DNA of 64,000 nucleotides, from contig CAJINV010000015.1 in NCBI GenBank assembly GCA_905178155.1, forward strand, positions 205,074 to 269,073. The letters are read 5' to 3'. The translations under genes and the position numbers were made by a program. How positions within the stretch are numbered: the stretch's first letter is position 1; every line of letters starts with the position of its first letter. Shown piece by piece: positions 1-64,000 of the stretch. The DNA comes from Amoebophrya sp. A120. Taxonomy: Eukaryota > Protista > Dinoflagellata. Below the pieces are notes generated by a model that was not told the DNA's origin, ran no database searches, and saw nothing but the letters and a program-made list of their open reading frames with translations.

Positions 1-3000
1 GTCCACCATAGCTTCGAATTGCCGCGTGGCGGACTGAATTTGCCCGTGAATCTATCCTGTGTAAAAACGTCCCCGCCCCAGAGTCAAAATGGCAAACCTG
101 CTACACAAATCCACCATTTTTGGCTGTTGCGCATGACAAGTCTGTTTTCGTAGTGTAATCCTGTTTAGCTACTTCAGCAGCATCACAGATCTAGCATATC
201 ATTCTGATTGGAGCATGACAAATTCCGCAACACCACTAGAAATAAATGCTTCCCATGGGGATCCGCATGAGAAACATTTTCAGCATGCAGACTAGCATGA
301 GAACTATGGGGTGGGGACGTTTTCACATAGGATAGAATTTCGGTGCCGAGCCTTACCAACGACCCCCCGACCGCCACCGCGGACAGAAATTGCGTCGCCG
401 TCGGACTGGCTCGCCGTTCTGTGGCACGGTGGTGGTCTGTTATCGTACGAAAAAAGTGTTTCACTGAAAGGATTTTGCAGGTTTTGCATGACAAGTTCGC
501 TCTACATGACAGAGAAAATGTGCCATGCAAGCTTCCTAAGAGGAGACCCAGCTAAAAATACACTTTCTTGCATGTGTAGCAAGACAAATACTTCTTCTGT
601 GTTCCATTTCATGCATCACAACTTTACAGTGAAACAGTTTTTTCTTGCGATATTTGTGGAAGACATGTCGTAGTAGGCGTTGTGTCCAACCATCCCCGCT
701 GTGGAGGTGAGAACGAAGCCGGCGGCAACCCAGTCTTGCATGGTCTGCAGGTTGTTTCGGCCCACCATGGTGCCCGCGACGGACCCGCCAAGCCCGGCGG
801 CGGCCGAGGCGCCGCCCATCACGGCAAAGATGCTCTTCTGCAGAAAGGCGGTCACCCGCTCAATCTTGTTCCCGAAAACGGCCAGGAGCTTCACAAAAAA
901 AGCATCCATCTTCGACGCAGCGAAGGCTTGCTGCCCCCGGGAAGTTGCAATTGTGCCTCGATTCAATGTAGATTGGTCACTATGGTCCTGGCCGCCCGAG
1001 CCGCGGGCGGCCTGGAGCCATATCCCACAGAAAAAAGCTGGCAGGGCATATTTGTAATGCAAAAACAAATACACACAAAAATTTGTCATGGGTGGCCCCA
1101 TAGCATGCTGCTTCCGACATGCAATACAGGTTTTTTTGTGTATTTATTTTTGCATTACAGATGTGCCCTGCCAGCTTTTTTCTGTGTGATAAGCCAATAC
1201 TCCTGCCCAAAGATTTTGCAAAACGAGGCGTCAAACGCCTTGCTGTATCAAATGTAAAAATGTCTGGGTCTGGAAGAATGCAACTTGTCATGCTACTTTT
1301 GGAATCTACATAGAATCTGTATTGCATGAACAGCAAAAGAAGTGCAGTTTGTGCCTCGCGGAGAGGAGGGTATTTCTCACACGGTATGAGCATCAGAAAG
1401 CGCTCGCAAAATCTCTGATGCTCGGGCATGCATCACAGACCTCATGGGCCATGCAAAATCTGCATGACAAACTCCAGCATTCTTCCAGACCCGGACATTT
1501 TTGCAATCCATATGCTGAGCTGCGACTCGATTTTCAGCACCGTCGGCATGATGGCCGCAGCTAGCCGTCTATCCTCAGCAAATACGTCCCCACCCCAGCG
1601 TTGTCATGCAGTTGCGCAATGACAGGATCGTTGGGAATGCGCATCTCCATGAGAGGCATTTCCAATCGTGGTGTGCCATATGTAATACTGTAAACAGGAT
1701 GAGAAATAAATGGCTTCCTCATGCGGCTTTGCTTGCTAACCAGCACTACACTGCAGATTGAAACTTGTCATGCAGAACTCAGAAAACTTGGAGATTTGTG
1801 TTGCAGATTTGCCATCTTGACGTATGGGTTGGGGACGCTTCGACACAGCATACCGTCGCTGAATCACGTCGGAGGCGACGTCGAAGGCCATGGTCTGGAA
1901 TTGCGCGCTGGCCACGGTTATCAAATGCAAATATGTCTGGGTCTGGAAGAATGGGAGTTTGTCATGCTTGTCTGGCATGACTCGAGAATCTGTGTTGCAT
2001 AGGCACGAAAAGGCCCTCTTGCCTGTCATGCAAAAACGCAGTTTGCCATGCGGAATACGTAAGACATGGCAGCCAAAAATTTTGTTATGCATAGCTGCGT
2101 ATTGCAGTACGTCTATCATTCACTTTTAGCATTCCAAGTTTCCAGACCCAGACATTTTTGCAATCCATAACGGTGTGCTGCGCCACCACGGACCCAATTG
2201 CCACCGCGCTCGAAGTGGCCGCGTAGGTGCGCGGGGCGTTGGTTGCCAGGTGGCTGGCAATCTTGTTTGCAAACCTTCCTTATCAACTGTAAAAATGTCT
2301 GGGTCTGGAAGAGTGAATGTTTGTCATGCTTCTCTGGCATGACTCTTAAATCTGTCATGCACGTTGCCCAAGAGCCGCGCTTTTCTGTCATGCGGAGACG
2401 CTGTTTGTCATGCAGAATAGGCAACATCTACAAGCTCAGAAATTTGTCATGCTGAGCCAGCACTCGTGGCCTCCTCATGCTACGCCACTCAGCATCACAA
2501 GTTTCCAGACCCAGACATTTTTGCATTTGATATTCCTACGTGATGTTTCAGCGAGTTCATCAGGTTTATCCTGAGGAAAAACGTACCCACACCAGAGTTG
2601 TAATGCAGATTTGCAAAGACAGGAAGACTTGCAATGCGCATCCGCATGAGAGCCATTTCCAATCGTGTTTTGGAATTTGTGATGCTGTGAACAGGATGAG
2701 CAGATGAATCTGTGATGCGGCTGCACTTGCTAACCTGCACTACGCTGCATAGCGCAACTTGTCATGCGTGACTCACAAAACTCCTAGGTTTGTGTTGCAA
2801 AATCCTCATCCTGACTCTGGTGTGGGTACGTTTTTACTCAGGATAAGGTTTCCGAGCAGATCACCGGACTTGTGGATGGTACCCGCTACCTATGACAGTG
2901 CACAACTCCCCCTCCTCCTCATTTGTATCGCATGAACGGCAATACAAACGAACCTAAGGGTACTAAGCAAGAATGCCGGTTTTGCATGACAAATTTGCAC

Positions 3001-6000
3001 TGGAGTGTAGTGCTAGTTGGGCAACCAGAACTTGTCATGCAAACAGTGCTAAGAGCCAATGGGTGGATTGGGTATTTTGCATGACAAATGAGAAGGGGGG
3101 GGAGTTGTGCACTGTCATACTACCATCGCGTCATCCGCCCCTTCCTGCACGTATCAAATGTAAAAGTGTCTGGGTCTGGAAGATTGCCAGGTTTGTCATG
3201 CACAATTTGCATGACTCCTGATGGCTGTGATGCATGCCCTAACATCACAGACTTTGTGAGGGCTTCCTGATGCCTATACCGCATGACAAATGCTCTTTCC
3301 GTGTAGCAAAACTTGGACTCTCTTTGCTGCTCATGCAATACAGATTTTTTCAGAATCCAAAATCAGCATGACAAGTTGGATTCTTCCAGACCCAGACACT
3401 TTTACAGTTGATAGCACGATTTCCGTTACCGCCACGGTGGCGCCTTCGGGGGCGAGGCTCATCACGGTCGGAAAATAGTCCTTCAGTTTTATCGTAAGGA
3501 AAAATCCCCCCGCCCCATATCAAAACGAAACTTCTGATGCTGGATTTGTGTACACAAATCAGATCGGTCTTTCTGGATAGCACTGCAGGCCGATACTAAG
3601 GGTAAGTAGAGAGGTTTTGGCCTAGGCACTTAGCACGATAAACGGCCGCGCTGTAGTAGGCCCAACAGCATGACAAACCGCCTGCACAATGCGGCGGAGA
3701 CTGCGGGGCTGCCTTCTTGCAAGACAGACACGATTTGTGACCACAAATCACCTTCGCAAATTTCCAAAAATATACCTTTGTAGTATAGGATTAGGAAGGG
3801 GGGATTTTTCCTTTTGATAAGTTTATCAGTCACCATGGTGGTGTACGGGCTCACGTAGGTGGTGTACGTGTCCGAAGCTTTCTGCTTGGCCTGCTCGATA
3901 TCAAATGCAAATATGTCCGGGTCTGGAAAGTTGGAACTTGTAATGCTGGTCTTGCATTCCTGTGAAATTTGTGTTGCATGACCAACAAAAGTGGCAGCCT
4001 CGCACGTGGTTGTACAAAAACGCAATTTATTCTCATGCGGAGTTCGTATGATAAAGCAGTGTGCAGCCTTGTCATGCTTTCCTGCATGAGGAACTGTTTT
4101 CATCATGCACATTTTAGCATCACAAATTTCCAGACCCAGACATATTTGCATTTGATACTCGAGACCCGCCACCGCCGTAGTCTTTACCTGGTTCATGGCT
4201 GCGTAGGGGTCGTTATCCCACGCAAAAACGTCCCCGCCCCGTAGTTGTGATGCAATTCTGCATGCCAAAAAAGTCTCTCATGCGGAGCCCATTGAGAAGC
4301 ATTTTCTATTTGTGTTTTGGAGTTATTTGCTATGCTAGAATCAGCATGCTTCTATGCTAGGTCTGTGATGCTTCTGAACTAGCTAAACAGGATTACACTA
4401 CGAGGACAAACTTGTCATGCCAAACACCCAAAGCTGGTTGATCTGTCTAGCAGATTCCCCATCTTGACTCTGTTGTGGGGACGTTTTTAATCAGGATAGT
4501 CGTCCCAGGCGTCGCGAATAGTCTGGCCCCATGTCTTGGTGGTCGCCGGAGTGGTGTATCCTGTGCAAAAGTATCGTACTCGTATAAACGCAGGTCTTGC
4601 ATTACAAATATTATTCGTAAGGTAAATCAGCATGACAAATTTTATTTCTCATGCTGAGAAAATTTGTCATGTATTTATTTTTATACGAGTAGGAGTACGA
4701 TACTTTTGCAATGCATATGGTGGTCTTGTCGCCCATTCCCGCGGAAGACTCCAGCGAGTGCTCTATCGAAAGGAAAAATCCGCCCTCCCCATATCGAAAA
4801 GATATGTCTCCGACGATTTGCGTTGCTGATTTGAGGCCACAAATCGCGTCTGTCTTGCAAGAAGACAAGGGCAAAAGCTTCGCCCCCATTATGGAGGCGA
4901 TTTGTCATGCTGCTGGGCCTAAAGGGGAGCCGTTTGCCATGCTGAACAACTAGACCGATACGCCCCTACCTAGCCTGGGGATGTGGCCGCAGTGCCATCC
5001 TGCAATACAAACCTGATTTGTGTACACAAATCCCGCATCACAGATTTCCATTTCGATATAGGGAGGGGGGATTTTTCCTTTCGATATGCTCAAACCCGCG
5101 TATCCCCGTCTGCCAAATGTTCTGAAACAGGCCGCGATGCGCTACGTTTTGGCGCCAGGTGGTCCATTCCTCCTTGAGGTGGCCGAATTTCATGTATGAC
5201 AGTGAACAACTCCACCGCCTCGCCCTCATTTGTCATGCAAAATCCCAAATCTAACTATCTTCTGCCTGTTAGAAGCACCTTGTGCATGACAACTTCCGAA
5301 GTAGGCCAAAACAGCACTACAATCCTCTCAGGAATTTGTCATGCAAAAGCGGCATGTTTTTGTTTGCCAGCGCTTGCGTTGCTGTTCACGCAACGCGAAT
5401 GAGGGGGAGGGGGAGTTGTGCACTCTCATATCATGGTCGTTGGGTCGCGGTGGTACCGCATGGCGTTCATCTGCAGCATTGACACGCCTTTCTTCAGCCC
5501 GTAAACGTGCCACCCCTGGAAGGTGTGCGAGGTCCACATGCGGTAGAGCACCATGCTGTCTGACATCGCCTCAGCCACGAACCGCGCGCTCAGCAACTTG
5601 GGACAGATCGCGACGGCCGCAAAGGTGTCCAGCGCGACGATACCCGCGACCAGCGCGAAGTTCACGATCGGGAAGATGGGTTTTTCGCCGATTTTCAGCA
5701 AAAATTCAATGCCCCGCCGCTCAAATTCAGAGAGGACAAAATTGTACTGCTCGAGCTGGTATCAACTGCAAACACGTAGTCTGGGTCTGGAAAGTTGTGA
5801 TGCATGTCAGTGAATAGAAAACACACTGTAATTATGCACCGCCAAGCATGACATATTACATGGCTGTAAAGCACGACACCGTAATGGCTCCGCGTTGCGT
5901 ATTCCGCATGACAAGCAGATTTTTTGCATGACAGACAAGAGCAGCTGTTGCTACCCACGCAATACAGAGCTCCGTGTCATGCCAGACTACCTAGCATGAC

Positions 6001-9000
6001 AAATCTGGCACTCTTGAAGACCCAGACATATTTGCATTTGATAGTTGGTTCTGGTGGTGTTCCTGGAGCAATTGGCCCGAGGAGTTTATTTTTCCACTCG
6101 TAGATTTCCGTCGGTTTTGCAGCCGCTGCTGCTTTTGCCGCTTCGCATCCTGGTCGAAGCTCATTTTTCCCTCGCTCTCCAAACGCGCGGCCTCCGCACG
6201 GGCGGAGTTGTGGCTCGAGGTCTCTGCTTGCCCGGCCCCAGCGAAATTCAGCTGTGTGGCCTTGGAGTTGAGCTGCCAACGCTGCCGCAACGTGGTCAGG
6301 CCGTCCGGCTGCAGCTGCAGTGGCTCCTCGCGCAGCGCGCCCTGGTACGTGGTATGCATTGCAAATATGTTTGGGTCTGGAAATTTGTGATGCTGGGTGG
6401 CGTATCGTGAGGAGGCCGCAAGTGCTGGCTCAGCATGACAAGTTTATTCCGAGCTTCTAGGTGTTGCCTATTCTGCATGACAAACTGCGTTTCTGCATGA
6501 CAGAAAAGTGGGGCTCTTGTTGGGTAACGTGCATGACAGATTTAAGAGTCATGTCAGACAAGCATGACAAGCATGCACTCTTCCAGACCCAGACATATTT
6601 GCACCCTGGTACGTGGCGACCTTGTACAAGGACCGACTCTATCCTGTGCAAAAGTATCGTACTCGTACTAATTGCAAATATGCATGACAAATTTTTTTCC
6701 TAAGGCAAAGCAGCATTACAAACTCCGCTTTCCTTCTTGCCAAAATTTGTAATGCAATTCATACTAGTACGATACTTTTGCAATGCATAGACTCCAGCTC
6801 CCGTCGTCGTCCCCGAAGAGCATGAGCATCTTGCGCATGCTGTCTTCGGTCAGGTCGGTGAACAGAATGGTCATACTGTCCGCGCCCTTATCCGCCTGGT
6901 AGCGGAGGTACTTGATAAACTCCTGCGCACTGTTGCGCATCTTGTACAGGTACTCGTTCCATTTGCTATGAATGTTGTGCAGTTCCTCCTCCAGGTAAAC
7001 CGCTCGCACGGACTTTTTCTCCACTTCGCCACCACCTTCGTTTGTGACCCGCAGGCCTCCCTTCTGTTGCACTTCCTCCATACCCGTGCGGAGTTGGGTG
7101 AGATGAAAATGAATGTGCAGGAGGGGCGTCTCCAGGTCGTTTTTCAACTTCTCCAGCGCTCTGTCATCTTCTTCTTCATCCCTTTTCGTCTCGATCATCA
7201 GCGCCTGTGCGATGAGTTGGTGATCGTCATTGTACTGCGCAATCGATTTATCCGCAATGCTGTACTTGGAGTGCCCAAACATATCGTGGTCGGGCAGCAG
7301 CTTGTCATTGTGCATCAAAACCATAGTCGTAATTTTTTCGGCGTCGTTCAGGTGTCCTCGCTGCTGCGCACTTGCCATCGCGGCTTCCTCGTTTTGGTTT
7401 GCGGAGTTCCTACCGTCCTCGTTTTCATCCAAATCAGAGTCGTTCGCAGCGTCGGAGTCCTCATCTTCCGGAGACCCTGCAACAGCCCGGCCTGTACCTC
7501 GGCGGCCAAATGGAGTGCCTGTCGTCGTGCCAGCATATTGGTGTGCCAGTCCGCCGGAGGCATAATCCACCTCCATCGCATCAGGGTTCAGTTGCTGACC
7601 ACTTCCAGCTGCTCCATATGCAACCGCCAAACCCTGGCTTCGCTCTCTCTGCCGTCGATTGCAGGCTTGACGGAAGGAATCCGCGGCCCGCTCGCCCAGC
7701 GTCTCCGCGTGATTGATGCACGTGCGCGCGACATTTTCGAAACCCACACTCTGGCTGGTGTAGGTGCAGCGCAAATTCGCGTTGCGGCGGGAGGCGAGGG
7801 TTCGGCGACACAATTCTTCGTCATCACTGCTGGCGCATGAACTCTCAACTGCGAGTTCGCTGGCTGGGCCGGAGGCCGTGCTGCCGTCGGAATCTTCATC
7901 ACAATCGCTACCCTGAACAGGTGGGTTGTTCTTATCCGATTCTTTCTGTTGCAAACCCCCCCGCGGGCTCGTCGATCCAGCTTTTGCAGGCGTAGTTGCA
8001 CCCGCCTCACCCGGTTGCAGGTCCATCCCAAAGCTTGGCGGCTTCGTCCCCACCTCGTGAGCGCTATTCGCCGGTGTCTGGGCTTCCTTTGTGTCCGTGA
8101 ACTCGCCCGCTTTTGGTGTGTTGGCTTTTCTTTGCTTTGCTTCCTCGTCCGCGGCTTTCTGCTGGGCTTCCTTTTCCTGCGCTTCCTTTCGGGCCTCCTC
8201 TTCCTTTTTCGCTATTTCATACTCGTGGGTCTGCTTGCTTTTATTCGCAGTTGCAAAGTTTTTGTACTTCTCCATCCGTTTTTGTCGGAGTTCGTGTATT
8301 TTCTTAATGGTCTCGTCGTAGGACTTGAGGTGTATCAAATGTAAAAATGTCTGGGCCTGGAAGATTGCCAGGCTTGTCATGCACGTTTTGCATGACTCCT
8401 GATGTCTGTGATGCATGCCCTAGCATCACAGATTTTGTGAGGGCTTCCTGCTGATGCCTATACTGCATGACAAATGCTCTTTCCGTGTAGCAAAACTTGG
8501 ACTCTCTTTGCCGCTCATGCAATACAGATTTTTCTAGAATCCAAAATCAGCATGACAAGTTGGATTCTTCCAGACCCAGACACTTTTACGGTTGATAAGG
8601 TGCTTTGCGAGCTCGGTCCAGTCGCTGCTGAACCGCTGCTTCTGGCCCGCCTTAGGATTTTCTGCACTCGGGGGAGGATCGTAATGCGTGACCACGAGTT
8701 TCTGTACCTCTGCGTCCTGCTTATACCACGGAAACTTCTTGGTAATGACCAGGTCTGCCAATTTGCTGATGTTGGGCTCGTATGAACTGCCAAAGTATAA
8801 TCGCACTCGTAGTAATTGCAGTCATGCATTAAATTTCTCTTAAGGTAAATCCGCATTACAAAATTTCTTTCTCATGCTAAGCAAACTAGTGATGCAATTA
8901 TTATATGCGAGTGCGATACTTTTGGTTTTGCAATGCATAGCTCGATCACGTCGTTGAACGTTTTCATCGAGTCGAGTCCGTTGATATCAAATGTAAAAAT

Positions 9001-12000
9001 GTCTGGGTCTGGAAGAATGCAACTTGTCATGCTAAATCTGAAGCATGCAAAAATCTGTGTTGCAGGATTACCAAAAGCCGTCCAGTTTTGACCAAGTCGG
9101 GAGGGAGTTTCTCATGCAGGACAGGCACGAGAGAGATCGCACAGAATCTGTCATGCTAGGTCCTGCATTCCAGACCTCACGGGTCATGGAAAAGCTAGAT
9201 GACAAATCGCTCACTCTTCCAGACCCAGACATATTTGCATTTGATAGTTGATTTTCTGTGCTGGAAGTCCTCGGCCCAGGGGATCATCTGGATGGCGGGT
9301 GTTCGCGGGGAAAATTTCAGCGTCCCCATGCTTCAACCACGGCAAATTTTCTACTTCGGGAGCGACCTTGTCGCGAAAGTAGTGGTATGGATTGCAAAAG
9401 TGTCCGGGTCTGGAAGATTCTAAACTTGTAATGCTGTCTCTGGATTCTAAAAAAATGTGCATTGCATGACCAGCAAGAGCGTTCCAGTTTGTGCTATGCG
9501 GAGAGGGCATTTCTCATGCGGTAGAGGCATTGCAATTTGCGATTCGCAAAGTCCTCTAAAAATATGTGATGCTAGGGCATGCATCACGGACATCATAGGT
9601 CATGCAAAATATGCATGACAAACCTGGCAATCTTCCAGACCCAGACATTTTTGCAGTTGATAAGTGCGCGGCCGACAAAATCTCCTCGTACTCGGGTGGC
9701 TGCATGTCATCCCGTATCAACTGTAAAAGTGTCTGGGTCTGGAAAGTTGGAACTTGTGATGCTAACTTTGGACTCTAAAAAAATGTGTATTGCATGACCA
9801 GCAAGAGGAGCCACATTTGTGCTACGCGAGGAGGTCATTTGTCATGCGGAAATGGCATCAGGAAGCTTTCCAAAAATCTGTGATGCTGGGTCATGCGTTA
9901 CAAGCATCATGGGTCATGCCAGACAAGCATGACAAGCCTTCCATTCTTCCAGACCCAGACATTTTTACATTTGATATCCCGCTTTGCCTTCCTGCGTTGC
10001 TGCTCCAGCTCCCATTGCGTGGCAGCAGCGGCCTGTTTGGAAAAGCTTGGCCGCGGCGATTGTGCTGGAGCTGCTCGGGACTGCGTCGGTGTTGCAGCGT
10101 CGTCCAGATCAGCCTGGACTGCTTGTGGCAGAAGTTGGAGTTGTATCAAATGCAAAAATGTCTGGGTCTGTAAGATTTCCAGGTTTGTCATGCATATTTC
10201 GCATGAGCTATGATGCCTGTAATGCATGACCTAGCATGACAGATTTTTTGCGGGTATCTTGATGCCTATCCCGCATGACAAATGCCCTCTCCGCGGACCA
10301 AAAACTGGACGCCTCTTGCTGCTCATGCAATACAGATTTTTTTAGATTTGAAAAATAGCGTCACAAGTTGCATTCTTCCAGACCCAGACATTTTTGCAAT
10401 CCATAAGTTGGAGTTGCTGCTGCCCGTCGGCCGGCGGCATGTCGACGTCCCCACTTTGCTATGCATTGCAAAAGCCTCGTACTAGTATAAATTGCAATAC
10501 AAGTTTCCTTAGCATGAGCAATGGAATTTGTCATGCGGATTTGCCTTATAAAAAGATTTGTAATGCAAGACTTGCATCTATACGAGTACGAATACGATGC
10601 TTTTGCACGGCATATTTGCCCCGGCATGGTCCTCTGCTTCTCCAGCTCCGCTGCTTTCTGCAGCTTCTCCAGCTCCGCAGCTTTCTTCATTTTCTCCGCC
10701 GCTCTTTGCTGCAGCTTCTCGAGCTGGGCCTTCAGCCGCTTGGTGCCGTCAATGGCGAGCGGTACCGCGACCGCCTTGGTCAGCGTGAAGGCATTATCGA
10801 AAGGAAAAACTCCCCCTCCCCATATTGAAAATGTATGTTTCCGAAAATTTGTGTTGCTGATTTGAGGTCACAAATCGCCTTTGTGTTGCAAGAAGACCAG
10901 GGCAGAAGCTGCCGCCCCATTATGGAAGCCGTTTGTCATGCTGTTTGGCCTAAAGGGGAGCTGTTTGCCATGCTGAACAACTAGACCCAGACGCCTCTGC
11001 CTAGGCTGGGTATCTGGCCGCAATGCCTTCTTGCAATACAAAGCGCAGTTGTGTACACAAATCCAACATCAGAAATTCTGTTTTGATATGGGGAGGGAAG
11101 ATTTTTCATTTTGATAGGCATTGGCGGTTTTGGACTGCGAGTACACCGCGTCGTTCAGATTTACCTTGTATCAAATGTAAAAATGTCTGGGTCTGGAAGA
11201 TTCTGAGACTTGTCATGCATGTTTTGCATGACCCAGGATGTCTGTAATGCACGACGTAGCATCACAGATTTTTAGAGGGCTTCCTGATGGCTGCTCCGCA
11301 TGACAAACGCTCTCCCCGCCGCGTAGCACAAACTAGACTCCTCTTGCTGGTCATGCAATACAGATTTTTTTACAGACCAGAGTTAGCATCACAAGTTCCA
11401 ATTCTTCCAGACCCAGACATTTCTACATTTGATATCTTGCTGTTGTCATACACCGTCTGGTACGTGCGCCACTGCAGCTGCGTCTCCTGCAACAGAGATT
11501 CCTGCAATTGTGACATCTTCGACGTACCAAAGTCGAATTCCGGAGAGGAATATGAAATGCAAATATCATGTCCTTTGGGCCAGGAAACGGAAATTTGTTT
11601 TCGTTTCCTAAACATGTCCTAAATCCTAAACCCCAAACTGTCAGTTTGGGGTTTAGGATTTAGCAAGAACAACTTTAGAAAGAGCAACTCTACGGATCTA
11701 CCAAGTACTGACTGCAGTAGCAAGGCAGCACGCGTGACAATGTTTCGGGGTACTGCCCTGTGATTGTTGCATATTCCGCATAAAGAAGTAGTCGCACCAT
11801 TATTTTTGCAATACACACTACCAGCGATGACCCCGCTTGTTCGCCACATGCATCTCACAAACTCGACGGCCCTGACGTCATATGCAACAACTTTTGCAAA
11901 AATCAAAATGTTCCACACCCGGACATTATATTCCCCCCACTGGATAAGGAAACCCCAGAAACCTTTGATTTCGCCGCGACCAGTTCCGTCAGTCCCTCTT

Positions 12001-15000
12001 CCAGGAACGCGAGGGAAAACGTGGAGGGCGCGAAGGACCCGGTGAGATCAGGATTCAGGGAAGAGACACTCGACGTGACTGCATTCGTGCCTGTCACCAT
12101 CGTGCCCGAAGTGCTCGTTGGGAACCAGTGCTGGTGGTCCGACCACATGGTCATGGCCGCTTCCACCTCGTATTTCTTCTGCTTCATCTTCTTTTCCGTT
12201 TGCTGCAGTAATTGCGTTTGCTTCAGCTGCATCAGGAACGTAACCGCCTGCAACCGCTCGATTTTCTCTTCCAACAAAAAGTCGTCCGTGTAGTGCTTGA
12301 CACTCTGTATTGTGAGGAAAAATCCCCCCTCCCCATATTGAAAACGCATTCGTCTGAAAATTTGTGACGCAGATTTGAGGCCACAAATCCTGTCTGTCTT
12401 GCGGGAAGGCAAAGCCAGAGAGTCCGCCGCATTATGCCGGCGGTTTGTGATGCTGTTGGGCTTACAGAGCCGACATCTGCCATGCTAGTCCCCTACGTCA
12501 AAACCTCTCGACACAGGCTTGGCATATGCCTGCAGTCCTCTCCAGCACGACAGACCTGATTCGTGTACGCAAATCCAGCATCAGAAACTTCGTTTCGATA
12601 TGGGGAGGGGGGGATTTTTCATTTTGACACTCTGCACCACTTCCTCGTGGGTCGGCAGTGGATTCTCCTCGGGTAGTTGTTCACCAGAGAGGGCGTTTTC
12701 CAGGTCTTTCTTCAACTTGTCAAGCTTTGCAGATTTTTCCTCTTCTTCCGCAGTAGGCGATACTGCAGCAGCTTGTTCCGGCACAGCGGTGGCGCCTTCG
12801 CTGCCTGCAGCGGTGGGGGAAGGGCGTTGAAATAAACTTCCAAATAATGAGAAGCCACCCGGTTGCTCCTGCTGCTGTTCCTTCGCCGGTGCAGTTAGTT
12901 CTGCAATCTGCTCCCTCAATTCCTTGATCCTCTTCTCCCGCTCCTCCCGCTTGACGCTCGGCTTGTCGAGCAGGACTGCGCCCTCCTTTTTCATCACTTC
13001 TTCTGCATCAGCTAAGTTCAGCGCAATGCGCAGTTCGTTCACCGCCCAATCCGGGAAATTGACGTAGTCTAAGACGCCAACGTACTCCAAAAACCGCTGT
13101 TTCCGCTTCTCTCGGAACTCCATCTCGCTACTCGTTTTACGGAACGTGGTCGGAATTGATGCAGGAGTTTTCCTTTGAGGTGCGCCGCTCGTTCGATCCG
13201 CACCGCCAGTTTGATGCAGCTCTCCTCGGTGGCTTTCTACGTGGTCCACAGTGTTGAAGTTCGTGTAGTCCAGGTCAAAGATCTCCTGCATGCCAATGTG
13301 CTCCGTGTCGTAGACCGCCTGCTTATCCGAGCCGAGAAAAGTTGTATGAAATGCAAAAATGTCTGGGTCTGGAAACTTGTGATGCTAAAATGTGCATGAT
13401 GAAAATACTTCCGAATGCAGTCCGGCATGACAACTTCCCACAATTCTTTCTCGTAGGCAATCCGCATGAGAAACTGCGTTTTTGCATGACAAAAGAGGCT
13501 GCGACTTTTGTTGGTAAATATGCAAAACAGATTTTCTAGGTATGGAAAGCTAGCATTACAAGTTCCAACCTTCCAGACCCAGACATTTTTACAATCCATA
13601 AGTTGCAACGTCCAGCAGCATCTGATGGAAGTTTTCGTACTTGTCAAACCTGGTTAATTCCTGCCGCAAATCCGATTCCGTGATGAAGTGCAGGTGCACC
13701 GTGATGTGGTTTTTGTTGTGTTTGGAATTGGATTCAGCACTCCTCTCCTTCATCTCCCGACTGGTGTGCGTGACCCAGAAGTACAAGTCCCCCGCGATAT
13801 CGTGACTGCTCCCCGTCTTCACCGACTTGGCCGTCACCACTCGACCCAGAATCTCGACTGTCCGCTTCTGGATGAAGCTTTGTTGCGGCTGTTCGGTTGA
13901 ATCATCGACATTGGAGCCTATGCCATGATTGATGTCCCCCGGCGCATATCAAATGCAAATATGTCTGGGGCTGGAAGAATGCAACTTGTGATGCTGCATT
14001 TGGATTCCAAAAAAATTTGTATTGCATGAGTACCAAAGGAAAGACAATTTTTGCTACGCTGAGAAGGCATTTGTCATGCGGAATACGCATCAAGAAGCCC
14101 TCAAAAAATCTGTATTGCTAGGGGATGCATCACAGACATCATGGCTCATGCAAAACGTGCATGACAAGTGTCAGAATCTTCCAGACCCAGACGTTTTTAC
14201 AGTTGATAGCGCACTATCGACGATCCAATCGCCACTCTGAATGTACCGGCTGAGTGCGCTTTCCGGGTTCAGTTTTTGGTTCACCGGGAACTTCTATGCA
14301 TTGCAAATATGTCTGGGTCTGGAAACCTGTGATGCTGAACTGTTCATGATGAAAACGCTGCCGAATGCAGCCAAGCATGACAAAATTGCAGAACGGTTTC
14401 TCATACGCTGTCTGCATGAGAAACTGCGTTTTTGGACGACAGAAGACGGCACGGCTTGTACTATCGCTGGCCATGCAATACAGATTTTTCAGGAATGTAA
14501 GACCAGCATTACAAGTTCCCACTTTCCAGAAAGACATATTTGCATTTGATAACTCCAGTCGGAAGTCCGGGTCGTACGGGAAAGCAGCCCGACTCGCTGA
14601 TCGGATGTCTTCCGGAACGAGCTTGTAGTGTTCCGCCACGGATCGGCTGTTTTGCCGGTGCGTGGTGAGAAAATCGTTGGCTTCTAGAGTTTATGGATTG
14701 CAAAAATGTCTGGGTCTGGAAGAGTGGAACTTGTATTGCATGTCTTGCATTCCTGAAAAATCTGTAATGCACAGCCAGCGAGAAAGGCGCTACTTTTTCG
14801 TCCTGCAAAAACGCAGTTTGTCATGCGTGCTACGCATCAGACGGCGTCAAGTATGCTTGTCATGCTTGGCTGCACTTGAGAGCGGCAGTCTTATCCAAAC
14901 TTCAGCATCACAAATTTCCAGACCCAGACATATTTGCTTCCCATAGAGTTGGAGATAGTGTGTGTTTCCAGGTGTATTCGAACATTTCTTTCTTCATTTG

Positions 15001-18000
15001 CTCCAGACTGGCCTGTGTGCATTCCAAATATGTCTGGGTCTGGAAAACTGCGAACTTGTGATGCGCACTTCACATCACACAAAGATCTGTCATGCATGGA
15101 AGCCAAAAGTTGCACACTTCTCGCCACCGAAAGAAGGGCTTCATCATGCGGATTACGCATTAAGAGACCTTATCGAAACCTGCGATGCTAGGGTGTGCAT
15201 GGTAGACCTTCTGGGTCATGCCAAAGCTGCAACACAAACCTCTGCATCCTTCCAGACCCAGACATATTTGCAATGCATAGCCTGCGCGGACAGGTGCGCT
15301 AAATTCTGCTCACTGTTTGCTGGACTGATGCTATCGTGAGAAAAAAGTGTTTCACTGTAAACTTGTAATGCAGAAAATGTATCTCACAAGTGTTTGTCTT
15401 GCTACACATGCAAGACAGTGGGTTTTTACCTGCGTTTTCCATTAGGAACCTGGCATGGCAAGTGTTCGCTGTCATGTAGAACAAACTTGTGATGCTAAAC
15501 CTGCAAAATCCTTACAGTGAAACACTTTTTTCTCAGGATAGATGCCCCCTGCCTGTTGCTGCTCTGGCACGGCAAGATGTGCTGGTGCGCCAGCACCGGA
15601 GCCCGAACTCGTGCGAGAAGAGACTCGTTGCAAAAACCCGGAGGCACCAGCGGGGGTGGCTTGTTGTGCCGCACCTCCCGCGACTTCTGGATTGTCCCTC
15701 CGTCTCTCCTCAATCATGGTCATGAACTCCTTCATTTTGCGGCCCAACGTGTCCCTGGACTTTTCCGAGGCGGGCTTCCACTGCACGTTCGTGAAGTGCA
15801 ATTCCGCGAACAAATCTGACTCGTCAAAATCGTCCAAATCTGCCTGCAAAACTGCCGCCTGAAATTGCATGTTGTTCTCCAATTTTTCCATGGTGTACTG
15901 CGCCGTGCTATGCATTGCAAATGTGTGTCTGGGTCCTCTGGAAGAGTCCTCTGCAGAAGTTTGATGTCATGCGGGTTCTGGATAGCGCTCGTGCTCCAGA
16001 TGAACGTCCGGAATATATACTGGCATGGCAACACAAAATTTATTGAGACGGCTTCTCAATTGTTCCTAATCCGCATAAAAGATCGCCCCGGGTGTTTTGG
16101 CGACAAGAGTATTTGGGTAAAACTTTTGCTGATGCTGTCCATGCATCAGAGATTTTTAATATCGTGTGATCTTCTGAAATGCGCATCACAAGTTTTTTTT
16201 GTCCTTCCAGACCCAGCAGACATTTTTGCACTTGATACGTGCCATCGTTCTCTGGCTGGGAATCTTCGTCAGCGTGATTTAAGTGGTTGTGGTACATGGC
16301 GATCAAGTCTTGTGCATCCTGTGCAAAAGTATCGTATTCGTACTAATTGCGTTTATGCATTACAAACGTTTTTCTCAAGGCAAATCCGCACTACAAATTT
16401 AATTTGTAATGCTACGTCAATCTGTAATGCAATTTATACTAGTACGATGCTTTTGCAGTGCATATTGCGCATCTGCGATACCGCTGTTCTGGTTCTGACC
16501 GGATAGAGCTCCGCTACTACCGAGATTCAATCCGTTCGTCGCCGCCAGAAGCTGTGCGTCGTCCAGAGTCGGAATGCCGCCGAGATGTTGACTGGTAGCC
16601 TTATTCGCATAATTCATCCCTCCTTCGGGATTCGATTCCAGATCCAACATCATCGTAGGTGTCATCGCAAACACCGCCCCAAAGTCCCGGTTGAGCTGCT
16701 TGCTTTTATTTCCAGAGGATGTTGAGTCGTGCATCAAATTGTGGTCTCGCATAGCCACAAAGCGCTGCTGCGCGTTGTTTCCATTAGTAGCACCGCTAGT
16801 ACCTCCGAAGAGTCCACCTGTACTGGAAAAGTCATCCGCTCCACTACCATTGAGAATCCTATCCATCTTGTGCTGGTCTCGCTTCCGCTGCAGTCTTTTC
16901 TGCATCGCCTTACTCGTTGTCGGCCGGGTCAGTTCCTCATCTGTCTGTTCAGATTTCCAACGGAGAATCGCTAATAATTCAGCCGAGCACCCGTGCAGCC
17001 CGATGTGGATCTTCTGCTTTTTCATGATGTTGGTTTGCACCATTTCTACGGAAGGACCGGCATTCTGCAGTGCTCCGTCGCTATCAACACCGCCACTTCC
17101 CGACCTTGCCTGCAATGCGACGCTCTTTTCCACGGATTTCGAGGCAAAATTTGCGGAAGTCGTAACCTTCTCGACAATGGATTTCCGGAACTGCTGGGCG
17201 CGGATCAGCTCCTGCTTGTGGTTTCGGAGAAATTTTTGCAATTGCAGTTCTTTGTTTTCTTCAAACTCCTCGAGCAATTTCGCCAGCCCCTCATCGGCTT
17301 TGTGCAGGTCGAACAGGGTTTGAATACGCTTCCTCTCCCGTTCGGCTGCTTCTTTCGCCTCTGCGTGTCGCTTTTTGTCCGCTTCGGCCTGCTTTGCTCT
17401 TTTTCTCCGCTTCGGCCCCGCTTTTTGTCCGCTGACCGGCCGCGGACTTGAAAATGAGGTATAATCCACGACAGTATAATCCGCAACCGGGGGGCTGGCG
17501 CCGCGTAATCCTCCTGAAGCTACCTGTAAATCAGGCGGTGTTCTTTGGCTTGTTTCCGCTGCAGGGCGTGAGAGCATGGCATCATTATGAGCCGCAGTTG
17601 CAGGAGACGCCGTCGCCGTAGTTCCAGCACCCGCGTCATGTGTTCCTTCACCAGTCGCAGGTCCAACTTCCACAACAGAAACGAGTTCCCCTCCGTGTTT
17701 GGCCGCGAACTTTCGGTACCGAGCGACCAAGAGTTCCTTTTTCGCCTTCCAGGACAATTCGAAGGCCTTCAACTGCTTGGTGTGCAATTGGTGCAAGCGT
17801 TGCCGAATCCGCGCGCTGGGGTCGTTCTCGTCTAACTCCGCCAATTCGTCTAACTGCTCCTGATCCTCCGCGATTCTCCCACTTCCAGGAAGAAAGTATT
17901 ACAATGAAAAATGCCCCCACCCCCGAACTTGGGAGCATTTGTATTGCAAACCTTTCCAAATGAAACATTCGCCCTCTTGCATCTATCAGCGTCACATGTT

Positions 18001-21000
18001 TGCAATCGTGAATAGCAAAAATTTGTATTGCAAAAGACCCCAGCAAGAGCGGCACTTGTCATGCAAGCGATAGGATACACGACTACATTCTGCATCAGAA
18101 AGATTCATACTCCTTTCATGCATGGCAAAAAGTTTTCATTTGGAAACTTCGCATCACAAATTTTTGCAATTTAGGGGTGGGGGGGCACTTTTCACTGTAA
18201 TAGAAAGTTGTTCTTGTTCTCGTCCTCCTCCATCCCCGCGGCCGTCATATCAACTGTAAAAATGTCTGGGTCTGGAAGAATCCAACTTGTCATGTTGATT
18301 TTGGATTCTAAAAAAATCTGTATTGCATGAGCAGCCAAGAGAGTCCAAGTTTTGCTACACGGAAAGAGCATTTGTCATGCGGTATAGGCATCAGGAAGCC
18401 GTCACAAAATCTGTCATACCAGGGCATGCATCACTGACATCAGGAGTCATGCAAAATGTGCATGACAAACCTGGCAATCTTCCAGACCCAGACATTTTTA
18501 CATTTGATACGTCAAAACCTGGCGCAACTGCTTCTCCAGATCGTCAGTCGAGGTGCTGTATCAAATGCCAAGATGTCTGGGTCTGGAAACATACAAACTT
18601 GTCATGCATATTTTCCATGCCCCATGACGTCTGCGATGCGGGACCTAGCATGACAGGTTCTGCGAAGTCTCTATCATGTCTTTCTTGCATGACAAACTGC
18701 CGCTAAACTTGTTAAAGAAGTGGGCACCTTTTGGTAATCTTGCAACACAGATTTTTGTACTATTCAGACTCAGCATGACAAGTTGCATCCTTCCAGACCC
18801 AGACATATTTGCAATGCATATGCTGCTCGACAATAAGCCGGATGATGTGGAACTCGAAGCACTGCTCGTCCCAGAATTTGTGGATGTCACCGCCGCTAAC
18901 GGTGTTCCCAATGCCGCGACCAGCCGGATGGCGACCGGCACCGGGATCTTGTTGAACTTGATATGATAAAAGTTCGTGTTGCCGTGGGATAAATTTTTGG
19001 TCGTACTCGGGTCCTATCCAAGAAAAAAACTGTGCTAGTGTAACTATATTTGGCTGACAGCATCACAAATTTGCTCTACATGACAGAGAAAACCTGTCAT
19101 GCGTGGATTGCAAGGGAAAACACACGTGAAGAGAGGAGTCAATGGCTGTCTGGCATGACAGGCGTAACTCTGTTGGATGTTCTGCATTTACAGAGTTACA
19201 CTATACACAGTTTTTTTCTTGCATAGATCCCCGGCGGTGACTAGTTGTAGATACGGGTTGAAGATGTGCTTCAAAACCTGCTGCGTATTGAACTTCTTGT
19301 CGCCCGCTTTCAACTTCGTTTGCACCGTCTTCGTCTGTTTATCCACAATTTCTGCCATGTGGGCATTAGTATCCTGTGCAAAAGTATCCGTATCGTATTC
19401 GTATAGTTAAATGCATTACAAATTTCCTCAGCATGACAAATAAAATTTGTAATGCGGATTTGCTTTAAGAAAAAAATTTGTAATGCATGTTCGCAATACG
19501 AGTACGATACTTTTGCACGGGATAATTCGACAAGTCGAGCCTCTCCTCCTTGACAACGGAAGTTAGTTGGAATAACTGCTGCTTCACGAACCGCTTTCGC
19601 GCTCTATCATACGCGATCATGCGCCGCTTCTTGGTCTGCAGACTTTGCCCGTACGAATTCCGGAGGAGTTCTAGCTGTTGTGCCCGGTCCCCCTGCTGGG
19701 GTTGATGTTGGTCGGAGGAAATAACCTGCTTGTTCACACTGATGCGCCTCGTCAAATCAACCGGGATCTTTTTCTCCTTCTCTTCCGAACTCAAAGCGTC
19801 GAAATTGACGTGGAAAGGGTCCCCTTGTCCGTTTTTCTGCCCCGAGCGGGGGGACCCGTCCGGCACGGCGCCAGCGCCGGCCGCTCCACCGGTTGATGTT
19901 CCGGCAAGAGAAGTTCGGGCGAGACGTATCAAAAGGAAAAATTCCCCCACCCCATATCAAAAGCGAAATTTGTGTTGCTGTATTTGAGTACACAAATCGA
20001 TTTGTATTGCTAGAAGGCCAAGAGACGCAGATGCTCCCTCCTTTGGAGGCAATTTGTCATGCCATTTCCCATTTCCAGTTGCCTCCTGTCATGCTGAAGA
20101 CGCAAGGCGTTCCTGCGCCAGCCAGCACTACAGTCCGCATGTCTTCCCTCCTGGCATCACAGAGCTGATTTGTGACCACAAATCTGCATCACAGATTTCC
20201 GTTTTGATATGGGGAGCGGGCGCTTTTCATTGTAATAAGACGAGCGGTGGTGTCAAGTTGAATGGGCATGCCCTCGTTCTTGACCAGCTTGGTCCTCGTA
20301 GCCTCAATTTCCTTCTGCGTTTCCGCGGCCCAGATTTGCTGCTGCAGAGCGAGGAACCCATTGGGCGTATTAGCATCCAAGCCTCGATCCGCTTCCACAG
20401 TCTGCCCGTTGTCTTGGAATTCCGACGGACTTAACAGTAGCAATGCGAAGAAGTCCTGCACGGTTTTGGAGAAGTGCACCTGCTCCACGCTTTTTTCTTT
20501 TTCCCGCTTCTCGTTTTCCTTCGCCGGCTTTTCGAGCGTCGCCGAGATGACTTCAAAAAGCTCCTTGTAGCTCGCTGGCACTTCGGCGACCAGGGCTTCC
20601 AGGCCCTGAATGGTTATCCTGAGTAAAAACGTCCCCATGCCAGAGTCAAGATGGAAAATCTGCTAGACAAATCAGCCAACTTTGGTTTTTTCGTATGACA
20701 AGTTCGTCCTCGTAGTGTAGTCCTGTTTGGCTAGTTCACCAGCATCACAGACCTAGCACATTATGCTATTATAGCATCACAAATCCCAAAACACGAATAG
20801 AAAAACAGTTTCATGTGGCTTCGCATGAGACACTTTCTTTGGCATGCAGATTTGCATGACAACTCTGGGGTGGGGATGTTTTTCCTCAGCATAATGGTTC
20901 TGGATTTCTTGGTCCGCAGAGAAGTGGTCAACTTCGAATCTGCACGATCCGTGATCGTCTGCCGGGACTTGCGCAGGGCGGGCTTCTTCTGCGAGCCCCG

Positions 21001-24000
21001 GAGCGGGAGCCATCGCGTTTCGACTTCTTCCACAATCTGCTGCGATCGCTCTTCCTTGTCGAAAATCTCTTGCTCTTCCTTGGTCCGGTGCTCCGGCTTC
21101 TTTCGGATGATCTCGTCCAATGTTCGGAACTTCGTTAGCCGGTCCGATTTGTCCAAAACCGATTCCCGATTCTCGTTCTCGAAGATCTCCATGTTGCTGT
21201 GGATAGTCGGGAACAGCAGTGACGCAAGCTGTTCGTACGCGTCTTTCAAATACGAGTGCATCTTTTCTAACGACCAATGCTTGCGGATGAATTCCGCCGT
21301 CGTTTCCAGCGGAAAGGTGATGTAGGTCTGCCCCACGCTGTTCAGCGCTTTCTGCAATCTCCGGAGTTCGCTGATCTCGGTCTCTCCCGGATCGACATCC
21401 CTTTTCTCTGCGGAAGACTGGGAAAGTTTGTCGGCCTGTCGCCGACTGGACCCGATAAACGCTCTCCCGCCCGCGGAGGAGCTGCTGTGTCGTCTTCTAG
21501 ACGAAAGATTGCTCTTCTTTTTCTTTTCTGACACTGTTTTGGGGTCGAAATTTTGCACCAAAAGATACGCTTTCTCGTACTTTTCTCGGTGCTCGATCAC
21601 TTTATTCAGCAGCGCCCAAACTTCGTCGCGCGTCGCCATCTGGGCTCCGCCGTCCTTTCGGTCTTGTTCTTTCTTGAGCGCCTTTTCGATAGCATCGGTT
21701 AGGTCCTTGCGCAGCTGGATCTCGTTGTTCTTCTGGTCTTCTGCTGCCGCGACTAAAATCAACCGCTTCAGTTCGGAAAAAATGAAGTTCTGCAGGTCGG
21801 TATCGCGGACTAGGGAAAATTCCACGGACACGCTCTGCGGCTGCCACAAGTTTTCGATCACGACCGCATTCTTCCTTTCCTCCGCCATGTGCTCCTCCTC
21901 GAGATCTAGAAGTGCACCGGCCGCTTTTTTCAATTCGTTCTCATCTTCTTTGTTCTCCGTTTGTTCCTCGTCGTCAGAGAGGCGAAATTTCGGCAGCTGA
22001 ATCATGCCACTGCGGATGAAGGTGCGGTTATCCTGTGTAAAAACGTCCCCACACCAGAGTCAAGATGGGAAATCTGCTAGACAAATCAGCCAGCTTTGGT
22101 TGTTTGGCATGACAAATTTGTCCGCGTAGTGTAATCCTGTTTAGCTAGTTCAGAAGCATCACAGATCTCGCATAGTATGCTGATTCTAGCATTACAAATT
22201 CCAAAAAACGACTAGAAAATGGCTCTCGTGGGCGTCCGCATGAGAAACTTTTTTGACATGCAGATCCGCATGACAACTCTGGGGTGGGGACATTTTTACT
22301 CAGGATAGCGGTAGAAAAGGTCCAGTTTCTCATTTTCACCGAGCTCGTGATATTTTTTCTTCTTCGAGCCACCAACCGCAGCGGAAGCAACGGCACCGAA
22401 CCGTCGGACGGTACCAAGCCAACCCGTCGGACTCGTTTCTTCTTCCCCCCGCATGGTGAGCGCGTGCCGCATGTCTTCCTCGGTCTCGGTCGCGAGGCGC
22501 TTCGCTACGTCTGGACTGGTCGCCATACTCTGCAGTTCCTGGAACAGCGACGGCATCTGGTTCTCCATCTGCCGTATCCCACAGAAAAAAGCAGGCAGGG
22601 CAGATTTGTAATGCAAAAGTAAATACACAGAAAAATCTGTCATGGGCGGCCCCATAGCATGCTGTTTAGGATATGCAATCAATGCAGATTTTTTGGTGTA
22701 TATATTTTTGCATTACAAATGTGACCTGCCGGCTTTTTTCTGTGTGATATGCCGCTGCACGTACTTAATCCGTTCCACCGCCATGCGCGGCAACACTTCC
22801 TTCGCATCCACCGAGGCACGGATGCCGTAGTGCGACCGGAATTCTACCATGGTTTGCAGCCGCACTGGAAGAAGAATTCGAACCGGGTTTGTGGCCATAC
22901 CGAGGAGGGAAAGCGCCTGCTTCGTGCTGTCAAAATTTGTTCCTGTGTAGCTGCTTCTACCAGAAGTAGTACCTGCTCCCCCGTCGTCCGCAGAAGTACT
23001 GGCACCACCAGCAGGCGCGTTTTGCGTGAATTGGAGGTCAAAGTTGAAATTCTGCACGTGCGAGTTGATATTGATGTTCTGCCCGCTGAACAAGATTTTG
23101 AAGCGTCGTCGCCCGTCAACCCAATTCTTTTTCACCTCCTCATCTGAAAACTTCTCCTTGTTCTTCAACCAAGTAAGCGCCTCTTCAATGTTCGCAAAGG
23201 TTTTCGAGTCGGCATTTTCCTTCATCATGTTCAGGTCTTCCAACTGTTCCTGGGCTCTTTTCTCCGCGCGCCGTATCGACGGGCGCCACACCTTCCTCCG
23301 TACCGTCTTCAGATTGTTCTTCAGCCTCTGTCGCTTGCCCACGCGTGCAGCTGGAGAAGCTTCTGCTGCTGTAGTACCAGGACCAGGTTCTTGTTGCCCC
23401 ATCGGATCGGCTATCCTGTGCAAAAGTATCGCAGTCGTAGCTGCAATTGCAGTCTTGCATTGCAATTCTTTCTCTTCTTAAGGTGAGTCCGCAATTATAC
23501 AAATTCCATTTCTCCATCTCATGCTGAGAAGATTTGTAAATGCAATTTTTACTTGTAGTACTACGATACTTCTGCAATTCATATCGTCCTCGCCTTGATT
23601 CAACTGAACTTCGTTGTCGTCTTCGTCGTACCAGGAAATTTATCGCTAGAAAAAACTGTTTCAATTTGTGATGCAGAAGATGCAACATTAGCACAGAAGC
23701 AGAACAAGTGCTTGTCTTGCTACACATGCAACTACACGTTGGGTTCGTACTCGTAGCCTTGCTCTTCATCTTTGGGGCGCATGCGCATGCACGGCGAATT
23801 TTGTCTGCTATCGAGAACATCAAACAACTTGTGTTGCAAAGCTCGCAAAATCCTATAACAGTAAAACATTTTTTTCCACCACGATAAAATGGTGACATCC
23901 TTCAATTCCAGATCCAGATCGTCGTTCCGCACGGTGCTGAACCTCGTCCCGAGCATACCTTGGTTCTTCCATCTTCTCTATCAAATGCAAAAACGTCTGG

Positions 24001-27000
24001 GTCTGGAAGATTCTGAGACTTGTCATGCACGTTTTGCATGAGCCCTGATCGATCTGTGATGCATGCCCTAGCATCGCAGATTTTTTGAGGGTTTTTTGAT
24101 GCCTATTCCGCATGACAAATACCCCTACTACCACGTGGCGAAAATTACACTCCCTTTGCTGCTCGTGCAATACAGATTTTTTTGGAATCCAAATGTAGCA
24201 TCACAAGTTGCATGCTTCCAGACCCAGACATTTTTGCACATGATATTCTCCGCATTTCGGAGAAGTATTTCGCTTTCCACTCGTCCTCGTGCTGTTTGCG
24301 CTCGACTAGCTTCTATGCATTGCAAATATGTCTGGGTCTGGAAACTTGTGATGCTAAGAGTGAATGAGAGTTCCACTGCAATACGAAGCCAAGCATGGCA
24401 AATTTTTGGGCTCCTGGGTGTTGCGTGTTCCGCATGGCAAACTGCGTTTTTGCATGACAGGTAAGAGGACCACTGTGTGCCCATGCATCACAGATTCTTG
24501 AGTCATGTCAGACAAGCATGACAAATGTAGCAATCTTCCAGACCCAGACATTTTTACAGTTGATAGCTTCTGCACGGCTTCCTTAAAGTCCAAATCTTCC
24601 GCGCTCTTCGGCGCGCTGGTGCTAGTGAAAGTTGTTTCATTTTCCTCGTCGGTAGAAGTAGACGCTGCTTCTTGCAACGCCGATAAGTTACTACTGCCCT
24701 CCACGTCACCTCTGATTAAAGAGGTTAAATCGTAAAACCCCTGCAATTTTTTCGCGTTCTTCGCATTCGTTTGCTCCGAGAACAGAGACGCCGGCGTGGT
24801 GCCGACAAGCTGCGCGTTTCCGTTGTAATTTGCCTTCTCGGCGAGGTTTGCATTCACCAGTGGGAGCTCCAGTTGCACCCGCGGCATCACGCCGATGGGG
24901 TAGCCGGACGTCCCACTCAGGGTGTTCGTGTAGCTGCGGCTCGCAATATACATTGCAAAAGTACTATCGTACCACCTCCGTAACAACTGCAGTCAGTCAT
25001 GCATTACAAGTTTCTTTCTCGCAGCAAATCCGCATTAGAAGTTCAATTTGTCATGCTTAGCCACCTTCGTAATGCAATGTCTACTAGTACAAGTACGATG
25101 CTTTTGCAATGCATACGCAACATCGCGGTACCACTGGGACAAGGCCTCCACCGCCTGGTCGTTGCTTCGCCCAAAGTCCTCATACAGGGTAAAACCACGC
25201 GTTCGGACGTCGTAGAGCTCCTGCTGGCGCCAGAAGCTGCGCTCTTTCATGATGCGCTGCATGCCCTTGGACACTGCGGACGAAGATGACACTGCGGACC
25301 AACGTCCGGGGGACTTCTCATCCTCATTCTGATCCACCAATTTCGTGTACTTTGTGTCGTATCGGTGTGCCAGCCGGATCTGGGACTGGTTCGGATGCAG
25401 CGTGTGCTCGTTTTGCAACCGCAAACGGTTTTCTGTTTCGCCGTAGACGGAGTTGTCGATCTCGATCACGTTTTCTTGTGCAGGGATATTTTGGCCATTT
25501 TGGTTTTGCTGGGGAATTTCCTGTTTCGCGGTCTGCTCACGTTTGACGATAAATTCCTTGGCGAAAGTCTGGAACAACTTTTCCCTTCGCTTCAGCTATG
25601 CAAGAAAAAAACTGTGTAAGCGTAAATCTGTGATGCGGAAAATGCAAAATAGTTACACTTGTCATGCCAGACAGCCATGAAGTCCTATTGCGCAGGTGTT
25701 TTCCCGTACTAATTCTGCATGACAGGATTTCTGTGTCATGCAGAACAAATTTGTCATGCTGTCACCCGAAGACACCTACACTGACACAGTTTTTTCGTTC
25801 CATATCAGCCCGATCTCTTTCAAGCCGTCAAAGTGGTCCCAATGGGCGATCTCCTTCTGGTACGTCGGCGTCTTCGGGACTTTCTGCACTTCCACCACGT
25901 CGATGACCTTCGCAAACATTGTGTGTTTCTTGCGGAGCTTCTGTTTATTCGCAGGTGCTGTTCCTGACGCAGCATTCGCTCCTGCAGTTGCACCAGGAAC
26001 AGCTGTTGCAGCACCAGCTGCACCATTTCCTGCTCTATTGCTTCCACTTCCGCCGCCCACGATTTGCAACCCTCCCACGACCGATTTTTTGGCCACAGTC
26101 TCATCCTCATCGTTAGTCTTTACGTGCTTCGGGATCAGCGTGTCGCTGTTTTGCGTGTGCAGTACCATGGTCTTCTTTGCAATGACGTCTGGTAGCCGCT
26201 GCACCAGCTCGATTTCCTCGATGTTGCTGTTCACGTTTTCCAGCCAAGCTCGGGCCACCTGCTGCCGCCGTTTCAACGACTCCGCCCCCGGAGTGGTTTT
26301 TGTACGCAAATTTTCCTTCTGGTCTCCCTTGGTCGCAGCGGAGCTGATGGCAATTAGAAATTCCCGCAAATCCACTTCCTTTTGGATTGAGTAGCTCGCC
26401 CGCTCTAACGTCGTTTTCAATTCCAATTTTGCTTCGAACGTTCGCAGGGGTTCCGCCTCACTTTGCACCAGCCACCAGGCCTGGCCGAAGTACGCAGGCC
26501 CCGCGAAGGTCGCATCTAAGTGAATAGCCGATTCGAAATGTCGCATCGGGATTTCGTAGACCTTGTACCCGATAGCACCCTCATCCCACGATCCGCGCGC
26601 GCGCGCGAACGCCAAGGCGTCGTCATTCCGGATTGCTTCCAACGCGAGTGTACCGATGCGAATGTGGTAAAAGGGGTTCTTCATCGCGCGCAACCCGACG
26701 TATTTCGTGTAATCAGCGCGCAGCTCCTCGACTTTGGTTATCATGCCAGAGCTGTGGTCACTGCGCGGTGATGACGAAGCGGGATTCGAAGTAGAATCTC
26801 CCTCGCCGGCGATATTTTCCTCCTCAATGACCTGCTTCTGACGCTGGAACGCTTCCCACGCGTCCGGGAATTTTGCATCCAGCGTGAGCAATTCCTGTTT
26901 CATATCAAAATGAAAAAACCCCCCTCCCCATATCGAAACGGAAATTTGTGATGCTGATTTGTGGCCACAAATCGTCTCTGTCTTGCATATAGGGTCATAG

Positions 27001-30000
27001 GAGCCATTTTACGCATTCCAGAGCAAGTCTGTCATGCGCTTTCGACTGCTGCGAACCTGTTTGCCATGCGCAATTGCTAGCCTTCTGCATACCCAAACAG
27101 GCTCAGAAAATGCAGCCAAGCACTTTCTGCAAGACAGATCTGATTTGTGTACGCAAATCCAGCATCAGAAACTTCGTTTCGATATGGGGAGGGGGGATTT
27201 TTCCTCTCAATATTTCAAGGGGTAAGGGTCCATACCGGTATTACTCGCGTCCATGTGGACGAACACACGCACCTATCAAATGCAAATATGTCTGGGTCTG
27301 GGAGAATGTAATGTCTGTCATGCACGACTAGCTTGGCTCTTAAGTCTGTCATGCACGCCACCCAAAAGTCACACTTCTCTGTCATGCAGAAACGCAGTTT
27401 GTCATGCAGATAGGCAATACTATAGCAACTCCAAAACTTGTCTTGCTTGCCTGTCAAGGAAGGCGTCCAAATGATTCGCCGAACAGCATCACAAGTTTCC
27501 AGACCCAGACATATTTGCAAGTGATAGCACCACGCCCAGCACGGCCTTCGCCCGCATGTCTTCAAACTCGTCCTCCTTCTTGTCCGGCCGCTTTTCCGTG
27601 CCCTCGAAGTCCCAGCGAAGCTCGGAGAGCCAGTTTTCGTAGCGGCGCAGCGCTTCGTCTTGAATCTTCGCCGGGTCGCGGACCGGTGGGATCGGAGTGC
27701 TGTGTAGTTGCTGCCCGGCAGCCTGCGGAGCTCCAGTAGAATCTACGTCCATACCTATCAAATGTAAAAACGTACCCACACCAGAGTTGTAATGCAGATT
27801 TGCAACGACAAAGACATTTGTGATGCGCATCCGCATGAGAGCCATTTCCAATCGTGTTTTGGAATTTGTGATGCTGTGAACGGGATCAGCAGGTCGATTT
27901 GTCATGCGGCTTTGCTTGCTAACTTGCACTACCTTGCGGACTGAAACTTGTCATGCGTGACTCCCAAAACTCCTAGGTTTGTGTTGCAAAATCCCCATCT
28001 TGACTCTGGTGTGGGTACGTTTTTACTCAGGATAATACCGTCTGGGGAGTTGGTGGTCTTGAAAGTTGACGAGGAAAGCATGCCTACCTCAACACCCTCT
28101 GCGGCCTGTTTGATGGCCGCGAGCTGTTTGTTGTTTGCGTCTTCAATTTTCCCGCGGCTTTTGTCCAAAAACAAGGCCCACTGCTCGGCCAGCGCCTGCA
28201 GCGTGTTGTATTCGCGGATTTTGTCAATTGGGTTTTGCTGCGTGTACTTCCGGGCCTCGCTGCCGCCAAAAAGAGCGCCAACGGCTCCCATGGCCATGGC
28301 GCCGTACCTATCCTCAGTAAAAACATCCCCACCCCAGAGTTGTCATGCAAATGCGCATTAACAGGAACAGCTGTAATGCGCAGCTCCATGAGAGGCATTT
28401 TCAGTCGCGTTTTGGAATTTGTAATGCTGCAAACAGGATGAGAGAATGGCTTTCTCATGCGGCTTCCCTTGCCAACGACCACTACACTGCAGAGGGAAAC
28501 TTGTCATGCACAGCTCCCAAAACTTGGAGATTTGTGTTGCTAGATTCCCAACTTGACTATGGGGTGGGGACGTTTTTGCTTAGGATAGTACCCCACCTGG
28601 ACTCCCGCAACCGTGGCCGCGTAGCCGGCTGTGGTGTATGCACTGCAAATATGTCTGGGTCTGGAAACTTGTAATGCAAGTCAGTCAATAAGGAATGCAC
28701 TGTAATGCGTCGCCAAGCATGACAAGTTTTTTCTTGCTTCTGCGCTGCGTATTCCGCATGAGCAACTGCGTTTCTGCATGACAGGCGAGAGAGCCTGTTT
28801 GTGGCCACGCAATACAGAGTTAAGGGTCATGCCGGACCAGCATGACAAACCTCGGAATCTTCTTCCAGACCCAGACATTTGTGCATGCGATATGGTGGCG
28901 GTAGTGGCCACGGCGGTGCCGGCGGTAGCCGCCCCGGCCGTGGCGAAGGTTCCGGAAACCGCGGCGACTGCCGTGCTGCTGGACCCGAAGGCGGCCAGGC
29001 CCAGGCCGCCTACCGCCCCAATGCCCGATGCAAACAGCCCGGCGATCAGCACACCCACCACGGCCCCCGCCAGCACGCCGCCCCCAACGATGCCGACATT
29101 CGATATCTGGGCCTTTTTCTGCAGGTACCAGGCCTGTTTGGTCAAATCGAATTTCTTTTCCAACGTAACTCGAAACCCTTGGTATTGGAACAGAAACTTG
29201 CTGTACAGCAAATCCTGCGTCTTAATCACGAGCAAGTCCTTGTTGTGGAATTCGTGGAGTCGCTTCTTCTCCTGCGACTCCGACTGGGTTTTGTACTGGA
29301 TCAACCGTTGCTCCTCACTGTTCGCCCCGATCAATGCGCTGCTGGTAGCATCCTTGCTGGATTTTTCAAGGACTGCGGAGTACAGGGGTAACAGTTTGTC
29401 GGTGACCCACGGTAGGAGTACGGGTGGCGTTGCCGCAGGAGCGGGGGCACTGGTGCCCATTGGGACGTCAGCATTTCCATTTCCACCTGCCGCTGCGGTC
29501 GTTATAGTTATTCCTGAAGGTAACTGCGTGGCGTCGATCGCTTTTAAAAGTTGTTCTGACGTCATAACCGCGTTTTCCGCTACAACTTTTTTCAGGGCAG
29601 TGACTTTGCTGCACACGGTTTTTTGAAGATGTCCTTGGCCTTGCTGCTGCTGCCCGACATCTACTTCCCCGACGAGGAAATCATAACCCGCTGGGGCTGG
29701 GAGCAACGCCGTGGGCGGAGAAATTATGCCGGTTATCTTATAATCCCCGATCGCATCTGAAGAAATGTCCTGCAGTTTTTCGTCGAGCGACTGTTTCTCG
29801 AAAAACTCATCCTCGAAGGAAAGATTTCTGCTTCCTTCCAACCCGCCCATCTGTAGCGACAGGATGTCGCTTTCCTTCTCCGCGAGCAAAAATCCCTGCG
29901 TCACCATCGCCGTCACTCGCGCCGTGCCCTTCTTGCCTTGGCGACTGGTGCGGCCCAGGGCCTGCGCCTCTTCCCGGGATTCCGCGAGGAAGGTCAGTTC

Positions 30001-33000
30001 GACGTGCAAACTATGCATTGCAAAAGTATCGTACTCGGAGTAATTGCATTTACGCATTACAAATCTGTTTATTAAGGTAAATCAGCATTACAAATTTGAT
30101 TTGTAATGCTGGGGGAATTTGTAATGCAATTTGTACTAGTACGATACTTGTTTTGCATTGCATACAAACCGCCAAACGGTTCGATTTTGTTCGTTTCGTA
30201 GTCCGTGCCGCGGCCCGCCAAGTTTGTGTATCAACTGTAAAAATGTCTGGGTCTGGAAGAATCCAACTTGTCATGCTGATTTTGGATTCTAAAAAAATCT
30301 GTATTGCATGAGCAGCAAAGAGAGTCCAAGTCTTGCTACACGGAAAGAGCATTTGTCATGCGGTATAGGCATCAGGAAGCCCTCACAAAATCTGTGATGC
30401 TCGGGCATGCATCACAGACATCAGGAGTCATGCAAAATGTGCATGACAAACCTGGCAATCTTCCAGAGGACCCAGACATTTTTACATTTGATATTGTGGA
30501 AACAATGACCATACCTGGCCGGAAGGGCTCCATCTCCCCGGACCCCACATCGGCGTTGCTCTGCCTCAAATACTCCTTGACATCCCGCTCGGGCCAGGAC
30601 TGCTTCAACGCCTGCGAGATCAGCGTTGCGTTCTCAATACTGCGGCAAATGCACAGCACGCCGCGGTTTCGACGGAGTTCCTTCAGCACATTCTCCACGA
30701 CCTTCTGAATCCAACGGTCGCGCTGGGACAACGGTGCGGTTTTCTTCACGACTTTCGAAGCTCCTGCACTGCCACTTGTACTGGTTGTCGTGACTGCATT
30801 GGAAGTAGGTTGATGTTGTTCACCCGACGATGGCGCGACCCCAGTCGGCCCCGCTCCACCTCGTGCGAGGACCATCAGTTGTTCGGTGCCGATCAAATCC
30901 GGTGCGTAATTCACGAAGCGCTTCTTCCTGGACAGCGGCATCCGCCGGGATTTGAGCTGATACGCCTGCTTCAGCGATTGCCTGACTGCTGGGGACCCAA
31001 GTGTGCCAGTCACGCCGTAAAGAAATTTGTACCGGCGGAAAAAAGCGAAGTTGGACAAAAAGTTCGTTGGTAACGATTCCGGGGTGACAGGCAAGCCGTG
31101 CATCACTTCCAGAATTTGGTGAATACCATCCGACCAGTGGAGGGAATCCTGCGTGATACCGGTCGCGCCGGACACCGGCTTAATCGCGTCATTTTGGACC
31201 ACGTAGTCGACGTTTTCCTGGAAGGTGAAGTACGTATCAAATGTAAAAGTATCTGGGTCTGGAAACTTGTGATGCTGAATTGCGCATGATTGAAGCGCTT
31301 CCAATGGCAGCCAAGCATGACAAGTTTTTGAGAGGTCTGCTGATGCCTAGCACGCATTACAAATTGCGTTTTCGCATGACAAAGAAAGCCTCTGTTTTGC
31401 TGCTCACGCAACACAGATTTTCCAGGAGTGCATGACACGCATTACAAGTTCCAATTTTCCAGACCCAGACATTTTTACATTTGATAGTACGCCAGTAAGG
31501 CAGATTTTACCAACCGTGGCAACGTGTCTTTAACGTGGCGCTCCCAGTGTCTCGGGATCGGGACAAGACCGTTAGTTGTCGACTGCGAACTACCGGCGTC
31601 CGTCGACGCGGTATCTGTCCTGTACCCACCGATGTTCTGGTACGCCCGGCCAAAGAAGTCCTGTGCTTTCGGCACTGGCTTGAAGCTTTTGTTGGTGTTT
31701 ATCTGAGAAACACCATCGCCATCATGCGGCAAGGTTTGAAACAAGCCGCCTTTGCTCTTTTTGTCCTCATTCGGTGCGATATGAGGGCGCACAAGAACTC
31801 GTCCCCCTCGTCTGCCTAATTTGTCAAGAACATGCACAATCCTATAACCCTATTGCTGCCCCTTTGCACAATTTGGGTATGCATGGCAATTTTTCGGAAA
31901 AAAACCGCGTGGAGGGCTTGTCATGAAGCACAGGCACCAGCACCACGTGTTTGAATTTCGTGTGCTACGTTTGGCAATATTGCTGTTGATTCACAAAAAT
32001 CACATCGTACTACAAATCAGGCGGACGACGGGGGGGAGTTTGTTCTTGTGCACTTCCATATTTGAACAGCATCTCATCCACATCCTCGAAAAACTCCGAC
32101 AGCGTCTGCGAGCTCGGCGCAAGCTTCGTCTCCGGCACGGTGCCCGGAACAGGCGCGGGAAGGAGGAGCAAGTCCTCTTCGTGCTCGATTTTCAGGACGA
32201 TGGTCTTCGGAGAATTGTCTTGATTTTCTTCCTCCATGATGAAATCGTCAACATGTCCGTCCGCCCGCGGATCCAAAGTAGAACCACTGCCGTTCTGTTC
32301 CTCCAGCTTTTCCTGCTCTTTCCGCAAGTTTTCGACCATTTCCTTCTCTTTCAATTCGAACTCCTTCTTCACTTCCGGGTCCCGCCAGTCGATGGTTTTT
32401 TCCAAGAACTTCTGCAAGTAATCCTCCAACGCGTTGGTTGTGGAATCTGGCAACGTCGCGGACAACTCAATCCCCACCGGATTGTTCAGTGGCTGCTCGC
32501 GGATCTTCTGCAAAATCGCCGGGGTGAGGACCAGAATCTTGCTGTTCTTATCCTGCTGAGTCGCATGTTTGTTCGCGGCGACCATGCCACTCGTTTGCGA
32601 AATTCCCAACTCAGCTAAACTCTGTCGCAGTTCCACCGCGTCGAAAAAGGGGCCGGATTTGTTGCGGTTCATCGCGTATCAAGTGTAAATATGTCTGGGT
32701 CCTCTGGAATGTTGCAAGACTTGTCATGCGCATTTTGCACGACCCATGATGTCTGTGATGCCTGCCCTAGCATCACAAATTTTGTGAGGGCTTTCTGATG
32801 CGTATCCTGCATGACAAATGCCCTCGCCGTGTAGCACAAAATCGAATCCTCTTGCTGGTCATGCAACACAGAATTTTTTGGAATCCGAAGACAGCATCAG
32901 AAGTTCTTGCATCCTTCCAGACCCTGACATTTTTGCATTTGATATCGCGATCGGCGTGAAATTCGGGAGCCGTCGGACAATGTCTCCGTAGAGCAATATC

Positions 33001-36000
33001 CTATGTAAAAACGTCCCCACCCTAGAGTTGTATATGCAAATCTGCATGCTGAAAATGTTTCTCATGCGGGGCCCCATGAGATGCGTTTTGTAGTCGCGTT
33101 GCGGAAAAATTTGTGATGCTCCAATCGCCTTAATGTGTTAGCTCTGTGATGCTGCTGAACCAGCCAAACAGGACCACACTACGAGGCCACGCCTGTCATG
33201 CGCAACAGCCAAAGCTTGCTGATTTGTCTTGCAGATTTCCCAACTTGATGACTATGGGGTGCTGGGGACGTTTTTGAACAGGATAAGCAAGACGTGCTGC
33301 TTCTTCCCCATCCGCGCACCCCGGTTCGCGGCGAAGGTAATTTCTTCCGGGATCTGCACCAGTCTTTGTTGAAATTGGTCGATCTCCAGCTTCAGCACAT
33401 GGTAAACCGGCTCGAGAAATTCCGCGCCGGGGAAGGGCGAAGCAACCTTGGCGGTCCGGGATAAGTCGTTCACCAACATCATATCGACCTCATCGGCTAG
33501 CGCGACGTTGTCAAACCCAAATTCCAACCTGCCCATCGCCATGGCGACGCGGTTCTTGGCAAGCTGGGCCGCGAAGGTCTTGTGCACTTGCTGGAACATT
33601 TGAGGGAAATAGGCGGAAGGCAACTGCTTATCAAGATGTCCCCCGGGAAGATAGCGCGTCACCTCGCTCTCATCGCCCCATTCGGGAAGGTGCACTTCCT
33701 TTTTCGGGTACCCCGGCCTTTCAATGCGGTTCAGAATCAGACGAGAGAGAAGGTTTTTCCACTTTTTCTTTTCGTCCGCATCTGTGTTATCACGCCCTTT
33801 GCCCATGTTATCAAACAAAAAAAGTTCGTCGCGATCACTCATGCGCATTTTTGCAATACAAAATTTCGTGTCATGCGTAAAAATGCATCACAGCCAAACT
33901 TCATACGGGATTTACCTAGTGTTTCTGCAAGACAAGAAAGCGCTGCGATGCTAAAAAAATTTGTAATGCAAAGCCTGGAAGACCAAGTTAATGACTGCGA
34001 CAAACTTTTTTCTCTCCATATATGTACCTCACGAGATTCTTCATCATGTAGGGTGTGAACAGGGCAACAGGGGCAACAAGATCCTCCTCTGCTGGTTCCG
34101 TGGTTCCAGCTTGCGGCATAGGAGCGTCGGTGCCGGTGGAAGAAGCCCCCGATCCGGCTGGAGCAGAAGCTGCACCCCCCGCCGCTGGTTGTGGTCCACC
34201 AGGAGTCGGCGAGCTTTGCACCGCAGCACCCCCGCCAACCTCCGCAGTGCGCTGCTGTTCCTTCGCCATTTCACGTTTCACTTCCGGGGGCAGGATCAAT
34301 AATTCCCCTCCGTTGTAATGCTATCCTGTGTAAAAACGTCACTACCCCAGAGTTGTCATGCAGATCTGCATGCTCAGAATGTGTGTCGTGCGGCTCCCCG
34401 TGAGAGGCATCACCTAATGACATTTGGGATTCTACTGTTATGCGCTAATCAGGATCACAGACTGTGATGCGTTTCAACTAGCTAGGCACGACTACACTGC
34501 GTAGCCAAATTTGTAATGCGTGAGTCCCAAATATGCTCGACTTGTCTTGCATAGATCCCAACTTAACTCGGGGTTGGGGACGTTTCTATACAGGATAAAT
34601 GCTGCCCCAATTTCTCCAGAACCAGCTGCTTGTTTGACTGCCGCGTTAATTCCTGGTACAGAACATCGTGTCCCAAGCTCCCGCCCATCGAAGTCCTTTC
34701 ATCCGCGTCTTCCTCATCCAGATTGCTTCCCTTTGTTCTCTCTTCCATTACCTCGCCGGAAATCAGGCTATTGACCGCCTTCGCGTACTTGTAGAATTTC
34801 GTGCGCAGCCGCGGCAGCAACGCCACCGACTCCTCCAGATACATGCGCTCGGCTATCCTGAGTAAAAACGCCCCGACCCCTAAATCAAGTTGGTAAGTCT
34901 GCAACACAAATCTCCAAGTTTTGGGAGTATATGCATGACAAGTTTCCATCTGGATCTGTAGCGCAGTTCTGTTTAGCAAGCGTAACCGCATCACAAAGAC
35001 GCCTGCTGATCCTGTTTACCGCATTAGAAATCTCAGAAAACGACTACAAAATCATCCCATGCGGATGCGCATTGCAGATGTTTCTGTGGATGCAAATCTG
35101 CATGACACCTATGGGGTGGGGAAGTTTTTCTGTAGGATATCGGCTAGGGTCGCGTCCGCGTTTACCCCCGCGTCGCTGTAGTACTGAATAGAGGGGAGTT
35201 TGTCCTTCATGTGCTTGTACTGCGGTCCTGCGCCCGCAATAACCATATTCGTTTCCACATTGGCTTCGTATTTCACGTATCCTGTGCAAAAGTATCGCAC
35301 TCGTAGTAATCGCAGTCATGCATTACAAATCTGCATCCCAAGGTAAATCCGCATGACAAATTGTATTTCTCATGCTGCGCAGCTAATTTGTCATGCGAAT
35401 GCGATTCATACTAGTACGATACTTTTGCAATGCATATCACGCCGTACCGACTTCCGGTTGTGTTGTCGGCGTACCATTCGGACTTCAGCGCGTCGAACAT
35501 AAAGTCCGCCGGGTCGCCAACCGTGACGTCACTTAAATAGCTATCCTGAGTAAAAACGTCCCCACACCAGAGTCCAGATGGTGACTTTGCTACACAAATC
35601 AACAAATTTTGGCTGTTTCGCATGACAAGTTTAAACGCGTATTCTAGTGCTGTTTGAGGTAGTGCAGCCGCATGACAAATCGACTACCTTATTCTGATTC
35701 CAGCATCACAAGCTTCCAGATAGCATGAGAAAATGTCTCTCATGGGGATCCGCATGAGAAAAATTTCGAGCATGCGTTTTTGCATGACAACTGTGGGGTA
35801 GGGGCGTTTTTACATAGGATAATAGCAGGCCCGCTGGGTTGAGGACTTTCCCCCGTCGCCAGTTTTTTCCTGGTTGTCCTGTGTGTTCGCGGCGACGCGG
35901 AGACCAAATTGCTCGTAGATGTTCGCGTTTTTTTCCGCGTCGCGTTTTGCCAGGACGGGGGAGGAAGTCATGGAATCCACTTTTTTCCCGTACACTACTG

Positions 36001-39000
36001 CCATAATGACCGCGACACCCGCTAGCAGTTCCGTTTTCCCCTCGCCCGTGGCGACTTGCAAGAGTACGCCCCGGGTTCTGCGGTCATTTTCGGATTGTTC
36101 TATTTCAGGAGCAGTACTGCTCTGGGGATCTTCAGTCGAGGCTGGTGTGGTGGTTGTACCAGATTGATGGGCGGTGGAACTACCTCCAGCACCAGTGGAC
36201 GCCTGCTGCGCATTCATGGCAGTAGAAGTTCCAGCTGAAGACAGAACTCCTCCCGTCGTTCCTGTCAAAAGCTGCAGCAGGCTTTTCCGCTCAAACAGGG
36301 GCGTCGCATCGTTCAATACAAACTGCTCACCTATCATTAGCAAAAGTGTCTGGGTCTGGATCAAAGCAACTTGTCATGCTAAATCTGAATGATGTATAAA
36401 ATCTGTCTTGCATGCTTGCCAAAAGCTGTCCACTTTTGACCTAATCGAGAGGCAGTTTCTCATGCAGGATAGGCATGATGGAACTCTCACAGAATCTGTC
36501 ATGCTATGTCCTACATGCCAGAGGACCTCATGGGTCATGGAAAACCTGCATGACAAGTCTGGCATTCTTCCAGACCCAAACATTTTTGCATTTGATATCA
36601 CCATTCGCCAGGAAGTCGTTCCGCATGCTGTCCCAGTGCGCGCGGACAACTTCGATCAGGGATAAGAGCTGAATATTGTGGAGCTTGAAGTTCTTCACTT
36701 TGTAGATCCCCGCGTAGTAGACCTGCAAGGCCTGCACGGTCAACTTCTCGTAGATGCGCAACACCGGTAGAATACCTTTCTCCAGGATGTTCTGGACGCG
36801 TTTGAATCGGGCGCGCTCCACCCGGTGGGCCCGCGCGCTGGCCTTCTTGGCGCTGACCTCGCTTTTGTCGAGAACCGACCTCGCTTTGTCAAACCAACTT
36901 GTGGGAATGTCGACGACCTCAGGCCTGCCGTGGGCCATCACGTACTCGTGTTTAATTTGTGGCACGAAGGTGTAGGGCCGGTCCAACGCCCAGTAGCCTG
37001 CGGTGGTACTTCCGACATTCTCCCAGGTGTGTCTTTCGACCAGCATTTTTATCCTGTGTAAAAACGTCCCCACAGCCTTAGTCAAGTTGCGAATCTAGCA
37101 CCACAAGTCCGCAAGTTTTGGGAGCTGTGCATGACAAGTTTCTTTCTGCAGTGTAGTGCTGGTGGGCAAGGGAAGCCGCATGAGAAAGCCATTTTCTCAT
37201 CCTGTTTACAGCATTACAAATATCAAAACACGATTGGAAATGGCTCTCATGGAGATGCGCATCACAAACGTTTTCTGTAATTGTACATCTGCATGACAAC
37301 TCTGGGGTCGTGGGGACGTTTTTCCTCAGGATAATTTTTCTCTCTTCATCCGTGTACCTCGAGCCAGAAAATTCGTCTAACAGGCTATCAGAATGAAAAA
37401 TGCCCCCACCCCCGAACTTGAAAGCATTTGTATTGCAAATCTTTCCAAATGAAACACTCGCCCTCTTGCGTGTATCAGCATCACAGATTTCCGATCGTGA
37501 ATAGCAAAAATTTGTATTGCAAAAGATCCCAGCAAGAGCGGTGCTTGTCATGCAAGCGATGCGAAACTTGACTAGAATCTGCATCAGAAAGATTCGTACT
37601 CCTTTCATGCATGACAAAAAGCTTTCATTTGGAAACTTCGCATCACAAATTCTTGCAATTTCAGGGGTGGGGGGCAGTTTTCACTGTGATACAGGCGCGT
37701 TTCTTCCCGTTCCTCCAAGTCACTCACCGCGAAGACTTGCGACAGGCTCTGACCGCTGTCCAGGGTCGTTTGGCCGTCATTTGACTCCAATTCCGCAGCA
37801 AATTTGTCACTGAGCACCACATCAAGCTTTGCCAAGTGCTCGGCGAGCAGCTTTTTTAACTTTGGAGCCACTTCGGACCTAATGTGCTTGGACCAGTTCG
37901 TGAGCTCCTTCGCATCGTACTGCTTCAGCCGCTTGAAAATTCCATCGGTCAACTGAATGCCGAAGTCGCTTGTCTGCTCCCAAGGCCGCGTGTACGTCTC
38001 GTCGTTATTTCTGCGTCTAGCAATGGGTAACACGGTGTCGAGCACGCGCTGCACGTTCTGATCATGGGGCCACACATATCAGAATGAAAAATCCCCCCTC
38101 CCCATATTGAAAAGGTATGCTCCCAAGAATTTGTGTTGCGGATTTGAGGTCACAAATCACATCTGTCTTGCAAGAAGACAAGGGCAGAAGCTTCCGCCCC
38201 ATTATGGAAGCGGTTTGTCATGCTGTTGGGCCTAAAGGGGGGCCGTTTGCCATGCTGAGCTACTTACTAGACCCATACGCCCCTACCTAGCCAGGGGATC
38301 TGGCCGCAGTGTTAGGGCGGAAAAATCGGCAAATAGCATCATTTTTGCAAGCGCACTTTTTGGGGGGGCAAAAAAATTATGGCTATTGGGGGTGTCGCTA
38401 CTGCTTTTTTTCCTGTTGGCCATTTAGATGCTGGCGCCGCTCTTCGTTGTCACGTTCCGCCATCCGGCCCTCCCCTTTTTCCAATAGAGCCGCAGCATTT
38501 TGTTGAAGTTGCATAGGCCTGCGGCCCCCCGGCGCGGGAAGCCGCGCCCCCTCTCCGGCATCCAATTCCGTACGCGCCCAGACATCTTCGCATCTTCCCT
38601 TTACGGCCAGATATTGAGAATGCGGACGCGCCAGCAGTCAAATGCTTCCGGGGGGGTGCCGAAGGGGGGGGGGTAAGGGGGTGCGCTTGGGCTGCCTCTG
38701 GGCTACCATTTTGGGGCACGCAAAATCGGCAGTTTCTAATGGGGATTAGGGGGTCGGCATAGGCTACCGAAAGGGTACCCGGAAGGGGTACCCGGAAGGG
38801 GTGTCCGAAGGGGGCAAAAATGCACCCCCCTGACCACCCCCCTTGCCGGGTTCCCTCTTCCTCGTGGCGAGCGTCCTCGTTGTGGTCCGGTCCCGGAGGT
38901 GGCCCAGCCACTTCTCGAAGAGCGGGCCTACTCAACATTGCCGGGCCATCTGAGCGACAACGCACAGCGCGAAGGCGCTGCCGCCTGTTTCGTGTCTTGC

Positions 39001-42000
39001 TATGAAGGCCTTTTGAAAGCCGAGCTATCATGTTTCTCGTGGAAAAGATGAAGTGATGCTTTACTTCTGTTGATTTCCAGGTAGTTGACTCCCTGACAAA
39101 AGAAAAAAAAATACCCCCCCAAAGTGTGAGCTGACAAAAATGATGCTATTTGCCGATTTTTCCGCCCTAACAGTGCCTCTCTGCAATACAAAGCTGATTT
39201 GTGGTCACAAATCAGCATCACAAATTTCAGTTTTGATATGGGGAGGGGGGATTTTTCCTCTCAATAACACATACTGCCGCTTCTTTCCCTCGAGGTTGGT
39301 TTCCGCCTTGTTATATGAAATGTAAAAATGTCTGGGTCTGGAAGATTCTGAGACTTGTCATGCACGTTTTGCATAAGCCATGAGGTCTGGAATGCGAGAC
39401 CTAGCATGACAGATTCTGTGAGATCCGTATAATGCCTATCCTGCATGAGAAACTTCCTCTCAACTTGGTCAAAAGTGGACAGCTTTTGGCATTGATGCAA
39501 CACAGAGTTTTGGCACGATCCAGAATTAGCATCACAAGTTGCAACCTTCCAGACCCAGACATTTTTACAATGCATATGTTACCGAGGTCGAGTTGCGTTG
39601 GTTGATAGGGAAGGTGGGATCTGTACAGGACGTGCTCTTTCTCGAGTTCCTGATCGATAGTCTGATCCCGTTCCCGGCTGACGAGCGGGTCGGCCATGGC
39701 TCTAGGCCGCTGGTCGCCGTGGACCGCACCAGAGGCCGCCGTGGTTCCACTTGCTCCAGGACCGCCACCCGTGCTGCCGCCCATGGTTTCCTGCGCCGGA
39801 GGGGCCTCTTGCTGCAGCTCTAGTTCCACCCGAGCCACCTGTTGCGCGGCTGCCAGTTGGGTTCTTTCTTGGGCCTTGCTTTTCTTCTTCGGCCTCGCCT
39901 TAGATTTGGAAGAAGCAGGGCGATTATTCCGTCCGCTGACCATCTCGGAGTAGTCAATTCCAGCTGCAGGAGCGGTAGGCGCCACAGCAATTTCCACATC
40001 AGGCGCCACGTCAGCCATAGTTGTTTCTTGTGCGGATACAACTTGCTGCGCGCTAGCCGCCGGAGCGGCGGCTCCTGGAGAATGCGTGGACCGCGGTGCC
40101 GGGGCAACACTGGAAGACGGCGCTGAACCACTTCCCGAGGGGTTGTTGGCCGCCACCTCGCCCTGAACTACGTTCTGCCCGGCCGACCCAAGCCTCTGAG
40201 CCGCCTGCTCGTCGTTCGTGCCTGCCGTGCTTTTCCAACGCATGAAGAAGCGCGCCATGATGTACTCCACATTCCACGATCAAATGCAAAAATGTGTGGG
40301 TGCGGAAGATTGCAGGAGTTTGTCATGCATCTTCTGGATAACGCAGCTGGTCTCTAATGCACGCAAAAGCATTACAGGTTTTGCGCAGGCCTCCTGATGC
40401 CTATCCCGCATGAGAAATTCCCTATTTGCGTAGCAAGAAATGGGAAGCTTTTGGTGCTTATGCAACACAAATTTTTGCCTCTTCCAGAAATCGCATGACA
40501 AGATCCAACTCTTCCACGCCCAGACATATTTGCAACTGATATCCACTCAAAGCTGCCAATCAAGCTGCGCCCTATCTCGGTCTTCCTGACGTAGTTCAAA
40601 ACATACTTCCTGAACCCGTCCTCGTCAACAAAGTCAGCCAAAACCTCGCCGGCACACTTTTCGAATTTAGCTGGGTCGGCCATACATTTTTCGAGATTGT
40701 CCTGCTGCTTCCGGTAGAATTCACGGGCGTGAAAGAAGTCTTTCGCAGACGTGCTTGCCGACTGGAACTGCTGCTTCAAGTTTTGCACTGCAGCCCCTAC
40801 CTCCTGGAAAAAACCGGTGACATCCTGGATGATTTCGGTCCCGGCGGTCACTATGTTCCCCAAGGGGTTGCACTGCGACGTCACATCCTCCTCGTCATAC
40901 AAGCTTCCGTATGTTTGAGCAGAGGTGGTTTTTTTCTTCTGCTCTTCCCGTTTCCAGTTGTATTCGGGGTCAATCCAGAAAGCGTAGTTTCGCAGCTTCC
41001 GCTTGTCCATCTCGTGGATCCTTCGGGGTATCAAGTGCAAAAGTGTCTGGGTCTGGAAAGGTGTAAGCTCGTCATGCAGATTTTCCATGACCCATGAGGT
41101 CTGGAGTGCAGGACTTAGCATGACAGACTCTGCGAGGTCTCTGCCATGCCTATCCTGCATGCTAAACTCCCTTCCATCTTGGTCAAAAGTGGAAAGCTTT
41201 TGGCACTCATGCAACACAGATTTTTGCATGCTTCAGATTTACCATGACAAGTTGCAGCCACCTTCCAGACCCAGACATTTTTGCATTTGATACGGGGTTC
41301 CAACGCACCAATGAGTTCGATTTCGGGAATTTCGCCCTTGACCTTGTTATCTCCTGCGCTCTGGCTCCTGCATTCCAATTGCATGTCCGTCATAGACAAC
41401 AAATCGGCGAGACGGACGAATTCTCGTTCCAGCCCCGCTTCGAGTTTGGTTCTCTTTCGCGGTTTGTACATGTCATCGCCGTCATTTTGCACGATGTGCC
41501 AGAACGTGGCGTCTCTGGTTTCTTCCGGTAAACTGTCCGGGTCTTCATAGTCTTGCTCGTCTATGAGTGCAGGATATCCCACGAAAAAAGTGTTACAGTT
41601 ACACATTTGTAGTCAATTCAGCAACACAAATTTCTCTGCATGAGAGAGAAAACTTGTAATGCAGAAATCCTACGGGAAAACACTTATGAAACGAGGCTCC
41701 TATGCATATCCGGCATGACAGAGCTTGTCTGTCTTGCTTGGCCTGCAACACAGTGTGTAACTGTAACACTTTTTTCTTGCGATACAGGACTCGCGAAATC
41801 CACTGCGCCGAATCCGTCCTGATTTGTAATGGCCTCGACCATATCAAATGTAAAAATGTCTGGGTCTGGAAGAATGCAACTTGTGATGCTGCATTTGGAT
41901 TCCAGAAGAATGTGTATTGCATGAGTACCAAAAGGAATGCAATTTTTGCTACGCGGAGAGGGCATTTGTCCTGCGGAATAGGCACCAAGAAGCTCTCAAG

Positions 42001-45000
42001 AAATCTGTGATGCTAGGGCATGCATCACAGACATCAGGGCTCATGCAAAAGGTGCATGACAAGGGTCAGAATCTTCCAGACCTAGACACTTTTACAGTTG
42101 ATAGACCATGTTATTCTGCAGCTCTTCCTCCAGTTGGATATACGCTGCTTTCAATAAACCATTCCTCGAATGATTCATCCGCTGGGTGTTCTGAGCAGAC
42201 GACCCGTCTGCAGTGGTCCGCCCCGCATCCACATCGTCATCGATGTTTTGGAGCAGCCGCAACTTTGCGTACCGGTAAAAATCCTGATCGTTGACCGACG
42301 GGCGGTCAAGCAAGACGTTCTTTTGATTCGACAGAATCTGACTGCTCTTATTTCTACTCCTCCCATGTCTGTTCAAATTCATGCTCTTCGTCTCATCGGC
42401 CATGTGCTCCGTCACTTCCTTAAACATGTAGTCGGCAACAAGGTTCACTTGCTTCACGATCTCCGTTTGTCCCGTTTCTCCTGGCAGCTGCAACTCCGCC
42501 AATTTAGTTTCGATCGGAATGTGGTCGTGCAACTTGCCAGTGATGAACTCCGCAGCGTCCAATAACTCCACGTCCCGCACTGCTTCGGCACCGGTGGAAA
42601 TCTCGTTTTGTTTCTGTCGCTGCTGTTTCATCTTCGCTAGAACTTGTTTCTGAGTTCTAGAATGACCAGAAGCGGCAGAGGAAGAAGTTGTAGCCCCCGC
42701 GCCGGTCATCGTCTCTTCGTGGTAGTTATTTTCTTGGAATTCCTTCAGAATTTCCGGTAAGGAAGTCGGCTCCCGTGGCTTTCCCGGCTCATCTTTCCCG
42801 AATCGCTTTTCTTGCACTTTCTTGAACACGCAGTGAAGCCACTCAGCGGCGGCCACCCTCGCTGGTCCGTCGACCGGATTCTGCTGGAGGAAGATATGTT
42901 CTTGGCTCGTCGCACCTATCCTATGTAAAAACGTCCCCACCCCATAGTTGTATATGCAAATCAGCATGGTGAGCGTGAAGATGTCTCTCATGCGGAGCCC
43001 CATGAGAAGCGTTTGCTACAACTCTTGTTTCAGAATTTGTCATCCTCCAATCAGCATGATGCGCTAGGTCTGTGATGCTGCTGAACTACTAGCCAAACAG
43101 GATCACACTACGAGGCCGAACTTGTCATGCGCAACGGCCAAAGCTTGTTGATTTGTCTAGCAGATCTCCCATCTTGACTATGGGGTGGGGACGTTTTTCC
43201 TCTCAATAGCACCGGAGAAAAAGTCCGTGGAGAGGAACTGCTGGTGCTTGCCTTCTTTCATCAAACTCCTCCGTGTTATCAATTGCAAAAGTGTAGTCTG
43301 GGTCTGGAAGAATGCAAGATTTGTGCTGCAGGTTTTCCATGACCCATGAGGTCTGGAATGCGAGACCCGGCATGACAGATTCTTTGAGGTCTCTATGCCT
43401 GCCCTGCGTGAGAAGCTCCCTCTCAACTTGGTCAAAAGCGGACACCTTTTGGTACTCACGCAACACAGATTTTCGTTTCATTCAGATTCAGCATGACAAG
43501 TTCTAATCTTCCAGACCCAGACATTTTGACAGTTGATACGTGTCACGAAGTTGAACGCATCAGTCGTAATTTTGTCGACGCTGTGGTCCGTCGTCGTCCC
43601 CATTCCCGCCAGCGGATTTCTCGCGGCCAGCGAATTCCAGAACGTGGCCTGCCTCACCGCGAAGAAGCGGATAATCGTAGAGAGCAAGGCGTTCTTGCTG
43701 AAGGAGCTGGTATGCTGCTGTTGCGACCGGGTTTCGATCCAATATTTCGAGACCCGCAGCTCATCCACGGTAAACTTCTGCGCACTTTGCATGTCCGACT
43801 GCCGGCTGCGCTGATGTGCTCCTGCTTGCTGCGCTGCCGCGCGCTGTCTCTGCTGACTTGTAGGTGTGGAAGGCTGATGTGCAGCGGCGGCGGGGACACC
43901 GACAGCAGCTGTGGATGTTGTAGCAAACGAATTTGCTCCTGAAGCATTCTCTTCGACTTCCTATCGTAAGAAAAAACTGTTTCACTGTAAGGATTTTGCA
44001 AGTTTTGCATCACAAGTTTGCTCTGCATGACAGCGAAAATTTGCAATGCGCGATTTCCAAGGGAAAACACCGCTAAAAAGCCACTGTCTTGCATGTTTAG
44101 CAAGACAAACATTTCTGAGATACATTTTCTGCATTACAAGCTTACAGTGAAACAGATTTTTCTTGCGATACTTCCTCCCCGTTCTCCAACAGCACGTCCG
44201 GAAAGTTTTTCGCGTCGCAATATGCAAGAAAAAAAGTGTGTAAGTGTGACTCTGTCATGCAGAACATGCAACAGAGATACACCTGTCATGCCAGACAACC
44301 ATGAAGTCCTCTTTTCACTTGTGTATTCCCCTACAAACCACGCATGACAGGTTGTTTCTGTCATGTAGAGCAAATTTGTGATGCTGTCAGCCAGAGAGAG
44401 TTACACTAACACAGTTTTTTTCTCGGATACGCAGGTTTCCAATTTCAGTTCCAACAACCCCTCCTTGCTGTTGGATAATTGGAATTGCTGCACTAAGTTC
44501 AGCGTTTCCAGAAACACCGACTGCACGATGGGCTGCAAAACAGCAATCGTGGCGTCATGTTGCTCTTGCCCCACCCCTGCGTCCTGTGCCAATGAAGCCA
44601 CGTGCTTTCTGTAGAACTTTTCGAAATCATTGACCACGTTGGGCACGGCAGAAGGAGCTGTTGTTACTGCACCTACGGGCTATGGCGATGTCAATTATCT
44701 CAACAGAAACGTTCTCAAAAGTTTTTGGATAGCTACTTGAGATGCCTACTTATGTAGCTACTTTCTATGTGCTACAGTAGCTAGCTTGAGTGCATGCATT
44801 AGATAGATCAGCGAAATTATAGGTAAGGCCATGGTCCGCCAATCTGTTGCTTCCCGGACTCTTCGAAGGTTGGTTTGACCTCACAGAGGGCACCTCTGAG
44901 GGGTACCTCTGAGGGTACCTCCAGAGGGGTCGCCAAATAGGTGCGAGAAAGTTTCCCCGAGCCCCCAACGCTTTTTTCGCCATACCATCGGGAATTAACA

Positions 45001-48000
45001 ACGGTCTCAGACCATAAAAAAAAGCCTCAACTCCCTTCTTCCTCAGCCCTCCCAGAGGGTGCTCCCAGGGGGTCGAGCATCGGCCTCCGTGTTCATTAGT
45101 TTTCGGAGATCAAGTCCGGGAAGCAACAGATTGGCGGACCAGGAAGCTACCTACTTCACTGATCTAGCTAATGCATGCGCTTCAAATAGCTAGTTTAAGA
45201 CTAAGCGCGCCCATTTGTAAATGGTTAACTCAAGCACCTAGTTAAAAATTTTTGAGAATCTTTTTGTTGAGATAGTTGACATCGCCATACGGGCGACACG
45301 AGCTTGTTTCTCGGTCCTTCCCGTAAGCTAGTGGTCACAATAAGGCGGATCTCTTCGTGCCATAACATGGTTTCGGACTTTAACTCTTTGGGCAGCTGTG
45401 CGGTAACGAGCGACTTCAGGGACTGAAACGTCTCCGACTGCATGGACGCAGCACGTCTTTTCGCTCCTGGGGCTTCTGCTCCTGCATGTTGGTTGCCATT
45501 AGTAGTTGACGTTCCACCTGGCTGCCTGTTCGCGTTACGAGTTCCAATCGTGCCTGCGGTGCTTTTGTCAATGGAGCTGAGCATATCTCCGAACGCCGCA
45601 TTCACTTGTTCAAATGGGCCCTGAATCACCGTGGACTTGCGGACCTTCTCACTCTGCTGGTCAGACAGCGCCGCATCGGAAACCAAATAGCTGGGCTGCA
45701 GCAGCAGTCTTCGCTCCCGAGGCTCGTAGGAAGTCTTTTTGCCCCCAGAACTTTTCCGGCTGGACGTAACAGCTCTAGGTGCTGTACTATAGGCAACTAA
45801 CTGCCCAGTTGTACTCTGCCTGCTCGTACTACCATGCAGGATCTTTTCCGACGGCAGCCGATTCGCTAAGTTCAAGCTTTCCCGCGTCAAAATCAGTGCT
45901 TGCAACTTTCTCAAGGCCGCTTCGAAGCTCAGCATCTGCGACGCAACGGCGTTTTTCGAGGGCGCGCCGGATTTGCTCGTAGAGCTCACAATGGACTGCA
46001 AGATGTCTTCTCGTTCAAATTGCAGTTCTGGATCGTTCTCGTTCCACAGTTGCGATTCGAATTTCAGCAAGAAATCCAGGAGTTCCACAAAATTGGTCAT
46101 GCTGTTACCCCGTCCGATGACTTTCAAGGCCAGTTCCGGAAGCTGTTTGTTCGCCGTCTTGTACAAATTTGCTACGTGGTATGAGACTACACAACTCTCC
46201 CTTGCTTTCCCTCATTTGTAAGTAAGTAATGCAAAATACCAAATCCACCCGTTGCCTCTTGGCACTGTTTGCATGTCAAATTCTGGCAGCCCAAATTATA
46301 GCACGACACTCCTGTGCAGCACATTTGTCATGCAAAACCTGCATTCCTGCTGACACTTGTATTGCCGTTCTTCATGCTTCACAAATGAGGGGGACGAGGG
46401 GGAGTTGTGAACTTTCATACGTGGTCTTGCAGTTGCTTCGAAGTCAGACCGGCTTTCAGCTTCTTCGCCTTGTCCTCGAGAGCTTCCCGAGCTTTCTTGT
46501 CCCACGATCCCCCGACGGTGCGATCGGCTTTTTTTGGTCTCTGTGGCGAAAACGGGTTGGGTTGTTCCACCTCACCACTTCTTTGCGCTGGCACTCCTTT
46601 TTCCTCTGCATCGACCACTTTCGCCGCCCAGAGCTGCTTCTGGGCTTGTTTCAACTTCAGCGAAACGGTGCCGAAAATTTTCCGGATTTTCGTCAGCCGG
46701 TGCGTTAAAACGGCGAACCGCTGGAGTAGACTCGACGCGAGGGAAGTTTTCATAAACTGCAGATTGGTGATGCGGTGGACGACTTCGCTCGCAAGGAAAC
46801 TGTTCTTCGTTTGCATTTTCAAAATATTTGCTCCTCCGGGTCCCGGCGGGGTTGCTTCCTTGGACGCCGGTTTATTTTCAACCAAGACCTGCGGACTCAC
46901 GCCGTACACGATCGCTCTAGAAGTAGACGCTGCGGATCTTTGTTTCTGTCTGCCTCCTGTACCAGAGACAATTCCAAAAGCGATCTCCGCCTGTCTTCGG
47001 ATTTCCTCGTGGCGTAGCTTCGCGAGCCAGTCAGCCGGCATTGTCGTTGGGAAGGATTCTTGCTGGGTTCTTGTTGACACAGCTCCTGCGGCGGCCAACA
47101 ACATGTTGGTACTTCTTCTACCAAAGCCGTTCATTCTCGCCAAAACTTCCGCGTTGTTTCGCAGCAGATAAATCATTTCGGAAACCTCTTCCACAACTGA
47201 ATTTGCCGGCACCTCAATGCCGCTGCTCAGGACCAGCTCGTTGATCTTTTCCAAAACCGCCCGAAGAACCGTATTGATACCTTTCCGGCTCCTCTGTCCG
47301 TGCGAGGAAGATGAGCCAGTTGTACTTGATGAAATAAACGCAGCTTGCAATTGCTCAATCATGGGCGCCACCTCCGCGGCGCAGAGAGTGGCTTTCTTGC
47401 GCATGATCTTCGTCTGCTTCACGTGAGGCAAGACGATTGATAAGTGGCACTGGGCAACCAGTTCGGTGGAAAGAAAATCGAAGGCGTAGGCATCGAGGCA
47501 GGATGATTTGCTGTCAGCAGCAGAAGCAACTCGATCTTCATCTTCTCCTACCGGGCAATAGACTCTCCCCGGTGTTAAATCGCGGTGAGGAGTTAAGTGG
47601 TATGCCGCAACGAAATCCGGAATGGATTTTGCGATGCTGGTGGAGAAGTTGTTTACTAACGTCTGCAGCTCGTTGGCGGGAGATCTTCGAAAGCTTGATA
47701 TTTTTCTTGTCCTGGCTGAAGAGATGAAATCTGAGGCCACAAAACTACCCAAAAGATACGGCTTCAGAACCTCGACCAGTTCAAGATTGATGTTCAGCGC
47801 CGTCTATCAAATGCAAAAGTGTCTGGGTCTGGAAGATTGCAACTTGTCATGGTAAATCCGAAGCATGCAAAAATCTGTGTTGCATGAGTGCGAAAAGCTG
47901 TCCACTTTTGACCAAGTTGGTACGGAGTTTCTCATGCAGAATAAGCATGGCAGAGACCTCGCAGAGTCTGTCATGCTAAGTCCCGCATTCCAGACCTCAT

Positions 48001-51000
48001 GGGTCATGGAAAATCTGCATGACAAGTCTATACTCTTCCAGACCCAGACATTTTTGCTCTTGATACCGTCAGCTCGTCGTAGATGCCCTTTAGATTTTCG
48101 TTGGATCGAAACACGTATCAAGTGCAAAAGTGTCTAGGTCTGCAAAGTTTGAACCTGTATTGCGTGTTTCGCATTCCTAAAAAATCTGTGTTGCATACAT
48201 AAGCAGCAAATAAAGCACCACACTTTCGTCTTGCAAAAACGAAGTATGTAATGCGTCCTGCGTATGACAGAGCGGTTCAAAGTAAGATTTGTCACGCTGC
48301 ACTGCAGTTAGAGGCGCAGTCAGTCATTGCCATTCAGCATTACAAGTTTCCAGACCCAGACATTTTTGCATCTGATAACACGTAGTTATTGACCGCCTGC
48401 TTCAAATCGTTATTCTGCAGTACCTGGCCGGAGACAATGCGGAACCGCTTGCGTTGCTCCCGGCTTGGTGCTTCTACTTCATCCGTCGGGACGTCGAGCA
48501 GAACCTTCGAGACTTTCCTAGCCGCGTCTTGCGCCAGTTTTTGGTAATGCTCAACCGTTATGAAATGCAAAAATGTCTGGGTCTGGAAGATTCTGAGACT
48601 TGTCATGCACGTTTTGCATGGGCCATGATGTCTGTGATGCATGCCCTAGCATCACAGATTTTTTGAGAGCTTCGCGATGCCTATTCCGCATGACAAATGC
48701 CCTCTCCGCGTAGCCAAAATTGCATTCCCTTTGCTGCTTATGCAATACAGGTTTTTTTGGAATCCAGATGCAGCATCACAAGTTCGGATTCTTCCCAACC
48801 AAGACATTTTTACTTTTCATAACCGTATTTCTCTTCTCAACCGACGCGAGCGAGCCGGCTTTTTCCAACAAAGATTCGCACTTCTTCGGGTCGAAAAGTT
48901 CCGGATTCTTTTCGTCTTTTAGAGTCTTCGATGTTCTTCCAGTTGTACTAGCGGTCTTCTTGTTCACAAAGGAACTAGCCTGTTGGCCGCGAAGCAGTTG
49001 TTGTTCCGCATTTTGCAAGAGCTGCAGATACGCCTCCTCACTGTTTTCTCTCCCTTCCTTCGCCTTCAGCGCTTTGAGATCCCTACTAACCAAGTACGAG
49101 GCCGTAGACTCGTAGTTAAGCCTATTGCAGTGAAAAATGCCCCTATGCCCAAAATTGCAAAAATTTGTGATGCGAAGTATCCAAAAGAAAACTTTTTGTC
49201 ATGCATGAAAGGAGTATGAATCTTTCTGATGCAGAGTCTAGGCGTGTATCGCATCGCTTGCATGACAAGCGTCGCTCTTGCTGGGGTCTTTTACATTGTA
49301 GATTTTTGGTATTCACGACTGGAAACCTGTGAGGCTGATAGATGCAAGAGGGCGAGTGTTTCATTCGGAAAGGTTTGCAATACAAAAGCTCCCAAGTTCG
49401 GGGGTGGGGGCATTTTTCGTTGTAATAGAGGCAAAGGTTCGGAAGCCCAGCGAAACTCACGTCCGTGAAGGGCAAGGATCGCTTTAATGCGGCGAATTTC
49501 TCCACGCCACCGGTTTCCTGACTCGGTGTCAATAGCGGTTCAGTGGTCACGGTCGTACAGAGGTCGGCACTGGTGAGCTTCTGGGAAGGGTCGTTGAAGG
49601 TGGATAAGTATTCCAGAGCGTAGGCGGCAGTTGCGTCTTGTTGTGCAGCTTCAGCTGCATTTTCGGAAATGGTTTTGGAGGACGGCAATAGATTCACGTT
49701 CAAATTCTCATTCGTTTTCTCCAAAAATTCCTTCGGCTCCTGCACCCGAATCGCCGCTAGCGCCGGTTGCCGGATCGCATCAAAAGCGGTCTTTTTCAAC
49801 TCATCCACAAGCTCGTATGCCTGGCTTTCCAAAAGCTCGGGGCTGATCTCGCTCGAGGCTGCGTCTAGTCCCTCGTGGGAGCCGTAGGAAGTGTAAGAAC
49901 TACCTGGGCCGGAAGATGAATAATTGTGGCCCAGTACTTCCTCCTCACTCTCGCCCAAATCGAGAACTTTTGCAAAAACGTTCTCGATCTGCCATAGTTG
50001 CGCCGTTGACTTTGCACGGCCGTCCGCAGCCGCAACGAGGAGGTCCTCTTGCGAGGAAGATTCATCTGTGGGTCGTTCGTCCACTGTGAGAGGCTGAGAG
50101 AGAGCAGTACTTTGTTTCTGAATTTCGACAATAGCTTTGTCCGTCTCGGTGCGGAGTTGCGCTAGCTTTTCCAAATGAAACACCTTCTCTGCGTTCTTCG
50201 TCAGCGTCGAAGCAGGCACATGCCTAGAAGATGTCGATCCGGGGGAATGACCTTCTGCACTCGTCTCCAAGAACTTTACTTTACAGAGTTGCTGTGGGAG
50301 AATTTCATCGGTCAAAATGAAACTCCTGGCGATCTCGTGGTAGTGCGCGTCAATCCGATCCCACTTCTCCACAGCCTCCGTCCATGCATCGGCTTCGAAA
50401 TGAAACGCTGCGGGGGTGAAGGAGTCCGGGCCAGTTTGCTGCCCGAAAAGCACTTGCTCCTGCACTTTCTGTTCTCTTGCCCGCAGCCGCTTCAAGGCGG
50501 AGAGCACGTCCTCGTACACAAATCGCCCAAGTTTGGCCACAATGGCTTTTGCGTCGTCAAAAGTGACTTTCGCAGGAGCAGCTGGATCATCCGGTCCTCC
50601 CTGACCCGCACGAAAAATGCCGACGCTCGAGTCTCTGATGCTGACTGCCCAAGTAACAAAAAATGCGAAGACGACGCGCTTGGAGATAAAGGGCGGGGGG
50701 CTGTTTGGATTCACTGTCTCAGGTGCAATCGTGTTCTTCAGGAATTCCGCAAGTTCCTCCGTTGTTACCATCATCGCCCCCCGCTGCCGCTTCGTACTAG
50801 CCGTTTGGCTAGTAGAAGGCGCAGCACCTCCTCCTTCTTGCTGTGCGCCCGACATCGCGCCAACATCGGTAGTTCCTGTATCGGTCTCGCCTTGAATGGA
50901 CGTCTCTCGCGACGGTGGCGCGCTCATTTCCAAGTTGAGGAAAGCATGGACATTCTTTTCTCGAGCGGAGGTCAACAGCTCTGCAAGTATTCTTGCCTTT

Positions 51001-54000
51001 CCCGCGTAGCTCTCGTCCAAGGGTTGGCCCGAGAAGATTTCTTCCCTGGTACGTCCGAAGAGAGCTTGAGGTCCCATGACGACGGTGAAAGCATTCTTTA
51101 CAACGTCGTCTGTGCTAGTGCTTGACATCTCGCCAAGTTTTTCGTACGCCTTTTCGTACATGCTTGCCAGGTCCCGAAACAGAGAGTCAGCCCAAGCGAT
51201 CTCTTGTTGCAAGCCCAGCATTTTCTGCACAGCCACCTCGTGCGCAGCTTGGCCAACGATAGCCTCTACGCTGGTGCCCAGGTCCCGCGCCTGCTCATAC
51301 TGTCTCTTGCGTTCGTGCAACGCGCCGCCGAGCCTTTTCAATATCGGCGACAGCTTCGGGATCGGGTTCTCCACGTCGCGCAAGTTGTTCTGTTGGGTGT
51401 CGCGCTGCACCAGGCTACTTTCGGTAAAAGTACACCTGCTATCGATTTTCGCCACTGCCGCGTGCATGATCTTCTTGTCTTCATACGCAGCAGCTGCACC
51501 TCCGGCACGAAACTGCAAGTTGTCTCGTGCTGCCATCACTCCGCCAGCTTGATCTTTTTTTTTCGACGCGGCAGGCAACACCACCACTTTATCACCGACA
51601 TTGAAGTGCGTGAACTGCATTTCGGTGGCGATTACATCAACTGCAGCGTGGAGTTTCAAGACACTTGCCATCGCATTGTCGAAGAGACTTTCGTTTTCAC
51701 GAGGATCATCCTGCTGGTGCTGCCCTCCATCCTCGGCATTTATTGTCGTCACAGACTCCAACTTTTTAAGCGCCTCTTCGCACTCTTGCTCGGCGTTCTG
51801 TGCGGAGATTTGCAGCAGCTTAAACTTCTCGAGTTGTTCCTTCTTCTGCTGAGTCTCCAGATCTTGGTCGACATCGGAGTGATACAACCCGGCACTACTA
51901 GAAGCCCCCGTCAGTTCTACAGTTCCTTCCAGCGCGATCTTGTCGCCCTTAATCTGCAACATGCGTTTTTGCTCTTCCAGCGAGTCCACCGCATCTACAA
52001 TTGTCGCCGGCAGCGACAGCTGGCTCTCCGAAGAGTGCATCTTCGCGTAAATCGACGCGACAGGGAAGTAGTAGGAAGTACTAGTAGTTCCCGCTCCCGG
52101 CACAGCTTTGTCGTGAGCATGTTTTGTATTTCCCATAGCGAACAACTTCTGGTAGACGAGCTTCAAGATGTTCAGCACTAGTTGCGATGGGACTGTGCGA
52201 ATTCCGCTGTTGCTCGTCTCCCCGTTGCGAAGAAACCCGTTGCCGCCTCCGAAAATCGAAGAGGCTTTACTTGTCCCGAAGTGAAAGCGTTCCACTTCCT
52301 TCCGAACTTGGCGCGCGAACAGCTGATCTTCGTGGGAGACGAGTTGCCCCTGCGGGAGATAGTCCTCTTCGTCCTCGTCGGAAGAAGAGGAGAGCAACTC
52401 TCGGAGGTCGAGATCTCTATCAGAGGAGTGAGATCTACCATGCGGAAGCGGGTGCATGACACCGTGGTAAGCGGGGCTCGAACGACCACCGGAGTTCTGG
52501 CTCTTTGGATTGTCTGCCTCGACGTCGTGCGCAAGAAGGTGGTTGTGTCCTCCAGGCCTTTTGTTCAACTGCTTTGCCATTTGCAACGCGGATGCGAAGC
52601 CTAAATGGTCACTGCGACTGGCCAAAGCCTCGGCGAACCGGAGCAAAGCTTTCATATCCTCTTCTTGTTGGACAACTTGGACGCTGTCGGAGGTGCTGGG
52701 TGTCCCGGAGGAAGGTTGGTGATTCTCCGCGACCGCCTTTTCCGAGAACCGCATTCGCTCTTCGGCGGACAATCGGATTCGTCGTACAATCTCCTTCTCT
52801 CCCGGAGAAAGAACGCCATTCTTGCTCATGTTTTCAAAGCCGTACCACGGTAGGAAGTACCACTCGGCTTCCGTGATTTCGCTTTTCTTTTTCACGAGGG
52901 CTCGGTGAAACCGCGGCGTGTTCGTTTTGGCGTCGAACGTTTTCACAATGTATCTTTTCGTCTCGCGTGGTCCACCTTCCGCCCAGTCCTGCAGGTCCTT
53001 GCTCGTGAAACTTTCCAACGAGCGCACTTTGACGTCCTGCATCATCGACGGGAGCTTCTTTACAACTTCCTCCTTCAGCTGCGCCAATTCCCCAAAAGCC
53101 TTGTATTCCGGTACGGTAAACGTGTAGCCACGACTCTCTAGCGGCGCCAGGGACCACGAGCGCGCCATTGGCGAGGGAGAAAACCTGGTACAATCGATGA
53201 CATAGAGCAGCGCCAGGTAGCGCTTCACGGAGTCACTGAGCAGGTCGTCTAGCTTTGTTATAGCTGTGTCAGGATCATCTGGGTCCCCGCAACTCTCATC
53301 GACCGCAAGTGCCCAGAGCTGCGTCTCGAAAGTGTCCCACACCTGTGCACGGTGCTTCCGTACGCGCGCTAGCTCCTTTTCCGGCGAGTAGCGTTTCGGA
53401 GTGAAGGACGCTCCGTGGGCCCCAGAATAACGATACTCCACGAAAACGTGCTTGAGGCGCGCCAGGAATGCCGCGAGCCTGTTCTTCGCGCTCGCGACTC
53501 GCGCGAGATCTTTTGATCCATTAGCTTCGGCAACAACATGCAGCATCTCCCTGACACGCGGTCGAAGTGTTTGGAAGAATGTAGAATCTGCATCCCTGTT
53601 GTACTCGAGTTTGTAGTCTGTCTTTTGCGTGTGTTTGTTCGTGTGTTCAGTAAACTTTATGAATCCGTAAGGATCCACAATGCTCTCTACGTCACCGAGC
53701 TTCCTCCACTCCTGGGCATCGTCGTCCTCAAACACGGCCTTATGGACGGCCCCCCAGTACATTCGCTGGACAGAGGAATACCAGTTGAGCCCGTGCTCCG
53801 GTCTCAGCACAATTTGCGGAACCGCGGCGGCAGAAAACGAAGCTGCTTGTTGTTGTCCTTGCGGTGAGAGAGCAAGAACTTCCTCAACTCCCGCCAGTGC
53901 GTGTAGCGCGGACGTGCCATCCTCCTGGCCCGCAGTCGGAAGCAGCGCCAAGAAATACTGGTCGTTCTTTTGCTGGCTCTGCTGCCCACCGCTGTTGCCG

Positions 54001-55943
54001 TTTTTCATCTCTGCCCGCGAGGAAATTTCCTCTCTGTAGACGTTCAGCACCGCCTCCGCCCGTTCCGGGAAGGAGAAGGAGACCGCGGTTGGGGACGATG
54101 TGAACAACGAAGCATCTTCGGATGAAAGTTTCGTCGTGTCCGGCCGGGCGCGGCCCTCCTCCTCTTCTGCAGGTAGCTGCTGCAATAGCACGTAAAACGC
54201 CCGCAGGAGCTATCAAAATGAAAAAAGCCCCCACCCCATATCAAATGGGAAATCTGTGATGCAGGATTTGTGTACACAAATGCGCGCTGTCTTGCGCCGC
54301 GGCATCGCAACCAGATCCGCAGCCTACGGAGGGACACTTGGGTGTAGGTGCTTAGCATTGCAAACGGCTGTCCTCTAGGCCCAACAGCATGCCAAACCGC
54401 TTCCAGAATGGCGCGGAAGCCTCTGCGTTTGTCTTCTTGCAAGACAGACGTGATTTGTGGTCTCAAATCAGCAAGACAAATTTTCGAAAGCATGCCTTTT
54501 TGATATGGGGAGGGGGGATTTTTCCTCTCAATAGGAGCCGCTTCTCATTCGCCTGGTAGGTGGAGAAATCGTATGAACTGCAAAAGTATCGATCGTACTC
54601 GTATAAATGCATGACAAATTCCCTCGGCATGAGAAATAAAATTTGTAGTGCGGATTTACCTTGAGAAAAAAATTTGTAATGCATGATTGCAATACGAGTA
54701 CGATACTTTTGCACAGGATAAATCGACGAAATGGCGGGGTACATTTGTTCCGTCTCTGACTTCTTCTTTCCGATTGATTTTGATCCCATACTTCTCCAAT
54801 ATTTTGGTTTGATAGGTGCCGCGTTTAACATTTCTCGCCCCGTCGCGCACCAAAATCGTCCTTCGGTCGTAGAAGTTAAAGGGAAGCAAGGCCAGATTCA
54901 TCTGCTGTGGCTCCGTGACGCTGCTCTCCAGCCAGCATCGCGACTCGTCAAGAACTACCTGCGGCTTGCAGAAGACGCCGAGTTTGGTAGGAGTCCGATC
55001 GTTTATTTCTGCGGGGACGGATGCTGCGTCAGAAGCAGGAGATGCAGCAGGAACCAGTTGTCTCGAGAGGACCAGCGGATTCAGGGTTTTGCGAACAACA
55101 GAGTCAGCCCTTTGTTTATATTTTTCAACCAAGCTGCTGTGTGAAATGCTCTCGTCGTCGTGTGGCAGGAGCTTCTTATCCCCCATAAAAATCCCAATGT
55201 CTGCCGTATAGAGCGTCGCAACGATCTCAGCTTCGACTTTTCCTCCGCCGTTGAACTGCTTCAAATAATCGAAATAGTCCCGCAACTCGTCTACCGTCGG
55301 AGCTGGCCGCGCCGGAGCGAAAGTGCCCAAGTTTTGTCGTGCCTGAGCCACAGCAGCATTCAGCGTGGCGCCGGAAGCCGCGTTTTCGGTTTTCTGGATA
55401 ATTTTGTCCTCCACAAGGAGGAGTTTGTAGTTTTCGTAGTTTTTGAAATCTGGGCTGGATAGGAGCTTTTGCCAGAAATAATAGCCCTCGGAACTACGAC
55501 CCGAGCCCTCGGGACTACGAACGTCCTGTCCTTGACCTTGCGGGGACCTGGAAGAAGTTTCAATTTCCCGCACCAAGAAATAATACACCTGTTCCCGGAG
55601 AACTTCGTCGGTCAGCTGAGAAAGATCGCGAATCTTGACTCCAGCTTGACTCGGCGTCGTCGAGCTGCTGTGGTCTCTGGCAGCACTTCCGACAATGTTT
55701 TTGTTTTTCAAAAAGTATTCCACCCAAGCGCCGTTTTCCGTCAGCATCCTTTTCACTTTCCCCGGGGCGAAATCATTCAGCTGCTTCGCCAGGATCTTAA
55801 ACAATCCAGCTTGCTGCGGGAAGAGAAGTGCGGACTCGCTGTTAATCCGGGTTTTGTCAACCATCACATCGCGAACAATCACCTTCATCTCCCGTTCACA
55901 CCTCACCTCTACCAACGGATTTCTCTCGTTTTTGCCACCGGGA
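1..55943 (-). CDS. Giant multi-exon gene, partial at both ends: about 10,500 aa, with a SecA-like DEAD/helicase ATPase module, TPR-like repeat, coiled coils and Gly/Ala-rich hydrophobic segments
   Basis: The long minus-strand ORFs (e.g. 54656-55951, 49143-54191, 46415-47752, 28681-30057, 25776-26903, 20761-22005, 16417-17844, 6764-8416) join in one frame when each element plus one 5-bp DR and the GT-AG intron are removed. Frame followed by hand across every junction; about 31.56 kb of exon. Confidence 0.9.
53..334. mobile_element. Introner-like TIR element, family A (AAAAACGTCCCC)
   Basis: TIR; DR gaatc/gaatt; removal keeps frame. Confidence 0.9.
441..652. mobile_element. Introner-like TIR element, family B (AAAAAASTGT)
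   Basis: TIR; DR tctgt/tttgt. Confidence 0.9.
1021..1191. mobile_element. Introner-like TIR element, family C (CACAGAAAAAAGC)
   Basis: TIR; DR agcca. Confidence 0.9.
1246..1512. mobile_element. Introner-like TIR element, family D (TGTCTGGGTCTGGAA)
   Basis: TIR; DR tgctg. Confidence 0.9.
1570..1852. mobile_element. Introner-like element, family A
   Basis: TIR; DR ccgtc. Confidence 0.9.
1919..2169. mobile_element. Introner-like element, family D
   Basis: TIR; DR acggt. Confidence 0.9.
2281..2532. mobile_element. Introner-like element, family D
   Basis: TIR; DR ttcct. Confidence 0.9.
2567..2845. mobile_element. Introner-like element, family A
   Basis: TIR; DR aggtt. Confidence 0.9.
2891..3119. 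mobile_element. Introner-like element, family H (TATGACAGTGCACAACTCCCC)
   Basis: TIR; DR ctacc. Confidence 0.9.
3152..3413. mobile_element. Introner-like element, family D
   Basis: TIR; DR gcacg. Confidence 0.9.
3490..3819. mobile_element. Introner-like element, family E (AAAAATCCCCC..CCCCATAT)
   Basis: TIR; DR agttt. Confidence 0.9.
3899..4157. mobile_element. Introner-like element, family D
   Basis: TIR; DR ctcga. Confidence 0.9.
4214..4498. mobile_element. Introner-like element, family A
   Basis: TIR; DR gtcgt. Confidence 0.9.
4557..4717. mobile_element. Introner-like element, family F (AAAAGTATCGTAC)
   Basis: TIR; DR tggtg. Confidence 0.9.
4764..5086. mobile_element. Introner-like element, family E
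   Basis: TIR; DR tgctc. Confidence 0.9.
5195..5430. mobile_element. Introner-like element, family H
   Basis: TIR; DR tcatg. Confidence 0.9.
5760..6043. mobile_element. Introner-like element, family D
   Basis: TIR; DR gctgg/gttgg. Confidence 0.88.
6353..6611. mobile_element. Introner-like element, family D (right end GTA)
   Basis: TIR; DR cgtgg. Confidence 0.88.
6640..6789. mobile_element. Introner-like element, family F
   Basis: TIR; DR gactc. Confidence 0.9.
6790..8332 (-). CDS. Large exon of the giant gene (charged/coiled-coil, low complexity)
   Basis: Core of ORF 6764-8416 between two elements; frame continuous. Confidence 0.85.
8333..8597. mobile_element. Introner-like element, family D
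   Basis: TIR; DR aggtg. Confidence 0.9.
8781..8939. mobile_element. Introner-like element, family F
   Basis: TIR; DR gctcg. Confidence 0.88.
8985..9246. mobile_element. Introner-like element, family D
   Basis: TIR; DR gttga. Confidence 0.9.
9386..9662. mobile_element. Introner-like element, family D
   Basis: TIR; DR agtgg/agtgc. Confidence 0.88.
9715..9976. mobile_element. Introner-like element, family D
   Basis: TIR; DR tcccg. Confidence 0.9.
10144..10405. mobile_element. Introner-like element, family D
   Basis: TIR; DR agttg. Confidence 0.9.
10460..10614. mobile_element. Introner-like element, family F
   Basis: TIR; DR tttgc. Confidence 0.9.
10795..11116. mobile_element. Introner-like element, family E
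   Basis: TIR; DR ggcat. Confidence 0.9.
11169..11434. mobile_element. Introner-like element, family D
   Basis: TIR; DR ccttg/tcttg. Confidence 0.88.
11551..11946. mobile_element. Atypical singleton introner-like element containing a telomere-like palindrome
   Basis: TAT...ATA ends, inner IR AATATMATGTCC, DR aggaa; removal keeps frame. Confidence 0.82.
12308..12629. mobile_element. Introner-like element, family E (right end ACA)
   Basis: TIR; DR ctctg. Confidence 0.88.
13345..13600. mobile_element. Introner-like element, family D
   Basis: TIR; DR agttg. Confidence 0.9.
13947..14208. mobile_element. Introner-like element, family D
   Basis: TIR; DR gcgca. Confidence 0.9.
14295..14551. mobile_element. 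Introner-like element, family D
   Basis: TIR; DR acttc/actcc. Confidence 0.88.
14692..14945. mobile_element. Introner-like element, family D
   Basis: TIR; DR gagtt. Confidence 0.9.
15016..15279. mobile_element. Introner-like element, family D (left end TGT)
   Basis: TIR; DR gcctg. Confidence 0.88.
15332..15540. mobile_element. Introner-like element, family B
   Basis: TIR; DR gatgc. Confidence 0.9.
15909..16237. mobile_element. Introner-like element, family-D ends with divergent interior
   Basis: Degenerate TIR; DR cgtgc. Confidence 0.85.
16315..16464. mobile_element. Introner-like element, family F (left end CAT)
   Basis: TIR; DR ttgtg/ttgcg. Confidence 0.87.
16465..17896 (-). CDS. Large exon of the giant gene (coiled-coil)
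   Basis: Core of ORF 16417-17844; frame continuous. Confidence 0.85.
17897..18202. mobile_element. Introner-like element, family G (AAAAATGCCCCCACCCC)
   Basis: TIR; DR gaaag. Confidence 0.9.
18248..18509. mobile_element. Introner-like element, family D
   Basis: TIR; DR cgtca; near reverse complement of 3152-3413. Confidence 0.9.
18559..18820. mobile_element. Introner-like element, family D
   Basis: TIR; DR tgctg. Confidence 0.9.
19015..19225. mobile_element. Introner-like element, family B
   Basis: TIR; DR ggtcc/gatcc. Confidence 0.88.
19370..19524. mobile_element. Introner-like element, family F
   Basis: TIR; DR attag/attcg. Confidence 0.88.
19927..20237. mobile_element. Introner-like element, family E
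   Basis: TIR; DR agacg. Confidence 0.9.
20615..20893. mobile_element. Introner-like element, family A
   Basis: TIR; DR atggt. Confidence 0.9.
20894..22028 (-). CDS. Large exon of the giant gene
   Basis: Core of ORF 20761-22005; frame continuous. Confidence 0.85.
22029..22307. mobile_element. Introner-like element, family A
   Basis: TIR; DR gcggt. Confidence 0.9.
22575..22749. mobile_element. Introner-like element, family C
   Basis: TIR; DR tgccg. Confidence 0.9.
23412..23583. mobile_element. Introner-like element, family F
   Basis: TIR; DR tcggc/tcgtc. Confidence 0.88.
23641..23886. mobile_element. Introner-like element, family B
   Basis: TIR; DR aaatt/aaatg. Confidence 0.87.
23979..24245. 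mobile_element. Introner-like element, family D
   Basis: TIR; DR ttctc. Confidence 0.9.
24314..24565. mobile_element. Introner-like element, family D
   Basis: TIR; DR gcttc. Confidence 0.9.
24947..25115. mobile_element. Introner-like element, family F
   Basis: TIR; DR cgcaa. Confidence 0.9.
25597..25804. mobile_element. Introner-like element, family B
   Basis: TIR; DR tcagc. Confidence 0.9.
25805..26902 (-). CDS. Large exon of the giant gene with a TPR-like segment
   Basis: Core of ORF 25776-26903; MRHFESAIHLDATFAGPAYFGQAW resembles a TPR repeat. Confidence 0.82.
26903..27212. mobile_element. Introner-like element, family E
   Basis: TIR; DR tttca. Confidence 0.9.
27274..27526. mobile_element. 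Introner-like element, family D
   Basis: TIR; DR gcacc. Confidence 0.9.
27756..28034. mobile_element. Introner-like element, family A
   Basis: TIR; DR atacc. Confidence 0.9.
28309..28587. mobile_element. Introner-like element, family A
   Basis: TIR; DR gtacc. Confidence 0.9.
28637..28892. mobile_element. Introner-like element, family D
   Basis: TIR; DR tggtg. Confidence 0.9.
28893..30011 (-). CDS. Exon with SecA motif VI and the start of a Gly/Ala-rich hydrophobic region
   Basis: Core of ORF 28681-30057. Confidence 0.85.
30012..30164. mobile_element. Introner-like element, family F; splits the GGL/HV motif
   Basis: TIR; DR caaac. Confidence 0.92.
30229..30493. mobile_element. Introner-like element, family D; splits the ST/NLAGRGTD motif
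   Basis: TIR; DR ttgtg. Confidence 0.92.
31235..31486. mobile_element. Introner-like element, family D
   Basis: TIR; DR gtacg. Confidence 0.9.
31842..32013 (-). other. Canonical GT-AG spliceosomal intron, 172 bp
   Basis: Minus strand gattt|GTAGTAC...GTTATAG|gattgtg; no TIR; removal gives in-frame PPDLIVHVLDK. Confidence 0.75.
32677..32944. mobile_element. Introner-like element, family D
   Basis: TIR; DR tcgcg. Confidence 0.9.
32997..33285. mobile_element. Introner-like element, family A
   Basis: TIR; DR agcaa. Confidence 0.9.
33809..34020. mobile_element. Singleton introner-like element (AAAAAAGTTYGTCGC ends)
   Basis: TIR; DR catgt/tatgt; removal keeps frame. Confidence 0.85.
34322..34597. 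mobile_element. Introner-like element, family A
   Basis: TIR; DR aatgc. Confidence 0.9.
34854..35139. mobile_element. Introner-like element, family A
   Basis: TIR; DR tcggc. Confidence 0.9.
35278..35436. mobile_element. Introner-like element, family F
   Basis: TIR; DR tcacg. Confidence 0.9.
35542..35821. mobile_element. Introner-like element, family A
   Basis: TIR; DR atagc. Confidence 0.9.
36332..36597. mobile_element. Introner-like element, family D
   Basis: TIR; DR tcacc. Confidence 0.9.
37050..37333. mobile_element. Introner-like element, family A
   Basis: TIR; DR atttt. Confidence 0.9.
37386..37691. mobile_element. Introner-like element, family G
   Basis: TIR; DR caggc. Confidence 0.9.
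38077..39266. mobile_element. Introner-like element, family E, expanded by a nested insertion
   Basis: TIR; DR acaca; removal keeps frame. Confidence 0.88.
38312..39170. mobile_element. Nested non-autonomous DNA transposon (MITE-like)
   Basis: ~36-bp perfect TIR TTAGGGCGGAAAAATCGGCAAATAGCATCATTTTTG; 5-bp TSD cagtg; host family-E sequence resumes after it. Confidence 0.85.
39314..39576. mobile_element. Introner-like element, family D
   Basis: TIR; DR tgtta. Confidence 0.9.
40278..40541. mobile_element. Introner-like element, family D (left end GAT)
   Basis: TIR; DR tccac. Confidence 0.87.
41029..41292. mobile_element. Introner-like element, family D
   Basis: TIR; DR cgggg. Confidence 0.9.
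41575..41784. mobile_element. Introner-like element, family B
   Basis: TIR; DR cagga. Confidence 0.9.
41842..42103. mobile_element. Introner-like element, family D
   Basis: TIR; DR gacca. Confidence 0.9.
42917..43208. mobile_element. Introner-like element, family A
   Basis: TIR; DR gcacc. Confidence 0.9.
43277..43538. mobile_element. Introner-like element, family D
   Basis: TIR; DR cgtgt. Confidence 0.9.
43962..44170. mobile_element. Introner-like element, family B
   Basis: TIR; DR cttcc. Confidence 0.9.
44221..44429. mobile_element. Introner-like element, family B
   Basis: TIR; DR cgcaa/cgcag. Confidence 0.88.
44681..45289. mobile_element. Singleton foldback-type introner with long (~180 bp) imperfect inverted arms
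   Basis: TATGGCGATGTCAA...TTGACATCGCCATA ends; inner 29-bp perfect IR 44832-44860/45113-45141; DR cgggc; removal gives LVSPVGAVTT. Confidence 0.88.
46180..46419. mobile_element. Introner-like element, family H
   Basis: TIR; DR cgtgg. Confidence 0.88.
46420..47804 (-). CDS. Large exon of the giant gene
   Basis: Core of ORF 46415-47752; frame continuous. Confidence 0.85.
47805..48065. mobile_element. Introner-like element, family D
   Basis: TIR; DR ccgtc. Confidence 0.9.
48116..48377. mobile_element. Introner-like element, family D
   Basis: TIR; DR acacg. Confidence 0.9.
48559..48821. mobile_element. Introner-like element, family D
   Basis: TIR; DR accgt. Confidence 0.9.
49123..49427. mobile_element. 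Introner-like element, family G (reverse orientation to 17897 and 37386)
   Basis: TIR; degenerate DR aagcc/gaggc; removal of element+5 bp keeps frame. Confidence 0.85.
49428..54210 (-). CDS. Largest exon of the giant gene (4.8 kb, element-free)
   Basis: Core of ORF 49143-54191; in frame with both neighbouring exons. Confidence 0.88.
54211..54533. mobile_element. Introner-like element, family E
   Basis: TIR; DR ggagc. Confidence 0.9.
54572..54720. mobile_element. Introner-like element, family F
   Basis: TIR; DR aatcg. Confidence 0.9.
54721..55943 (-). CDS. Most 5' exon of the giant gene visible in the window
   Basis: Core of ORF 54656-55951; joins ...FVDFSTYQANEKRLLRAFYVLLQQ... Confidence 0.85.
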
Positions 55944-56396
55944 TATCCCACAGAAAAAAGCTAGAAGCGGGGCAGATTTGTAAAGTGCAAAAAAAGCCTT
56001 GGAGTTCTTTCCCCGACGGCATGCTAATTTCTCGCCACTCCGGTCCGGGGTGTCCGGCAAGTGGCGAGAAATTGCTGTGCCGTCGGGAAGACACCAAAAT
56101 CCCGAAGCAATGCCTTCTGCAACAACACAAGCCCTGATTTTGTTTTTCCGACGGTAGGCTAATTTCTCGCCACTCCGGTCCGGGGTGTCCGGCAAGTGGC
56201 GAGAAATTGCTGTGCCGTCGGGAAAACACCAAAATCCCGAAGCACCGCTTTCTGCAACAACACAAGCCCTGACATTGTTTTCCCGACGGTAGGCTAATTT
56301 CTCGCCACTCCGGTCCGGGGTGTCCGGCAAGTGGCGAGAAATTGCCGTGCCGTCGGGAAAACACCAAAATCCCGAAGCAATGCTTTCTGCAACAAC
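55944..56396. mobile_element. Left part of a family-C-like element, interrupted by the copia insertion; other end outside the window
   Basis: Starts TATCCCACAGAAAAAAGC like 1021 and 22575; left flank cggga. Confidence 0.78.
55994..56396. repeat. Tandem array of three 135-bp units, each with a ~75-nt hairpin
   Basis: AATTTCTCGCCACT at 56026, 56161, 56296; arms CCGACGG..AATTTCTCGCCACT / AGTGGCGAGAAATT..CCGTCGG. Confidence 0.92.
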
Positions 56397-56713
56397 TAGG
56401 AGTACAGGCGTAATAGTATACGAACAATCTTGATACGAATCAGGTACAGCCGCTATAGGCAAAGAAGTACTTTATGGTTGCTCAAATGACCGGTCACTGT
56501 GGTCATCGGTTTCTCATGGTGTTCGTGGTTCGTCGTAAAGCGTCTCCATTCCATTCACGGTCTAAATTCCAATCGTTCCAATTTCCAATCATCGTTTTTC
56601 CATCGTGATTTCATCCTGATTCTATTTTGGTTTTCATATGGAATTTTGTACCGATGTGCCTGATGATCGTGTTGATTCGTTATACTATTTAGATCTCGAG
56701 TGGTAGATCGACA
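56397..56713 (-). repeat. 3' LTR (part verifiable against the other copy; extends further right, inner end undetermined)
   Basis: Direct repeat of 63684-64000; I see 2 mismatches in 317 bp. Confidence 0.92.
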
Positions 56714-57727
56714 TCCACACCACCCAAGAAAAAAGAGAAAAATATACGAAGCATGTAAAGAAGGGTCTATATCATGCGAAGTAGATTCTATGCAAAACGA
56801 ATCAACACTAGTGACGTGCACTTTTAAGTTTCAAAATATTTGCGCTAGTATTTTGAATGTTTGTAAACCGGTCCTGTAGAGTGTAAATTGTGTTAAATTT
56901 CTATAAAAATGAAAGCTAAACCGCCTTACCTCGTCAACATACCGTCGCGAAGGGCTTCGTGACGTGCTCTTGACGCCAATGGGCGTCGAAATGAATAAAA
57001 GTAAAGCTTTTGCAAGTAAAAGTAGTGCTTTTTCTTGCATTGTAGTGCTGATTTGCTACAACTGTCAGGCGTGTCTAGGGTGTCACAGCCTTGCAGTTCG
57101 CTTGTCACGACTAAAATGCTTGGGAAAGGCTTGAAAATCATACAAGGAATTCTTGAAATAGCATGAGAAATCATACATCATAATCTTACATCATTCGGAA
57201 TTTGTCATGCTGTTTCTAAGTAAAAAAAAGTTAAAAATAATTACCGTCCACCCAAAATATCCTTTTTCTCTTTCACCGTAAATCCCATCTAAAATCCAAA
57301 CTGTAAATAAAATCCGTAATCCGTTTCCTCCTCTTTTCCATGCGGTTTCGCGGTTTGATATAAAACCCGTTTTCGTACTCCCATCGGTTTTCGAAGGTTA
57401 AATCGATGGTCTGTAGTGCTGTTTTCTGTGTTTTCGCCTGATTTTGTTCGGAAATCTTTCCAAATCTTACAAATCAGCCTAAAACTCGGCATCTTTAGTT
57501 GTAGTTTTTAGTTCTATTCCCACTGGGATCGTCAACATACTGTCACGAAGCTCTTCGTGACGTGATTGTGACGATGCAAGCCTGTGAAGAATCAAAAAGC
57601 AAAAATATGTCTTCAAGATTTCTAATATAAATCATACATGTACAGCCTGCGAAGACATGTTTTTCTTTTTGTAAAACAATAACGAAAGTTCGTCCGTGCC
57701 GACTAGATATCACTCACAAAACTCGCA

Positions 57728-59674
57728 CTAGTTCTCATCTTCAAATCTTTTCACCATCATCCTTCGAGGGTGTAGCCGTCCTGTTTTCAAAATCTCCATC
57801 AGAATCGCCGTCGTTTTCTGCGTTCGTTTCTTCGGTTTTGTCAATGCATCCATCGGGTTTTTGTCACCAGGGAGCCAGTACTTGCGTGCCTCCGTGATGT
57901 AGAGCTGTTCCTTGATTTTCTGAACCATCGGTAGGAATAACAGCTCGGAAATTGCTGGATTAACACTGCTGGTCGCCCGTAGCAGCGTGTTGCAATCGGA
58001 CAGAAAATGACAACAAATTTTTCCGACTAAATTCTTCATCTGGGACTTGATCGCGCCGAGAAGATCGAGCGAGTCACAAGCCGCAAAAGATTCACCAGTA
58101 AGCGAGTTCGTACATGCGCGCCGCTGAATTCGTGAAACGTGGTGGATCAGATGAAAAATTATCTTTTCTTCCTTCTCGATCGCAAAAGGATCGGAACCGC
58201 TGCAAGCCGGTGAAAGACCAATCATAAACGCCAAACGGGGTCGGACGTCGCCCGTTTTGCTTCCCAAACTCGCATCGACCACCACTATCACGTTGACAAT
58301 ATCGGAACTCCATGCGGGGAAGGGGTGATAAATCAGCGGCATCGGTCCGGAATGCTGAATATACCTCACCACCTTGTTGATCATTTTCACCGCCTTGACC
58401 TTCGTAACGCAGGTCGCAATCTCAATGGTCTCAAAGAGAATGTCGGGGCGGGTGAAAATTGCAATCCAGAGCAACTGACCCAAACTGGATCGGGCTGCGC
58501 TCTGTAATGCCCGCGGTAGCAAATCTTCTTCGTTCAGTTCCGTCGGTGTTGCCATTTCGGAAAAAATTTTGTGGTAGTGAGCTTGCGAAACGTAGAGCGT
58601 TTTCTGGATTCTCGACACTACTGCGCCAAGAAATTTGAAGGAATTCACTTTCGCCATTCCGCTCATGTTTTCTCTGTTGTTGCCCGGAATAGCGTCGAAA
58701 GTTCCGACCTGAAATTTGCCATCTAGCCCGTTCTTGATGCTGTTCAGAAAAATTTCTCGTCCTGTGAAGACCATGTCGTCGACGTGAAACGAAATCACCA
58801 CTCTCTTGCCGTTTTCGTCGGTGAGAGTTTTCCAAAACAAGCATGGGTCGACACTGTCCACGATCCATCCGTCATCGATTAGGGCATCTCTGAGCGTTTC
58901 GTACCATTTTCGTCCAGCTCTTTTCATGCCATAGAGGTGCTTATGGCGTGCCATTTTGGAAATTTCGTCTGGCTGGATAGGTGAGTCGCCCTTCGGTGGC
59001 TCGACATAGATATCGTTTTTGTCCTGCTTAGCTTCGGGAACTTGCGACTGCAGGTAGGCGGTCTTGATATCTATCGAGGCTAAAATCGTTCCCCAAATTT
59101 GCGAGATGGAGAAAATGATTTTTGTTGTCCACCGTTTTGCTGTTGGGCTTTCGCACTGGAGTTTTGAAAGTCCTTCCTCGGTGAATCCTTTCGCCACTAG
59201 CCTCGCCTTCAAAGTAATTTGCCCACCGATTACTTTTTCCGTGTAAACCCATCGGGATCGGACTACTATGTCTCCAGGCTTAATTTCTGATCGCGGGACG
59301 ATCGAGAAAACTCCATTGGCCATGATGGAAGTCAGTTCTGCAGTGGTGGCAGTGGCGTGCTGTGGATGTTTCTTCGCGTCGCTCGCTTTCATTTCCCGCC
59401 GAACCAAATACGCTTTTTCGAATTCTTTCGCAACTCTATCCGGGTCGGCTTCTTGATCAGGGTCATGCCCGAGCGCCTCGCGAACATCGAAAATTGCCAT
59501 CAACACCATTTCCGCCTCGTCCGCAGCTTCTTCGTCTACTTCCGTCGCGTCTTCGTCGTTGTTGTCCTGCTCTTGTTGTTGCTCTGGCTGGTTTTCGTCG
59601 TACCAGGTTCGCAATGCTTCCCGCATTCCGGCGGTGGTTGCCTTCGTTGGCAATTGATACTTTTGAAAAGCCAT
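57728..59674 (-). CDS. pol: Copia-type reverse transcriptase (RVT_2-like) and RNase H
   Basis: SRWVYTEK, LKARLVAKGF, IDIKTAYLQ, LYGMKRAGRKWY, FHVDDM; RNase H VDASLG, SDC, NPMDALTK. Confidence 0.93.
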   Translation of the reverse strand: MAFQKYQLPTKATTAGMREALRTWYDENQPEQQQEQDNNDEDATEVDEEAADEAEMVLMAIFDVREALGHDPDQEADPDRVAKEFEKAYLVRREMKASDAKKHPQHATATTAELTSIMANGVFSIVPRSEIKPGDIVVRSRWVYTEKVIGGQITLKARLVAKGFTEEGLSKLQCESPTAKRWTTKIIFSISQIWGTILASIDIKTAYLQSQVPEAKQDKNDIYVEPPKGDSPIQPDEISKMARHKHLYGMKRAGRKWYETLRDALIDDGWIVDSVDPCLFWKTLTDENGKRVVISFHVDDMVFTGREIFLNSIKNGLDGKFQVGTFDAIPGNNRENMSGMAKVNSFKFLGAVVSRIQKTLYVSQAHYHKIFSEMATPTELNEEDLLPRALQSAARSSLGQLLWIAIFTRPDILFETIEIATCVTKVKAVKMINKVVRYIQHSGPMPLIYHPFPAWSSDIVNVIVVVDASLGSKTGDVRPRLAFMIGLSPACSGSDPFAIEKEEKIIFHLIHHVSRIQRRACTNSLTGESFAACDSLDLLGAIKSQMKNLVGKICCHFLSDCNTLLRATSSVNPAISELLFLPMVQKIKEQLYITEARKYWLPGDKNPMDALTKPKKRTQKTTAILMEILKTGRLHPRRMMVKRFEDEN

Positions 59675-62600
59675 CGCAATTCGCGTACTGTTAATTCCGC
59701 GACTGCCGCCCGCGTTTGTTTTTCGGGCTCTACCTTTTTGTAGTTTTTGCCTGGTAAGCTTGCCAGCTTCGGGTCGTCATCGTCTAAAAATTCCGCAGCT
59801 TCGTCCGGGTCCTGAACCTGTTGCACTGGTGGCGCCGCTTGGTCGGGCTCTGGTAGCATACCTTGACGGAAATACACTACTACTGCCAATTCGTATTTTC
59901 GTCCGTCTGGTTCTTCGCTTTCAAAAACTGTCAGACTGTCTGCGATTCTGCACTTCGTGTACCCGAAAGCCACGACCGGAAAAATTTCTTCTCCCTCCGG
60001 TCGGTAGGTTTCGATGTCCGGAATTTTCTTTACGTTTTTCGCAACTACAATTCTTTCGACCGCTTGCTGTTGTTCTTCCGAAAGAAAATTTGTGTCCACT
60101 TCGATCGGCCGGTCGGTTTCTGGAAGTAGTCGCAAATTGTTCCGGAATCGGTGAAGGGCTCGACCAATGTCCGTCCGCTGGAAATCGATCGAGGACAGGT
60201 GTAGTGGCGTCACTACTTCTTCCTGCTCGTCGTTTTCTTCACCTTCTCCCTGCGCCTGGTTCTGCTGCTGCTGTTGTTGTGCCGCTGCTTCTGGGTCCCA
60301 GGGTTTCGGATACAGAATCTGTCGCACGTCAAGCGGGGCCGGGCGGATTCTTTTTCTGTGAACCGTATCGATTTTTCCGCCGCTGTATTTCACTGTGTCT
60401 AACTTATGCGATTCGCCGATCTGTCCCGGTTCGCCCGTGTCGATGATTTTTGCGCGGACCCATCGAACTTGACCAAAGTCGAACTTTTGGTCTTTTGCTG
60501 GTTGAACTTCAACCAGGTCACCGGGCGAGTAAACTGCGACATCTGTATTGCGCGTTTTCGAATTCAGAATCTGCATAAGTTGCTTGCTGCCGTGAACCTG
60601 TGCCGCCGCTTTTGCTGCTTGCTGCTGCAACGTGATCCGCTGGACTGCTAGTTTTCTCGGAATTTCGGTGGGATCACCGTACGCGCCCATTGTTGCGGAT
60701 GTAGCTTCCTCGGGATTGCCGACAAAATGCTGCGTCCCAAGTGCTGTCTGTTGTGCTGAAAAACCGTGCCCCCGCGGAACACTATTCTTCGCCTGTTGCA
60801 GCGCCAGCAAAATGTCTCGAATTCGCAGGCTGGACATCTGCGCAACTGGTATTTCGGCCTGGATCAACTCGAGCAAAATTTTTGAAAGCCCGATGTGACT
60901 CTCGACAAGCCCATGGGACTCCGGCTCGTAGTCCGGTGACTGCAGGGGAGTGCAAGGCATCGCCGCGCCCGCCAAGTACTCGGCTACAGTTTCGTTGACC
61001 AGTGGGGTGTCGTGGCCGGTTAGCAAGTAGAGCGGCAACCGCCCAAAAACTGCGGCCCACTCGTGTCCCATGTGTAGCGTGTCTTCGGCCTGGATGTCTC
61101 CGCCAGCCTCGTGCGCGAAGTACATGCAGAATTTGCTCAAGTAGTCAATCCAAATCAGAATAGCCCGCTTGCATCCTTTGACTGTGAAATAGAAAACGTC
61201 AGCCACCACTACTTGATTGACATTTCTAGGAATCAAGCCCGTTTTCGGATGCGGTAGTGACCGTTTTTGGTTGTTGCAAATTCCACAAGAATCAACAACA
61301 AGCTGCCAGCCCTCGCGGAAGTCTTTTCGTAGTTGTTCGTCGTCCTCCAGCAGTGGCCAAAAATGCGCCGTCGCCTCCTTCGTCTTGTAGTGCCAAGGTT
61401 GTTTGTGCGCTTTGGTCATCAATTCGCGGTCGTTACACAATTCGCGAATTTTGTCCGAAGTCGTAATGCCGGTGGTAGGAGCGATCGGACCAGGATTCTT
61501 TTCCACGTCTCCAGCCTTACAAAGTAGGTGGAGCTGCATGAGCAAAAGGTAGAAGAGAATCGTCGCCAGCTTGAACCTCCCGAAAAAGCTGACCGGGTCC
61601 CGTGCGTGTTCGCGCTTCTGCACGGTGCTGCTGTGCCCTTTTGGCTTTTCCTGCTGCAAGGTGCCAAAAGGCGTAGCGCCGTCGTGTTTCTCTCCTTCCC
61701 CCAGCGGTGTGGCGACTGCGAAAAAGTTGCATCTGTTTCCCGCGATGTCGTAGGCATAGTTGCATGCGAAATTCGTACTGTTAGTGCTGCTGCCGACCAT
61801 GTTTACCAACAGAAGTCCGCCGCGCTTCGTAAATCGCATTTCTTTTCCGGATGGAAAGATTGCTTTTTCTTGTTGTTGGTTGATCGTAGCAGCGCCGAGC
61901 GTGTTGTTGCCGATGAGGAATGGAACCTTTTTCATCTGCTTCAGCATGTCCCTGCGCTTCTGCTCCGGCATCGTCTTCGGTGGGGCGAAAATTTGGTAAG
62001 TCACGGCGCCGAAATCGCCAACGCGAATTTTGGCTCGGGATACAATCGGACAGCGGGCCCCGTTTCCAAAAGACATCGATCCGGATTGGCCTTCTTCCAA
62101 TTCCTCTTCATGCAAAATCCGCTCGGGATAGTCGTTTTTAAAATCTTCAAAACGAGAAATCGGCACACAACTGACACCGCAACCGGTATCAAGTGCAGCT
62201 TCAACCGGTTCGAGTCGTGCCAGTAGCGCGGGATGGTGCTGGACGACATAGTTGGGATTTTTCTTTTTGTACCAAGAAAAATTGTTGGTCTTCTTCTTTC
62301 CAAATTTTCCGCTTCCTTTCTTCTTTCCGTATCCACCGTTAGTGCCTGCGTTGTTGTAGCTGTAGTTGCTGCCCTTCTTGTTCCCGTCGTTTTTCTTCTG
62401 TGGGCAGTTGCGTTCCCAATGTCCTGTTTGTCCGCACCGTCTGCATTCGTTGTTTGCCAAAAACGCTGCGTCCTCCTCCTGCTCTTGTTCTTCTTGTTCT
62501 TCCTCTTCCGCGTGTTCTTCTTCTTCCCAAAATTCTTCTTCATCCTCGTAGTCGTACTGCTCGTCTTCGTCCCCATACCAGTCGGGATCTTCTTCTTCAA

Positions 62601-63327
62601 CATAGTACGCGCGCCGAGTTTTTCCTTTCTTCCCGCCTTTGCCGAAGCCCTTACCACGTGAATAGCCTGCCATAATCACATCTCCCTGCTCGTCATGCGT
62701 TTGCATTTTGCTGGAGTCGTCTGCCGCGACCCGTTTCAAAATTTCCTGCATGGCCTCGGGGCTGTGTTTGTTGTCTTTCCCGGCGTTCTTCAACTCGAAG
62801 TTTTGACGAACACCCTGGCGCTGGAGCTGTGTCAGCCCGCTATTGCAGTACAGTAGCAAAACCAGAATCGTTTTCGTCAAAGCCGCCGCAAAAGTCGCAT
62901 CCTTCTGTATTTGGTTTTCGCGGTCGTTGAATTCCGCGAGCCAGGTACCCATATCCATAGTTCCGGTGCGTTTGAAGGATAGCAAACCAACAAAACGCAT
63001 GGCAGCATCGACAGGATCACTATATTCGGTTTTATGATCCATCCACTGTAGAAGCCTTTCTACGGGTGTAAAGTGCTTGATTGCACTTTCGTGAACTGGG
63101 TCGGCGGTGTAGGTGAATCCGGGGTCTTTCGGCAGGGTGCGCCAGTCGTCCCGCATCTGCATCGCGATCTTGTACCATTTTGGCTGGTGCGGCTTGAAGC
63201 CTTGGCGGATGATGTTCGGGACTATTTGTTTTTCGTTGAGCTGCGTACCCTCGGCGAAAAGTAAAATCTCCTTGCGGTACTCGCGCCAGTGCTGGTCTTT
63301 CTCCCAGGCGTCGATCGCTTTGGCCAT
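59536..63327 (-). CDS. gag-pol: Copia Gag-protease-integrase polyprotein with a 2A-like motif; functional frame probably shifts at ~59665
   Basis: CCHC knuckle CRRCGQTGHWERNC (62404-62445); protease LDTGC (62182-62190); integrase HKQPWH...CGIC, VVADVFY, GHDTP, SHGLVESH. Confidence 0.9.
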   Translation of the reverse strand: MAKAIDAWEKDQHWREYRKEILLFAEGTQLNEKQIVPNIIRQGFKPHQPKWYKIAMQMRDDWRTLPKDPGFTYTADPVHESAIKHFTPVERLLQWMDHKTEYSDPVDAAMRFVGLLSFKRTGTMDMGTWLAEFNDRENQIQKDATFAAALTKTILVLLLYCNSGLTQLQRQGVRQNFELKNAGKDNKHSPEAMQEILKRVAADDSSKMQTHDEQGDVIMAGYSRGKGFGKGGKKGKTRRAYYVEEEDPDWYGDEDEQYDYEDEEEFWEEEEHAEEEEQEEQEQEEDAAFLANNECRRCGQTGHWERNCPQKKNDGNKKGSNYSYNNAGTNGGYGKKKGSGKFGKKKTNNFSWYKKKNPNYVVQHHPALLARLEPVEAALDTGCGVSCVPISRFEDFKNDYPERILHEEELEEGQSGSMSFGNGARCPIVSRAKIRVGDFGAVTYQIFAPPKTMPEQKRRDMLKQMKKVPFLIGNNTLGAATINQQQEKAIFPSGKEMRFTKRGGLLLVNMVGSSTNSTNFACNYAYDIAGNRCNFFAVATPLGEGEKHDGATPFGTLQQEKPKGHSSTVQKREHARDPVSFFGRFKLATILFYLLLMQLHLLCKAGDVEKNPGPIAPTTGITTSDKIRELCNDRELMTKAHKQPWHYKTKEATAHFWPLLEDDEQLRKDFREGWQLVVDSCGICNNQKRSLPHPKTGLIPRNVNQVVVADVFYFTVKGCKRAILIWIDYLSKFCMYFAHEAGGDIQAEDTLHMGHEWAAVFGRLPLYLLTGHDTPLVNETVAEYLAGAAMPCTPLQSPDYEPESHGLVESHIGLSKILLELIQAEIPVAQMSSLRIRDILLALQQAKNSVPRGHGFSAQQTALGTQHFVGNPEEATSATMGAYGDPTEIPRKLAVQRITLQQQAAKAAAQVHGSKQLMQILNSKTRNTDVAVYSPGDLVEVQPAKDQKFDFGQVRWVRAKIIDTGEPGQIGESHKLDTVKYSGGKIDTVHRKRIRPAPLDVRQILYPKPWDPEAAAQQQQQQNQAQGEGEENDEQEEVVTPLHLSSIDFQRTDIGRALHRFRNNLRLLPETDRPIEVDTNFLSEEQQQAVERIVVAKNVKKIPDIETYRPEGEEIFPVVAFGYTKCRIADSLTVFESEEPDGRKYELAVVVYFRQGMLPEPDQAAPPVQQVQDPDEAAEFLDDDDPKLASLPGKNYKKVEPEKQTRAAVAELTVRELRWLFKSINCQRRQPPPECGKHCEPGTTKTSQSNNKSRTTTTKTRRK
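61486..61512 (-). other. 2A/StopGo ribosome-skipping-like motif GDVEKNPG|P
   Basis: Exact match to D(V/I)ExNPGP, preceded by LLCKAG and a hydrophobic helix. Confidence 0.8.
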
Positions 63328-63670
63328 TTTGTTTGGTTGTGAAACTTGAAGACCGAAAAAGTAAGCGAGAAAAGAGCGACAAAAATATTTGTAAGCTGTA
63401 GCAGGAGAGAGAAATAAAATCTGTAACGCTGGATAGGTCGTTTTTCGTATGCAGAAGTCGTTTTTGTTATGCGGAAAAAAAATCTTACAGGATGCAGGTC
63501 GTTGTTGGAAGTGTTTGGAAGTTTTTGAAGTTGTAAAAATATGTAAGCGCTAGTCGATTTTTGCAAGAAATACTTTATGCAATGCCACGGCCGTAATAAG
63601 AATGTTAGTCGTAAGTACAAATGTTAAGGATCCTACGCAAAAGAAAAAGTTGGAAGATGGTTAGTCTACT

Positions 63671-63683
63671 CGCTCCGCTACCA
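63671..63683 (-). promoter_or_regulatory. Primer binding site, probably for initiator tRNA-Met
   Basis: TGGTAGCGGAGCG immediately 3' of the 5' LTR; TGG complements tRNA CCA; resembles the iMet-type PBS TGGTAGCAGAG. Confidence 0.8.
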
Positions 63684-64000
63684 TAGGAATACAGGCGTAA
63701 TAGTATACGAACAATCTTGATACGAATCAGGTACAGCCGCTATAGGCAAAGAAGTACTTTATGGTTGCTCAAATGACCGGCCACTGTGGTCATCGGTTTC
63801 TCATGGTGTTCGTGGTTCGTCGTAAAGCGTCTCCATTCCATTCACGGTCTAAATTCCAATCGTTCCAATTTCCAATCATCGTTTTTCCATCGTGATTTCA
63901 TCCTGATTCTATTTTGGTTTTCATATGGAATTTTGTACCGATGTGCCTGATGATCGTGTTGATTCGTTATACTATTTAGATCTCGAGTGGTAGATCGACA
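63684..64000 (-). repeat. 5' LTR (partial)
   Basis: Direct repeat of 56397-56713, abutting the PBS. Confidence 0.92.

Follow-up and report, generated by a model that had tools for sequence, protein, structure and literature searches.

The window, a 64,000-nucleotide stretch of Amoebophrya sp. A120 DNA, carries a giant coding sequence on its minus strand, divided by 90 inserted elements. Once these are excised in silico, the host frame translates as 10,487 codons with 0 stops and stays open at the left edge, in agreement with the single reading frame of about 10,500 codons expected by an initial annotation of this DNA. The first Met of the frame lies at 55,888. Gene model P0020 extends the product by 267 residues beyond the window, for a predicted total of ~10,730 residues. 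This gene of ~10,700 codons is annotated in A120 as fragments only. The coding features are:

1..55960, minus strand: giant coding sequence, 91 exon pieces within the window, running off the left edge
29892..36079, minus strand: SecA-like DEAD ATPase region, residues ~4362-5499 (PF01043, E 2.7e-6)
5572..7324, minus strand: gene model P0013 (GSA120T00021943001, CAD7968353.1), 349/349 residues identical, 3 junctions
1..5479, minus strand: part of gene model P0020 inside the window, 439/439 residues identical, 16 junctions

From its sequence, the host gene is predicted to encode a very large protein that includes a SecA-like ATPase region; the A120 paralogues P0001/P0002 carry PF07517/PF01043. 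Pfam returns no family for 16/20 frames of the window, Rfam gives 0 matches within it, and a homologue search with exon 16468-17895 found no match among proteins of 834-2380 residues, which leaves the central part of the gene without a protein model in this analysis. A match to P0015 (C-type lectin repeat) is spurious. The codon-position GC pattern is uniform over the whole length of the coding sequence. Hidden in-frame canonical introns were considered and rejected, as 500-codon windows show no aberrant codon GC, though short ones would escape this analysis.

Inventory and anatomy of the elements

An automated scan for TAT...ATA terminal inverted repeats (TIRs) with a 5-bp flanking repeat yielded 88 candidates, of which 83 were left after 5 overlapping alternatives were discarded. 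Seven weaker elements were added by hand, one in each of 7 gaps with stops in all three frames. The resulting 90 elements range from 149 to 1190 bp and sum to 24,049 bp, bearing out the annotation of ninety TIR elements, about 24 kb, in one coding sequence. That annotation divided them into 89 complete elements and one incomplete; the total holds, but no incomplete element was found, and both ends are present in each of the 90. Applied to block-shuffled windows, the scan gave 0 matches in 8/8, and it likewise gave 0 in the 56-64 kb region. Clustering produced families of 36, 14, 11, 8, 6, 3, 3, and 2 copies plus 7 singletons, so that eight families account for 83/90 elements, close to the families A-H and singletons counted earlier.

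1246..48821: largest family, 36 copies of 251-284 bp (orientations 17 and 19); starts 1246, 1919, 2281, 3152, 3899, 5760, 6353, 8333, 8985, 9386, 9715, 10144, 11169, 13345, 13947, 14295, 14692, 15016, 18248, 18559, 23979, 24314, 27274, 28637, 30229, 31235, 32677, 36332, 39314, 40278, 41029, 41842, 43277, 47805, 48116, 48559
53..43208: 14 copies of 276-292 bp; starts 53, 1570, 2567, 4214, 20615, 22029, 27756, 28309, 32997, 34322, 34854, 35542, 37050, 42917
4557..54720: 11 copies of 149-172 bp; starts 4557, 6640, 8781, 10460, 16315, 19370, 23412, 24947, 30012, 35278, 54572
3490..54533: 8 copies of 310-330 bp, one of them 1190 bp; starts 3490, 4764, 10795, 12308, 19927, 26903, 38077, 54211
441..44429: 6 copies of 208-212 bp; starts 441, 15332, 19015, 25597, 43962, 44221
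1021..49427: three small families, of 229-240 bp (starts 2891, 5195, 46180), 305-306 bp (starts 17897, 37386, 49123), and 171-175 bp (starts 1021, 22575)
Unclustered at the threshold used: 11551-11946, 15909-16237, 23641-23886, 31780-32060, 33809-34020, 41575-41784, 44681-45289
38312..39170: nested element of 859 bp inside 38077-39266, with TTA...TAA ends, a TIR matching at 20/20 positions, and a separate 5-bp repeat

Neither orientation predominates in the largest families (17/19 and 6/8), and the weakest TIR belongs to 11551-11946. The length of 38077-39266 (1190 bp) is explained by the nested element it carries; excising the latter together with 5 bp leaves a 326-bp family member with 86% identity to 4764-5086. 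Element lengths fall into all three classes modulo 3 (31/33/26), as annotated, and 89/90 elements would break the frame if retained, the sole exception being 3899-4157.

The 5-bp flanking repeat is exact for 75/90 elements, with one mismatch in 13 and two in 2; exact duplications number 75 at 5 bp and 0 at 4, 6, 7, 8, or 9 bp. The 15 elements with mismatched repeats start at 53, 441, 5760, 9386, 11169, 14295, 16315, 19015, 19370, 23412, 23641, 31780, 33809, 44221, and 49123. With 81 different repeat sequences among the 90, the earlier observation that the direct repeat differs from site to site stands. TAT is present at 175/180 element ends and A occupies TIR positions 11-13 in 79-89/90 elements per end, giving the logo TAT-N7-AAA(AA) at both ends. 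Only 5/540 terminal TAT/ATA positions deviate, where decay of the repeats would predict 10-20 (P from 0.058 to 5e-5, depending on assumptions). Because the terminal triplets are better preserved than repeat decay predicts, the ends likely matter after insertion. A 9-mer, GCAWSACAR, occurs 260 times within 81/90 elements, equally on both strands and mostly in subterminal positions, and is absent from 32 kb of exon; it could be a transposase-binding repeat. The elements (44% GC vs 55% in exons) fit a MITE-like anatomy of TIRs, target site duplications (TSDs) of constant length and variable sequence, insertion in both orientations, and lineage-specific sites.

A TIR pattern scan of metagenome contigs identified at least 163 stretches, of which 158 loci (480,723 bp) were analyzed; the same pattern has 0 matches in viral contigs. 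Among the matches listed, at least 84/90 window elements have relatives at 71-96% identity in the 158 loci, the longest TIR pairs with an exact repeat measure 632 and 834 bp, and no orthologue of the giant gene appears. Loci of at least 1.5 kb contain at least 215 unique elements; the 78 with a confident frame were used and 137 were left out. Repeats of the 78 are exact in 68, with one mismatch in 7 and two in 3. The first residues of protein P0014 (79% over 44 residues) derive from an element, whereas the window has no insertion at that site, which fits lineage-specific insertion.

The excision rule and splice dinucleotides

Removal of each element plus 5 bp leaves 0 stops on the minus strand in all six sliding registers, while removal lengths not equal to 2 modulo 3 produce more than 200 stops in every frame. 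Element+2 and element+8 are also nearly stop-free (0-3 stops in registers inside the repeats), so the frame fixes the rule modulo 3 only. The annotation that element+5 keeps the frame is thus correct, but frame alone cannot separate +5 from +2 or +8; protein models and homologues decide. P0013 equals the +5 product over 349/349 residues across 3 junctions, where +2 or +8 would open 3 gaps. P0020 does so over 439/439 residues across 16 junctions, where the same alternatives open 16 gaps. Against the A120 paralogues, +5 scores best (for P0002, 449 bits vs 435 and 427). The A120 models therefore agree with +5 at 19/19 covered junctions, and for the remaining 71/90 the evidence is the reading frame. 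These models were produced by a pipeline that works from transcript alignments and was designed for non-canonical introns (Farhat et al. 2021, PMC7789003), which provides indirect transcript evidence for 19/90 junctions. The precise, footprint-free removal proposed earlier is supported at all 19 junctions that these transcript-based models span.

Frame-keeping GT..AG pairs lie within 12 nt for 34/90 elements. Perfect in-frame GT..AG is available to 8/90 in the +2 register and to 6/90 in a +5 register; the other 84/90 have no GT-AG in any +5 register, and the GT/GC...AG pattern of U2-type introns was not found. The absence of a shared GT..AG register, claimed at the outset, is confirmed. One example given for it is not: the nearest GT..AG of 44681-45289 (element+2) was said to meet a stop, but instead keeps the frame and adds one Pro. 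The elements at 1570 and 2891 both offer GT..AG at +2 within modeled regions and are modeled as +5. One of these two has GT-AG in a +5 register too. Element+2 splicing of the form N/TAT...ATA/N (slashes mark cuts) was rejected, with 2 stops in that register and disagreement from the gene models.

Constraint, phase, and spacing at the junctions

Mismatches between repeat copies fall at third codon positions in 11/17 cases in the window and 10/13 in the metagenome relative, where 35% is expected; pooled, 21/30 are at third positions and 15/30 are synonymous. A model without constraint is rejected (P 9e-5, n = 30 mismatches). If one copy were free, the expected third-position share would be 0.39-0.48 (P 0.0007-0.013), with P 0.02-0.33 for the synonymous share; constraint on both copies predicts a third-position share of 0.57-0.79 for omega 0.1-0.3. 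From this concentration at third positions, the sequence comparison indicates that the junctions are under coding selection. The third-position excess strains a model with one free copy and is not explained by a fixed cut, although the synonymous share mostly does not reject such a model.

A single informative site bears on the cut itself. The repeats of 441-652 differ at base 4 and the P0020 model retains the base of the upstream copy, which places the 5' cut at TAT or one base before it. In Table S4 for A120, the nine commonest junction pairs all begin with NT (Farhat et al. 2021, PMC7789003). The register one base before TAT reproduces these nine pairs best, for 36/168 elements vs 0, 7, 5, 17, and 0 elsewhere. 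The register is drawn from one site plus a table to which aligner conventions may contribute.

Repeats start at codon position 3 for 42/90 window elements and 43/78 in the metagenome relative. The pooled phases are 85/44/39 (P 1e-5), and position 3 corresponds to an intron between codons in the one-base-before-TAT register. Target base composition predicts 36-40% between-codon introns, compared with 85/168 (51%) observed (P ~0.003). Palindromic target preference was rejected as the full cause, as it predicts 36-39%. Single repeat positions show no base preference, with P of 0.09-0.79 for the window and 0.05-0.89 for the metagenome relative. Introner phase bias elsewhere has been explained by recruited splice sites (Roy et al., bioRxiv 10.1101/2020.10.14.339549); none are evident in the A120 elements here.

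Neighboring elements peak at 40-53 nt apart. Internal exons of 38-56 nt make up 22/89 and none is shorter than 23 nt, where simulations with local density expect 4-6 and 6-10, respectively. The peak is reached in 0/3000 simulations in each of four settings, with a bin picked after inspection of the data. In the metagenome relative, 54/170 gaps measure 40-79 nt and none is below 21, a descriptive count made without simulation. The spacing suggests a minimum exon size combined with targeting beside existing elements.

Two elements, folded in silico, gave z = -7.9 and -8.4, and TIR positions 4-10 are often unpaired (33-66/80 paired). The idea that selection maintains RNA pairing in the sense strand was rejected: there is no G-U excess (G-U vs A-C mismatches, 74 vs 65) and no sense-fold advantage (sense fold lower in 45/89). 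An apparent 5'/3' arm asymmetry of 11 vs 2 in the window is reversed in the metagenome relative (4 vs 10). The U-tract near every 3' end merely mirrors the 5' A-tract, with no replicated asymmetry. No strand-specific signal emerges from the orientation, G-U, fold, and arm comparisons.

Identity and removal mechanism

Judging from sequence, the 90 inserts very probably belong to the introner elements of Amoebophrya A120 and are cut precisely from RNA. The link to Amoebophrya introners made initially holds up well, as the window encodes annotated A120 proteins and the TIR agrees with the motif published for A120, in which TAT comes first, then seven nucleotides of lower conservation, then three conserved As (Farhat et al. 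2021, PMC7789003). That work describes 29,850 copies as an RNA-seq-supported class defined by RNA-to-genome alignment. Shared features are the proteins of the same organism, TAT-N7-AAA ends, 5-bp repeats, lengths of ~240-260 nt, many elements per gene, and no common splice dinucleotides; 19/90 elements are already absent from public models. The present locus differs in degree, with 90 elements in one fragment-annotated gene of ~10,700 residues. Published A120 direct repeats are 3-5 nt and variable in position, whereas a uniform 5-bp rule covers all 90 here; the Fig. S19 legend does give 5-bp repeats (PMC7789003). Individual A120 genes with tens of introners have also been reported, as have TIR elements that carry LTR-integrase-like frames (Gozashti et al. 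2025, PMC12130899). The consulted text of these two papers describes no spacing peak, shared internal 9-mer, or phase bias. The class is therefore already known, in A120 itself, with the 5-bp repeat and tens of introns per gene in print. Other Amoebophrya strains use GT-AG (PMC12005148), and in the accessible text of PMC9860276 Amoebophrya appears in references only.

Similar introns occur in other lineages. Euglenid nonconventional introns likewise have a TIR stem joining their ends, TSD-like repeats, non-GT-AG borders, and cut sites set by stem and spacer (PMC11282704; PMC12501133), but differ in their CAG/CTG motif, purine-favored exon start, and excised RNA shown to be circular; the CAG/CTG stem with set spacers is not seen here, where the ends read TAT-N7-AAA. 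Introners of Micromonas, Aureococcus, Symbiodinium, and Polarella are also non-autonomous, with TIRs and TSDs, one TSD copy removed, and a phase bias (PMC11282704; bioRxiv 10.1101/2020.10.14.339549), but these spliceosomal introns draw G[TCA] and AG either from the TSD or from the element, whereas the A120 TSD has no required sequence. Fritillaria borealis introns are MITE-derived, with TIRs, TSDs, and non-canonical ends (PMC11282704), but have AG-A(N) ends in common and favor a particular target, whereas the A120 elements have no common terminal dinucleotide pair. Several observations were not found in literature searches: the uniform +5 rule that ignores available GT-AG, the placing of the 5' cut at TAT or a single base ahead of it (one site), the 40-53 nt spacing, the shared internal 9-mer, the third-position mismatch bias, and the lack of a strand-specific signal. 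These searches, which covered openly accessible text, returned no paper settling the removal machinery or reporting the spacing peak.

For the mechanism, we give roughly an even chance to a modified spliceosome that lacks U1 and removes each introner element with one repeat copy by measuring from the paired ends; granted the identity and precise removal at the RNA level, spliceosomal catalysis as such seems modestly probable. The elements would have spread as short, non-coding, non-autonomous DNA transposons with a 5-bp target duplication, a DDE-type transposase or integrase presumably binding the TAT-N7-AAA ends and the shared 9-mer. In the transcript, folding predicts that the two element ends pair. 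The 5' cut would fall one base before TAT (N/UAU); the 3' cut, placed by distance, would lie 4 bases beyond ATA, with GT and AG not read. The U1-less spliceosome would act as catalyst, and the element with exactly one repeat copy would leave the pre-mRNA, restoring the pre-insertion sequence. The +2 U and +3 A of N/UAU resemble a spliceosomal donor. This reading is favored because A120 has the remainder of the spliceosome and because such a donor might also fit the TTA ends of A25. In A120, U2, U4, U5, U6, and 83/89 spliceosomal proteins were reported and U1 was not found; the same authors found no transposase and argued for a mechanism distinct from ordinary splicing (PMC7789003).

The missing U1 would suit a spliceosome-independent nuclease and ligase recognizing the terminal stem at its base, a route proposed for euglenids, whose TIR-bounded introns exit as circles (PMC11282704) under stem-plus-spacer rules (PMC12501133). 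GT/AG being unneeded even where available, and the equal use of both orientations without a strand-specific signal, also agree with this alternative. We consider it rather unlikely, given the remaining A120 spliceosome (PMC7789003), the treatment of Fritillaria TIR introns under spliceosome evolution (PMC11282704), and the donor-like +2 U/+3 A and excess of between-codon introns, which fit a spliceosomal donor.

The 21/30 third-position mismatches fit two constrained copies better than one free copy, as would be expected if the junction slides within the 5-bp repeat by microhomology realignment (a polymerase hairpin jump or repeat-guided ligation) and both copies reach mRNA. Full strand symmetry is also compatible with sliding. 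It is nonetheless unlikely: the sample is 30, one free copy is not clearly rejected on synonymy, 15/90 elements tolerate mismatched repeats, and one model (441-652) has a definite register.

Programmed DNA excision in the nuclei expressing the gene, like that of ciliate IESs, would account for the DNA-transposon anatomy and strand symmetry, but seems very improbable as the assembly retains all 90 elements, the same families sit at different sites in relatives, and the class is defined by RNA-to-genome alignments. Amoebophrya is also not known to have a separate somatic nucleus. Splicing of the ordinary GT-AG kind, whether at cryptic sites nearby or as N/TAT...ATA/N, could draw on the few in-frame GT..AG pairs (8/90 at +2, 6/90 at +5) and the 34/90 frame-keeping pairs within 12 nt, but is largely refuted by the 2 stops of the N/TAT...ATA/N register, the +5 models of 1570 and 2891, and the 84/90 elements without GT-AG in any +5 register. 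A hairpin with a direct repeat is the anatomy of reverse-transcriptase jump artifacts, and such jumps in a dead gene could mimic splicing. This is the least credible explanation, since 31.5 kb of exon contains 0 stops while family copies are 65-95% identical, mismatches at junctions are biased to third positions, and 89/90 elements would disrupt the frame; in its favor, RT-PCR, lariat, and direct-RNA tests are unmentioned in the searched main text of Farhat et al., which does not mention exon size or exon length either.

A broader proposal, which we regard as rather doubtful, is an A120 route with no sequence requirement at either cut, in which any TAT...ATA stem with a 5-bp repeat would leave without a footprint, whichever its orientation, through a step that is non-spliceosomal or slides under microhomology guidance, with coding constraint on both repeat copies and insertions steered ~45 nt from existing elements. 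If true, a transposon family would be paired with its own universal intron-removal machine.

For the removal mechanism, this locus offers a good test bed of 90 natural variants on one transcript, including 15 mismatched repeats that reveal the cut site, 5 damaged terminal triplets, 8 competing GT-AG pairs, and one nested element. If the catalyst is the U1-less spliceosome, these elements would show how far structure can replace splice-site recognition; if it is not the spliceosome, they would represent a new RNA-processing route.

Element ends and density along the giant gene

The gene discussed here is the giant minus-strand coding sequence that harbors the 90 introner elements with TAT...ATA inverted-repeat ends (TAT elements). 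Positions 4-10 of the inverted repeats (elements at window 53-54,720) exist as a few variants, which are freely combined at the two termini of a single element. The same variants recur in different families, clusters of elements grouped by sequence likeness, and 9 of 91 terminal 11-mers are found in more than one family. Judged from sequence, the free mixing and cross-family recurrence look as if elements had exchanged ends. Element density climbs along the gene: the opening fifth of its coding sequence holds 3 elements, the final fifth 36.

Window 40,000-55,960 versus 1-7,000: element density contrast, first versus last part of the gene

Insertions within the gene

Window 33,500-35,400, minus strand: insertion of about 320 aa in the SecA-like domain, relative to both A120 paralogue models

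Both SecA-like paralogue models of Amoebophrya sp. A120 lack this segment, which is in turn split by elements. The nested element (38,312-39,170), located inside an intron only, is flanked by a 5-bp repeat and has TTA-purine-purine ends, resembling the A25-type introner motif (PMC7789003). No copy of it occurs in the 158 metagenome loci covered by the analysis.

Sequences beside the gene

Window 55,990-56,400: tandem array of three 135-bp units that are 91-92% alike and contain an internal palindrome
Window 56,400-64,000, minus strand: LTR retrotransposon of Copia-like type with zinc knuckle and RVT_2 domain matches and LTR copies
Window about 61,480-61,530, minus strand: 2A/StopGo-like motif D-V-E-K-N-P-G-P in the retrotransposon

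The tandem units, for which Rfam gives no match, separate the start of the gene from the retrotransposon. The retrotransposon uses two overlapping frames, with a switch near 59.6-59.8 kb of the window, and its 2A/StopGo-like motif separates the protease-like region from the integrase-like one; the 2A/StopGo consensus is D(V/I)ExNPG-P. The LTR copies share 99.4% identity across 317 bp. The retrotransposon contains no TAT elements, which is consistent with its recent arrival.

What the first reader, a model, noticed from the sequence alone, without database searches (positions are those of the whole stretch)
3152..30493. The same element works in either orientation: fold-back RNA splicing or IES-like DNA elimination
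Seen: near-identical family-D copies lie in opposite orientations (3152-3413 and 8333-8597 versus 18248-18509 and 30229-30493). Family G does the same (17897 and 37386 versus 49123). The excision rule holds in both. Established: spliceosomal signals are strand-asymmetric; ciliate IESs are symmetric and removed from DNA leaving one repeat copy. Inference: the signal is symmetric. Either the TIR stem brings the two DRs together in pre-mRNA, or the elements are cut from DNA in some stage or nucleus.
Basis: partly seen in the sequence, partly recalled or inferred. Interest (0 to 1): 0.82.

Follow-up and report, generated by a model that had tools for sequence, protein, structure and literature searches.

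The report
Hairpin introns removed in either orientation
In the marine parasite Amoebophrya, one giant gene is interrupted by about 90 short mobile hairpin elements, already known as 'introners', that lie in either direction, lack normal splice signals and are missing from what are likely its transcripts, so they are likely cut out of the RNA by a machine that reads their symmetric ends rather than deleted from the DNA.

Summary
Observation confirmed. The four D copies are 93-95% identical as reverse complements, 64-66% same-strand. All 90 catalogued elements sit in one minus-strand gene; removing element + 5 nt opens a single 10,481-codon frame. A database protein identical to these exons is labelled Amoebophrya sp. 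A120, so these are the introners of Farhat 2021. No orientation bias: family D 7:7 here, 18:17 in a second assembly. No GT-AG register beyond chance. Contigs of a probable RNA run lack element + 5 nt at copies of both orientations; a DNA-like run keeps them in place. DNA elimination is therefore unlikely, though not excluded. Not in the papers searched: the orientation symmetry for A120, and a first fix on the cut: at mismatched direct repeats the transcript-upstream copy is kept (3 shown, 1 inferred; 2 reach position 4). Either-orientation introners are known in Polarella, but with canonical sites. Symmetry does not exclude a spliceosome. D3, D4 and G were not shown on RNA. The scan noted a similar case in Prorocentrum (unchecked).

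The parts
3152..3413 (.). Family D introner, copy 1 (orientation B); perfect 5-nt direct repeats
   Evidence: skipped with 5 nt (3146->3414) in contigs of X5 and X10; terminal stem in transcript orientation, z -8.8
8333..8597 (.). Family D copy 2 (orientation B)
   Evidence: X5 record 13 joins 8327 to 8598; X1 contig 6764-8361 runs from exon into the element at depth 25
18248..18509 (.). Family D copy 3 (orientation A)
   Evidence: removal needed for the open frame; terminal stem, z -8.1; not shown on RNA
30229..30493 (.). Family D copy 4 (orientation A), 3-nt insertion in one inverted repeat; interrupts a conserved SecA-like segment
9386..9662 (.). More distant family D member (about 80%) in orientation A; direct repeat mismatched at transcript position 1
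   Evidence: joint 9380->9663 in X5 and X9; X1 contig 9222-9421 shows it in place
17897..18202 (.). Family G copy 1
   Evidence: frame only; X1 contig 16437-17923 runs into it
37386..37691 (.). Family G copy 2, same orientation as 17897
   Evidence: frame only
49123..49427 (.). Family G copy 3, opposite orientation; direct repeats match at 3 of 5
   Evidence: frame only
53..334 (.). Element with direct repeat mismatched at transcript position 1; upstream copy kept
   Evidence: joint 47->335, both=4; opposite orientation to 4214-4498, which is also skipped
441..652 (.). Element with direct repeat mismatched at transcript position 4; upstream copy kept
   Evidence: joint 435->653, both=1, contiguous in X5 record 9
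5760..6043 (.). D-like element (orientation B) with mismatch at transcript position 4; upstream copy likely kept
   Evidence: X5 record 10 piece starts at 6043 with no other letters; the joint row itself was not shown
6353..6611 (.). D-like element whose transcript-5' eight bases copy the exon beyond the target site; obeys the 5-nt rule
   Evidence: X5 record 10 leaves 31 letters between 6339 and 6790, the number that removal of this and 6640-6789 predicts
1..55942 (-). Host gene: one open frame of 10,481 codons after removal of 90 elements (43% of the span); SecA DEAD-like and SecA_PP_bind matches; both ends lie outside or were not located
   Evidence: P0001 and paralogue P0002 named Amoebophrya sp. 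A120

Best explanation
These are Amoebophrya A120 introners, short non-autonomous terminal-inverted-repeat elements that lie in exons in either orientation between 5-nt direct repeats and are likely removed from the pre-mRNA, not the DNA, by a machine that is predicted to read the paired, identical ends (likely the organism's modified, U1-less spliceosome). Steps: (1) insertion at essentially random exon sites with a 5-bp target duplication (inferred from anatomy); (2) the transcript folds into a long terminal stem whichever way the element lies (computed, 89 of 89 transcript-strand and 88 of 89 reverse); (3) element + 5 nt is absent from probable transcripts for both orientations (shown in contigs of a run guessed to be RNA); (4) the cut is offset: at, or one base before, the first base of the element, and 4-5 nt beyond its last base, so the upstream repeat stays exonic and the downstream repeat leaves with the intron (2 informative sites, one of them inferred); (5) catalysis by a spliceosome that uses the stem instead of U1 and GT/AG (inferred, untested). 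Odds: RNA-level removal about 0.92; the full mechanism with a spliceosomal catalyst about 0.55.
For: Frame: of offsets 0-8 only 5 gives one frame across 90 sites; all six registers within the repeat stay open. Reads: 13 of the 15 joints shown are exact element + 5 skips, plus record 13 (D2); skipped copies include orientation A (1919, 2281, 3899, 9386) and B (3152, 8333) of the D group, and 53 versus 1570/2567/4214 of another. DNA-like X1 contigs cross exon-element borders unbroken at depth 20-27, with exon-only bins at 30-38. X5 exon depth falls from about 5 near the gene's 3' side to 0 at 16.7-18.0 kb where X1 has 33; X9 has more element depth than X5 but almost no exon depth. Symmetry: D 7:7, wider group 16:18, nearest neighbours 17 same / 21 opposite, p 0.63; second assembly 45:37, p 0.44, D 18:17. 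GT/GC-AG possible at 7 of 89 on the coding strand, 5 of 89 on the other, 5.7 expected. Farhat 2021 reports RNA-seq-supported A120 introns with TAT + 7 + AAA inverted repeats, 5-bp direct repeats, nearly all spliceosomal proteins, U2/U4/U5/U6 but no U1.
Against: X5, X9 and X10 are RNA by the tool's guess only, are one sample, and are contigs of depth 2-5; the three raw RNA runs did not cover the exons. No sign of selection for RNA pairing: G-U versus A-C in the stem 105:88 (p 0.25) here and 85:79 in the second assembly; a 10:0 excess at positions 11-14 (permutation p 0.04) did not repeat (3:3). Positions 4-10 of the stem pair in only 67%. No conserved donor, acceptor or strand-specific branch motif supports a spliceosome. 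The near-identical opposite-orientation copies 18248 and 30229 were not shown on RNA. The register rests on two position-4 mismatches. Only one DNA-like run was laid, it may be the assembly's own source, and 3280 of its joints were not shown.
Confidence: 0.55

Rival explanations
1. RNA-level removal by a non-spliceosomal cut-and-ligate system that measures from the foot of the stem, as discussed for euglenid nonconventional introns, releasing linear or circular introns without lariats.
For: No GT/AG in any register and no strand-specific motif; strong terminal stems in both orientations; euglenid introns with inverted repeats and TSD-like repeats are released as circles by an unknown mechanism (review passage); U1 not found in A120.
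Against: A120 keeps a near-complete spliceosome and 35% canonical introns; tunicates show that a spliceosome can adapt to mostly non-GT/AG introns (abstract). No such enzyme was looked for here: no genome is held.
Confidence: 0.28
2. RNA-level removal in which the two ends are read as linear sequence (first three bases and the A-run at the 5' end, the U-run and final AUA at the 3' end, possibly giving a branch A a fixed 6-8 nt from the 3' cut), with the hairpin only a by-product of transposon ancestry.
For: Positions 1-3 are 98% and 11-15 are 89% complementary while 4-10 vary; no G-U excess over A-C; a branch-like pentamer lies in the last 70 nt of 94 of 183 elements on the transcript strand and 95 of 183 on the other.
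Against: Beyond position 15 the families differ in sequence yet each keeps complementarity (80% ungapped), though mobilisation alone can explain that.
Confidence: 0.11
3. IES-like DNA elimination: the elements are cut from the DNA in some stage or nucleus, leaving one repeat copy.
For: Anatomy resembles a transposon-derived IES; symmetric ends; stage and nature of the runs are not on record; rare empty sites would be dropped from contigs (tool text).
Against: Elements in place at single-copy depth in X1; joined forms seen only in probable RNA with uneven exon depth; at two position-4 mismatches the transcript-upstream copy is kept, which a cut centred in the repeat would not give; no transposase reported in A120; none of the 10 listed (of 154) papers in a search pairing Amoebophrya with DNA elimination mentions Amoebophrya; no germline/soma nuclear split is known to me in this lineage (recalled).
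Confidence: 0.04
4. The joined forms are reverse-transcriptase jumps across hairpins at direct repeats, and the gene is dead or is decoded by ribosome bypassing.
For: Hairpin plus short direct repeat is the known setting for template switching (recalled); only cDNA-type contigs were seen.
Against: 10,481 codons without a stop while elements diverged to 70-80%; conserved segment restored at 30229 and 30012; ten successive junctions from 1564 to 4551 all at depth 5 in X5; at 3 of 15 mismatched repeats the one full in-frame codon differs at its first or second base, against matched-codon bypassing (read).
Confidence: 0.02

Closest known systems
Amoebophrya sp. A120 introner elements (Farhat et al. 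2021, PMC7789003; seen: abstract, sections 10, 16, 20, search passages, supplement parts 2-3; figures not held)
   Same: Same organism label; TAT + 7 variable + AAA inverted repeats, 5-bp direct repeats, mean 267 nt here versus about 240 nt, non-GT-AG, hairpin model.
   Different: Nothing in kind. The text I searched has no statement on element orientation and says the border position 'remains unknown'; both are addressed here.
Polarella glacialis and Aureococcus introners (Roy et al., bioRxiv 10.1101/2020.10.14.339549; seen: passages)
   Same: DNA-transposon-like introners with target duplications; several classes make introns in either orientation.
   Different: Those recruit GT/GC/GA and AG from the element or the duplication, and the classes for which it is stated show an orientation bias; here no register is canonical beyond chance and no bias is seen.
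Euglenid nonconventional introns (review PMC11282704; seen: passages)
   Same: Non-canonical borders, inverted repeats pairing the ends, TSD-like repeats, mechanism unknown.
   Different: Different end consensus; released as circles (not testable here); no fixed 5-nt repeat.
Fritillaria non-GT/AG introns (bioRxiv 10.1101/2025.08.15.670264; seen: abstract; review passage)
   Same: MITE-like origin, genome-wide escape from GT/AG.
   Different: They keep preferred end dinucleotides and adapted U1/U2AF; here the letters at the cut are free and U1 was not found.
Ciliate internal eliminated sequences (search listing and abstract starts only; rest recalled)
   Same: Transposon-derived, interrupt exons, symmetric, one repeat copy left.
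   Different: Removed from DNA in a separate somatic nucleus by a domesticated transposase; here the DNA-like run keeps the elements.

Membership tests
Amoebophrya A120 introner elements | Genome is Amoebophrya A120 | tested here: met
   P0001 matches the window's exons letter for letter over shared parts and is named Amoebophrya sp. A120
Amoebophrya A120 introner elements | Terminal inverted repeat starting TAT, 7 variable bases, then an A-run | tested here: met
   Position tables over 89 elements; pairing by position over 90
Amoebophrya A120 introner elements | 3-5 nt direct repeats at the borders | tested here: met
   75 of 90 perfect 5-nt repeats after re-reading 6353, 15 with 1-2 mismatches
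Amoebophrya A120 introner elements | Repeated in families; absent from transcripts; non-GT-AG | tested here: met
   (RNA status of the runs is the tool's guess)
U2-type GT-AG spliceosomal intron | GT/GC donor and AG acceptor in some register | tested here: not met
   7 of 89, 5.7 expected, 5 of 89 on the other strand; 8 versus 2 of 93 in the second assembly
U2-type GT-AG spliceosomal intron | Branch point and lariat release | not testable with these tools
   No strand-specific branch motif; no raw reads covered the gene
Ciliate-type IES | Absent from somatic DNA (empty sites in DNA reads) | tested here: inconclusive
   Elements in place in X1 at single-copy depth, none of 15 shown X1 joints is an element + 5 skip, but 3280 joints not shown, contigs drop rare forms, one run of unknown stage
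Ciliate-type IES | Nuclear dimorphism and a domesticated transposase | not testable with these tools
   No genome held; Farhat reports no transposase in A120
MITE (non-autonomous TIR transposon) | Short, non-coding, terminal inverted repeats, fixed-length target duplication, both orientations | tested here: met
MITE (non-autonomous TIR transposon) | Cognate autonomous transposase; empty orthologous site with one repeat copy | not tested
   No orthologue of the host gene among the 147 fetched loci (tblastn blank); no genome held
Euglenid-type nonconventional intron | Excised intron released as a full-length circle | not testable with these tools
   No raw RNA coverage; no such joint among the 15 shown

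The most novel reading that the evidence does not exclude
Amoebophrya removes tens of thousands of transposon hairpins by a non-spliceosomal, orientation-blind RNA ruler: it finds the terminal stem, cuts at its 5' foot and 4-5 bases past its 3' foot whatever the letters there, and religates, exactly undoing a 5-bp target duplication. This would be a second nuclear splicing system that makes any insertion of these elements into a gene harmless.
Probability: 0.28. Interest if true: 0.85.

Novelty: already known. Interest (0 to 1): 0.47.

Why it matters
The elements and their removal from transcripts were published in 2021, but how they are spliced is open and the cut position was left unknown. 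Two things seen here narrow it. The signal must be fully contained in the symmetric ends, since orientation is unbiased in two assemblies and both orientations are removed. Mismatched direct repeats (15 of 90 elements here) mark which copy survives, so existing RNA-seq could map the cut genome-wide to one base. If the offset cut holds, it defines a splice geometry without any fixed dinucleotide at the 3' cut. It also bears on annotation: the public model P0001 misreads the junction at 30229.

Tried and rejected
No whole genome is held, so no genome-wide count in A120; a second assembly served instead. No RNA holder was listed as such; raw RNA runs X6, X7 gave only element fragments and X8 nothing: no test. 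Laying DNA-like X1 swamped the joint table with repeat joints. Search for a full-length annotated protein among 901-2570-residue candidates found none. G-U excess at stem positions 11-14: not repeated. k-mer strand bias inside elements: best 5-mer p 2e-4 of 491 tests, not significant after correction. Folding energy transcript versus reverse strand: no difference, p 0.17. Family E leans one way (7:3 here including the reference copy, 9:2 in the second assembly) and family F the other way in the second assembly (1:5); with nine families tested I do not count it. G excess at repeat position 4 in the second assembly (39 of 93) is not seen in the window (25 of 89). Candidate 51419-52137 was dropped as false; 14 elements were added by eye. 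Offsets 2 and 8 keep frame like 5 and fail through single stops and through my special handling of 6353, so frame alone fixes the length modulo 3; the exact 5 comes from the repeats and. The inverted-repeat motif has no exact match in viral contigs. One paper on Aureococcus introners was not held, so that case is cited through Roy et al.
Full report
Observation. The four D copies have the stated coordinates, begin TAT, end ATA and are flanked by perfect 5-nt direct repeats. Copies 3152 and 8333 match 18248 and 30229 at 93.2-94.7% as reverse complements and 63.8-65.8% on the same strand; each element matches its own reverse complement at 64-66%, so orientation can be told and is truly opposite. 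G copies 17897 and 37386 are 90% alike in the same orientation, and 49123 is 90% alike in the opposite one. The repeat at 49123 matches at only 3 of 5 positions.

Anatomy. A scan gave 77 candidates; I dropped one as false and added 14 by eye after a masked search, giving 90 elements of 149-1190 nt, median 262, 43% of positions 1-55943. Of these 75 have perfect 5-nt repeats (after re-reading 6353 as 6353-6611) and 15 have one or two mismatches. Removing element + 5 nt everywhere gives one minus-strand frame of 10,481 codons from 55942 to 1; offsets 0-4 and 6-8 do not, although 2 and 8 fail only at a few sites. All six cut registers inside the repeat keep the frame open and differ at 7 residues. 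Two of 11 exons scanned match SecA_DEAD and SecA_PP_bind. After removal, 131 of 133 homologue alignments that span the 30229 junction and 129 of 130 at 30012 are ungapped there (150 proteins).

Identity. P0001, identical to the window's exons over shared parts, and the paralogue P0002 are named Amoebophrya sp. A120. Farhat et al. 2021 (PMC7789003; abstract, sections 10, 16, 20, passages, supplement parts 2-3 seen) describe RNA-seq-supported non-canonical introns of about 240 nt in A120, with inverted repeats of TAT + 7 + AAA, 3-5 nt direct repeats (5 bp in their example), a hairpin model, no U1 snRNA, no transposase, and a border position that 'remains unknown'. These are the same elements.

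Symmetry. All elements lie in one transcript, so orientation is relative to it. Family D (80% link) is 7:7, the wider group 16:18, nearest-neighbour pairs 17 same and 21 opposite, p 0.63. The 5' end and the reversed 3' end do not differ at any of 30 positions (smallest p 0.06); GT/GC-AG is possible in some register at 7 of 89 sites, against 5 of 89 on the other strand and 5.7 by chance. A motif scan of metagenome contigs gave 148 stretches, the 79 listed all from one other assembly, holding related but diverged elements (about 70-76%). Of 295 distinct candidates with repeats matching at 4 or 5 positions, 93 could be given a gene strand by a codon model trained on the window and 82 a family: 45 same, 37 opposite, p 0.44; D 18:17; E 9:2 and F 1:5 lean, which I do not count among nine families.

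RNA or DNA. Ten runs were listed, none on record as an RNA holder. In one search (1-20000) run X1 behaves as DNA: exon-only bins at 30-38, and contigs 628-1048, 6764-8361, 9222-9421 and 16437-17923 cross exon-element borders unbroken at depth 20-27. None of the 15 X1 joints shown is an element + 5 skip, but 3280 were not shown, contigs drop rare forms, and X1 may be the assembly's source. Raw RNA runs X6, X7 and X8 did not cover the exons. In one search (1-10459), 13 of 15 joints shown are exact element + 5 skips in X5 (four also in X10, one also in X9); 8 more were not shown and most carry the flag 'between: not known'. Record 13 joins 8327 directly to 8598 (D2). Skipped copies include 3152 and 8333 (orientation B) and 9386, 1919, 2281, 3899 (A) of the D group, and 53 versus 1570, 2567, 4214 of another. 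X5, X9 and X10 are RNA by guess and one sample; the falling exon depth away from the gene's 3' side and the lack of exon depth in element-rich X9 fit RNA better than DNA. Copies 18248, 30229 and G were not shown on RNA.

Where the cut lies. At 53 and 9386 (mismatch at transcript position 1) and 441 (position 4) the joint rows show that the transcript-upstream repeat copy is kept; at 5760 (position 4) the piece table implies the same. So the 5' cut is at the element's first base or one before, and the 3' cut 4-5 nt beyond its last base. Only the two position-4 sites argue against a cut centred in the repeat; no position-5 site was covered. Identity of the two repeats is not required.

Is the stem needed? 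Both orientations fold into a long terminal stem (z -8.8 and -8.1; 89 of 89 and 88 of 89). But G-U pairs are not favoured over A-C (105:88; 85:79), a local excess did not repeat, and folding energy does not differ by strand. Pairing in RNA is therefore plausible, not shown; reading of the ends as linear sequence remains open.

Mechanism. Most likely a non-autonomous element inserts either way with a 5-bp duplication, and the transcript loses the element plus the downstream copy, guided by the identical ends. I put RNA-level removal at about 0.92. For the catalyst I favour a modified spliceosome (0.55 with stem guidance), since A120 keeps nearly all its proteins and U2/U4/U5/U6 and tunicates show such adaptation (abstract); a cut-and-ligate system as discussed for euglenids gets 0.28, linear end-reading 0.11, DNA elimination 0.04, artefact or bypassing 0.02.

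Novelty. Either-orientation introners are in print for Polarella and Aureococcus, with canonical sites and, where stated, a bias (passages); Gozashti 2022 allowed for opposite-orientation copies in its method (passage) and Gozashti 2025 treats A120 families without an orientation statement in the passages seen. I found no statement of orientation independence or cut register for A120 in searches and in-text look-ups; figures and datasets were not visible and subscription journals are not covered. The system is known; the two details sharpen an open question. This scan's earlier notes hold nothing on this genome and one similar, unchecked case in Prorocentrum.

Noticed in passing
window 55944-64000: An introner-type end at 55944 is followed by about three 135-nt tandem units and a copia-like LTR retrotransposon (99% identical 317-nt repeats at 56397-56713 and 63684-64000; frames 63549-59539 with zinc knuckle and 59776-57731 with RVT_2). 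If the host gene continues, this intron exceeds 8 kb.
   Followed up: partly
window 38077-39266: A family F introner carries a nested insertion of about 860 nt with its own 63-nt inverted repeats (38306-39176) and a 5-nt direct repeat; the whole 1190 nt still obeys the element + 5 rule by frame.
   Followed up: partly
window 6353-6611: The eight terminal bases at one end copy the exon sequence just beyond the target site, suggesting a repair-templated end; 1 of 90 such full matches.
   Followed up: partly
window, all elements: The first nine bases come as a few shared cassettes (commonest in 29 of 180 ends) that are mixed across families and often differ between the two ends of one copy, as at 27756.
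   Followed up: no
window 1-55942: Insertion phase is uneven, 42:24:24, p 0.03; 11 of 17 repeat mismatches fall on third codon positions and 9 are synonymous.
   Followed up: no
window 30229-30493 and P0001, P0002: The public model P0001 misreads this junction and drops part of the next-upstream exon; paralogue P0002 shows a similar disturbance at nearly the same position, perhaps its own introner.
   Followed up: no
window 44681-45289: A 609-nt element with about 180-nt inverted repeats and the same TAT...ATA ends and 5-nt repeat; longer than the other families.
   Followed up: no
L001-L079 (contigs listed): A second assembly carries the same end motif and 5-nt repeats with elements about 70-76% like the window's, so the system spans more than one lineage.
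   Followed up: partly
window element positions, runs X9 and X10: High element depth with almost no exon depth; could be unspliced RNA, retained copies in other transcripts, DNA carry-over or stable excised introns.
   Followed up: no
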